The notes under the pieces were generated by a model. It saw nothing but the letters and a program-made list of their open reading frames with translations, was not told the origin of the DNA and did no database searches. The translations under genes were made by a program, and so were the position numbers. DNA of 64,000 bases from NCBI GenBank assembly GCA_011109175.1, contig RDEW01000035.1, positions 448,902-512,901 on the forward strand, written 5' to 3'. Numbering within the stretch: the first letter of the stretch is position 1; every line of letters starts with the position of its first letter. Positions 1-64,000 of the stretch are shown one piece after another. The DNA is from Dicyema japonicum (taxonomy: Eukaryota; Animalia; Dicyemida).

Positions 1-14
1 ATTGTATTAGTTAG

Positions 15-2137
15 GCTAATCCTACGAAAGATGTGATGTATCTGAAGGAATATTGTTCCGTTAACCTCTATCGTAAGCATAATATTCAGAATTTGTCCTT
101 AGACAATGTAAATGATGACATACTGGATGCTATTTTATCGGTTGTGAGTTTTGTAATTGAAGGATTATGTTGAGGACAAGAGGATTGAAGAGATGGGTGA
201 TAAATATTCTTGATTTTATTATGGGTCATTCAGAAAACTCAATCCTTGACACACTGTTGGTAGAAACCAGCTCACAGGTGGCTGTCGAGTCGTTGGAATT
301 GTTGTGGTTGTTATATGACCTTGTGCAAACTCATTGTTTTGGAGAAAATATGATTAAGGAATATAAAATGCTGTTTCATTCACAACACACAGTGAATAAG
401 ATTTACCACTCATTGCCTGTATTTTGGTGATTTATGTAGTCCTATGTGATTGTGGGGACAAGATCATACCCCAATGGATTTTTATTATGAGTGAAAACTT
501 TAAAATGGTTCTCCCTTATGATGTTCGGTTCATGTTGATGCAACTTTGTTTTATGGGAGTCACTCGCTCCATATTTAATTTTCAAACATCTCGGGGACAT
601 TTTACCCCCAGTCTCCACTGTCCCGTATCTACAAGGTCTCGTCTAGCTTCTGGGAATATGCAACTGAAGCAATTTGTTTTATCTGTAGATAGGAATGAAG
701 AGTATTTCCTTGATTGGGCATTTGAAGTTCTTTTACATTATGGAAGTAAAGAAGAGTCCCTTAATGTAGTTGTTATTTAACTGCTAGTTTGTATTTACGG
801 GTGAAAATGGCACTGGCATAGGTCCCACCAAAGAATTCTACCATCTTCTTTCCAAACATCTTCAACTTGTCTCGACTGCTATGTGGCTTTCCGATAACTA
901 TGATGGAAAATACGCTTACTCCCAAAATGGACTGTTTCCCGCTCCACTCCCCCAGGGATCACCCATTTGTAGGAGGACAAACCTTCTTTACTATCTAATG
1001 GGGCTGGCTATTGGGAGATGTCTGAAAGACGTGTTATTGCTTGATATACCTTTATCCATGCCACTTCTCAGAATTTTAAGTAACCCACATAAGCGCACCC
1101 CCATCGTATAATTTGTGATTATTTCAGGGAATCACTGATAGACCACATAATGAGTTTTTGATTGACTTTTTAAATGATATTGCTCCTGAGGGAAACAAGA
1201 TTTCAATCGAGGATTATTGGTAATTTACATTTTCTATGAAAGGTTTGCTAAAAATCTCCGGTGGTGTGACTTTATTCTTGTTAACGGCTATTATGGGAAG
1301 TTCCTCAACTCCCTCCGCGATATTATTTACCGTAAGAGACAATACAAAGAAGCATTTGGGGATGACATTAATTTTTCAGAGTATATTTTTCTTGAGGACG
1401 ATACTGGATTGTCCACACCCCTCGAAGATCTGACGTATCTCTTACTTTAATAGTAGTATGTACTTTGTCTATTATCTCAACCCAATATTCCACTCGGGGA
1501 TCAACCATGAACTTGTTGAAAATGGAAGTAATATTGTTGTCTTGTATCTCATTTTGATAGTTATTGACTTTTGACAATGTTGAGCTATTCACGTGGCACA
1601 TGACTAAGTTTTTGATGTTTGACGGAATCAAGTCCCAAATGAACTTTTTATTTGGTAATTGGTTGTATTATGTTAGATGGAATATCCATGGTCATTAATC
1701 ATAGGGGACTGTCGCTACTTGACGAGAATGAACTCAAATTGTCTCTGTGTGGAGATGAGTTATTCTCATGGACTAGGGAATATCTGACACAGCATTTGTC
1801 TGTTTCTCAAAATGTTTTTAAGGAGAGGTTTAGGTTTTTTGTATGTTAGTCCCCTCTTTGTCCAACTAGTCGATATTTTGGTTGGTTTCTCCACTCAAGA
1901 AAAGAGACGTTTCTTAAAATTTGTAACTGGCTCTTCTTCTCTCCACATGGTGGACTTGCTGGTCTCTCTCCCCCACTGACTATCAATGAAGCGATGAGTG
2001 ATGGAGTCTCATCCAAAATATACCCATCGTCTAATACTTGTATTCACTTGATAAAAATCCCCAACTGTAAATCATCTGATGAACTTCGGGATCTGCTATT
2101 AGTCTCTATGGACCAAGAGCTATTCTTTTTTACATAA
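15..2137 (+). CDS. HECTD1: HECT E3 ubiquitin ligase, HECTD1-like; 5'-partial, spliced
   Basis: Spliced reading gives DWAFEVLLHY..LNFVFTGENGTGIGPTKEFY, FLKFVTGSSSL(P)HGG and YPSSNTCIHLIKIP (catalytic Cys). Resolved introns are 20-23 nt GT-AG, e.g. 766-787. One -1 indel near 1943. Confidence 0.8.
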
Positions 2138-2307
2138 TGGTCACTGAATTTATTCTATAAATTGACATTTTTATTCATGACCTATTTACATTGATTACCT
2201 TTTTTTTTGTTTTTAACATTTGAAATATTGATTTCATAGGTTATAGCTCCTAGCCTATACAATTTAGTGAGGCCGGGGTTATTTAACTAAAGTAATAGGG
2301 ATTTAAT

Positions 2308-2700
2308 TGAGATACGAGCTATTCAGCATTCTCTTACACCTAGTTGCAAGGTGATCGACGGTCTCTTTACTTAGTTACAATATCCGCACTTAGTTTCTCC
2401 GTTATCAAAAAATATGTTACGATCCTTAAGTAGACACAGCCTTCCCTCGGTTATAGGGGAGTGATTTCCATGCACCAGCATTCAGAGGATTCAGCAATAT
2501 TCACTTTTGTGTCTTTCAAACACTGAAATAAAATAAAGTGAGCGGTTTCTTCTCAATTTTCCCAGTAGATATTCGTGTTGTATTTCCATCAATTTCGACA
2601 AGTCTTTCATATATTTAGTGTTGTACTTTCGGGAAATGAATTCTACGATAATAGATCGCCCAGATCCTTGTATTGGCTGGGGATTTAACAAGAAAGGATA
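2308..2700 (-). mobile_element. R4/Dong-like RLE non-LTR retrotransposon fragment (zinc knuckle region)
   Basis: Minus strand reads KDRNIFFDNGETKCGYC..ETVDHLATRCKRMLNSSYL across a frameshift. 2308-2650 matches 11923-12265 with 5 differences in 343 bp. Confidence 0.75.
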
Positions 2701-3929
2701 CTAAATGAACATTGCCAAGATAGAACAAGTCTTTGTAAAGACAAAGATCTCCATGTCGGGAATCAAACGAAATCATAAAACAAAAAAAACTCAAATGTTA
2801 TACAGTCAAGAGGATAACGTAAATTAAGAGATTACGATGAAAACAAAACAGTTAGAATGTCCTTAAACTCTTTTTTTGTTAACATCCTTCCTCAGACCAG
2901 AGATTGCTTTTTGTGGGTGAAATTATGGAAACTCTCACTATGGATGACCTCACCAACCTAAAGAGATGGAAAACCACCATCACTTGAATCTCTTCAGAGA
3001 CAACTTGAACAAAATTCCCAACTGTAAAAATCTTCACTCGGCCAGCAATTGCTGGTAATGCCGCAAATTTCCTCTGGCTCTGGGGTCATGATGGAATGAC
3101 AGAATATTCCATATTATTGTATAGAATTGACGATTCGGTTATCCTTGAAAGTCATAGTCAAACTGTTCATATAAGATTTATTCTATAAGATGATTTTGAT
3201 AAAAAAGCCCTTTCCTCTCCTTTCCACCAGATTATCATACAAATCTCGTTCGATTTCCCAAAGCTTTATTGAGTTATAACATAATTTCTGTACACAAAAG
3301 TCACTTTGACGTCAGCTTATAATTATGAAAGTTAAACATTTGTACAAAAGAAAATATTTAAGAATTATTGATTATTCTGTAAGCACTTATGAATGGAGTT
3401 GGCACATCGTTACTAAATTCGGGCTTGAGTAAAATTATCCTTTATGGTCACACTAGTTCGTCCAAATTTTTGTTTGGGCTAGTTCCGTAAAGACAAGCGA
3501 CTGAAACTCCATAACTGTTGAGATCCTCGGTCAATTGTGTTCTTAGCAGTGAAGAATAAATTCCTCTAACGTTAAATGTACAATTTCTCCTGGGTGAGTA
3601 TTAGACATAAGTCAATGGAGGGACGTCACAACCTCCACGATCAAACTTTATTTTCTTTATTTATATTTTAGTTTATTTTTTTGTCAACCCCCTAAGGATT
3701 TGAGATAAATAACTTGCATGTCCAATTTATATAAATAAGGATAGGAGGAAAAAAGCTTTTCAGTCTTTCCTATTTACACAAAAGTTACACGTTAGCCTTG
3801 TTAATCTTAAAGGAATTTATTCTTCTTAGCCTACTTTATGGGCAAGCTGTTAGAACCGATTAGCAGGGTTGTGAAGGATCAGATCAACAGTTCAGGAGGA
3901 GATCAAAGATCAAGGACACATATATAAAA

Positions 3930-5740
3930 CTGGGAGGAACGTTTTGAAAAAATTAAAAAAGAGGAAGGGTCCAGGTGTGGAGTCCAAATCTTATAGGTAG
4001 GATTCAGATGTAATACCCTCCAGAAACTCCTTAACTCTTGTTAATTTGTTATTGTTGTGAACAGAAAATTGACAGAATATATTGAAGCATCTGATTTCTG
4101 ACAACCAGTTGGGAAGCCGAAGAATGTACGAATGCAAAAGAATACTCAACCATTGCATTGATAAGCAAAATTTAAATAATTTGATCTCCACGTGGATTGA
4201 CGTGAAAAAGGCGTTTGATCGATCATGACTTTCTGTATCGATTTCTCGAAACTCCTGGACTACCTACATGGATTGTGATCTTTGTAAAGAACTTGGCCAC
4301 CAAGTGGAAATTAGATTGAATTTCACAAGAAACAAATTGGAGAATTCAGAATGAAAAGGGGAATTCTGCAGGATTACTCTGTCACCGCAGATATTTATAA
4401 TGGACCCACTGAGTAGGGTTTTAAATTCGTAATATCAAAAGTGGTTATGGATAACCCAGACAAAGTTCTATTTCATACATAACAAATCACTTTTTATGGA
4501 CGACTTAAAAATATTTTCACAAAAGGAAAAAACTATGATAAAAATGAACGAAATGAATACTTTCTTTTAAGCTGCTGTTGAAGGAAGAACTACTAAAGTC
4601 AATTTTTGACGGAGTTAAATAGAGGATCGACAATCTGGGGAAGTCAAAATTAAACTCGTTGAACCTGTTTACGACTATAAACGAATATTCCCCATCGTTG
4701 TATACCTACTACATCTGACTAATAGACATGGAACCTACTGAATATGAAATGATTGACAAAATATACGGAGAATCCTTGTGCACCATCGGATTCACCTGAA
4801 CCCAACGAATAAGGAAATACTTTATATGCCGAGAAACCCACGTGGGAGGGGATTGGAATTACATATAAAAGTGTACGGATGCTACTCCAATTTATGCGAG
4901 ACCTTAAAAAAGAAGTCAAGTTACTGTTTGAGAAGTCAGGATTCATCGAATCAAAGAAAACACATATGGCCACTATCTTAGAATTTTTATGCCGAAAATA
5001 TAAAATTCAAGGGCCTGACATTATCAGTCTCGTCCTATTAAAGGAACAGTTAAAGAACTGACTAATTGAAGAAATTGAAAAACAACAGTAACACGGAGTT
5101 CTATTCCACTGTCTGAGTGAAATAAATGACATATCGCCGAATCTTGATCTGAAAGGATGATGTGTCTATCACAAACCGAAACTTATTCTTTGATAATCCT
5201 GGGGCTAGTTGCACCCACTGCAACTTTGCCAAGAAAACTGTTGACCATTTAGCATCGATTGCTGAATAGTGACTATCTTTGACGTCAAAAGATGTCAGAT
5301 GCTTAAATTTGCATCTATGCAGACAATACGGAATAAAAAATCCAAGAAACTGAAAACACATCCTGTGCAATCAGTGGTTATGAATGAATCGGTAGAGATT
5401 CGAGTGGATACAACAATTAGCACAGACACGAAAGTACAAAACAACGAACCAGATATTTCTGTACTGGACAAACGAGGAATTTAATTACGCTTATCGAAGT
5501 GGTCACCTCTCACAGGCGTTGAAACAAGTCGAGGTTAAAAAGTTACACTAATATGATTTGGTAGTGATTGGCATCCACAATACTAAAGTAAATATTGTAC
5601 CACTCGTACTAACATGGGATGGTATCGTGAGAAATTCTACAAACATCATCACAATTCCCTGAAGATGGAGGAGCCAACTCGAGCATATATTCAATCAACC
5701 GTCATCAAGAAAACCTTGGACCACAAATATAGAATGATTT
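3930..5740 (+). mobile_element. Degraded R4/Dong-like RLE LINE (RT plus restriction-like endonuclease)
   Basis: Frameshifted motifs: WIDVKKAFD, GILQ, LFMDDLK, YMPRNPRGRGL, EIRVDTTISTDTKVQNNEPDI, AYIQSTVIKKTL. Confidence 0.85.
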
Positions 5741-5758
5741 TCTTGGACGATTCCCAAC

Positions 5759-6010
5759 TCACAGCCTAAGAGGAACGAATGAATTGGTTTCATTGTTTTT
5801 TCTGCGACATGCAATATGCCTACCACGCTTCCGACAATGTGTGTCGATGCACGTGGCATCCCATTTTAATAGCTTTCCCTCATCGAATGTAAAAATTTTA
5901 ATTCCGTCCGCCCTATCCGTATCCAGGAAACTCCATGACTTGCTCAACAATTTCGTTGATCGCCTTATATCTTGTTAATCGTCTAGCGCTTCTTCGAAAG
6001 AAAGGGAATG
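5759..6010 (-). mobile_element. CRE-like RLE retrotransposon C-terminal fragment
   Basis: Reads RADG..GKLLKWDATCIDT. Confidence 0.65.
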
Positions 6011-7122
6011 TCAATTACATTTGACGGTACCACCACACTGGCACTTGTGAGTCTGAAAAATCTTCAGTTTATAATTAATAAGTGAAAGATTAAAAAATAA
6101 ATTAGTGACTATACAATCATTTTATAAACTCCCAAACAATACCAAACATATGGAAGAACTCATTGATTACTTTAATCCTCAAGCATGGAAAAGACATTCC
6201 ACTCACTTACCTGTCTCCATAACTTGCGCCTTGTCAAAGTGTTGAATAAGCTTGTACTAATGTTTAATCTCCCCTGTTCTACAATTTCCTGATTTTCAAT
6301 ATGGCTTCAGATCAGGCCGTTCTACAACGACACAATTGAGATCTGTCTTCCAGTTTATCACAGACAGCTTCTACGTGAAGACGCATTTATGGACGGCTCT
6401 GGTGTCTATAGATATACAGAAAGCCTTCGACTCGGTTTCGAGGACTCTCCTAACAAAGAAGGTCTTTAATTCAAATTTACATCCGAGCATTATGCTATGG
6501 CTGGAAAATTTCTTAAATGGCAGACGTGGAAGAGTCAGGATTGGAAAAATTACTTTAAAATCAAGACTACTCCCTAATGGGGTCCCACAAGGCTCCCCTC
6601 TGTCTCCTCTCTTATTTAAATTATTTCTAACGATTTACCTACTATCAAAGATCAGGACACTATGTTTTTATCTTCAAGGACGACCTGATTATCGCTGCAA
6701 GGGATAAATCTCCCTCCAAGGATGTGGTGGCGGTTCAGTAACAACTCAACCAGTTTGTATGATTGACTATCCATGAATTTGTTGTCTGTGTCTGCATCCA
6801 AGTCTCAGTTCACCCTATTTACTACGGACAGAATATTTAAAGCTGGACTTGAGATATTCCTCGGAAACATTTCCATTCCTTATTGCGAATCCAGAAGATC
6901 TTTGGAGTGACATTCGACTCTCTTATGAAGTTCTCCAGTCACACGGAGGAAGTGCTAACCAAGGGTCTTCGAAAATGGAACATCTTAAAAGCCATCAAAA
7001 AGAAGAGCCCTTCCCTCCACTGCTTGTATCAGCAAAGTATATCTGCAAGTCATTGTGCCGACGATTGAATATGCCTGTTCTGCCTGGAGATTTGCTATTG
7101 TTTCTACTAGGGTCGAGCGTAT

Positions 7123-8811
7123 GGGTTGTAGGAAAAAAAGTCAAGTGGAAAAAAGGTCAAACGGAAAAAAGTCAAGTTGTCTTTTTTTAGTTTATATCGC
7201 ATTTTTGTGATACTACTAGCATCTTTTAATTTTTAAAAATTTTTTCAATACTTGACTTTTTTTCCATTTTTGAAAATTTTTCCCTTATAAATTTTCGAAA
7301 TTTAGCGCAAAACGGAAAAAAAGTCAAATCCGTTAACGAAATTACGGACTTGACTTTTTTTCCGTTTATAAATTAAGATTTTTATTCATGATCGTTTCAT
7401 TTTAAAGTAAGCGAGTTTAGAATAACAAAATATTTAAATAGTTAATTTTGGCTAATGTTAATGAATTAAAATGTCCCGCCACAACTAAAACTACACGTGG
7501 TGGAAATAAATTCTAAAAATAAAACAGATTTTTTCTACTTTTAAAATTTTTTAAAATGTTATAAACATATGATTTTTATTTAACGTGAATCAAGGGATTA
7601 TTTAATGTGAATCAAAAGAATATTTAATATTCCATGCAATTGCTTTTAGGGCTTCTCCTACTGTTTTTTTCCGTCCTGGCGATCCAGACATATATTTAAA
7701 AGCCTTTTTTGTCTATCAATCGTTTTTTTATTTGTTCTTGTTGAAATTCTTTTTCCAAAGGAATCCTGGTCAATAATAGTTTTCGTCATTTTTTCTTCTT
7801 TTTGGAATGACGATATAATATTCCATATCGATGGATGACGATATCCCGTCAAATTGTATAATTTATTGTTCCACCCTTCACAATAGTTATTTGTTCTTTG
7901 TTTATTATTGAGTGTAGCTTCATACACATTCCATAAATTTGGAGGAAACAATGGAGCAATGTGCTGTATTCTAACAGCTAAGGGGTTTTCTTGATCATTT
8001 AAGCAACGATAATAACCGCGAACATATGTTCTATCAAAATAATCTAATATATATTTTGAATCTGGAACATTTTCTGGCATATTATTCATTAGGAATTCTA
8101 TTCTTTCTTCCATATCTTCAATGGGTAAAAACGCAAGAGCGTCTATCATTGCGCAAAAAATGTTAAAATTAATATTTTCTTTATATTGTTTTACTAGATG
8201 CAATTCTTGAATTTTTCTCCAGGTTGACTGTCTTAAATGATAATAACATCCTCTAATATGTATTCGTCTCCCAAATACTGCAAGGACAGCTCGAAATACC
8301 GAATCTTCAAAGTTTGCCATAATTGTTTCAAGACAAAATTCCAAATTCAAATTATGAATTGCATTTTAAATAGCCTCAAAAAATTCTTAGTAAATCTTTC
8401 GTGATTTAGAAGGTAATATTCCATAAATAACTGTAATTGCACTGGCATTGAACTGAATCCTGATAAAATAGATTTGCTTGAAGATACATGGTGCCATGGA
8501 GAAATTTCCAGACATATATTTAAAAGAACGTATCTCGTTGGCTATTGTTAGGGGAAATAGCATGGCCATTCAGATGCCTTAATTTAATTTTTATTCATTT
8601 GATACTAAAAAAAAATTTATTATTACCTTGAAATTATTAAATTGATTTAGTCAAATCGATTATACCAAAGCGGAAAAAAAGTCAAGTCCGTGATTTCGTT
8701 AGCGGACTTTTCAAGTATTGAAAAAATTTTTAAAAATTAAAAGATGCTAGTAGTATCACAAAAATGCGATATAAACTAAAAAAAGACGACTTGACTTTTT
8801 TTTCCGCACTC
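7123..8811 (-). mobile_element. MULE (Mutator-like) DNA transposon, probably non-autonomous
   Basis: 9-bp TSD CGAGCGTAT at 7114-7122 and 8812-8820. TIRs longer than 100 bp with repeated GGAAAAAAGTCAA motifs. Confidence 0.92.
7658..8569 (-). pseudogene. MULE transposase remnant
   Basis: IRGCYYHLRQSTWRKI and RTNNYCEGWNNKL are present. The first catalytic motif reads SGNFSMAP instead of DGTF, and the ORF is broken. Confidence 0.85.
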
Positions 8812-9434
8812 CGAGCGTATGAACACTCTCACGGAAGATCATGAGGCATATGCAATCAGATTCCACATCCATCCCCAGTCTCCTTTTAAAGGAGGCGACG
8901 GTGAGAAATGGCCAGGGCTTCCTACGTATGTGCAATGAGCTAGAGACCAATTCAGAGATATTGTGGTTCATGTGGAGGAATTCAAATCGGTATTAAAAAT
9001 CTGCACTACAATAGAATTCCTCTGCAGAAATAAAAGAAGACACTTCAGAAATGCTGTTAGTTCACAGGCAGAGAATTCGAAGAGAATTCGAAAAATGTTG
9101 GAGGCTGGGATCACTTAATTTAGCAAGTTAATTCTTTCTTTCTCAGTGGTCTTGGGGTTTTTAAATAAAAATAATAAATAAAATTAATAAGGAAATATTA
9201 ATATTCATAAACAACGTGTTGTTGCGAATATGCCATTAATGCCGCTCGTTCCTTTGTGAACTATTGTAGAGGATAACCCTGGGATTGTTGTGAAGCTGTA
9301 CGTTTCCAACCCCTTCAATTCGGTGAGAAGGGACAATTTTGAGGAGAGTCCCAAGAATTATCCACATTACGAACATCGCATACGGTACTACAACCCATCT
9401 TGTTATTAGTGATGTCATTAGACACTAAAATTTC

Positions 9435-9785
9435 CACGTGGCGCCATGTGGTGTTTCGTGGCTAATTGATTAAAGTTGTCTGTTTTGTTCTCTGTTCCTA
9501 ATTCACTTAATTAGCATGCTTCATGTGGTTCACCTTGTCTGGTGGCGTCAGATACAAGTCAAAATGTATCCAAAAAGAACCATTTGTCAACGACCATCCA
9601 GAGAGTTCCCCCTGGACGGCTCTTCCTACACTTTTCCGGTGAAGACTCGTCATGTCAGAAGAATGCGGAGGAACGCAGTCGGAACACTGAGAAAAGTGCG
9701 GAGACTGTTGAGAGAGGCTGGGATCACCTGAAATTTGGTTATTTTGGAAAAATAGGTGGTTTTGGTTCAATAAATTAAATAAAAA
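9435..9785 (+). mobile_element. SINE-like element, copy A
   Basis: Head CACGTGGCGCCATGTGGTGTTTCGTGGCTAATTG; LINE-like 3' end (..REAGIT*) with stem-loop and AATAAA tail. Confidence 0.75.
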
Positions 9786-9901
9786 GTTAAATTGAATTTT
9801 CGACTGGGATCCAACAAGGTGATCCTCTTGGTCCGCTTCTTTTTTGCTTTGACAATGGATGAGGTTTCCCTTTCATGTGTGACGGATTTCAATCGTTGGT
9901 A

Positions 9902-11243
9902 GAGTGAAGTCCCTCTAATTAGCCAACCCTTAGATTGGCCAATTCTCAAATGGCTAAAAGTTGTTCAAAAAAGCCAATTTCCTAAGAAATTGGCCACATA
10001 TTATTAAAAACATAAAATTTATTCTTACTAATCTTTTTCAATTATTTTATTAAAAAATTAAAATTTCAAACTAAAACTTTTACAATGTGTTCGAAAGCTT
10101 CAAGGCTTAAATGTTACCAAAAACTCGAAATTTTGAGATATAAAAATGAGAATAATACAACATCGTGCCAAACAATCGCTCACGGTTTTTCTGATTAGTA
10201 TCAAACTAAGGTTGTTGAATGGATGGATTCGTTGGAATCTGAGGGTATTTTTAAGTTGTTTTATGTGTTTTTTTTAATGATGCACTAATATCAAATAAAG
10301 CACAAAATATTGTCGAAAAGTTATCAATTAGTGATTTCAAGAATTCAAAAGGATTTTTTTAAGCACTACCGCGTTGCCATAAGCACGTAAAATACATAAG
10401 GTTTCGCTCGTGCAGAACACACACTTTTTTTAAGAAAGAACAGTTATTATAACTAATCGTAGAGGGAGAACAAAAGAATACTCTTCACTAACAGCAGCAG
10501 ACCTATGACCTAAGCCATTTTGCCCGACACATAACCACTATGGCTCAAAAGGATTTCTCACAAGATTCAAAAAAGACATGGTTTTAAATTACATGGGGAA
10601 ATGATAACTGACAAACAACCTGACCTTGAAGGATTTGTAGATCACTTTGAGAAAATTTCCAAAGATTATAAAAAAGACGAAATTTACAATTTGGTCGAGA
10701 CAGAGATTTATTATAAACTGATTCCGTCTAAGAGCATATGCAAAACACGATTTGGCGGATATAAAAATTATTTATTAGCCACGTGGCGCTATGTGGTGCT
10801 TCGTGGCTAATTGGTTGAAGTTTCAGTTTTGTTCGTTTGTTCCTCCTATTTCTTCCTATCAGAGTGGCGTCATGTGATCCACCTGTCTAGGTACCGCCCA
10901 GTGCCAGGCTGGCATGAAAAAGGATCATTTGCTTTTTCACTCCACTGGAGGGGTTTCCACAACTGCAACTATGGACGTCTTTTTCCTTTTATGCTGATTC
11001 CGGATGGACTCTGTAGAAGTGGAAACTGGATACACTTAATTAGTTGTTTACTTTAACTTCTTTCTCGGTGTATCCGGGGTTAATAAATAATAATAATAAG
11101 ATCGGGTTTCTATTATATTATGTACAATATGACTGGAGCCCATAAATTAAAGCACGTTATGATTTTAAAATCTAAAGTACTAAGATGTTACAAATTCCAA
11201 AATTACCCAAATTGGCCACAAATAGTTGAGGGACAATTTTGGG
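9902..11243 (+). mobile_element. pogo/Tigger-like transposon remnant
   Basis: Flanked by TA with degenerate GTCCCTC TIR cores. Peptides IYNLVETEIYYKLIP and DRVSIILCTNMTGAHKLK match the DDE_1 family. Confidence 0.65.
10780..11099 (+). mobile_element. SINE-like element, copy B1
   Basis: Same head as copy A; close match to 41501-41805; terminal stem CTGGATACAC/GTGTATCCGG; (TAA)n tail. Confidence 0.8.
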
Positions 11244-11739
11244 TAATTTAAGAGACCTTACGGATGCTACAATCGTGGATCTTCTGAGACGATTATGAAA
11301 AATCTAGGAATACTCCTTCACACTATTAGCAGTTATGGACTCGAGATTAATGCGAGTGAATCCGAAATTTGTAATCTGGGACTCTAACAAGATGATTTCT
11401 TTAAATTATGATACAGTTTCATGTCTTTTCTTTCCGATGCTGTTATTACCGATGTGGAACACCTTACTGTATTAGGCTCTCACATTTCCAAGGAGATTAT
11501 CCCTCATATTCTTAATAAAAAACTTTCGGAGGTTAATTGAGCCACCGTTAATCTGCATGAACTTGATCCACATGTTTCGTTTTTTTCTATGAAGAATTAT
11601 CTTTTCCTTCCAAGGCTTATGCTTTTGGAACGTTCCTCTCCTTGCTACCTCTTTCCGGAAAGCCTGGAGAATTTGAACATTCTTATCTCCATGACTATTG
11701 AAAAAATTTTTTAAACAAAACAATTTATTATAGCCAAAA

Positions 11740-12265
11740 AGTAGCAGTTAACAACTGGCTGCTCTCATAATTGAAACGTATTAGTTTGTAATATGATTCC
11801 CTCTTCAGTTTATAGACGCGCGCCTTCATGTCCAGGTGATTCGAGAACTTTTTTGCTTTAAATATTATTTTAATTTAAATGCACGAGTTTGCCGTTTTGG
11901 TGGAGAAACTTCGTGTGCCGCCTGAGATACGAGCTATTCAGCATTCTCTTACACCTAGTTGCAAGGTGATCGACGGTCTCTTTACTTAGTTACAATATCC
12001 GCACTTAGTTTCTCCGTTATCAAAAAATATGTTACGATTCTTAAGTAGACACAGCCTTCCCTCGGTTATAGGGGAGTGATTTCCATGCACTAGCATTCAG
12101 AGGATTCAGCAATATTCACTTCTGTGTCTTTCAAACACTGAAATAAAGTAAAGTGAGCGGTTTCTTCTCAATTTTCCCAGTAGATATTCGTGTTATATTT
12201 CCATCAATTTCGACAAGTCTTTCATATATTTAGTGTTGTACTTTCGGGAAATGAATTCTACGATA
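11740..12265 (-). mobile_element. R4-like LINE fragment
   Basis: Shares 343 bp with 2308-2650 and continues into an RRH..HL motif on the minus strand. Confidence 0.75.
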
Positions 12266-12279
12266 GTGGCCATGTGTGT

Positions 12280-12430
12280 TTATTTGAATTAATAATAACA
12301 CAAGAGACCACGGTTACACAAACTAACTAATCACGTGATCCTAGCACGCTCTAGCAGGGACCTCATCTTGGCCGATGCTCTTCCCTCGACCCCACTAAGC
12401 ACGTATCAATCGAATGACTGGGTCTTCGCA
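12280..12430 (-). mobile_element. LINE 3' end fragment
   Basis: Homologous to 56000-56130; GGATCACG-TGA followed by a CGTGGTC arm. Confidence 0.7.
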
Positions 12431-13499
12431 TTTGTATCTTTTTTTACTTTAAATATTTTTGACGTGTTTTCCATTTATTTTGCAGCTATTCTAATTTAGT
12501 TGAAAAATGTGTAACTCAAATAAGGTCAGGACATCATCATGAGGTATCAAGATGTCGTTTTCGCGCTGTGGGATAAAAAGATCGGCTGCGAATAGGTTGA
12601 AAATAAAGCTGATATGTGTGATCCTCAGGGACGCCATTTTGTAAAAATTCATGATGCCGATTTTAAATCTCCAACGAGAACAAATACTAACCACAAGTTT
12701 AAGGTTTTCATGGATTTCTGATAAAATAACTGAGGACAGTCTTCAATTTATCAGCAAATAATTTCGTTAGTATTACTTTGATAAAACAGTTTCATATTGA
12801 TACAAGAAAATATATTAAAAAGTCTCATTCGGAGCTATTCTCTTTCTTCGATACAAATTAGTAAAGGGAAGAAATTGGTCTTTAAAAAAACAGTCAAAAA
12901 ATCCTCGAGCCATAAACATGGATAATGTTAGATTTGTCAGTTATTCCAATGAATTTTTCTTTTATGGTATTGCAATTGTCCAATTCCATTCCTTATAACA
13001 AGGTTATATTGGATTTTTAGTAAACTTTGTGATTATTCCCTTACTAATTCAAATAATCAAAAAAATTCAACAATAAGCCAAATTTACCCCATTTCCTTTA
13101 AAGACGAATAAAATACCATTTCCGATAAATTTGAAAGTCAAATCATTACGGAAAAGTTGTAATCTAAAAGACGAAATTTCGATTGGAGTTGTTTTGTAAA
13201 ATTAGCTGTTTCCTTGGAACTATAATCCAATCACCATATTTAGTTTTAGGAATCGATGTGTTTTTAGTGTAACGTTCACAATTTTAAATATAGTAATAAT
13301 CATAAAAATCAATTCTATTTTAATTTCTACAGTATAAGATTCATCAATAAATTTTGGAAAATATTTAAAGTTTAATGTATAATTGGGATAACATAACAAA
13401 GTATCCCCTTTCGCTTCATATAAATCCTTATTCAACAAAATTGTTAATATAAAGTTAATTAATATATAACTTAAATTTTATAAAATTTCAGAAATAAAA

Positions 13500-13890
13500 T
13501 TTTATGATTCCCCGATTCCCATTAAGAAGACCCTTTCAATCCTTGGAGTCATCCTGGATCTTCTATAATTCACTCATCAAGTGAACCTAGTAATCCCGAG
13601 GATCCGAAAGAAATTTGGAATTTTCAGGGTATTTACGAACTCCCCAGTATCTTCCCGACCATCGTTAAAGCTTTTCTTAAGATGGCAAAGTTCCCTAATC
13701 ATCCCCTCGGGCCGGACATCAAAACTATATATGGACGCCTGTACGAGATATGAGAACAAACCTTCCCCTTTGTAGAGATTAATCCAGGACTCCAAAACTA
13801 ACCACAGGAGAAAGCCAGATATGGACACCGGGATCACCTAACTTAAAGATCACTTTTTGTCCTCGTGATTCCAGGGTTAATAAATTAAAT
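13500..13890 (+). mobile_element. LINE 3' end fragment
   Basis: LSILGVILD RT-thumb motif; ends ..DTGIT* with a stem-loop and AATAAA. Confidence 0.75.
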
Positions 13891-13915
13891 TTAGCCTAAG
13901 CAGCAAATGTCTCTA

Positions 13916-15526
13916 TACCATTTCAGGTTTAAAGTGGGTCTTACCAAAAGCAAAGTGGTCTTACCAAAAGCAAAGTGGTACTTACCAAAAGCAAAGTGGT
14001 CTTACCAAAAGCAAAGTGGTACTTACCAAAATCAAAGTGGAACAAAAATTATTTTTTTGTTATAGGATGAAGATTAATTTCAATTGCAAAAGTTCGAGAT
14101 CAATCGCAAAAGTGACAAAGCAACATGCAAAAGTGTCGAGATCAATTGCAAAAGTGACGAGATCATTTGCAAAAGTGACAAAGCAACATGCAAAACTGTC
14201 GAGATCAATTGCAAAAGTGACTAAGCAAAAACCTATATATTTGCATGTCTGCGCAAATATTTCATTTTTTTATTCATTGCTCAAATAAAAAAGTCTGAAG
14301 CTGAAATTAAGAAAAATCTTATTATCGGGGCTTATGAGGGAGATGGTGACTGGAGGAAACTTGCAAAATCTCTCGATGTTCCGAAAACTACTACTTATCG
14401 TTGGTTGAAAAACAAAAACAAACCTGATCAGCGAGGGGGATCAAAAGCAAAAAAATTTCTTGATAAACATAAAGATTATTGTGTTGAACAGCTCGAAATT
14501 AACCCTAGGATTACTCTTGAGACCTTGAGAATTCTTTTAAATTCTAATTTCAGCTTAAATGTTTCAAAAGAAACCATTCGAGTCCACTTGGACGGTGCCT
14601 GTTATTCTTTGAAAGATATCAGGTATGAACCAGAGAAAGGCAATAGTGAATTAAATAAAGAAAAAAGAAAAAAATTTATAACTTCATTATTGGAATATCA
14701 ATCGGAGGAAATTCCAATATTATTTATGGATGAAACAAATATAAACATGCACATATCCCGTAAAAAGGGTCGATCAAAAAAAGGAACAAGGGCTAATGTC
14801 GTTGCAACAAGTTCGCGAGGTGCCAATGTACATTTCATTGGTTGCATCGGGTCCCTTGGATTGTTGCATTATGAATTCAAACGTGGATCCTTTAATAAAG
14901 AATCCGCCCATGAATGGGTGAGAATTTGTCTACGAAAAGCCAGGGAAGTTTACAATTTTCCAGTAGTGCTAGTAGTAGACAATGCTCCATGCCATTCAGG
15001 AATTGAAGAAATTGTCAGAGATAATGAATTCATCGGAAATAAAATTTTAAGATTGGGTCCCTATAGCCCTATGCTCAACCCAATTGAGAATATTTGGTCA
15101 GTTTTCAAAGCTGATGTAAAAAGACACATTGCTACAGATATGAAAAATATTTTGAATGGTGTGAGACAAGAAGCTTTGTCAACTACGGAGTTTCGACTTC
15201 AAAAGTTAGAAGAAAGTATGATTAATTCATTATGTATAATCACTCCATCTTTATGCAACACCGTAATTGCTAGAATTCAGAGGTTGGCCCCATCGGTGTT
15301 AAATAATGATGACATGGTTTATTAAATAATTTTTGTTCCACTTTGCTTTTGGTAAGTTCCACTTTGCTTTTGGTAAGTTCCACTTTGCTTTTGGTAAGTT
15401 CCACTTTGCTTTTGGTAAGTACCACTTTGCTTTTGGTAAGTACCACTTTGCTTTTGTAAGTACCACTTTGCTTTTGGTAAGACCCACTTTGCTTTTGGTA
15501 AGACCCACTTTAAACCTGAAATGGTA
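13916..15526 (+). mobile_element. Tc1/IS630-family DNA transposon with tandem-repeat TIRs
   Basis: TA-flanked. TIR TACCATTTCAGGTTTAAAGTGGG plus 21-bp units; left TIR 13916-14054, right TIR 15324-15526. Inserted into a LINE RT remnant. Confidence 0.95.
14290..15325 (+). CDS. DD35E transposase (start codon unresolved)
   Basis: Motifs FMDET, VVDNAPCH and YSPMLNPIE with 35 residues between D and E. An N-terminal HTH (WRKLAKSLDVPKTTTYRW) is in frame upstream of 14405. Confidence 0.9.
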
Positions 15527-15528
15527 TA

Positions 15529-16450
15529 GTATGCTCCATTGACATACAGGTCTTTGATTTAGTCCCAAGGAAATTAGTTATGAGGAAAATCTTTGTCTCA
15601 GACATTTAAAACAAATTGAAAGTTTGGATTGCAATCTGTCACTGAATTTCTGACATACGGAATCTTACAAGGATTTCCTTAGTCATTTTGTTCAACCTTT
15701 TCCTGAACGAACCTAGACGTAGATACACTGGTACTTGTATACGCTATAATCATCGCAGCAAGAGACCAGGGCGTTCACACTGTGGTTGTGAGTATACAAG
15801 ATATACTAGACCACCTGAGTAGTTGGCTTATTAGGAACCTATTATACACAAGCCCTAAAATCTCATGTACGATGACTTTTACTTAAAATAGAAGACTAAC
15901 TGACTCTGGATAGCTCTTAACCCTTAATGGATATTTAATCCCTTCCACTAACTCCGTTAAGTTATTGGGTAACACGAAAGATTCCCTCATAAAATTCAGT
16001 AAGCACGTTAAAAACATCATCTCGCGCCCCAACAAAAACTGAACTTCTTTGACATTACAAAAGCAGCTTCAACTCGACGTTAAGATCACTTTATAATACA
16101 ACCAAAACTCAGCTATGGCTGGGCTGGATAGGTACAAAACTGTACAAATATTGATAAGATATAAGGAAGATCGATGTCTTTAAAGCAACTGTCATGAGGA
16201 TTCTACAAAGGTTCTCCATTTGATGTTGAGACCAACTCCTTTTGAGGCTTTTGTGAGTAGAATTGGAGCCCTAATGGCACCTCGTAAGTTCTATCGCCTT
16301 GTTCACTACAGGACGTAGTATGATTCGATTTTTCAGGTGGCGCCCAGTGCTAAGTTAGCATGGAAAAAATCATTTGCTATCCCCACTCATGGATGGGTTC
16401 CAACAACATGAAACACTGGACGATTTTTTTTCTTCTGAATGAAAATATGT
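15529..16450 (+). mobile_element. Degraded LINE RT fragment
   Basis: SIDIQVFDLV (LDIxKAFD-like), a PQG-like motif and YADD-like remnants. Confidence 0.55.
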
Positions 16451-17069
16451 TTCATTTTCATGATAACTATTAGCTTTTCTCGATGTGTCCATGTCTCATG
16501 AGACATTTAATGTCTAGAATCCAAAAAAAGTCTTTCCATACTGCACTGGAAGGATTCCCATAATTACGGATTTGGATGGACGTGATCCTTGGAGAAGATG
16601 GGTTTCACTCAGTCGTATGAACTGGATATTTTGTAATTCACTTTTAACCTCGTCCGTTTATCAGGGTCAATAATTTATTATCATTAAATTAAAAAAAACT
16701 GTAAAAATAATTGAGAAAAAAATTTAAAAAAGTACACTGCTTCTCATGACTAGATAGATGGTCGCCTAAGGATGTAGGGATGAATCTGATAAACTGATAA
16801 ACTGGATAATACACTAGTGCCAAGAAACTAAATCCAAAAGAAGATAGTATAGTAGAAGCAGGACCGTCGTCTGTGGGGCTGGATGATGTCACAGGAACTA
16901 AGATCAACATTGTTGGGAAGATAGTTGCCAGAACCAACTTGCATTCACTATCTGCCATTATTGAAGAGGTCCACTGTGTCTCTGAAGCTGAGTGGGTATC
17001 TCAGAATACTGCCAAGCATATTTGCTACTTTATCAATCGTGATATCCATGAAAGCTAGGAATCCACGTA

Positions 17070-18155
17070 CACTTGACCCTTGCAAATTGCTATTATTGTT
17101 TCCTTAGAATTTTGTGGCCAATTTGAAAAAATAAAATCAATAATTTTGAAGAACAATGAGCAAATAATTGCCTTAAATGAACAAAAAAGTTATTTAAGTT
17201 TTATTAAAAAAATGTAATTCCTAATTGTTTTTCTTTCCGTCAATAATAATTGATTTGTACTTTCTTATTGAAGAAATTAGAGAAACTTCATCTCAAGATT
17301 GGCTAAGAGTTCCTTCTCTATATCAGTTAATCTAACTGCAATATCCATTTTGTCTGTATCCCTTGTTTTTTCAGATTCTTTTTCACTATTTTCAGAATAT
17401 TCTAAAGAATTTTGATTTTCAATAAATGTTTCATTTTCCGTGTATTCAATATTTGAAAAAATCTTCAACTTTGAGAGGATCGAAAATGTCTGTTCTTCTG
17501 ATTGTTGTATCATTAATGTCAATTTCAAGAATTTCGTTATCGGAGTTATCAAAACTTTGAAACAATTTCTGATCGTCTCTTCGGATACGTCTTCCCAAGC
17601 CATTTTTGTAAAAAAAGAACGTATCCCTTGGCTTCAATTTCTTTTAAGAATTATTAAATTTGAGTTTCCAATAATTCATCAAATAGATTAACTTGCGTCT
17701 TGTAATTACTTAGTTGTAACTCATCCGCAAAAAATGCTGCCTAGTAGATATTAAAGCATCATTCACAAAATCACATAAAAATTGATTTTTCGAAAAGTAC
17801 CTTTAGACTCTATTACATCCATCCATTCAATCAACTTCTCTTCAAGCTTTGGTAACTTTGGTTTATGTGCAGTTTTAAAAGTCGGTTGATAATTTTTGAA
17901 TCTTTCAAAATAGTGTCTTCTTCAGTAAAAGATCATTTATTGTTTTTCTGGATATTGTCCTTCGGAACATGTTTGAGAATCTATCAGCTCATTGCTGCCA
18001 CGAAATGTCATCATTTTTTTCCACGAGAGGAATTGGAAGACATGTGTTAATTTATTTTTTTTAATTTAAATTAAAAATTGTGGTCAATTAATAAGGAGAA
18101 TAGGATTTTTCTAAGAAAATTTTTCAAAATGTGGCCAATTTGCGAGGGTCGAGTG
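17070..18155 (-). mobile_element. pogo/Tigger-like element, internally deleted
   Basis: TA at 17068-69 and 18156-57; TIR CACT(T/C)GACCCT(T/C)GCAAATT; CENP-B-type KPKLPKLEEKLIEW and AWEDVSEETIRNCF. Confidence 0.85.
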
Positions 18156-18882
18156 TATTAGTGAAGTTTCTCAGTTATCTTTATATAAATTTCTAATTTA
18201 ATTGTTTGGCAGTACAGGCAAGTGTGACCTTTGAGCTTTAAAATAATTTGATTATGGTTACGTGGTTCCAAGTCGATAAACCCGGGGAAAACATAACGTA
18301 ATATTTGTGAGTATAAATGTATCAATAAATCACTAAGGAATCCTTGTATGGAAGTCTTTGTCATTGAAGATGATCAGATCACAGAGAGAGTGCTGACCCA
18401 TTGTGGATATTTAACTTTCGTGTCTTCGCAGGTGACAATGCTTTTATTTCCCGTAGCTTCGATATTTTGGGAATGTATGACGGGGGCATGACCATTAAAT
18501 GGACTGTAGACATTCAAGATGGTGTGCCGTACTGTATGTGAGAATTCTAATAAGTCCCCATCTGTCAAATACCATATACCCCGGAAGTGTGATGTGAGAA
18601 TTTAATTGGTCCACTTTACAATCCGTCATTAGAGTGTACTGCACCAATAATTATCCCGTTTATATTCAATTGAAATATCACTAGAAAAGAACAAGGACTG
18701 GGGTTCTGTTCTATGTCTTCACAGAATACAGTCAGCAGATCACGGGAGAAAAGGAACCGTCCATGCAATAATGTGACTTGGTAGGGAGGTTCTAACCACT
18801 TGACGCAAATTATTGAAAAGTTTGAAACAAAATAAATTTATTAGTTATAAAAATTAAATAGGCAATACAAATATAATGAAAT

Positions 18883-19909
18883 TCAATATTTTTGAGGAAG
18901 GTATAAACTGAGATAATTTTTTGGAACAAAGCCACAACAACTACCAATCCTTGCCTTCCACCACCACGTGTCTTTACTGAATTCCAAGGCTTTAAGAATT
19001 TCCCCAGCCTTGAATGAAAGCTCATCGTCATTAGCAGACTCGTAGTTTGCTATCGTGTAGAGGAGACCATTATTGATAACCCCCATGCTATCCATATACT
19101 CTAACATGTAATTATAGTCCATACTCAATAAACAGTCCCTACATTCCTCATATCCCAGTTCGTCTTCATTACACTTGTCAAGGGGGATTTCTGGGTCAAT
19201 GTCGTTTGTGAAGGAATATGGAGCAGCTCCCGCCTCAATAAGCAATTTGACAATTTTTGTACTATTTAGAATAGCAGCACAGTGGAGTGGAGTCCTTCGA
19301 TTACATAAATAATATACCATCCATCCCCATCCATTGCATTTACATTGCATCCATAGGAAATTAGAAATTTTACTATTTCACTCTTTTGTGCACATATAGC
19401 CGTGTGGAGTAGTGTTAGTCCATCGTCCTTTGATATATCTCTGTCCTCCACCTATTACATCATTACAATTGTTATTCACGTCTTTTAGTGTCTCAACAAC
19501 AAGGTCAAGCTCTCCCTCAAAGGTAGCACTGAATAGCATGACATGAGGTTCAAAGTGGACTCTCCGTTCTCTCCTTGTTTTTACCATGTTTCCTCGTGAA
19601 TTCTACTTTTATGTGAAAGTTCATAACCTTAGCACTATCGTTTAGATAATCTCGACTTTCAGTTATTTTATTAATGGGTGAATATCTATTTGAGTTTGTT
19701 TCGTATAATATTGTAAGTTCACGGACTTTATTACGACTATGGACAACCGAATCACGTTGAATTGGCATTACTTTAGTTACTTTTGGGGGTTCACTCCTTA
19801 AATAGACATTGGGTCTTTCTATTGGCATTATTACAGCATAACTTGGAGAACATGATCGAGATCGATTTGATACCATAGTGGGGGATATATTGTTTAATAG
19901 GTCCCCCAT
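18883..19909 (-). CDS. ASPP-family protein (ankyrin repeats plus SH3); N-terminus may extend to about 20417
   Basis: RVHFEPHVMLFSATFEGELDLV, DGLTLLHTAIC, DGWTPLHCAA and SH3 WWKARIG..GFVPKNYL. Introns of 23-28 nt. Confidence 0.9.
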
Positions 19910-21639
19910 TGAATTATTCGAATTCGTCCACCGTGTTTGATTCCTTCGAATGGATTCCCTCGGTTTTATCGTACCCGATGTCTACAATAAATAAACTGGC
20001 CCAACCAGATCGGAATGAAGTTTTCTGTACTGAAACAATGCGTCATTGAATTTATTCCGGGAGACAAAAAAGTTGTGATTTTCTGTGGTTCTATCGTCAA
20101 ATGTTTTATTCTAATGATTTGAGAACATTGGTTACGTTGATTAGGTCTTTTATGTCGTCATTAACTATAAATTTATTTTGATTCAAAAAATTGATTTTCT
20201 TATTCATATTTGTCTTTTCGCATATTTTTAGCGGAATGAAATTTTTATTTTCGTCTAAAAGATTAGATAAGAAAAGTGGTTTATTTATCAGCAGTCTCGT
20301 GAATAATACCTCTATTTGAGTGGGGACTGTTGGACCGTCCTGAGGTATTGGGCTCACAGTTGATACTAATGATTCTGTCTTTGTTTGGATTTTGAGTGTA
20401 TTTAACAGCTGCAGCATACGATTGAATAAATCGATTATTATTGTCCATCCTCAGACGTTTTAATAATTGACCAGAAACTTAACCAAAATGACGTACTATC
20501 CATTTAAAAGCAAGCCGTATTGCTTGGCGACAATGAGAGGTCAGCCACAGCTATTACAATTAATCACGATTCAAATTAAGTTGACGTTTATTATATGGAA
20601 TACTGACGATTTCTATGAATCGATCATAATAAGGACGTACTCAATATATTTCATGATTTACGCCCCTTCATTTAACAATTTATGTTGCGTGATCATTAAT
20701 ATATAATCAGATTTTATTGATTTTTATATATGACAATTGACTCTTAAATATCACTCAATAGTTTTAGTCAGTCAATTCTCCCCATTTATACTCCATTAAG
20801 ACAGTTTTAGCATTTATGAAAGAATCACTTAGCAATGTGGATAGTGTGATATTTCTTAATAAATATATTTAAAATCTACTCAAATGAGTCGACAGTTAAG
20901 TATATACAGTTCCCACGGTTCCACAGGGACACGTTTTTCACAGTTATGGGAACTAGTAAAGGAAAGAGCAAGTAAAGCAAGGGAAGGCATATGATCCTTT
21001 TTGAAGCTGTCCTTTCAATGAGCGCTTTCAGATCACCCATTGTGGAAGCCTTCCGTTTTAATAGGGAAGAGAAGGATCCTTTATTGATGTCGATCAGGTG
21101 CTGGGGGTCTCCTGAATCAGATGGATCCCATGACGTCTTAGGGACTGAAGAAGGCAAAAAGTAGAAAGATATTATTTGACAAATGAATCGAACCCACAGC
21201 TAATCGCTACTCGAGTCACACCACTAACCACTACGCTATCTGGTCAACAACCTGGTTATCTGATTGACCTTGATTTAATATTTTTAATTTCAGCACTAGT
21301 AATGTTTCCATTACTCATCTCAGCTTAAGCAAAACTCACTTTATTTAAGAAGTAAGGAACATTTTTGCTAAATAATCCAAGACCTTGAAGGCTTTCTTAA
21401 CTTGTTCTTTTTTTGTGTGTGAGTCACTTAACAATCCGGTTCTTCAGTGATGAATTACTAACGACGGCCTCATTCGTCAATCCCAAAAGCATCGTAGATG
21501 CATGGAAGCTTTAATCGGAATGGACAGCAGCGAGATTTGAATCCGGAACCATCAGTAAGTGGTCTGGCACTTAATACAATTTATTTATCATTACTCCTTT
21601 TTTAGTGTTTCCTTTTTTCAGGGTTATATAATAATTTAT

Positions 21640-22000
21640 TTATTTAACTCCAAAACCACCAAGAAAGATAGGTCAAAACTAACTAATTAGGTGATCCCAG
21701 CCTCCAACAACATCCGAACTCTCTTCGTCTGGTCTTCTGATGACCCAACCACATTCCGGAAGCGCTTTCTCTTTATTCTGCATAGGAATTCAATCGGCGT
21801 GCACTTTTTTACAACCGACCGAAATTCCTCTGCATGGACAACCTTTCCCTTGAATGGGTTTTCCAGTCCTTGCAAAAACGTAGGAAACCCTGGCCATTTC
21901 TCACCGTCGCCTCCTCTGAAAGCAGACTGGGAACGGATGTGGAGTCTGATTGTATGCGCCTCATGATCTTCCGGACAACATTACCCACCACCAACAAAAT
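21640..22000 (-). mobile_element. LINE 3' end fragment
   Basis: Same family as 8821-9190 and 42250-42520; ends ..RMLLEAGIT* with the stem-loop. Confidence 0.8.
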
Positions 22001-22136
22001 AATAATAATTTAGGGCATTTGTGAAAACTAAAATGATTAAAAACGATAAAATAAAATGTAAAAAATAATATTTAATATAAAAAGTATATTATTAATAATT
22101 AAATAATAATATTTTAGGCGGGAAAACAATTTTGAT

Positions 22137-23360
22137 ATGAGGTTGTTGATAATTATATGTCTTTAGCATTACAGAAAATAGTCTTTTAAAAATGATTGAT
22201 GAAGTAATACTAGATTTTTTAAATGGCTTAAAGACAAAATCAAAAAAAACCCTTTTAATTGACAGCAAGGAAAAGTATTTTGTGTTAAATATCATAGAAA
22301 TTTGAAAATTTGGGTTCATTGGCACAATGTTAAGTCCATTCTGAGAGCAGGTATTATTTAATGTCCACTAAAGTTAATATTATAAAAATACTACAAACAT
22401 CGCAATCGTGCTTACAACATGATTGCACGTGTACTATTAGGTTGAATAAGGCATTATTTCAGAGATTTGTACTATCGAGATGTTAACCTATTTAAACATC
22501 AATGGAGAATCACATCTTTGATCACTAGAATTACTTCTGCCCTTAAGATTCGCAGGGATTGTCTAAGAATAGTTAGTTGGCACAAAAATGATAGGTTGCA
22601 TCTGGGAAAGGACTAATCAACGGATATATATCATTCCGTTACAACAACAATGTTATTAACTGCAACAATGTGTCCCTAGTAACGTGGGATACTGATTATA
22701 TCACTCGTTCGTTGATTTGTCTCACTATAGAAATTTATCCTTCAAACATTAACTCTCTGCTGATCATAGAGAAGGACAGTGTCTTCCAAAATCTTTTAAA
22801 TCATGGGTTTCAAAGCAAATTCCCAAGGACATTGCTGATTACTGTCATAATATTAAAAGTATTATAGGGGAAAGGTTATCCTGACTCGAGGTCGTCCTCA
22901 CTAGTTAATTTACTGGTTAAGGGTCTTAAGATACCCGGATTTGTGTTAGTTGATGCTGATCCCTATGGTTGGCTGTATGGTTAATGAAGGCATTGACATT
23001 TACCTCACTTATAAATTCGGGGGAAAGAAAAACCATTTAGTGTCAACTCCAGAATTGACGTGGTTGGGATTATGTCCCTCAGAATTATACAAGTAATAGC
23101 AATCTATATTGAAGACTAAACATAACCAGCAGAATCAAACTTAGTCCGAATGATATCAACAAAATCAATATTCTCTCCAATTTTGTGAAAACAGTGCCCA
23201 GTCTATCATTCCTAGTAAATGAGGTCATTCAGTAATAACACAATAGTTGGACTTACTACTATCACTTGGACAGAAGGCTGAAATTGAGTCATTGTATGAT
23301 ATTCACGACTATTTTTTGGTTGATTTCTATCTACAGGACAAGTTAAGACAGTTTAAATAA
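22137..23360 (+). CDS. SPO11: Meiotic recombination protein SPO11
   Basis: Removing 10 GT-AG introns of 22-25 nt gives a continuous ORF with RDLYY (catalytic Tyr), SGKGLI, IIEKDSVF, TGKGYPD, LVDADPYGIDI and KAEIES. Confidence 0.95.
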
Positions 23361-23398
23361 AATTTGTTGCTTATAAATTATGTGTTGCTGGGATACTA

Positions 23399-24115
23399 AT
23401 GAGAGAAATTAGTCATCGGAAGTCAATGAATGATTTATTAAAGAAGGAGAGAAATGATTCATATAAGCAGCACTTGGATTGCTTAAATAAAGACATCAAC
23501 TCGATAACTAGTTATAATTTCAGAGATAGACGACCTACCACAGTCCCAAATATAGTCATAACAGAACATAGACGGAATCGTCCACATCCCCCAATGTATA
23601 TTTTATTTACATTCAGACCATTTCTCGTTCAGAGACAGTACTTGTCGAACAAGAACCCACCAAAACGTAATCCAATAACCGAGTTGATATCCAATGGAAT
23701 GAAATATGTAGGAAATATTAATTCAGAATATAATGATAACTACACTAGTGCTACAGTAAATAGGAGAATTCACTCTGCAAAAAGTTTGAGTGAGTAATTA
23801 CCTAAAGTATGTAACGCTAATGAATATCTTCTCCACCCAGAATGGATGAGGAAGAGGCACTATAATGGTGTATACCGTCGACCATTCTATTATGGGGGAA
23901 TATTTATAAAACAAGCACAATTAATAATTAAACATTTTATAAAGAATAATCAAACTTCACTCCTACTAGTAAGTAATACAATAACCCCTGAGATGATACT
24001 GACTGATAAATTTGGTTTTGATGAAGCAATGTGGTTTGGCTGTAAGGTACGACCACCTTCCCCTCCAGTGTTTTCCGTTTTATTAATTTTGCAAATGTCT
24101 CCCCAAGTGAATTAA
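23399..24115 (+). CDS. Hypothetical protein, probably spliced
   Basis: Two ORFs (23399-23797 and 23846-24115) can be joined in frame by an 18-24 nt intron near 23790-23810. No recognisable domain. Confidence 0.5.
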
Positions 24116-27100
24116 GTCTGGAGTTTCTCTGGAATAATAAGCCCATGAAACCATAGACATGATGAATATCACTGTCTTGATAAACATTAATATGTAAAAC
24201 AGGACAGCTATGGGTTTGTCACTAAAGTCTTCCAACTGTGATAAAAAGTATAAAAGCCATTGGAGATGCTCAAATATTCCTAGAATACATCTCCCAGCAT
24301 TAATGTCGGAATATCTTCTGATATGAGTAATCGTTAATATCTGCAATCAAATAATGAGTTTACAATAAAAGACAGAGTCCAAATAGAAAATGAGAATATA
24401 CTGCTTTTGTATCTCTTGACAGTGAGTGACACGTGTATTCCATATATGATTAATACCACACCTGAATAATAATTAGTAAAACCCAATGAGAGGACGTAGC
24501 ACAGTGAATGACTTGCTTTAGAGTTCCTACTGTCATTTTCATACGACAGAATCAAACAGTTAATGATGGAAGAGTAGGCAAGGAGAATTATCAGACTATA
24601 TATCACAAAATGCTACAAATAACTATTAGCATACATCAATAAAGTTGACCACCAACAAGGATGCTGTACACGAAACTCCAATTAGGTAGTGCACGGTCAA
24701 AACTTTACCGGGAATTATAAACACAATAAATATCTGCAGGACAGCAGTCATTATAGTAAAGGCCAAATTGATTTTCCTATAAACAGGTCTCATAGTCCAA
24801 TCAAATGTATTTACTCCCAGAATGACTATAAGGTTGTTTCCATTACATGAACAGTCGACAGTACAATCACGATTGTCATATGTACTACACTCGCTTACAC
24901 TTGTAGAACTATAATTTACTATTTGGGAATACCTCTGTTAAATGGGAATATTTGACATTTTTTAATGAACCCACACAAATTTCTGTCAACTCGGAACTTA
25001 ATGTCGAATGGAGACTCAGAGGGGAATGAAACTCCGACAGCCTTATGAGTTACTCTACTATTATGATATTAACTCACATTATATCATCAAATCCAAGACC
25101 ATCCAACAGGACAAATCTTCCTGGATTTTCTGAATATATGGAAATGTCAGTCACACTAGATTTGCTGTATGTGCTGATATATTCTAGTTTTGACATTTTG
25201 ACTGAATAATTATAATTATTGGCGATAAATTGGATCGGGAATATCCCACCACATATATTTTGAAGATGGGAGAAGTCCCTGTATGCCGTGATAAGCCACT
25301 CAGTTATAATGAGTGAGTTCTAGTAATCAGTCACAGTAAACCTTCAGTAATATTTCAGATTCTGATTTAATGGTTGAAAGTTTATTTAACACGTGACAGA
25401 TGACTTTGACATCTTTTTCAAACAAGTAGGAGTTATTACGAGAATAGTCAATCAGGTACTGAAGAGAGTACAACATGGCATACTCCGAAAAACCCTTAAC
25501 TTTATTATTGTCGAATACAGGATGGTTGGTGGACAAATTTGACTCTGATATGGACGAACAGTTACTCAAGTCAGGTTTCTCCCATCCTCTCTTACCACAC
25601 TTCATTGTTGCTGTACCCAATCTTTCACATGGGAGATTGTACTGCTCGTCAATGGTTCCACGTGGCCAATTGATTCCCCCCAAGTGAAGTGATGGACATG
25701 CGTATAGCTCGCCTAAATATTAAGCAATGCAAGACCGGAGCAATTAAGAGAGACTTGTTTATATGGAGAGTGGCACTTATCACACTTTAAGCCAATAATA
25801 TGAGGACGGCAGTAACACTGACCGGTCATATTATTGCATCCACCTTTAATAGTTCCACCCCCAAAGCAATTACATGATATACACCCACGAATGCTGTCTA
25901 TGAAGTAATATCCCTTCTACAAAGGTAGAACAGTGTATTACCTTACAAATACACTCTCCTTTTGACGTACATTGAGACTGGTAACCCAATGATGGTGGAC
26001 ACTCACATGGGTAACAACCGTTCCCCCATCTACCATAGGGACATTTTAATGGGAGTTTATATTCGCATGATGGTCCATAATGTCCAGTACACTTACATTT
26101 ATATCCACGTGGATTATGTGGATCATGAATACAAAGTGAAGATCCTTTACAAGGGTTGAGAGACCATGTAGAGCATATAGGTTGACAGGAAGAACCAAAG
26201 TATCCTACAAAATATATATTTATTTACCTTTATGACAAATACACTTACGTGACCACCAATCATTTTGACAGAACGAATAGTGAGGACATGGCAGTGTCTG
26301 ACAGTTATTCTGATTGAAACACTGTAAACTAAAAGAGACACCCCCAATGATATCACCCTCTTCTCCATAACGGATATTCTGTGATCAAATATAATATTAC
26401 TTTGAAACACCCTCCAACCCCATGTCCAGCCATGTGATGATAACCCAAACTAACAAAGCCTCCTCTAAGATCGAACCCATTGACATTTAACCACTCCGTC
26501 TCCCAATTAAACGAAAAGTACCTCGTAAGCCCCATAATCAACAATAACCACAAAGCATGTTTTATTAAACATAACCAAGTGGATTGTGTACCATTGACCG
26601 TCATTTATTCTGTTCTGCTGTGTGAACTGCCTTGTTACGTCCCCCATTCTAAAATAAAGACTTCCGTTATTATTGATCTTTATTAATATTAATATTACTG
26701 AAATGGTTATATATTCTCGAGTTGTGTTGGACTCTATTACAATGATATTCCCCCCAATTGTGGAGACTGTTTTGACTGCAAAGACAATTACTGGTGTCCT
26801 CTCTTTGAAATTCCCAATATCTGTTCTGCTTTGACTATTAAATTTGATGGATTTCCCTGCATTGGTTTGACTGCGACCACATTGTTTCGTGTAAAACCCA
26901 TCTTTGCAGTCACAGACAAATCCATTCCATACATTACGACACACCCCTAATGTTAACCCTTTACAACAACCTCCGTTTAAGCATGGGGATTCATCCCTGC
27001 ATTTATCTTCCATCTGTTTGCATCCTATTCTAGCACTTCCACCAAGTTTTATTAGAGGACTCCCAAACTCCCAGTCAATATGAGTTTGCCTTCCATCAAT

Positions 27101-28517
27101 GTTCAGTCTTCTCAGACAAAATTGGGAACTATTTCCTCTATCGCCCCCCAGTATAACCACAGAGTTACGAATCTCAAAATAACTAGAAGTATTGATGAGT
27201 GTCGATGCTGAGCAAGTAATAGAATCGGTAATTAATGCATTGTAGTCTTCCAAATGAACGTTGCATGTATCCCCCACAGATATCGATAACTTGTTGTCGT
27301 GTAATCTAATCTCAGTGAGAATCCAAGTGGCTGATCTCACTTGCTCGTGTTTGACTACCAATGAGTAGAACTGCCCTTCCGCGACCAATTCGAGGCGTAT
27401 TTTCCAGTTCACTAACTTCAAAGTCAGTTTGGTGCTCCCCGATTGACTCTCCAGATTACTCCGGACGCTGAATTTGAAGAAAATCTAAAAAGTATATAAA
27501 TCATGAAACTCAAAGCTGATAGTGAATATTTGTGTTATTTCCACCGCCAAAATTGCATGGGAGTTGGTTCCACTTTCGAAATAAACGCAGTCGTGTCTGT
27601 CTTCAGGATTATTAATTCTCCGTTCTCCTTGCAATGTTGGGAGACATTCAAAATCATCTCCATCCAAACATTGGGGAATTTCAACATTACAATCACTCTG
27701 CTTGTTTTCCTCGATTGTTGAACTTCCATATGCAGGGGGACAGTAACATGTGGAATTTCTAATTATACTGAGTGGAAGTATTAAAGGATATTTTAGAGGA
27801 CTGTTTTCAGATAAACTGAGTTGAACAATACTGGAGGAATGACTGAATGAATGACAGTCAATGTGGGGGGAATGTTCCACTCTAAACTGAAATAAAACAT
27901 CCATTTTCTGATATTGGAGGAATTTCTCAATAAATTGTTCATCAAAAAGGAGTATCTTTCCGTTATTTTCGACGAGTCCGACGATAATATGAACTCTGTG
28001 GTAATTTAGGGAATATCCCTCGACTCCGATAATTCTAATGATAACATTTCGTTTATATATATTTTCGAATTCATTTTTTAAGTTTTTCGACAAAACATGC
28101 CCATTAAAGTATTTCACTACCAAAGTCACAAGGGAGTTGTTAACGTTTCCCCCCGTGAGTTGCCAGACAGATAAAGAGCACGTGCATTGATTGACTCCTT
28201 GCCAATCTGTTTGTAAATATTAATATTTAACCATAAACGTAAATTGGAATGGATGTTTCGTATGAAAAATCAGGGGGAAGGAAATAATTCATGACTTGTA
28301 TTACCCCAGAACGAGGGTCGATTTCGAACCATGAACTGTAATTACTATGCACTTCATAATGTCGATGAGGGGACCACCCTGGGTACTCCCCTAATGAGTA
28401 TTTATTCTCATAAAGTCCCTCAATTTGATTGAGCTCAATGCGACACTTTTCACAGGCCTAATATTTGGTGGTAAATACAACCTGAACTATAATGAGGAGA
28501 GCAATGATCACCCACAT
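24083..28517 (-). CDS. CELSR/Flamingo-like adhesion GPCR, strongly shortened
   Basis: Signal peptide MWVIIALLIIVQA, one cadherin-like repeat, EGF, LamG, EGF, LamG, HormR (WPRG..C..GW.KPDLSNC), GAIN/GPS-like region and 7TM. Introns about 23-25 nt where resolved; some internal junctions unresolved. Confidence 0.85.
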
Positions 28518-29279
28518 GTTTGCCATTGACTCGTAGCGGAACTAAATTACTTATGATTTGATCAATGCGGAGATAAACAATGAGACAGCGTAATAATTGG
28601 CAATAAACATGCACAGACATTGAAATTATCGTGACAGCGTCAATCATTCTATTTTAGAGTGCAGTCCTGGAAACTGGTTATAATGAGTCTATATTTAATT
28701 CATATATCCCGCTGATTTTTATTAAATTGACACTTATTGCACTTTTCTAACAATTTGTCGATAATTTAATTAATTTATATTGAAGGGATTCTGATTTAAT
28801 TACAAGTTATTAATTGTCACAATTATGTTAGATTACAACAATTTTGGAATCCCCCAGAGGATTGATACCAGCGGTCTCCCACATGCTAGAGGTGAGGGTA
28901 ACTAACAATTGAATCAATATGTGTGGTGGTCTAATGCTATCTTTATTAAATAACAGTTTTGACTGGGAATGCCATCAAAATTAAGTAATCCCTGCATACT
29001 GGGTGACAATATGTGGGTGTTCTCATTCTTTTCTCTTTACCTTCCCAACTGGTCATGACCAAAAACTATTTAACTTTAACTTAACAGACAAATAGATTAT
29101 GTTTAAAAGGGGTTTATCATTAATTACAAGAATTAAATAGTAAAGACTAATCAATACTTTTATTTATGATTGTCCATATTTTATTTTCTAACCCACCTTC
29201 AACAATTATGCTCCACCTTGGTAAAACACACATTTTATTAAAGAACAGTGGGGAACTTTTGGTTACGTTAGGGATTTAA

Positions 29280-31600
29280 ACCTTAATGACACGTACAAAT
29301 GCTAAAGATGTGAATGTTAACATATTAAGATTAAAAAAACGAAGAAAAAGTCTAAAATTCAGAACTTTGATGTTATTTATGTGCCCTCTGAAGCGGTTCT
29401 AACAAATAAATTCAGAGGCCAAAGTCAACGCTGAGAATTCCACATCGATGGTCCTGCAGGACTTTTCGGTTTCCGAGAATCTGTTTGAACAGATCTCTAT
29501 GAACTCAAATATGGGTGCAATAAAAATCGCAAATATCCTTCTTTCATATGACCTAATAATGAGCCATATTGGTTTTGGCGTCTTCCAACTGGAATTTAAT
29601 GAGGAAGGGACAAAAGAAACTTTTTAGATACAGTGAATACTAAATGTCTTTTTGGACAAGGTAATCTTGAAAAACTTGCCTTTTTTGAAGATGACAATGA
29701 CTTATATGAGTATTTTAAGGGTATGGGACCCTCTACTGTGAAAGAATCAGTTCTACATGGGAGACAGGAACCTCCCTACTACGAAAGTGTCCAGTGAGGC
29801 AGAGGGAATGTTGCTTGTCTGTTTGACCTCTCGGTTGCTCGTGAGACAATCATTTGTTAATGGATGAGGAAAGGTCCACCAAAATGCTAAAACTGTAAGC
29901 TATACGAATACATATCTGATTTCTGCAAGAAGAGATGCTGTGGTAGGGACTATGATCTTGTCAGCTGTGAGGGTGTATCAGGATCGAAGGTGTACTGCAT
30001 CAACCTATGCTGGAGAAATACCAGAGAACTAGAGGAGAATAGTCGGTTAACTTCTCTGAGCAAGTTGAGACGCTTTATTCACAGCATAAAAAGGCTAAAT
30101 CCGATTTCTTTGGTAAAGACATTGATAAAAAGTATGTTGAAACGAAAATGGAAAAACGAAGCCCCAAAAATTGACATTAATAATCCATCCCTCTATAAAA
30201 GTTGGTATGTTCTTGAACAGATGTGGAGAAAGTGTTTCTGGACAACCAGATGGTGGTTTCTATGGAGGAAATTCCTTTTGTTTTCAAGAAACAGCTGGAA
30301 AGTATACAGTACGTTCAACTGATTCTAATCCTGAAGACAGGAAGAAGATTCGCTGAATTTAATCAAGTACTCTGAATAAGGGCTAAGGATAAAGGACGTG
30401 AAGACGGTGAGCATGGAGAGTAAAATCAACGCGTCAGGACACGAACATATAAATATGATCATTTTAAAAGATGGACGTTTGTGTTTTACAAAAAACCTCA
30501 GGCTTGGATATAGAAGTGTATAGTGAGGTTGATCCCAAAGTCAGGAAATCTAAAAGGGGTCTTATGAACTACCGACCAATTAGTCTTGTATGCTCCATTT
30601 CAAAGATAATCGAGCGGGTTGTTTTCAAAATTTTGAATATAGCGATTTCTGTTACCGCATCAATGGGATTTTCACCTGGGAAGTCCTGTGCCGACTGTTC
30701 GGAGATTATGAAGACCATAGATAGCCGAATACAGCTAAACCTGCATTCGACAGTATTTGGAACGAAGCACTTCTGAATCACCTCGTTTCGGTGGATATTC
30801 CTAAGTATCCATTCAATTGGATAAGAGATTTCTTCCCCGGAAGGGAATCCTATGTGAAAGTGGGTGGAATTATCTCCAGTGGGTTCTCCCTTATCAGGAG
30901 GGGGTTCCACAGGGATCAGTGCTGAGCTCAATCCTATTTAATATCTTCATGGCGTGTTTCCCAAAACCGCAGAGCTAATTCTATAATCCTGATTTATGCG
31001 GACGACATTGTTAATGCTTCCAAAAGGTCATTTTCAGAAAGCTAAAAGGGTACATGGACACTGGTAAGGATGAGAGGGTTAAAGCTTTCTGGTGAAAACT
31101 CCAACAGTGGCATCAGGAAACAGTTAAAGCAAGAATACACTCCACTGTGCATTCACTACAATATTTGGGAGTAGACATTGGCTGTAGTTGAGAAGGAAGC
31201 TCTCCAAGCTCTTTTATGCATCCGCAAGTTGCGTATCAATGAGGATACCTTTCTACTCATCTTTCGGGGAATAATTCAACCCAATTTACTCCATGAAAAT
31301 ATTCTCTCACGAATATGGATAGAATAATATCTCCATTGGAGAAAACAAGGAGAATGACCATTAAGTTGGAGGTAGGACAAAGGTTATGCGATGAGCTAGA
31401 TGAGGAAAAGGATGAACTGCTTAAACCGATTAAGTGCGTGATGGATTAATGGTTTCACAGTGAGAACCAATATCCAACACTCCTACACATCAATGTGGAC
31501 CAACTATAGAGAAGAAGGATTTGGTGAAGTGTCCAAGCCACGTGGAAGGAGTAGTCCTTAATAAAGTTGTTGTAAAGAGCAGTTATGCTAACTAATCGTC
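29280..31600 (+). mobile_element. Degraded LINE: gag-like ORF1 plus RT fragments
   Basis: Zinc-knuckle remnants (PPKC.NC, YCINLC), NYRPISLVCSISKIIE, GVPQGSVLS and IYADD. Confidence 0.75.
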
Positions 31601-31609
31601 GAGAAAAAA

Positions 31610-32440
31610 GTTATTAACTATTTTTTCTTTTGTAGGCGTGAGTTTCTGTAGACGATCTGGTTCCGCAGTCCTCAACGTGACTAGGGAACGTCTTAAGTAT
31701 GTCGAAATTAGCTCCAACAATCTGCAGACATCGCATGTAGGTATCGGAATATCCCCAAGGAATGACTAAGTCCACCTTAAATCCCCCATCAGTAGTAAAC
31801 AATGTGAATTGAGATTTGGAGATATACAGAGAGTATATTGGCAGATAGTCCTGGTTGACTGAACCACCGCAGACATGGAGGGAGATCTATCCCTTGCGGC
31901 GATAATTAAATCATTGGCGTAAGACAAATTGAAAATAAACAGGGAATCTTGTGGAACCCCATTTGGGAGTAGGGATTTTGAAGTACTTTTATCAATCTGA
32001 ACTCCTCCGTGTAGGCCAGAAAGAAAAATCTCCAGCCATAGCTTGAAACAGAGTCGATGGGCACTGATAGAACGTCCTGCACTAAAGTCATGCTGAAACA
32101 GACAAAACATGGGAGATTAACCTCAGTACCAACCTCTCCATTATTTTCACAAAATGTAAGTTATGAGACGTAAGAGGAATGGGATATCTTTCAGTTTTCA
32201 CGGTTTGATATTGTTGTGATAAGAGAATTTAGAGTGTGTGGGAATTATAGAGTAGTTGTGTAGATCTATAACACGATCATCCCCCAGGTGCTGGAGGTAA
32301 ATAGCAGGAACACTGCCAGGGCCACAAACAGGTGTGGGGTGTAGTAATTTAACAGACTTGTCCACATCATGAAGAGTAAAGAAGGTAGTGTAAGGTTCTG
32401 GGGGTTCCTAATAATTAGGAGTAACGGTTTCCTCTTCCAT
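31610..32440 (-). mobile_element. Degraded LINE fragment
   Basis: KSLLPNGVPQDSL and YANDLIIAARD; resembles 6560-6720. Confidence 0.6.
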
Positions 32441-32614
32441 CTTATAATTTAATTTTTTAACGTCTTGGAAAAAACAGCACACGACAGCTTATGACAAAGG
32501 CTCTCACCCAATTGGGGATTGCAGTCGTCTAAAGGTTTCATTAAAGCGGTGGTTCACCCATTTGTGAAGAAAGGTAATTTTACCACGTGATTACATCCAT
32601 TCTGATTAATTACT

Positions 32615-32870
32615 CACGTGGCGCCATGTGGCTAATTGGTTGAAAATTTATCTTCCTTCTTATAATGGCGTCATTGGAACAACCTAACTAAGGAGACACC
32701 CAATGCCTGACCGACATACAAAAGGATCCAATTATTCATTCCACTGGAGACAATTTCTGGATTCTACCTCATCTTCCTGGACAAGGTCTTCGGAATCACT
32801 GTTCTCGAATGCATCAGGATCAAGGAATTAGTTAGTTTGGTTTTACTCTTGGTTTTGGAACAATTTTATT
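32615..32870 (+). mobile_element. SINE-like element, copy C
   Basis: Head CACGTGGCGCCATGTGGCTAATTGGTTGAA; body aligns with copy B; stem CAGGATCAAG/CTTGGTTTTG. Confidence 0.7.
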
Positions 32871-33049
32871 TTGTTTATCTTTGAATATTTTTAATTAAAG
32901 TAATATTTAAAAATTGTACGACATTGGAATCACAACCCATCATTTAAATTAAGTCCTCTTAAGAAAATTGAACAAATGTGAATATAATCTGACCACTACT
33001 ATTCATAGATTATATATTTGATTTAACACGAAAATTTATTTTATAATAT

Positions 33050-34035
33050 TTGTTGATATAAATATAATCATTGATCTCCACCGACGTACCTCTCACCATG
33101 GATATATTCTCCCATCAGCACCCACATTATTCCTCTCTTAACTTCAAGATGATTCTCACTACTGAATCATCAAAAGATAAACTTACAGTTTGGCCGTCGG
33201 AGCACTTTTAAATTTTATGCAGACATAAATTTGAAGGATTATTAAAAATCGGATCAATACCAGCGTCCTTGTCTGGTTGCTAGGAAATTCAAGGGAGAAG
33301 GTGAAGTATTGGGACCCATCTCGATTTCTATCTGATTGAGATTGAAAATATGTCAAACGCATCATTTCCGATTAGACGGAACTGTCGATATCCTTGTCAC
33401 AAAATGTGAACAAAAGTACCCCCTCGGTACTGGAACTCACTAGACATTGACTGAGGAAACGAAAAACTGCCTGGTGGAACTAAATCTTTTTAAAAAGCCA
33501 TGGGACACTACCTGTATCGACTCCCTATGTCCTAGTAGCATTATCGAGAGCGTAGTGACAGTTCTATCTGCTGCAGAAATCTCCCACGCACCTCTGTTGT
33601 TAAATAGAACTTATAATGATTCGGGTAGTCAGCGGATTTCAGTTGTAGTTTTAAATTATTCAGTCCCCTTTGAAAGACGACTGGCGATGCTACTTTGCCC
33701 TTCACGGAAACGATCTTGATAAAACATGGTAGTCTTCCATTGACATCGATAGCTATCATAAAGGGAACATAACATGAATTATGATTGCAAAGTTATTTAC
33801 TCGTGAAAATAAACAATTAGAATATATAATTTAGTTTTAAAAATATCGAGAAATCAATAATACTTCATTCCAAGTTATAAAAAACGCAAAACAATAAATT
33901 AAACTGAGCAGATATACATAACGAACAAGAGAGCATACAATCCTTTAATATTCGGTAGGACCCTGATCACAATAAATTTACACATAGACGTGATGTGGTA
34001 TGAAGGAAAGAAGAAATTGATAAATATTAGACATA
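33050..34035 (-). CDS. Possible spliced host gene, unknown product
   Basis: Short minus-strand ORFs separated by candidate 19-27 nt GT-AG segments. No TE motifs seen. Model not fully resolved. Confidence 0.3.
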
Positions 34036-34128
34036 ACTAATAAAGAACAATAATTTTATTGAACAGGGGGCAGATATTGTTAAACGAAAATGACCCATAC
34101 TACTATGCCCCCAAAAGAATTCTAGCAA

Positions 34129-34858
34129 CTAATTATCAACTGGGGACTTATTATCCCCATTCTCCCGTCTCTGTCCCTCATTGTTCCTTCCGTAATTCCT
34201 TCCTCTTCTTTGATATCCTCCTCTTCTATCATCGTCCCTTCTCTGTCCATCTCTTCTATCCTCGTATTGTCTATCCTCTCTCCTCGGTCTCTCTTCATAA
34301 TTATCTCGCCTTGGTCTTTCCTCATACACTCTGTCATCCCTTCTCGGTCTATCATCTCTCCTCTGGTATCTCCTATCATCCTCGTAGTAGTAATCATTTC
34401 TCTCAAAGTCCCCCCTTTCGTCATTTCTATAAGGTCTCCTGTCATTCCTTCTGGGACGGAACTGCATATTATCGTATCTCTACCAATAATAAACAATCAA
34501 ACATCTCTATCATCACGTCCTCTATTTCCTTGGTAGTAATTCTGGGAGAACCTGGAACCATTAAGTTGTGAATCATTAGGTCCGGTAATGTTTATTGCCT
34601 CAATTCCCTTCTCAGTCTGTCTGACATCAAACTCTATCGCCTCTTCTTCTTCAACGCTATAGGACCCATTCTTGGCCTCTCGCGAAATGGAAGTCTATAT
34701 ACTAACCCATATTTCAATACAGCATGAATAAAAACATCCTCGTGTGTATCGTTCCTCTCCGCGAAGCCAAAACCTCTTCGGCAATTAAACCATTTAACAC
34801 GCCCCTGGATCTTTGATGTTGCAGGCTCTGCTCGCTCAACTGGCGCTATATCCGACAT
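34129..34858 (-). CDS. Y-box cold-shock domain protein
   Basis: [21 protein letters not shown], then after a 26-nt intron [19 protein letters not shown], then after a 23-nt intron an Arg/Asp-rich tail. Confidence 0.92.
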
Positions 34859-35499
34859 GCTCAACTAGATAACAACTGACACGTTATATTTTAATATACT
34901 ATTATTTTAGGTTAACCATTAAATATATTATTTATTAGTATTATTTTAAATATTACATTTATTACAGTTATTTTTAGAATAGGCAATTGTTATTAAAAAT
35001 TAAAAAATTAAAAAATCCTAGTATTAAATTAGTCGGTATAACATTGAAACCTGCTAAGTAGACATTATAATGAGTAATTTATATGTCATTAATAGATGCT
35101 TGTGGTTGATCGTCATTATAATTATCGATCAAGTAGCCATAATTAGTAATTTATTAATAAAATGAGGTTAGACTGAATAAAATATTTTATGAATTTCTAT
35201 GTATTTAATTTACTAAACCAATTCTTATAATAAGTACTTTATGAGTATTTATCAATTAAAGATTATAATAATCGTTTGTCTAGTTTGTATTTACCCATCT
35301 CAATTTGATTGTACTAGACCTGAGTACTCAAGTGATGGTGGGCTGGTCGTTAAGGCTTAATATTCAAACATTTTCTTATTTCTTTGAGACTTATTGTCCA
35401 AAGTCACTGCTTTCAATCATGACCATGGAAACTCTAATACAATCAATACAACTTTATTCCATCATTGAAATAATTGATGAATGCCACCTAAAAGACTTT

Positions 35500-36240
35500 C
35501 CTCCGATGTCTACCTCAAGATCCACTTGATGGAGAACCGATCCCCAGTGCTATGGTACTTACTCCTTTTCGAATCTTCATCAGTACTCGCTGTGGAACCC
35601 GGCACAAAGATGACTTGTGCAGATTCACGTTTGAGAAAGTAACCGTGCACGTTGTGTCACAAAAAAGAAACCTCCCTTTGGTCCATTGTATGGTATTTAC
35701 GCCATCCGGCCTCTTGTCATCGCCTCTATCAAGTCCGACGACTTCCAGAAGTCAAGTAAACCCGGTGTCTTCGATAGCCTTCATGACAGTCGAGTTTAAC
35801 ATGACGTGGCGAAAGGATCTCCCAGGTCCCCGTGCATGACAACAGATGTAGTCCTTTCCTGTCAACCATCCCACCACATCGGCATCGGTGTTCCAAGAAG
35901 ACATCGAGGCTTAACCAAAGAGAAACTTCAACATGAAAAGTATTGCCATTGAGCTAAGACCCCAAATTCTCAGCGGACACTGAATTTAGACGTGTAGACT
36001 ATAATTGATTTAAAAGTTTATTATGCCAGAAGCTACCAAAGAGTTCCAATATACTCAGGCATACAACATTCAACCGATCTGTAAAATCCCACACCTTGTC
36101 AGAGTTGATATGGAAAAGACAGCCCAAGGTCGCAAACCTAATCCATCAGTTTCAGAACATTCCCGACTCAAAAATATGCATTTCCATAATGTGACCTATT
36201 CTTGTACTATCAGTACTCCACTAAGAGTTCTTGAATGATT
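35500..36240 (-). mobile_element. CRE-like RLE retrotransposon remnant
   Basis: GLGLRP, RSFRHVMLN, GLDRGDDKRPDG and CDTTCT. Confidence 0.75.
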
Positions 36241-36456
36241 TCTCAGTTTCTGAGTTCGTCATCAAACATAAGATTTCTACTCTATAAGAGTTCTGAATAT
36301 TGAGGACACCTCTGGGTCGACACGCTATCGCCACTTTGTCGGATTAGAATAACACCCACTTTCATAACACATAATCTCCAAGGAGTATCAAAAAGATCGG
36401 TTTCTTTTCGTTGGTCCCCCACCCCAAGGCAACAAATGAGATAATCTGATTAAGGT

Positions 36457-37502
36457 TTAGGAATTACATAGTTTATTGACAATAAAATTAAAATGGTCAT
36501 GAAGATAGACGTGGTGATTACCTCCCTTAATGACGATTATTTGAATATCAAGGTCAGGTCTCATTCTCTTAAGCAGATAAGACCCTTCATTGCTAATGTA
36601 TGACTTTGATCCATAGATCATAATTATTGGAAAGCCAACATCATTTGACTCTGACATTCTGGTGGAAACTGGATTAGTCGGATAAGCAAACCAGGTCATT
36701 AGTCGTTTGAAAGCATATTCTCCTCTAAAAATTACTGAATATCATACGATGGACTACGTTTATTACACGCAACAATGTAGTTGACAAAAACATCATCACC
36801 CACGTGTTCAAAGAGGGAGATCAAATCACTCCTCCAGAACTTGACAACCCTGTTAGCTCAAATAGAACGAATAATTACCGAAAGGACCGCACATACGCAT
36901 TATGGATGAGGGAGTACAATAACTAGTAAATATTTTAACGAGATTGTATGTTATAAATGACAAGTTCCCTCTTATTTCATCATCATTTGGTCTCTCTGAG
37001 AATCCCCAAGGTTCAGCCAAAATCAGTTTTTCCACACGCGTTGGATATCTCATAGAGTACAATGCAGCCTAGGGTTGTACTAAGGCTTACTAAATATCCA
37101 CCAAAACTGTGGCCTAAGAGTATGACTTTGGTTATATTCATTTGATCGAGGAATTCGGAGATTGTGTTAATAAAGTAGTCTTCAATCGCTTGGCACGTGT
37201 TTGGGAATGTTGGACGAGAACTTTTGGCAAATCCAATAACATCAAAGGAATAAAGAGGACGATGTGAGGAGAGTTGATCAAAGTTCTTAATCCAAAAGCC
37301 ATTTCCTGCACATAATCCATGAATCAGCACAATGGGGACATTGGAATTGTATTCGTTAAAATATATAACCGAGAGTTGATCACCATTCAATAGTTTCAGT
37401 ATTGTCTGTTTGTATGGAGTATTTAAAGCTGGAAAATAATATTTATAAATAACTTGATAATATTTTATTCTCATATTTAGTAATGTTGTCGCATTCTCCC
37501 AT
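36457..37502 (-). CDS. ABHD4/ABHD5-family alpha/beta hydrolase; Ser nucleophile makes it ABHD4-like
   Basis: LIHG, FDVIGFAKSSRP, LLGHSFGGYL, LILAEPWGF and C-terminal HHVYLHD (HX4D); micro-introns. Confidence 0.9.
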
Positions 37503-38769
37503 ACGAAACATAATTAACTTTGAATTAATAAATTTATTAATAAAATAAAACAATAAATAAATATTGTATGGTTGGCACAAACGGGACCTTGGTTAATATA
37601 ACGTTCTCTCGTTCTGTGAAAGTGCTATTCTTGGTTGAAATGGTGACGTGGTTCTTGAATTATTATGTCTATTTTACACATGTCGAATGATTTCTTTACA
37701 CTGGATCATTCAACGTTCGAGGATTGAAAGGAAAACATAAAAGGGAGCATTTAATAAGTGACTCAACATCATATAGAGTTACTATATGCAGTATACAGGA
37801 GACTAAAGTAAAGGATGTTGCTGAAGAGAATTACGGAGAGTTTAGACTTATACTACTAGACTCCGAATTCAACCACTACGGACTTGGCTTTGCTATACAT
37901 CAATGTCTTGATGGGAGAATCCACAGAGTGTGGAGGGTGAATAACAGAATAGCAGTACTCCAGATTAAGAGTGGGAGGACTGATAATTCCTTTATATGCA
38001 TAATTAATGTCTACGCACCCACAATGGCGAGGGTTTCTACAAATCCGGATGAACTTGATCTGTTTTATATGTTACTAACGGATACCATCTCTGATCTCTA
38101 AAGCTCGTTTATGACCTTTTTGTGTGAAGACTGGAATGCTAAAGTGGGACACTGTACATGGAGAGAACCCTGTATGGGTAGGCATGCCAGGGGGAGGAGG
38201 AATATGTCAGGAACATCGCTCGTGCAATTTTGTAACATGTAATTCTGCATTCGATCATAATGCGAGGCATAAGACTACGTTGACTGGACTCAATAAGATA
38301 TTTGAGACGCATTCTCCCTTGAAACTTGGTGATAGAATTTTGGTTCCTCTGCATAAACCAGGAAAGAGCAAGGGACCGATAAAAATATGAGACCTGTGAT
38401 ATTACTGGATATATTGACGAAGATACTATCTCTGATAACCCTTAGTCGGATATCTTCTGATGCTTGTGAATTTTTGTTGCTGGGACAGAGTGGGTTCAGA
38501 AAGGGACGCTCGACAGCAGATGCTGTTTGGTCCCACAGGTGGATATGTGTCATGTGTCAACGATACAGAAGTGATTTTAAGATTTTGGGAGTGGACATGT
38601 CAGTGCGTTTGACACTGTCAACAGAAAAACATTGTTGGACGTTGCTGGGAGTTTCCTTGATGAGGATAACACAAGACTTGTCCGTTTCCTATTATTTAAC
38701 ACTGAATTAATTGTACAAGTTGGGAACACAACATCGAAGCCTTTCGTGACAACAGTTAGAATACCTCTG

Positions 38770-41390
38770 TTTCGGGAAGAGAAACCACAAGGTGATCGAA
38801 CTCCAAGAGAGGCTTTTGGAAATTTTTCTAAAGAATGTGCCAATATGGATTGAGGAAGACGAACTTATGGCTTACATGAAAGTAATTATTCCAACCACTG
38901 AGTCGGTGAGACGTACTGTAAGGAATGAAAGAAAACTCACTGTTGTAAAGATGAGCTTAAAGTCAAGGGCAGAAGCTACGTCCTTGATACGCCTGGGTCT
39001 TGTCAAAGACCACCCAAAATGCTTTAATTGTCAATATTTCGGACACATTGCAAGACATTGCAATGGGCAAAGAGATGTTTCTTCTGTGGAGGACCACATA
39101 GTTCCCGGAGTGCCCAGAACCGAACAATAGAAGATCCTGTATCAACTGCGGGTCTGGTGATCACAGAACGAGTTATGGTGGTTGTCCGGTGACCAGGGAA
39201 GCCGTGGCCTCCACAGGAAGAGAAACCGAATGTCATGGGTTAGGAACATGGAGGAGAGGAGAAAATCCTTCTCCGCCACGTTACCTATATACGAAGTCTA
39301 GTGAAAACAAGCAGGACGACATAATAAAAAATCAACCTCTAAAATACGATATTATGAATCCAACACAGAAAAGGCCAATTGTGGATAAAGAACACCTGGA
39401 GGATAAGCTAAAAAGGTCCTGCTAGGAATTTATGCCGGGGACATCTGAAAAGACAATCGAGAGAACTTAAATATGTGATTAACCGTCTAAACGAAGAGTG
39501 TGATAAGGTAAACTTGGATGTACAGCAAGCGGTGGCTCTGGTCCTGAAGAGATCATGCCGCTAAGACCAGTGATCCAAAACATAAAGATCATGTTCGTTA
39601 ATGCCCGATCAATCCTGATGAGGCATCACGAGCTAGCTTCCCTGGCGAATGCCGAGGAAGCTGATATAATAATTGTCAACGAAACGAAAGATGAAGTCAA
39701 ATGAGAATACAGTACTCCCGGGTTTTGAATCGATATCTTTATACTGGAAAGAGGGGGCTATACAAGGGACTGGGAACATCAATTTTTATCGGTGTCATCT
39801 AAAGACAAGGAATCCGAGATTTATTTCATGAATTTGTTGTGAGTTTGTCGCCATTGATGTTCGTTCTGTCGACGGTCGGCTCGCAATTGGCAGTATTCCA
39901 AATCCTTGGGGAAATGTACCAGAGATATCTCCCAGTTCTTCAATGAAAACCCGATGGCCATACTGGAAGGTGATCCCAACTCCAAAAGCAAATCCTTTGG
40001 CTGCAAAAAGAGTAACAGGTATGGCAAGCTCTTGATGAAGCTATCTAAAGGCCTAGGAGTAAAAGTCCTTACATCGAAAGACGCTAGGATGTTCAAAGAA
40101 GGCCCGGAAATTTGATTCGAAGTTCTCAAAGATATGTTTAACGCATGCATCAAAATTGGTCATCTTGCACACGAATGGAAGAAGACTATTGTACGGATAA
40201 TAGCGAAAACAGGAAGACCAAAGAATGATCCTGCTAACTACCGCCCGATCAGCCTGATTCGGTCAATTTCAAAAATTATGGAAAAAATTGTCTTCTGGAG
40301 ACTTACAAATCAGCTGGAAAAAGAAGACTACTTCAGAAGTGATCAATTTGGTTTTCGCCCAGGACGATCATGCGGTGATTGCCTATTTCATATCAACTCT
40401 TAGTTATGCAAAGCCAGAGAATCCAAATGTCTCTTGAATGTCATATGTCTCGACATATCAAAAGCATTTGACAGTGTTAACCACAGAGCCATAATTGGTC
40501 AGTTATCTAGGACTGGGAGCCCAAAGGAACTAGTGAATTGGGTGAAAGTGTACCTAAAAGGAAGAAAATCCTATGTTAGATGCGGACGCTATTTTTCAAA
40601 TATTATATTATTGAAGAGAGGAGTCCCACAAGGATCAATTTTGAGCCCTCTATTGTTTAATGTTCTAATGGTTTCCAGTCTCCGTCTACACCAAATACGT
40701 GATCTCTGATATACGCAGACGACGTGCTATTGTCTGATGTGTCGAGATCGAACATGATCTCAGAGAGGAGACTCAATGTGTACATAGAAGAGATACAAGA
40801 CTGGTGCAGTCTTTATAGGTTAAAACTGTCAGAAGAAAAATCTAGTGCAATGATGTTCTTCGGTCAGAATGGTAAAGGAATTCAGAATGACTCCGTATGC
40901 GGAATCAACATTGTGAGCTCCCTGAAGTACTTCGGAACAGCTTTTGAGAAATCTGGGAGCATATTGTGCAATTTTAAACTCAAAAGGAAGAATGCCCACT
41001 ATGCGATATTGTGTATGAAGAAATCGAAACTCGAAATGGATATGTTTTTATTTATTTTTTCACATAAGATCATTCCATCATTCCTTTATGGAATGGAAGG
41101 ATGGTATTACATTGCATATAAAGAGCGTTTTATCTTTCTTCTTGAAAAATCGAGAAGAGTAGGGATCAAGATTGCCTACACAAAAAGCTCGACGAGAAGC
41201 TAGATGAAGATGAAAATTTGCTAGTAATGTCGATAAGAGATGCAGCAGAAAAAAGGATGGAAAACTACCTAAAAAGAGATGCCATCATTGACTCGTATGT
41301 TGCAGCACAGAATAAACGATAAAAATGGTCTGAGAGCGCAGAGAAGGTCCAAGCGTTTGCAGGACTTGCGGCATGAGACCAAATAACTCC
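38770..41390 (+). mobile_element. I/Jockey-like LINE (ORF1 plus ORF2), decayed
   Basis: Knuckles CFNCQYFGHIARHC and CINCGSGDH; APE FVNARSI; RT NYRPISLI, LDISKAFD, GVPQGSILSPLLF and YADD. Confidence 0.85.
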
Positions 41391-41500
41391 ATCTTTAATT
41401 TTCCCTTGCAAATAAAGCTGTTAAAGTTAAAACAACTCGGGTAAATGGGGGTCACAGAGCTAGAGCTTATGAAAATAGATATTTTTCATCGAAAACAATT

Positions 41501-41805
41501 TTATTTATTAACCCCGGATACACCGAGAAAGAAGTTAAAGTAAACAACTAATTAAGTGTATCCAGTTTCCACTTCTACAGAGTCCATCCAGAATCAGCAT
41601 AAAGGGTAAAAGACGTCCATACTTGCAGTTGTGGAAACCCCTCCAATGGAGTGGGAAAAGCAAATGATCCTTTTCATGCAAGCCTGGCACTGGGTGGCAC
41701 CTAGACAGGTGGATCACATGACGCCACTCTAATAGGAAGAGAGAGGAGTAACAGACGATCAAACAGAAACTTGAACCAATTAGCCGCGAAGCAGCACATG
41801 GTGCC
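41501..41805 (-). mobile_element. SINE-like element, copy B2, with 12-bp TSD
   Basis: TSD TCGAAAACAATT at 41489-41500 and 41806-41817; interrupts the RTE FHRKQLR codons. Confidence 0.9.
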
Positions 41806-42249
41806 TCGAAAACAATTACGCAATTTAATGGGCCTAGGTTAGCCCAAGAAGATTTCAAATAAGAAATTATACTCTGTGGCACAATAAGCATCGACATAAT
41901 TGAATCAAGATGGAGACTATTTGGGGACGTGTTTAGAATGAACATAATCGCCCCTGCAAATATAATAATTGACAATTACTTTAACAATGAGACAAACCAT
42001 CGTTCAGAGAAAAACCCAGACTCACTCTATCCGTAACTCTGAACAAGGATCTTAATGGAATTGGAAGAAAACTTAAATCTGCAGAAGATCTAGAAGATCT
42101 ACGGACAGATGCGCAAAGCAGAGGCCTAATAAAGCAAATCTCAAAACGTGTGGCACAAAAGGGACCTTAGTTAATATAACGTTCTTTGGTTCTGTGAAAG
42201 TGCTTTTAATAATAATGATGGTTGAGTTAGTGATGCGACTCGGTTTCAC

Positions 42250-42520
42250 AGAGTTGAGAAATGGCCAGGGCATCCTACGTATCTGCAATGAGCTAGGAAA
42301 CCCATTCAGAGAAAAGGTGGGCCATGCAGAGGAATTCAGATCGATCTAAAGAAGTGTACTCCGATAGAATTTTTCTGCAGACACAAAAGAAAGCATTTCC
42401 AGACGGCAGTTGGGTCTCTGGCGGAACATTCAAGAAGACTTCGGGAGATGTTGGAGGCTAGGATAACTTAATTAGTGGATTAATCTTTTTTGTGGTCTTG
42501 GGGTTTTAAAATAAATAAAT
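42250..42520 (+). mobile_element. LINE 3' end fragment
   Basis: Homologous to 8900-9160; ends with the stem-loop and an AATAAA tail. Confidence 0.8.
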
Positions 42521-42589
42521 TGCACAAAGTCTTAGCACATATTAACTTACAATAAATAATTTTAAATAAATCTTATTTTTTTAATCAGT

Positions 42590-42770
42590 CGTCGAGTCAT
42601 CGGGAGCCGTTGGTCCAATGACGGTTGAGTTCTTGCGCGAAGTCAGAGGAATGCTTTCCAGAAAAAATAGAGATCAACGAGAAGGGTTATGGCTGAGACA
42701 AAAAATTAAAATGGCCATATTCCGAGGGAACTCGTTTGCGATCCACGCAGCCGGCTTCCTCAACTAACAT
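42590..42770 (+). mobile_element. CRE-like 3' terminal fragment
   Basis: VESSGAVGP..FLREV..RQKIKMAIFRGNS. Confidence 0.6.
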
Positions 42771-44299
42771 TTTTTTCTTTGTTAAATAATTGTCTTAAAA
42801 AAACAGTCGTATAGTTATTTAGAAAAAAGTGAAATTAAGCGAAATTCTTCATTCATTACATAAAAATCAATAATCCACTCGAATCCGTCAAATTCTCGAA
42901 TCTGCCACTTTCAAATAAGGAAATTAATACTTTACTTTTTATCTGGACATTTTGGACGTTCCATAATCATGTCTACGTACTCAAGTTACTGATATTTTCA
43001 TAATGATGTTCCCCGAAGCTCGATTTTCTCTCCTTATTAAACATACACATGTCAACTATTTTTTTCAAACGCTGATGACATTGTGATTTCTTCACGTCAT
43101 GTTGCCATTGCTTTTTCAATTCTCCATTTCTTTGTGGATAAACCTAATCTCTACCCATCGTCGTCAGTTTAACTTGACCCAACGTTGATTTTAAGCGTCA
43201 CTCAAATTCTTGTCATCAAAAATCCTAAAGTCCTTAGTATGGATCTCGACATTCTATCGCCACATTCTTCAGAGTTTTCTTTAATATGACTTACTGGACC
43301 GTCGTTCCTTTTTGAATGTACAATATAGTTCTTGAAGTACTCTGAAACATCGGTTCTTTATCATCTCCAATATTCTCGACTCCGATGGCGCTATTTATTG
43401 TTATTCGATTCTCCCTAAAACCAAAAAGAAGAAAGGAGGATACTAAGGAGTGCAAAAAAGGCTTTACTATTACTATCTTATTTGGATCCTGGATGATACC
43501 AGGATTTTTTGATGTGTAAATGACGAAATTAGATTTTATCAATGTCATTTTTAATATGTTTGAGAAAATAACATGAATTAATTCTTTTCAAAGACAAAAA
43601 TATTTGTTACATTTAATTATATTTTTAGTAAATTTAAAGGTATCAACTTTAATAATACCAAATATATCCAAGAGAGTTAAGAATTAACTCAGGTCACTTC
43701 CCACAATCAAAAAAATAAAAACATCACTTCCCACAATCAAAAAAATAACTAAAAGACCCTCACTCCTTTCCCAACTGGGTAATCGACCTTTAATATTTGA
43801 TTCCCCCTACTGCTAAAAATCAGTCTATCATAACTGTAAATTTTTTAAGCAGAAAATTCCCAGTCTTCAATTCTTATTAAAAAGCCTCCATATTCTCTAG
43901 GAGCTGGAATATATTCCGTGCCCGAACAAGCCATCATCTACATACTCACTGTACCACATGAGTGAGAGATTCAAGCATCTTGAATTACTAATACAACGGG
44001 ATTGAAGTCTTCTCGTATATTGGATGGTTTTTGAGTTATTTGATAAGAATGTCGTAGATGGCTAGTTAGTAGGTTGATAAACCCAAAGAATCTTCATTGA
44101 TGTTCTAGTAAAGAACTTCCAGGGATATGGACTCTAAGTTGGAACCGATGACCCTTTAGACAGCTTCCTGAATTATAAATAACTCATGTAGGGTACAATG
44201 TGAAATTGTCACTAACCACACCTCACATGCATAGGTCAATGTCGACTGCCTAGTTCATAATGCCCAGGCAAAAATGAGTTTTCTGCCGAAAATCAATAT

Positions 44300-44690
44300 G
44301 TAAGCTATTCACCTCAGACCGTCGTTCCATAGAAGATCCAAGAATTTTCATTTAGTTGGTCCAGATAAAAGTAACAAGGTCTCTCCCAATTCTTGGATTA
44401 AAGTTCGACAGGTTGTTGAATTTCAACTCCCATGTGAAGAAAGTTCTTCTAAAGGCTTACAGAAGCTGAACGTTGTCTACCAGCAAACTGCGTGGAGATT
44501 CGTGTTATCGACGACTATGCTCTGCAGACGAAACTCGATATACCGGAAAGCCATACATATGATTGGTCCTCATAAGCCAACCCCCCCCTACTAATACTAA
44601 AGGAAGAAACGACTGCGGATTCCTTCAGTCTGTGAGGAGTATCGAAACCGACTTACTCTGAAAGCCCTCTAATGCAAAAAAGGAAGGATC
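44300..44690 (+). mobile_element. LINE RT C-terminal fragment
   Basis: PILGLKFDRLLNFNSHV. Confidence 0.55.
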
Positions 44691-44733
44691 AATTAAAAAA
44701 CTAAATATAATAATAAATATTTTAAATAATTAA

Positions 44734-45159
44734 ATGGATATATCAGATTATAACAAATGTAAGATTGTAGTGATAGGAAAGTCATCAAAGGATAGAGCTA
44801 TATTTGTGAGACAAATAACACAAACAAGTTACAAACAAACAATTGGATGTCACGTGGAGTTAATTATGCACAGAATTCGTGCCACAAATGGAAGAGAGTC
44901 AATAATAGAGATATGGGATGTTTCCCCAGATGAGGCAGCTAAAATTTTTATGATGGATGCGGACGGAATAATAGCAATACTCGATGGAAGTAAACATGAC
45001 ATTAACGCAGACTCACCACTACTAATAGTAAATATGGGACCGATCACTGAACAGCCAAATGTGCTTAATATTAGCAAATACATAAACGAATGTGATAAAT
45101 ATATAATATGCAATTTTATTAACTCAGTAATAGAACACAAATTAAATTATAATAAATAA
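44734..45159 (+). CDS. RABL3-like small GTPase with degenerate G motifs
   Basis: KIVVIG, TIGCHVE and IEIWDV align with RABL3-type KVLVLG, TVGCSVD and IELWDV. Intronless 141-aa ORF. Confidence 0.65.
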   Translation: MDISDYNKCKIVVIGKSSKDRAIFVRQITQTSYKQTIGCHVELIMHRIRATNGRESIIEIWDVSPDEAAKIFMMDADGIIAILDGSKHDINADSPLLIVNMGPITEQPNVLNISKYINECDKYIICNFINSVIEHKLNYNK

Positions 45160-45671
45160 TTGTTATTTTTTAAATTAATAGCCCGCTGCATTAGTGTTCG
45201 TCTTAGCTCATTAATTGATGGTTGTTGTGCACCAATGATAGCTCTGTCCACCTTATCTATTGATGACTTGAGTCTTTGAGGTGACACAGTGCAGGTTCCT
45301 ATGTTATAGCTGTCAGCAGTCATTGGAATTAAGTTATTGGTTTTTTTGGTTCTGTGGGAGTATTTAATCCAACTGCGGACTAGAGAGTAGAGTGAATGGG
45401 GTTCCTCCAAATCATTCAAATTGATGTCTCTTCCAAATATTTGTATAATGTCCTCCTCCTTCTTTGAACACAAATCATCCGCATGTACACGTTTATGCAT
45501 TATGTTGGTGTCCCACTATTATTACATTTAATAATACTAAATTTGACTGAATTGGTGATTTGTCTGTGTTTGTTCGACATGCACTAATAGTTATCAAAAC
45601 GAATACATTATTCTCTCATTAACTGATTCTTTGAAGGCTCTTCGGCATTTTATTATATTTTCATTAACCAT
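45147..45671 (-). CDS. LIN37: LIN37 (MuvB/DREAM subunit)-like protein
   Basis: IIQIFGRDINLNDL..SLYSLVRSWI matches the LIN37 core. Two introns (23 and 22 nt) extend the ORF to an ATG at 45671. Confidence 0.7.
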
Positions 45672-45779
45672 GCACACCTCGTTGTATATTTTATTATAAA
45701 ATATAAATTAAATAATACATTTAACGCTTTATTTAAGCAACAATAAAATAGTTAATATTTAATAATCAACAACCTTCCT

Positions 45780-46150
45780 CGCCTGCCTGTTCGCCAGCCA
45801 CCTGGGACAGGTTCGATTCTAGTTGCTGAAACAACTCCGAGATCTCTTGTCAAACTGAACCCTCTGCCAATATGCCATCTCCGGGCTCTGACTCCTATAC
45901 TCCAGTGCCAGACTCTCTAGGGTCAGCTTTAATACTGTCAATTGTAGATAGGCCTGGAGCTTCCAATCTATCCCTAACTGTTTTAGATACCCACTCTATT
46001 GGAATGTTCCTACAAGGAGTAGATATGTTCCTCTCGTTGGTTTTTGATTATGTTGTAATATTGAACGTCTATTTCTACGACTGTGGGAATTGATTGTCTT
46101 TTGGACATATTCTTGGAATGGACCACAAGCTACTAAACGATTGCCATCTG
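45780..46150 (-). mobile_element. R4-like RLE LINE 3' fragment
   Basis: YLKQLGIDWKLQAYLQLTVLKLTLES. Confidence 0.65.
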
Positions 46151-46224
46151 ACAGTAAAATTGTTAACTCGAAAACTTTTTAATTTAAAACAATCTGTGAC
46201 TTTTCCAAAGAGGCTCATTATTTT

Positions 46225-46620
46225 AAATTAATTAAATTGTTCCAAAGACCAAGGGTAAACCAAACTAACTTATTCGGTGATCCTAACGCGTTCCAGTAGA
46301 GATTTCATCCAAGAATAACTATCAAGAGAGCATTTTACAGATAGTTGAGGACATTGTTCTGAGTGAGTTAACTCTTATTAAAGCTCTACATATTGTCGAA
46401 TTGTAGAAGAAAACATAAAATAAATCTGAAATCGAATTGTAGTTGACCCAATTAACTTCCATTAAACTCGATAATTTGCTACCTTTTTTATTCTTTTGAA
46501 TTTTTATGGCTCACGAGGATCTCCTATTCGTGAGAACTTTGATTACCATGACGACTCAAGAATTCCAGCCATACAAACGCAAGGGAACAAGACAGAACAT
46601 ACACAAATCCTCTGGTAGGA
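46225..46620 (-). mobile_element. LINE/SINE 3' end fragment
   Basis: AGGATCA..TGGTCTT stem; tail resembles that of copy C at 32815-32870. Confidence 0.55.
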
Positions 46621-47056
46621 CCTGTATACTTTTCTCACGATGTTCTTTTTATCCCTTAAGTTTTTAATTCGTTTTTGAGTTTAATGTAAGTAAAATTACA
46701 ATTAACGACAAGTAAAAAAATTCAAGTCCATTTTTCTCAATGCCGAATTTCCTATAAAAATTACATTACGTAGTCTTTAGGGAGCATAAAGACACGGAAA
46801 AGATTTGACTCTCAATAAGTGCTACGTTCAATTTAAGTGTTACGAATGCGTTAACAGACAAAAAGCCACTCGTATCGGATTAGCATTTAGTGGACTAATA
46901 GTCACAATAAGTTATTTACAAATAAATTGTCAACATTAATACAATATACTCTTTTTCCGAATGTTCATACTCTGATGAAGTCAGTATGTGATTGGTAGAT
47001 GTTTCCATTGTAGGAACACTAGTCAACATCAACATAAGAGCAATATTGACCCATAT

Positions 47057-48700
47057 ATGACAACGGTAATATTCATTAACCTAATTTAAATATAAGTAAC
47101 GAAACTTATAACATTATTGATGGATGAGGAAAACTGATTTTAGATTTTAAAAAAATTGAAATAAATGAAGCTCCTATATTATCACCAGTTTCTGTCCAAA
47201 TATTATCAAGGGATTATATAACTCTCACCAAAGTTACGGATATGCCGACAGTAAAGATTTATGTGATTATTAAAGGTTGAAGAACTACAACAAATTTTGC
47301 ATAGTTTGCCAGAACAAAACACAGAAATTCTTATAGAAAGCATAGAAAAAATCTTATTATGTTTGACTGATGAAAATCCCCCTATCCAGACAATTTTGGA
47401 GTCAAATTCTCTTAAAGTTATAATTCAGTGCACTTCTCGATTTGACTCACCAACTCTACAATACCAGGCACTTTGTGCGGTGTCGAATCTGGTTCCAAGC
47501 TTTTCCGAGAATCAACATAGCGTCATTGATATCGATATTATCCAGAATTTGACCTCTTTACTTGACTCACAAGACTTGAGATTGAAAAATCAGGCTCTTT
47601 GGACTTTAGGAAATATTTGTGGTGGCCATGTATTTAATCTTTAGGAAGCATCTTGAAGTATATGGACTTTAGTATTTCTTCGAAAATTCAAGAACCATTG
47701 TTAAAATTAATTTCACGAACCACAGACGGTATTATGTTATTTCTTAATTAGAATCCACAATAAGATTGCTGCATGGGTGTTTCATAATTATTACATGAAA
47801 CATCAAATGGATATGAAAGAATTTATTAATTTATGCGGTCCAGCGATAAAGATTATGCTGTCTATGGATGACTCAATTGTGGTTTTGTATAGTCTAATGG
47901 TAATGTCCGACAAATGTTTGAAAAATCAATCTTACTTAGACTCTTTGTCGAATATGGTTAGCAGTCATTAGAATTTGTGCAGATCTCTTATCCAGGATTC
48001 TTGTTTGGTTAATTCCTTAATATGAATATGTTAAACAATATTATCAATTAATAATATGCAATATTATGATGAGCTAATAAGTATTTTAATTATTAATTTA
48101 GATTTTTGTCGATAACGGAATTTTATTAACATTAAAGAAAATCATCGAACTAGAATACACAGAGTTGTTTCCTGATTTATTCGGATTCATTCATGAAATT
48201 GCTCACTATGATGAAAATGTTATTATTATATACGAAACTGAACTCTTCAAAAAGTCATATGAACAACTGATATCAGTGAATTTGGTATTAAATGTAGGTA
48301 GATAATAATATCACTTTAATAATATTAAATATGATGGAAGTTGTTTTGGATAAATCTTCACCTTTATATGAATGCTATTTTGATATTAACGGATTGATCG
48401 AAATTTTCACGGAAATATTGAGGAGAGACGACGACATTTTTGTCGTATTTCAGACATTGGTCTGTGTTTTGAGTTTTATATACATTTTTAATCCAACACT
48501 TGTCATGTAAATTTAGATCCTCGTGCTTATAATTTAATGAAAAAAGTGGAAGATTGTCAATATTATTGTGATATGGATGTCAGAATGAAAGCTAGAGAAA
48601 TTATTTATTCTTCGTCTTTTAAGGTTTTCAATTTACTCACTTTTAGTTATATTTTGAAAATTTTCAGTATGACTATTATTTGAAAAAAGTTATTAATTAA
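47057..48700 (+). CDS. Importin alpha (ARM repeats), divergent; start approximate
   Basis: NPPIQTIL, TLQYQALCAVSNL, QALWTLGNICG and AAWVFHN; 23-25 nt introns; one -1 indel near 47765. Confidence 0.8.
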
Positions 48701-50049
48701 ATTACTCGGATTATTATTTTATTCTTTTTAGGGTTTTTAATATGACTTCCTTTTTGGTAAGCTGTGACGTCCCTCTTGTTAAGACGGAACGAATGTAAAA
48801 CATGATCGAAAGGCATGGAAGAGGTAAGAAAAACATGGGGTGGACGAATAGAATAGGATGAACATATCATCTCTGAAACACATTCCTCATTTAAGAGCTC
48901 AGAACTAAGTAATTCAGAGTTTTGAAGGAAAGAAGCCACTAAGTAATTTTTTTTGGTTGAGGTGGTGACGTGCCTCTCTTGCACTTATGTGTACAAAGGA
49001 TTCAAAGCAATTAAACTACGTGACTATCCTAACCTTAAATGTCAGAAACCTGAATATCGCGGCTAAGAGGCTTGGCTTTTTTAGATTTCAATTGGGCTCA
49101 CAAGTTCCTCGAACGGTATTGGATATAAAAATCATTGAGCTCGATTTTGCAGGACTTGTGTGTAATAGCTTCCTTGTTAGCCAACAGCTCAGGTTGTCCA
49201 GTAATCATTGTAAACAGGTACCCGCTAATGTGAATACACTTTTCTTTTGTTGCCAGGGTTATGTAGTCAGGATAAGCGAGGATCAGAGAATCGGCTGCTA
49301 TGGGAAATTACGGGACAGTACTTCAAATTTTATAATAATGTATTTATTTTCATTTATTAAGAAATGTAAAGATTGAAGGATAGTTTATTGAGTACTATTA
49401 CAGAGGATGACCAACAATTTTGTGACTCAAGAAAAAATGATGCTGAGGAAACCAGAATTATATTGTCCAGTCAGGTCAGTCATTATTGGAGGTTCTACCA
49501 CTAAGTGTTGGGAATATCACAGTTAACGGACTGTATTGTTGAATTGGTCCATCCTCTACTCAAACCCCAACTTCCTTAATAAATAGACTATTACACTCAT
49601 AGTGAGCCCGACCTGGCACTCTGTCTATAAGGTAATAATTATATTTTGAGGACAGATGAGATTCTCTGATCATCATGAAGGGTTCATTGCCTTTGTTAGA
49701 GTAATTACTAATAGAATTGGTGGAAACCTTCAGAATTAAAGAAAATGTTTAAAATAAACAAGTTATCATGTTGGATGCGATTAGTGAGAGTGAGGATAAA
49801 TGCAGGGAGACTATACAATGTGTTTGCTAACTTCAGAGAGACTAAATGCTGGAGCCTCATCGAGAATATGAGGTTGTTTGTAATTTGAATTTTAGATTAT
49901 TTGTAGTAAGTCGGTTATGGGTGTTGTATTGGTGGATTTGTCAAATAGGAGAGGAAAGTTCGGTGCTCCAATTATAGTCTGGATAACTATTTATTGAATA
50001 TGAAATAATAATCCACGGTAGAAAATTTTGTCACATTGACCTGATGCAT

Positions 50050-50900
50050 AGTACCAAGACTGTTGTCAAAGATAATGAAGAGTACAACTTCCATCCTTAA
50101 TAGTGAAGATGTGAATATTGCAAAACAAATGAGGTACCGAGTAAAAAAAGCTGAAAATTTTATTGTTATTGATGAAAAGCTTTATTTGAAAGCTGTTAAC
50201 GTACGTCACAAACTTGTGATACCCTTAACTAGTAATGAAGAAATGAGGACTATTTCTCATGAGATTCACCAGACAAATCACTGAGGACATAACGCTCTGG
50301 ATGCGCTTTGTCGTAGGTTTAAAGTTTATTAGTTATTATTGTAGATTTGAGAATCAAAATGATCATTTTTCTTGGTTGTTGTCAGTTATAGACATCCATT
50401 CAAAATATGGATTTACAAGGAACCTGGAAATAAAAGTGGAATCAAGGTGGCAAACAAATTAGAAGAAAGTTTCATGGATTATGGACCTTGTAGGTTTCTA
50501 CAATCGACAACGGCACAGAGTTCAAGAACGGTCATATCAGATAATTGTTTGAGGATTGTAGAATTACTCAAACCCATGGAAGACCTAACAATCCCCAGAG
50601 TCAAGGGCTGTTGAAAGATTCAATCAGATGATCTCACGGAGTTTATCGAAAATGATAGTTTCGAATGACAAGAAATAGTGGATAAAGCACATTCGAAAGG
50701 CTGTGTTTTTATACAATCAAACGCCTCACTCATCCACAAGTAAATTTTTGATTTTATTTTTTTATAGGTGTTACTCCGTTTCAGAGATATCGAGAGATTC
50801 CGGGATACAACACCATTGTTAAAAATACTTTAACAGAGTCAGACGGTCAAGAATGCCCCGAAACATATAGTAAAGGTTTTTTGTCTAAAATTGTAGAAAA
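50050..50900 (+). mobile_element. Degraded rve-type integrase (Gypsy/Ginger-like)
   Basis: HEIHQTNH zinc-binding motif, WLLSVIDIHSKY, QSTTAQS (QSDNG-like), PQSQG..ERFNQ and YNQTPHSST. Confidence 0.8.
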
Positions 50901-51299
50901 GGTGATTAGAAATTTGATTTTCCTCGGGTAGACTTGAATTTTTTTTATTATAAAAGGATGAATAAAAAGACATGGAGTGCATCGATCGAAATATAAATTT
51001 AACATTGGAGATAGTGTATTCAATTTATAATTACTTAAAAAGTTCGTATTCTGATAGACTATGGAACTAATCCTTCACTACGTCTGCAAAGGTTCGAGCG
51101 GAGATGCTGTCACTATTGTTGCAAAATTGTCTAACAATTTGTCAATGTTAAAGATAGTGAGGGAATTGTGAAGAAGGTGCGTTCTAAAAATTATCAATAA
51201 TTGGTTAATGTTTGCTTTGAAATAATTGATTATTTTTATTTTTGACAATGATTGACATTGATTTCAGCTATCAAGGTAACGTCTGTGGCTCGCGACAGA

Positions 51300-51447
51300 A
51301 ATTTCCACCGTCTTAAACTGTAACAAACGTCGCCACATAAACAGCCAGCTCAGGTTGGGGAATATTAACCCAATTCCCTTTCCATTTTGTCTCAAACAGA
51401 CATTTCAAATGACTTACAGTGTGTTAAGTCCAACTATTGTTCACACG
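51300..51447 (-). pseudogene. Isolated large-subunit (28S-type) rRNA fragment
   Basis: Plus strand GGGAATATTAACCCAATTCCCTTTC ... GTCCAACTATTGTTCACACG matches the reverse complement of two conserved LSU blocks in the expected order. Confidence 0.65.
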
Positions 51448-51899
51448 TGCTGCCAAGGCTAAATTGTACTCAACTCACAATATTATTTTTAAAACAATTA
51501 AAGTCCTTTAACTACGTGGCAAGGGTCATTTGAACGTTTCCTCTGATCACCGTCATTTCAGCTGGTGTGTACGCCTTCCAGTCAAATGTAGAAAAATCAG
51601 AATGTAACTCTTGCGATGAAGTAGGGAAAAAATGATCCTTTTCGAGTGAGTGTCACCTGAGTCAAGAGGATCAAACGACGACTCTAAATTGAAGATTGTA
51701 AACAGAAAGAAAATTCTTCTACCAACTAGTCGGCTATGTGGAAACCTTAACAGAACACAATCGACTGCACCAATTACCACACTACCTTGAAGAAAACAGC
51801 CTAAAAGTTGGGAAAAGCAATAAAACTGGCTAAAAATATAGCAAGAAGCAAAAAACAAAAATAACATTAAAACTCATTTTTTTGAAAGACAAAAACCTT

Positions 51900-52750
51900 A
51901 TAAATACTAAGAATCTCCCACTCACTCTTAGAAATAGTCCCCTATAATCAACCTCCAAAGTGTCCATACTCCTAGTCAGATCCTTACTTGAATGACACAT
52001 CAATTAGAAATAATCGGCAAAATTTCCATCATAAACAAGTTTCATGCCACATTCACTGGCCATGTGTACAAAAGCGTGAAAATAAACAAGATTTTCGGGG
52101 CAGTTAACAAATCCGCCAAAGAAAAGTGATATCTTGCTTCAAAAGTGGTTTGTGCTCGAGGTTATCAGACTGCAAGGAGATGTTGTAGATATCACTACCA
52201 ATGTGGTTGGACCTTAGAGACATGAACCGTGAGCTACAATGATAGTGGACACGAATACACAATTTCATAGGCATCATTTGTCGTCCCAATAAAGAATCCC
52301 CCTCTTCTGAGACCGTCACAACAGTTCTTAATCATCAGTGCTTGTTCGTAGCTATCAAAAGATTAGTGGATCACAAACTGGCAGGAGGCAATCGAAAACT
52401 GACCAAAATTGTCGAATTCCTAGCTTAAATCGATCTGGATCACTTCTCACAGTGCCCCTTAAAAATTCACACTTAAACAAATTTTTATTTTTCTCTAGCA
52501 TACTAAAAAATCTTTTTTTTAAATAATTCAATTGCTGTCTCAGAAATGTATTTAGAGTCAATAATAGAACCGAGACAACCGAAGCGAAATATTCTGACGA
52601 ACCTCCACTTAAGCAGGTCCGCCTCCACATAACCATAACACACATCGAGCACTTGGATTTCATCAGAGGGTTGATCTTCACGAATTGCATCGGAATATTG
52701 TTCTACAATTATACTTAAATTAACTGATACATCAATGAGAAATACCGATA
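51900..52750 (-). mobile_element. Possible Helitron Rep N-terminal remnant
   Basis: CxxC..W motif, FKLGIRQFWSVF and HIGS resemble Helitron-like N-terminal motifs; many stops. Confidence 0.45.
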
Positions 52751-53379
52751 ATGGGTGAAAAGACGAACATTATTGCGTATTCTGACAGATCGCTGTACTT
52801 CCTAAAGACCAATTAAAAGGATTTTACTGAGAACTATTGGTATATGAGATTCACTTATTGACTAATAGTAGCTTAGGGATAACATCATGAGAAACATTTC
52901 CCAGATACTTTTATTTACCATTAAACTCAAATACTATTAAAATTAGGAGGAAGCAAAAAACCAGGAAACAAATTGATGAGTTAAAATTTTGACGGGATCA
53001 ACTACATTTTTTCGTCTCACATCCACTTAATGCTCTTCTCCAGCTTATAAAGAATTTGAAGTTGAGCTTCTGCAGGAGTTAGATCACACAGAACAAATGA
53101 ATATTTATTATTATGTTAATTCCGTTGGCTATTCGATGACTGTAGTCATATTAGCGTTCCGCAACAGGGTCCCACGGGTCTCCAACAAAATCAGCCTGTC
53201 CTCGTAAATTTTGAGTTTAAAAATCAATAAAAACGAGAAATCAAAAATATTTTCATTCGAATTTCAATCTCACACCTGAACTGCTTACCCAAAAAGAGAC
53301 CCTAAAATTTCTTATATATGCAAAATAGATTGCCTATATTATTGCAAAGCTGATTTTGGAGCTGATTTTTAATATAAAT

Positions 53380-53700
53380 AGAATACATTCTTCTATCGAA
53401 TGATACAATATCTCCAGAATTCAGGATTAGGTGGTGATATTTTATCCCAAACAGAATTAAAGAATGTCCATTGCTTATAAGTCTTCAATTTGATGAATCT
53501 ATTGATAAAGCATCAGTTTCTTCGTTTCGTCGAAAATGATTGAGGATTTTCTTTTTGTCCTGAACTTTCTGACAGTATGCTTGGTAAATATTTGATGTCG
53601 TAAATAGTTTATGAAATCAATATTGATTGGAGTAAAGTTACTTCAATGTGTACTGACGAAGCTGCAGTCCTCAACAGCCAAAGAAATTTGTGTGGGAATC
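53380..53700 (+). mobile_element. hAT (Buster-like) transposase fragment
   Basis: LQFDES, FLRFV, EDFLFC and IDWSKVTSMCTD. Confidence 0.7.
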
Positions 53701-53739
53701 TTAATTCAGTTCATGTCTGGATTTATGTATTTAACCCTG

Positions 53740-54180
53740 GTTCTTTCGAATTAAAGAAAAAGGTGACTAACAAGAACGTCACAGCCAAGAGTGGAAGTTC
53801 CCAGGGATCCAACAGGTGTATTTAGTTCTTTGCGGTACTCGGAGGTGGACCCGGACAAGAGAAGAAGTGGCTCGCCTTCTTTCGTCAAGAAAGCATAATG
53901 GGCAAGTGGAGAGGACGATTGTTTGATTCCGTGCAGATACAAATTTAAATCAACGTGGTGATCACAAGATAGGCGCGTCAAGTCGATCAAACTTCACTTC
54001 CGTCAACAATAGGTGGAATAAGTCCCAGAAGCTTGTTATACGAATGCTTCTGATGGCTTTAGCGGATATCCAGTCATGGATTGTTTTCTGTCGTGACTGA
54101 GAGGGTTCAGTCTCTGGGATGGTTCGCAAAATCCGAATTTGATAATTATCTTTTTTTACGCGGAGGCCCATAGGTAGTGA
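53740..54180 (-). mobile_element. LINE 3' fragment
   Basis: RT-thumb-like peptide; ends CCAGGGTTAAATA like other LINE tails in the window. Confidence 0.45.
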
Positions 54181-54879
54181 GCTAGATTTCTAGACGTTTA
54201 ACACTTGGAAAATATCTCCCATATTTAAAAATCAGTATATGAATCCTCTTCGATTTGGAGACGACATGATAATGACTCACAGTAGCACAAAACCAGACAT
54301 CTCAAGTCGCGTTGATTTGTTTTTTAAAACTAAACTTAAATAAATGTAATAGTAAAATAAAAGCATGCAGATATAGGTGAGCCACGGACTACCTGGGATC
54401 TCTTGCTATCTTTTTCTCAGCATGTTAAGAACGTTCTGGCAAAAGGCTTCCGGAAACTCGACATCATAAAATCATTTTTAAACTCAGCCTTCACGAGAAT
54501 GCGTTTCCGTTTTATTTAGTCAGTTCTTTAAGCTGACGGTGGGTATGCCTTATAGAATTTCAAATTCAAACTTTTAACAGATTAATTCTCTAAGAGAAAA
54601 ATGGTCCATTTAACTAATTTCTCTGCTCAACTATTCCCCATTACTCGACCGTACGACACCCGTTCATCACTGCGGCTCCAAATCTGATCGCTTCTATAAA
54701 TCATATTAGAAGTCGCCAAACACTTAAATTGAGAGGAAAACCCACACCTCTCCAAATTTAAGAGAAAAAAAGCGTAGTAGAATAGAAGTGGAGTGAGAAC
54801 GCTGTCTTAGAAAAAATTTTGCTACTATTGATTTTTTATTTGACTAAAGCCGTTGTTATTTAGTCATACCATTTGTCAT

Positions 54880-55180
54880 CGTTTTGCTTTTTCATGTCCT
54901 CACTCTTTCTAATAGCGAACACGGTTTCTTCATTTTTTTCGAGGATTCAACTTTTATGTTTACTTGTATGCAAGAAAGTCGATTATTTAAAAAGTTTCCC
55001 TCCCCAATCGGATTTTTCTGCAGGAATGAGAAAAAGCTTTTTCATATGGTAGTTGTAACAATGAAGACCACAGACGTGGATGCCGCAGTTGATTACGGGA
55101 ACTGGAATTACCTAACTGTTTGACGTTTTTTTCTTTTTCTTTCTCGGTGATCCCGAGGTTCTAAATAATAATAACAAAAA
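54880..55180 (+). mobile_element. LINE 3' end fragment
   Basis: Ends ..GTGIT* with a stem-loop and (TAA)n tail. Confidence 0.7.
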
Positions 55181-55994
55181 TTTTTAAGGATTCGACAAAA
55201 ATCTTAAAATCCTGTAAACAAGTCTTTCATTAATGTGGTGGTAAGCATACCATATTTACTCATTGATGTTATAACTGACATATTTATGATTATTATGGCT
55301 CCTACTAGAATGTAGGAAGAGGATCCTGAAACAGCTCTTCCACTTCTTGGTATTGAGGATACTTAAAATCCGACCTCATTATTAGTTTTAAGATGTTACT
55401 TTATCAAAAAATACTGGAAATTTTTTTTGTTCTCTCTGTGGAAAGACTAGCTTTGTGAGGTAGTGTGGGTTGACAATCAAAGTCATGAGTCAACAAACCA
55501 TATTAAGTCCTGCCAATTCTCTCAACAGCATTCGTGAATCTTAATGTTTTTGATTTTTGGAAAACTCAATATGAGTTCCATATCGTCCAAAATTAGAAAA
55601 GTGGTCCTTTTTCATCATTACTACTTACCCCTTCATGGAAGATTCGAAATAATATCCCCAAACATAATAAAAAGTTATTTTAAAATGGGAAGCAGAAAAT
55701 ACACACTAAATTAATAGACGAGGCACATTAGAAGTTTTTAGCTGGAAATTCGCATGCTGGTTGAAAACCCCTTATAAGTCTGTTATGTATAAAAAACTAA
55801 GAATGTCTCAAACAAACTAAGTGATTTTAACTTCTAGTGTCACGAATTTCTTCGGAGGAACTCAATTGGAGTGAACTTCTCCAAAACTGATCGGAATCCT
55901 TTGGCATAAACAACCCTCCCCAAATGGGTCCCTTAGTTCTGACCAACACATATTAACCTCTACCATTGCCCCTAGACGTGACCCCCACGCGGAC

Positions 55995-56140
55995 ATAACA
56001 CTAGAGGACCACGTTACACAAACTAACTAATCACGTGATCCCACCACGCTCTAGCAGGGACCTCATTTTGGCCCGATGATCCTCCCTCGACCCCACACAA
56101 GCACGTATCGGTCGAGTGACTTGACCTACGCAGTCACAAC
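55995..56140 (-). mobile_element. LINE 3' end fragment
   Basis: Homologous to 12280-12430. Confidence 0.7.
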
Positions 56141-56409
56141 GGCGCGTTCCATGGTTCATTCTAATCAAGGCTTCAAGAGGCATTGGCGGCTAGAGCTTTC
56201 CAGAAATCTGGCGTTTCGTGATTTTAGGCTCTTTTCCGGATACATATGTCAAAAATTAGCATAATTATGAATAATATTAAAAATAAATTAACAAAGAAAA
56301 AAATTAATTAAAAAAGAATCATTATTCAAAAGGCTGAGATTCCTCGAGTCTGTCGAGATTTGAAAATTCCCATTTATCGCTAATCCCCCTAAATATAGTT
56401 AAACATAAA

Positions 56410-57179
56410 CTACTCTTCATCATTTATTTCCAACTTGAGGGATATTTTCTTAAACTCATAGTAAAATGTCCCAACATAGATGAATGTGACAATAAACACC
56501 CCCACTCAAAAATTCCCCCAATGTTAGAAATTGTCTAAAATTAACTCAAAATTACGTTATTTGGGTATTTTTTGAACAAAAGTTGAAAAAATAAATCTAT
56601 AGGTTAATTCAAGGCAAACAGATCATGAAGAAGTTGGAGCTCAAGACAACCAAAACCAGTCTGAGTCGTTTCACAAACTTATTCTTATACATTGGATGAA
56701 GGGCCCGGGTTACTAGGAAGAGTAAAATAATGTCAATGACATTCCCGATGAAGCCAATGATTGCCCCGATTAAGTGGAATCGTGGAAATGCGTCGAGCTC
56801 ACCAATAAACACTAAAGTACCTGAAAATTTGAGGGAATCAAAAATCCAAGTACTGTTAAGACGGAGACCACAAAGGCGACGTTGTTAATTTTCTGGCTTT
56901 TCCTAGCCTGAAACAACTTTCGGCGGTTGTCTGCCAGCAAAACGAGGAGAATCAACAGGACTAGCATATTAAACCATAAAGACTTTGTATAAACGAAACT
57001 GTAAAAAATAGAGAAAAATAGGAGCTCTCTGGGCGGTTATTAGCCACTTCACTGATATAGGGAATTATGGAAAATGATTTTTGGTCATTGATAGTCCAGA
57101 CTACGAGAGTTACGAGAATTCCTGAGAATCCCCACATAATTATGAATATTATTAAATAATGAAGCTTTTTTATTAACAT
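56410..57179 (-). CDS. DRAM/TMEM150-family membrane protein
   Basis: PYISEVANNRPESSYF, FHLIGAIIGF and IFEW..TFYYEFKKISL; micro-introns; one -1 indel at 56499-56503. Confidence 0.85.
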
Positions 57180-58399
57180 CTGATTTTATAATAAATAGGT
57201 TAATAACAAATATTTATTAACTAATTTAAAAATTTTATTTTTTTATAAAATTTTCACAAAATAATAATAAAACTATTATTCCTGGTGGGGTCGAGGAAGG
57301 AGTATGGGGCTAAGTTGAGATCTCTGCTTGACCTTCTGGTATCAAGTGATTAATTATTTTTGTGCTACAGTGGTCTTTGGTATTTTTATAGCTCTTTGTT
57401 TCTATTAATTTATGCCGGCCTGACTGCGTGCCAAAAATGGAAGGCTGATATGATTAAAAAAGTTGATCAATGAAAATGAGTTAATTTAATTTTTTATGAA
57501 GACTTTCTGCTGATGAAAAGCCAATGGCGTGTCATGATTGTAGACAGTTAGTTACAAGGGGGAACGGGGATTAGGTATTTTGTGCGTAAGATTATCCCGA
57601 GAAGGATATATCTGTGTATGCGTCACGGAAGAATTTTCATATGTTAATTCAAACTTAGCATTGAATCGGAGATCACTTTACACTTATAATTGAATCGGAT
57701 TCGTTATAGGGTTTCCGCACCAATTGCGTCACATTTCTATTCAATAGCAGATAAAATTTTTTTTAAGGGTAAAAACAAAAAAACCAAAAAATTGTGATGT
57801 GGCCGACGGTTATGAAGATCTATCTTGAACATTTGTTTAGAGTAATAGCCGAGTGACCATATACACAACACTTGTGTTTCTGTTCTGTGTTAAGTTTTGT
57901 TTTATTTTCACCACCACGAAAACTCGTAGTAAGAACACCCTGTTAAAAAATTCAAAAATAATTTTTGAAAACTAGTTAGTGGAAGATTAATCACCGAGAA
58001 ATAGTCATATTGCCACGACCACTTTTGTCTTGTTCGATTATCAACTTTCTCAACTCGTCAGCAATGCTGAAAAAAAACCAAACCTTGCTTTCCTATGAAG
58101 ACGACATTGTGGTCGCATTGAGGGATGAAAATTTAATAAATGCTGTCACTTCATTTTTTGTCAACTTTTTATACCTTTAGATCGACAATTTAATTTTTTT
58201 ATTTAATTGACTTTTTAAGGTCATTTTTTGATTTTAAATAACATGAAAATAAAATCTTTCAGAAAAAAACCCAAAAATCTTGGCTGTAATCTTCAAAATC
58301 CATTTAACTTTTTTCCCGCATGTCGAGAATGTGATCTTAACTTGCAAGAAGAAGCTTGAAGGCTCTTTTGTGGACCTTCAAAGGACTGAATCGATTGGA

Positions 58400-58740
58400 T
58401 GTTCTTTACCGACAATACATTGAACCTATAGAGTTATGTTTGTATTGTTTGGGGAAGAAACCAGGTACTTAAAAATATAATGTTCAAGCAAAAGCAAAAA
58501 ATGCTGAATCCCTTATCAAGGAACGTTGAACTCAGAAGCTTTGAAGAATTCGTCAAGGCGCTTGGAGCAGATTTTGTGAAAAAAACCTGTCAAAAGGGAC
58601 CTTCGTCTTATACGAAAATGTGTCGGAACGCAGTCTAAACGCCAGGACAAATGCGAAGATTGTTGAGGGAGGCAGGGATCACCTATAATAATTTTTCTTT
58701 TTCTTTGGTAACGGTGATTACTGGTTTATAAATAAATTAT
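58400..58740 (+). mobile_element. LINE 3' end fragment related to the tail of SINE copy A
   Basis: GGAACGCAGTC..TGCGAAGATTGTTGAGGGAGGCAGGGATCACC aligns with 9670-9728. Confidence 0.7.
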
Positions 58741-61468
58741 TTCCAGGTATAGCTCTCATTCAGCCTTCTCTTTTCTCGGTTGTCAAAGAATCGTCAAGGA
58801 TTCGACTTGGACAATCTTGGAGATGAAAATAATCAACGTAGCAACATGACGTGCAGCCACAATTATATTAATTTAAGTGTACTTATCTGTCATGAAAACT
58901 GAGAATAGAAAAGATCCCGGATTTAGTAAATCTGGTCCCCGACTTACAGAGGTTGAAAATTTGCTTTTGCAAAACAAAGCACAACTAATACTTCGAATGC
59001 GTTTGCGTGGAGTCTTTAGACGTTTCTAATGATGTTCTCTCTTGATTGGAGAATCACATCCTTGAGACATTTTGCTAGCTCTTTGAGTAGTAAGCCTTTG
59101 TAAATTATCCTCCTGTTCTTTAGTGACTTCATTCATTTATCCTTCCCCAATAACAAATCTCCTTCCCGGTTTATTAAATTAGTGTTTCAAGGTTTTTGAG
59201 ATATTTTCTTAAGTTTGACCGTTTTTCGATAATCTTTCTTTGAAGGAACATGCAGCCTTCTTACAATTTAATGTCCTCTTACATTATTCTGTAGGATAGT
59301 GCACTGACCAAATTCTTCGATTTCCAATTCGTCGAAAAAACCATTATTTTTTCCTGATGAAAATCTAGTGGTTCATGACTAGAGTTAGTCTATCCCTTTT
59401 ATCGAAATAAGTCCGAGTAAGGCAATGTTAGCGAAGGTGAATGTATGGTCGGGAGATGTTGTACTGTCATTGGCTCTTTAATTCGTTCCTCTATTCGTCA
59501 ATGAGTCGTTTAAAATTATTCCTCACTTCCAATAATTTCCACCCTCATGTCTTCTTGTTGATTCTTAAACCAGGCCGGATGCTTCCCGTTCGGAATTTTT
59601 GAGATCCGCACGAGAGAATATCTTGGATAACGTTCCTGGAGGAGTATGTAAATATTCACATCGTGACGACTCCAATGTTCTTCGGACAGTACCTCGTTAT
59701 CATATCTGATGTTCACTGTATAAAAGACCCTCTTCCTGGTAAGGAATATAAACCTGATCAACTAAATAGAACTTAGCGTACACATTTATGATGGTGGATA
59801 TCTCAATTTTAAGGTCGACTGAACCTAGATCCTTCCAACATCACTTGTCTCGGATAAAACAAATAATATAAGTATAAAATTTCCATGATGTACAATTTGG
59901 TATTACTATTACTCCGACTACAAAGGAGCACGTAATTTTGAAGTGAGCTTACGACATTTTGAATTTTGTTAATTCATACTCATTCGTGAAGTGTCTTAGT
60001 AATTCCAACAACTCAGAATCATTCGAGTGGGAAATAAGCCTGTCTGAGAGACTCTTCACGTTCGTGCAAATCATCACATCTAGAAACAAATAATTTCTAA
60101 AGATCCGGGATTTTTAGACAAATTCTCAAGGCTACTACATTTTCAATAACTCTGGATATATTTAAATATGTTTTATCCGGCTACCAAGGTTGGATAGGGA
60201 TGTATTTTTTCTCAGTATCCTTTCCAAGTATTCACAATTATGGGAACCCCTCCACTACAGTAATGAAGAGAAGGATCCTTTTTGATGCCGTCTAGCTACA
60301 AGTGACTAATCACTACGTACCTGTTCATTCTATTTAGGTGACATCCCACGAAAAGATTTTTGTCTTTGGATCCCTTTTTATGAGAACCACGTATTTTTTC
60401 TCATTACTCTGATTACTCTTCTTTGAGGACGTGAGGAATGAATAAGATTGGTCGTCTTCCTGATGAATTCAAGCGAATCTAGATTAATGGATAAATAAAT
60501 TTAATCCTCTGGAATCCCTAACTCGTAAAAACCGTCATAAAGTTAATTTGGTCCTTCTTCCAAATACCGACTTTGCGAACTGATACTCAAACCATCCCGT
60601 GATTAGTTTTTTTGGTTTTACGCGGTTCTTGGATTTTTTATTTCATTTTTTTAATGTTGTAATTTTTATTATAAAAAGTCCCATATAATTGGTTATTTTA
60701 AATTATTTGTTGTTGGTTGACATGAAGCATGGGTCGGGAGACGCCTCAGTGAAGGAGACGATGTGGATGGACTATGGGAGCTTGCTTATGACAAGGAAAG
60801 TGGAGAAATATGACTGTTGTTAATTTCTCAAGTTGCACGTGCTTTTCTCATTACCAAGATCGTAAATTCGAACGAAAATTAATTTTTGTGAATTTTTAGT
60901 TACAATTTTAAATTCGACGTTATTTAATAAACTTGATGTTGTTTTCCATTTTGTAATAGAAAAATAACTTTTAACTAATTAATTCTGAGTTGTTGAAATT
61001 AATTAATTAAAAAATTATTGACAGAAAATCAAGATTCCATATACTTCTTAATTCCGCATAAATCGTTACTGAAATACATTTTGAATATGCTACCAGCCTC
61101 TTCTACTGCAAAATAAGTTTCTTCTGCCCACTTTTTAATTTATACATCAATAATAACTGATAATTTGCTATGTGGTTCATTTCGATAGATTGCCTCCAAG
61201 CATCTTTCAATTTAAATTCAATTTTCGTCAAAACTCAGTTATTTTTTGCTTAAAAAAATTTTACAATAATATTCAACAATTCCTTCTGGTCATTAGGTAA
61301 ATAGTCAATTTCAATAAATTTTTATCTTTAGCAAGAAGAAGATCAACATCGTTAAAATATCTCTGATTTTTAGATAACAGTTGTTAAGTTTTGAAAATGT
61401 TTAACTTATGCAAGAAAATCATATTCGACTAAGCATTAGTAACCTTGTTGATCATAGAGTCTGTAGAT

Positions 61469-63556
61469 CAGTGTTTCTTAACGTGGTCCCCAGAAATATT
61501 TTTAGGTCAATTAATTTTTATGACTAAAAAAATTATTTAATTTTTGTTATTTATTTTCATTAGAATATTTAATTAATTTTATTCCACGTGTTTTTTTGTT
61601 ATTTGATTGTAATGGTTAATTATCACAACTCTTCAATCTCTACATATACCACCTGCCACAAACCTTTAATGAAAACTGTCTAATCTCTCCTAAGCCAACG
61701 ACATCATTCTTGCTCCAAGAACAGAAGCATTCAATCAGCGACTCAGTCCGCTCAACAAATGCTTGACAAGCTGGAACTATGGCTCTCGAAGCGAAGACTC
61801 GACACATCAGCAGCAAAGTCCTTTGTCACACTGTTTACCACCTACAAAAGACAGCTCTGTATCGAACCAAAAGTCTTTATGAAGAACGAAGCTATCTCTA
61901 TTAACAAAACACCGAAGATTCTGGAGTAACCTTTGATCAGGGACTCACCTTTATCCGGCATGTTGAAAACAACGTAACTTCTGCTCTGAAGAAAATGAGA
62001 ATTTTAAAAGTGCTCTCAAAAACACTTAGAGACCAAACTGGTGGCCTTGCCACAATTTATGAACAATTTATCCGACCAACGATGACACATGCAAGTCCTT
62101 CATGGCCAATACAGATCTCCCTCATTGAAACTATCCGCAATCGAGGAGACTGCAATAAGGTTAATTGGACCAGAACACAAAATCCAACCCATTGAAAACC
62201 TCTTAATCGAATACAACGGAAACTCTTAAAGGAGGCTAGTCTACCGAGCTGCCCTCTATTCCATACACTATCGAAATATCTACAATCATACAGAAATTTT
62301 GAGCCGATGCCATGTCCAATGAGAAGAGCTGTTCAGGATTCTCAACCCCGCCGGACTCGTCCTCTCCCTTGTCGGTCTGGGATCACTTAGTTAGATGAGA
62401 ACTTTTATTTCTTTTTCTTTGACCCAGTGATCCTGGGGGTAATAATAATAATAATGGTTAATCGCAAATGGATTGATTCTTATGTCCAATATGGATTTAC
62501 CCAATATACTGGATCTGACAACGTCGATAAAGCGCAGTGTATAAATGCGACGTCATAATGGGAAACATCTCTTTGAAGCCGTCACAATTAAAAAAGACAT
62601 AAGGAAAAAACTCACCCACAAAATGTTGACACTGTCGAAAGTTTTATAGCAAAAAGAACTAAATATAATAAATCTGGAAAACTTAGTAATTTCGGATTTA
62701 GACCTTCATATGAGGTATTAATAATTGAAGCATTTATTTTGGATATCCCTAATTATTGCCAAAAACAAAGTATCTCACTCTTCTGGAGAAAATTTAATAA
62801 AACCTGCCGACAATGGCAAGAATATTGCTCGATAAAGATGCCGTACAAAAATTTAAAAATGTACCTTTATCTAATGACACGAATCGAATACGAGACATGT
62901 TTTGTAATGTTTTGGAACAACTCGTTATGAAAATAAAGCCATGCAGAATTAGTATACAATTGGATGAATCTACCGATATAACATATATAAATCAGTTGGT
63001 TGCATTTGTTCGTTTTGTCGACATGGAATCTATTTATGACGAGCTTTTATTTTGTTTGGAATTAACTGCAAGAACAACAGCTAATGGTATTTTTGATTTG
63101 TTTTCTGGTTTCTTACGTGACAATTGTATTCACTGGGATAAAGTTGGATCTATTTGTACAGATGGGTCACCAGTTTTGCAAGTTGACATTTAATTCGCTT
63201 TCGATTATGGAATTCTGTTATTAATGAATATCCAATCTTAAGTAAAAATGCACTGGAAGTGATAATTCCTTTCCAACCACTTATTTATGTGAAATGGCAA
63301 TGTCTTGTTATTCTGAAAAATAAAGTTCGCAACCGATTTAAAGTGGAAGACGATATGAGAATGGCACTTACCAACATTGTACCAAAAATTGAACAGCTAG
63401 TTTCTGAAAAGCAGGATAAAAAATCATACTAACTCTAAATAATATGATTTTTTAATTTTGTTAGTTTTTTTATTAAATTGTTTTGTCACATGTGGTCCCC
63501 AGAAAAATTCAACAGACTAAAGTGATCCCCGGTCAAAAAAAGGTTAAGAAACACTG
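61469..63556 (+). mobile_element. hAT (Buster/Charlie-like) transposon with broken transposase
   Basis: 8-bp TSD CTGTAGAT at 61461-68 and 63557-64; TIR CAGTGTTTCTTAAC; peptides SIQLDESTD, LVAFVRFV and SICTDG. Confidence 0.93.
61621..62451 (+). mobile_element. 5'-truncated LINE inserted at the hAT transposase start
   Basis: 11-bp TSD TAATGGTTAAT at 61610-20 and 62452-62; LGVTFD and YEQFIRP motifs; stem-loop and (TAA)n tail. Confidence 0.9.
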
Positions 63557-64000
63557 CTGTAGATGGAATGAGAAAATCACAATGACACCGTGAAATGGTA
63601 TTAAAATGATAAACATGTTAGTTTGAAATGTTTCTTAGACGAAATATCCAACAAAAAGCCGTTTTTAGAAAATTCGTGAGTTTATAGAAAATTCGGATAT
63701 ATTCCTTCCTGGTTGAACGGGCATATCAGTTGACACGTTAGTATTTTTATTCGAAAACTCGTAAAATTAAAAAATCAATTATCAATAAAATTTTTGACTT
63801 TATTGACCTAAAATTAAGTTTTTACTTTTTTGAATTTATAATTTTTGATTTATATAATATTTTTGATTAAAAATTACATTTTATAAGTTTTGAACAATTT
63901 TAAAGACCATATGACTTTTTGACTTTATTGACAAAAATCGGTAATCAGTAAGAACTGAGGGCGAGCACGTATAAATATAAGGATTCTAAGCTCTATACAT

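Follow-up and report, generated by a model that had tools for sequence, protein, structure and literature searches.

The window, by which we mean the whole 64 kb stretch of DNA analysed, carries 14 element ends built on one stem-loop, which fall into about seven families (A to G), several of the ends being sister copies. In the sense RNA each module consists of a G-U-rich stem of 8-12 bp, a U-rich loop of 22-38 nt and, after GGUU, a short repeat of the type (UAA)n/(UAAA)n. At the DNA level the terminal (TAA)n/(TAAA)n repeat follows GGTT in most copies, and a clear repeat tail is lacking in C2 and in both D copies. Families A, F and G include LINE remnants, as follows.

6100-7164, plus strand: reverse-transcriptase part, probably of the same family A LINE as 8802-9178 (Pfam RVT_1, E=2e-12; reading frames)
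8802-9104, plus strand: family A C-terminal coding remnant, running as …MLEAGIT* into the A1 hairpin (third-position excess, GIT frame)
9099-9178, plus strand: family A LINE 3' module A1; 5' arm 9105-9115 CTGGGATCACT, TAA 9116-9118, 3' arm 9145-9155, 11 of 11 positions paired
21627-21706, minus strand: family A LINE 3' module A2; 5' arm 21700-21690, TAA 21689-21687, 3' arm 21660-21650, 11 of 11 positions paired
21707-22010, minus strand: family A coding remnant of A2, 97 stop-free codons with a GIT end
42225-42451, plus strand: family A coding remnant of A3, 59 stop-free codons ending in …MLEARIT
42452-42524, plus strand: family A LINE 3' module A3, decayed; CTAGGATAACT / TGTGGTCTTGG, 9 of 11 positions paired
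13500-13821, plus strand: remnant of family G LINE coding sequence, covering the thumb region (…LGVILD..FTHQ…) in the frame of GIT*
13822-13893, plus strand: family G LINE 3' module; 5' arm 13828-13838, TAA 13839-13841, 3' arm about 13865-13875, one bulge
61650-62370, plus strand: family F LINE coding remnant of about 250 codons, comprising the end of the RT, the thumb ('GVTFDQGLTFIRH') and the C-terminus, with a GIT* end
62371-62455, plus strand: family F LINE 3' module F1; 5' arm 62377-62387, TAG 62388-62390, 3' arm 62426-62436, (TAA)5 tail
55096-55178, plus strand: family F tail F2; CTGGAATTACC / GGTGATCCCGAG, 10 pairs, a single mismatch and a bulge; the minimum-energy fold is a different one from the hairpin

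The two parts of the first LINE, 6100-7164 and 8802-9178, are split by a DNA transposon with inverted ends of about 90 bp (7165-7250/8716-8801, 98.8% identical), and the 3' arm of A1 is followed by GGGGTT and a (TAAA/TAA)-type tail. The coding remnant of F1 lies in a single frame, free of frameshifts and with three stops. Reverse transcriptase is represented in the window by fragments only (RVT_1); no intact master copy lies there, each copy being truncated or decayed.

The other ends belong to SINE-like elements, or are tails:

9434-9717, plus strand: head and body of SINE-like E1, the last ~80 nt being LINE-derived (…RRLLREAGIT*)
9712-9785, plus strand: family E tail E1 of this SINE-like element; 5' arm 9718-9728, TGA 9729-9731, 3' arm 9755-9765, stem of 12-14 bp
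58667-58745, plus strand: family E tail E2; CAGGGATCACC / GGTGATTACTG, 10 of 11 positions paired, stop mutated to TAT
10779-11019, plus strand: head and body of SINE-like B1
11020-11100, plus strand: family B tail B1; 5' arm 11026-11036 CTGGATACACT, TAA, 3' arm 11067-11077 GGTGTATCCGG
41572-41810, minus strand: head and body of SINE-like B2
41491-41571, minus strand: family B tail B2; 5' arm 41565-41555, 3' arm 41524-41514
12275-12350, minus strand: family C tail C1; 5' arm 12344-12334, TGA, stem of about 8 bp (GGATCACG/CGTGGTCT)
55975-56050, minus strand: family C tail C2; GGGATCACG / CGTGGTCCT, 9 bp, A/T tail not retained
32600-32807, plus strand: head and body of SINE-like D1
32808-32881, plus strand: family D tail D1 of this SINE-like element; CAGGATCAAG / CTTGGTTTTG, 10 bp with 4 G-U, GIT frame without a stop
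46219-46292, minus strand: family D tail D2; stem of about 7 bp continued by 2 more past a bulge, reading ..RITE*

E1, B1, B2 and D1 form one SINE-like superfamily, with a common head and a body of about 190 nt joined to three different tails; that of E1 is of the A/E type, coding remnant included. A target-site duplication of 12 bp, TCGAAAACAATT, lies on both sides of SINE-like B2 as a whole and abuts GGGGTTAATAAATAA. Within the window, the tails of B and D have no LINE partner. An origin of these elements as tRNA-derived SINEs was discarded: ARAGORN found no tRNA-like sequence in the window, and the shared head had no Rfam match at E<=1.

Detection, folding and covariation of the hairpin

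A first-pass annotation had proposed at least 14 such ends, and the arm coordinates and sequences that it quoted were all correct on re-check. A covariance model with an 11-bp stem (R1), run on both strands of the 64 kb with filters off, recovered all 14 sites with E-values from 5e-7 to 9e-15, the next-best match standing at E=0.22. Two candidate extra copies, at 48574 and at 57336 with E=0.2-0.3, were rejected together with a LINE end at 42150-42222, as none of them folded better than shuffles. A leave-family-out model, R2, had families A, E, F and G as its training set, so that B, C and D were unseen. It found both B copies at E=1e-10 and C1 at 8e-4; C2 was marginal (0.13), and the two family D copies (32814, plus strand, and 46286, minus strand) were missed, for which reason family D is the weakest member.

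With RNAfold, the hairpin was the minimum-energy fold in most copies (in F1, MFE -22.9 and z -3.9), and in F2 and A3 it folded no better than shuffles. The sense fold was the stabler one in 13 of 14 copies, and the summed MFE over the 14 was -189.9 kcal/mol for sense RNA versus -106.7 for antisense. This much greater stability of the sense RNA is due to G-U pairs, said at the outset to be frequent and found here in about a quarter of paired cells. A miRNA-like precursor was ruled out by the stem length, which is only 8-12 bp.

The claim that the two arms change together was borne out. Stem cells were paired in 87% of cases, compared to 34-52% when the partner was slid, 7 of the 11 stem pairs had changed on both sides, and the observed values of pairing and covariation were reached by 0 to 2 of 500 shuffles. 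The covariation result was identical on a structure-blind MAFFT alignment (alignment A1) and on a model-fitted one (alignment A4). Under a tree-aware null, whose tree is short, poorly resolved and partly built from stem columns, the paired fraction over the 14 ends was 0.87 against 0.71+-0.06 expected (P=0.0006), with 7 both-sided pairs against 2.5 (P=0.002). The sister-pair test alone was weak (3 double changes versus 1.06 expected, P=0.07). In family B, compared with GGGATC, both members of three neighbouring pairs have changed.

Identity between families was 0.25 upstream of the module, the random level, which agrees with the divergence described there earlier, 0.70 in the 5' arm, the most conserved block, and 0.52 in the 3' arm. 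The loops were also said to diverge, and this holds in part: they are variable over their 22-38 nt, but their 5' end keeps a T(A/G)ATTAGTTAG-like sequence, with an identity of 0.58 between families.

Overlap of the 5' arm with the end of ORF2

A stop codon at or near the start of the loop had been reported. It lies directly after the 5' arm in 11 of 14 copies, with TAA, TGA and TAG interchanging; the exceptions are 58673, where TAT is found, 46286 on the minus strand, where the stop comes one codon later, and 32814, where it is in another frame. In family A, 30 of the 55 substitutions in the final 40 codons, read in the GIT* frame, fall at third positions (P=0.001), and the F1 and G fragments carry the reverse-transcriptase thumb region in that same frame. 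This third-position excess and the frame continuity with the RT thumb support the view that the ORF2 frame closes with the 5' arm in families A, F and G, the LINEs for which a judgement is possible, half of the 14 ends being non-coding tails or too short for an ORF to be judged. The overlap of hairpin and coding sequence described by the first-pass annotation thus stands for A, F and G. Its further claim that the structure fixes the ORF2 C-terminus does not follow: the 5' arm is far better conserved than the sequence upstream, yet the asymmetry between arms needs no coding constraint, because G/U-rich 5' arms tolerate transitions in the 3' arm anyway. Naming a clade for family A from C-terminal motifs of the RW.GH..RM or GRP type was dropped because the frame of the copies is ambiguous ahead of the final ~40 codons.

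Candidate role of the module

We consider it probable, at roughly seven chances in ten, that the module is the conserved 3' tail of a LINE group and of SINE-like elements borrowing its machinery, with recognition of the stringent type. The hairpin, whose structure, covariation, strand specificity, fixed position before the tail, coding overlap and sharing between LINEs and non-coding elements are direct observations, would be the recognition signal of the reverse transcriptase. In the LINEs no 3' UTR precedes the hairpin: the last ORF2 codons, GGG AUC ACN (Gly-Ile-Thr), make up its 5' arm, and the stop codon is the first triplet of the loop. ORF2p would bind the hairpin, as in the stringent-type LINEs UnaL2 and ZfL2, and reverse transcription would start at the nicked target, with priming on the repeat tail. 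Any RNA bearing the module would then be copied, which would account for one SINE-like superfamily having three versions of the tail. The principle of sharing a 3' stem-loop with a repeat tail was recognised in the 1990s-2000s, and the module is a clear new example of a known LINE 3' tail, not a new type of element.

Could all the tails simply descend from one recent imperfect palindrome, with no selection on pairing? Several ends are indeed sister copies, the 5' arm shows 70% identity from family to family and the sister-pair test does not go beyond P=0.07. Against such plain shared ancestry, pairing still stands at 87% where the upstream sequence is at random identity, the 3' arms remain complementary while only 52% identical, family B has its three adjacent two-sided changes, and the tree-aware null gives a P of about 0.001; we hold it to be very unlikely. 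Even less credit can be given to an inverted repeat acting as DNA (for instance a cruciform, or a site of nuclease attack or of second-strand priming). The core GGATCAC/GTGATCC is near-palindromic around GATC, as this would have it, but the G-U quarter of the paired cells amounts to C-A mismatches on the other strand, and antisense folds are far weaker.

An element of translation or 3'-end processing, in which the hairpin modulates termination or ORF2 output, or the stem and AATAAA define the transcript 3' end, is unlikely without being negligible. It agrees with the place of the stop at the stem/loop junction in those 11 copies, with the GGTTAATAAA sequence and its canonical AATAAA hexamer after the stem in many copies, and with the T(A/G)ATTAGTTAG motif, which provides stops in two or three frames. 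However, the non-coding SINE-like elements (B, D, E1) keep the hairpin with compensatory changes, and therefore translation is not what maintains it there; moreover, the elements end inside the repeat itself, adjoining the target-site duplication. Such a role and recognition by the reverse transcriptase could coexist.

Returning to reverse-transcriptase recognition, the module offers a concrete candidate signal for LINE and SINE families, and would explain how the SINE-like superfamily moves from one LINE partner to another through an exchange of tails. It would also be a natural case in which the last codons of a protein are the nucleotides of an RNA recognition stem, useful for questions of cis-preference and SINE parasitism outside vertebrates. 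More speculatively, and we rate this as improbable, the stop at the stem/loop junction may itself have a function: on terminating, the ribosome would open the hairpin and free ORF2p just where the hairpin re-forms, so that the protein newly made would seize the RNA that encodes it (cis-preference). SINE RNAs, being untranslated, would in that case display a permanently folded hairpin and so compete well, and the double constraint of codons and pairing would explain why Gly-Ile-Thr-stop is frozen across several LINE lineages otherwise without alignable sequence.

Comparison with known LINE and SINE tails

At the gathering score, Rfam, which includes the UnaL2 LINE 3' element, gave no match in the window, and with two of the ends searched at E<=10 nothing relevant appeared. 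A HMMER profile built on the C-terminus of family A matched two of 1.84 billion representative proteins, both repetitive and unrelated. Searches for homologous proteins, started from the thumb piece of F1 and from the RT fragment of family A within a length window that excluded full-length ORF2, came back blank. Metagenome scans gave at least 120 matches to GGATCACNTRATTAGTT, which is the chance level, and with R1 nothing below E=0.009 and nothing convincing. The module was not described in the literature searched for its motif strings and for octopus LINE/SINE hairpins; in the O. vulgaris genome, LINEs and SINEs each account for more than 11% (PMC13282606).

One of the closest likenesses is with eel UnaL2 and UnaSINE1-2 (L2 clade), where a module of ~60-80 nt, made up of a stem-loop and a short terminal tandem repeat, is likewise common to a LINE and its non-autonomous partners. 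The UnaL2 tail consists of a stem-loop and (UGUAA)n, both parts being needed, and reverse transcription starts on the repeat by slippage (PMC1636434). There is no similarity to UnaL2 in sequence or by covariance model. The loop here (22-38 nt, U-rich) is far larger than, and unlike, those of UnaL2 (5 nt, GGAUA) and ZfL2, the repeat is (TAA)n/(TAAA)n instead of (TGTAA)n, and, unlike in UnaL2, the stem starts inside ORF2 and encloses the stop codon.

Short non-coding elements with a common head and body that swap LINE-derived 3' tails have been described for RTE, Ingi/RIME and Vingi (Kojima 2018, PMC5786205) and among mollusc SINEs (PMC4758252), and short retrotransposons of molluscs with LINE-derived 5' ends are also on record. 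Our superfamily resembles these bipartite LINE derivatives in keeping head and body while exchanging tails, with a head that is not tRNA-like; this hairpin is absent from both papers (PMC5786205, PMC4758252). In ZfL2, the 3' stem-loop is bound by its cognate ORF2p, and swapped stems are tolerated provided that they pair (PMC4176376), a ZfL2-1/ZfL2-2 design that the compensatory changes seen here fit. Specificity in ZfL2 lies in the loop, whereas here conservation is seen in the 5' arm and in the loop's first ~10 nt.

A covarying stem-loop at fourteen element ends

At 35% GC, the animal DNA of the window is AT-rich; host exons (Ank/SH3, laminin-G-like, abhydrolase) are accompanied in it by numerous transposon remnants. 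The first-pass annotation had placed a stem-loop at 14 LINE or SINE-like ends; the sequence was as described at each of them, and the coordinates quoted were exact. The order of parts is the same at all 14 ends: a 5′ arm resembling CTGGGATCAC(N), a stop codon, a U-rich loop and a complementary 3′ arm, followed by GG(G)TT and then by TAA/TAAA units that make up an A/T tail.

That the two arms change together, as had been claimed, was confirmed. In a structure-blind MAFFT alignment (alignment A1), standard pairs filled 87% of stem cells, and 34-52% when the partner was slid by 1-3 columns. Both-sided changes were found in 7 of the 11 stem pairs. Of 500 column shuffles, no more than one reached the observed values, and a model-fitted alignment gave the same counts. 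As kinship among copies can inflate pairing counts, a tree-aware null was made, in which the parsimony changes of each stem column were re-placed on random branches of a FastTree tree. It gave a paired fraction of 71+/−6%, versus 87% observed (P=0.0006), and 2.5+/−1.3 both-sided pairs, versus 7 observed (P=0.002). A more stringent test, restricted to sister copies, was weak (3 double changes versus 1.06 expected, P=0.07), so that support for covariation comes mainly from differences between families. The family B stem is GGATAC/GTATCC, that of other families GGGATC/GATCCC or GGTCTT, and pair 17 occurs as U-A, C-G, G-C and U-G across the ends. About a quarter of the stem pairs are G-U, and the summed folding energy is −189.9 kcal/mol for the sense strand versus −106.7 kcal/mol for the antisense. 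Given these G-U pairs and the far greater stability of the sense fold, we conclude that the hairpin is a structure of the sense RNA, not of the DNA. Between-family identity is 0.25, the random level, up to 30 nt before the 5′ arm; within that arm it reaches 0.70, with 0.58 at the loop start and 0.52 in the 3′ arm.

A covariance model of the 11-bp stem (R1), run with filters off on both strands of the window, matched the 14 sites (E=5e-7 to 9e-15), the next match having E=0.22. Because R1 matches its own seeds by construction, a second model was seeded with families A, E, F and G alone. It recovered both family B copies (E=1e-10) and one family C copy, C1 (E=8e-4), the other, C2, being marginal (0.13). 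On these matches, the module is objectively common to at least families A, B, C, E, F and G. Family D was not recovered in the window by this second model; it is a more distant relative, linked to C by sequence. A candidate fifteenth copy, strongly decayed, lies at 57336-57390 (CTGGTATCAAGTGA...CAGTGGTCTTTGG, model E=0.28).

Overlap of the stem with the ORF2 frame

The copies of the LINE family A, 74-76% identical, and a DNA transposon inserted in this LINE are as follows.

8802-9178, plus strand, family A copy (A1)
21627-22010, minus strand, family A copy
42225-42524, plus strand, family A copy
7165-8801, DNA transposon inside the family A LINE, with terminal inverted repeats of ~90 bp (7165-7250 and 8716-8801, 98.8% identical)

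Family A copies are free of stops for 59-97 codons in the frame ending Gly-Ile-Thr-stop (GIT*). Over the last 40 codons, third positions of this frame take 30 of 55 minimal substitution steps (P=0.001), and 28 of 52 without the arm, an excess that is the signature of a frame translated in active ancestors. Indels occur in the copies upstream of these codons, and the frame is ambiguous there. An RT fragment at 6100-7164 (RVT_1, E=2e-12) and copy A1 are probably parts of one continuous element, with the DNA transposon in between. This transposon holds a minus-strand ORF of 230 aa (7658-8350), for which no Pfam match was found. The LINE end F1 (61650-62390) retains a single frame of ~250 codons that contains three stops but no frameshift and leads from the RT end across the thumb (GVTFDQGLTFIRH) to GIT*; likewise, family G (13500-13841) has one frame of ~110 codons through the thumb to GIT*. 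From the third-position excess in family A, the F1 and G frames leading into GIT*, and the position of the stop, we conclude that the LINE hairpin begins within ORF2, with no 3′ UTR before it.

The loop starts with UUAGUUAG, and in 11 of the 14 copies the stop (TAA, TGA or TAG) directly follows the ACN codon. The string T(A/G)ATTAGTTAG, right after the 5′ arm (for instance at 21689-21679 and 12333-12323, both minus, and 62388-62399), is kept across families, non-coding ones included; through it, 4 of the 14 copies have a stop in each of the three frames inside 18 nt, and most of the rest have stops in two.

SINE-like elements carrying the module

9434-9785, plus strand, SINE-like element E1
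10779-11100, plus strand, SINE-like element B1
32600-32881, plus strand, SINE-like element D1
41497-41810, minus strand, SINE-like element B2

These elements are non-coding and ~275-350 bp long. All four have in common a head (CGTGGCTAATTGGTT) and a body of ~190 nt, and their tails are of three kinds. The common part, GCCACGTGGCGC.ATGTGGTG.TTCGTGGCTAATTGG..., lies at 9434-9620, 10779-10970, 41620-41810 (minus) and 32600-32760. The head showed no tRNA-like fold and no match in Rfam. B2 is bounded by a 12-bp target duplication adjoining its tail GGGGTTAATAAATAA, which fixes the 3′ end of the element and shows that it was retrotransposed. Since the E1 tail still reads …RRLLREAGIT*, it derives from an A/E-type LINE, together with the last codons of that LINE. 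Runs of at least 4 T, which would be weak Pol III terminators, occur in the loop or 3′ arm of several family A, D and E tails, whereas family B, the youngest SINE-like family (92% between copies), has none in its tail; this difference bears on the polymerase transcribing these elements.

Known tail designs and other elements of the window

Stringent-type LINEs have the same design, a stem-loop and a terminal repeat common to a LINE and its parasites, and the module is a well-marked instance of this known arrangement. In UnaL2, a tail of ~60 nt is the sole cis requirement, and reverse transcription is initiated at the (UGUAA)n repeat (PMC1636434); in ZfL2, the cognate stem-loop is bound by ORF2p (PMC4176376). 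Exchange of tails by SINEs and bipartite non-autonomous LINE derivatives have also been described (PMC5786205, PMC4758252). The structure and the coding overlap proposed in the first-pass annotation are both retained, the latter on the third-position excess and the RT-thumb frame; by analogy with these LINEs, the proposed role in RT recognition is plausible. One unusual feature is that the stop codon is enclosed by the putative recognition stem. No sequence relative of the module was found among Rfam families, its motif strings were not found in the literature searched, and it is not mentioned in that on octopus repeats. Protein searches for relatives that would place the LINEs in a clade returned nothing usable, and a metagenome pattern scan for the module gave chance-level matches only.

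The window also holds a nearly full-length LINE (38750-42222), in which a CCHC-knuckle ORF1, an endonuclease and a YADD-bearing RT are present. This LINE, which B2 interrupts, lies nested behind an older LINE fragment (37670-38700). Its end, ...AAAGGGACCTTAGTTAA...GGTTCTGTG...(TAA)3, is possibly a diverged form of the module tail; it folded no better than shuffles (z −0.33). Arrays of 21-bp tandem repeats (14095-14262 and 15306-15532) lie on both sides of a Tc1/mariner-type transposase ORF (14405-15325, DDE_3 E=4e-21) that looks intact. A 300-nt direct repeat, 98% identical, is found at 2308-2607 and 11923-12222, 9.6 kb apart.
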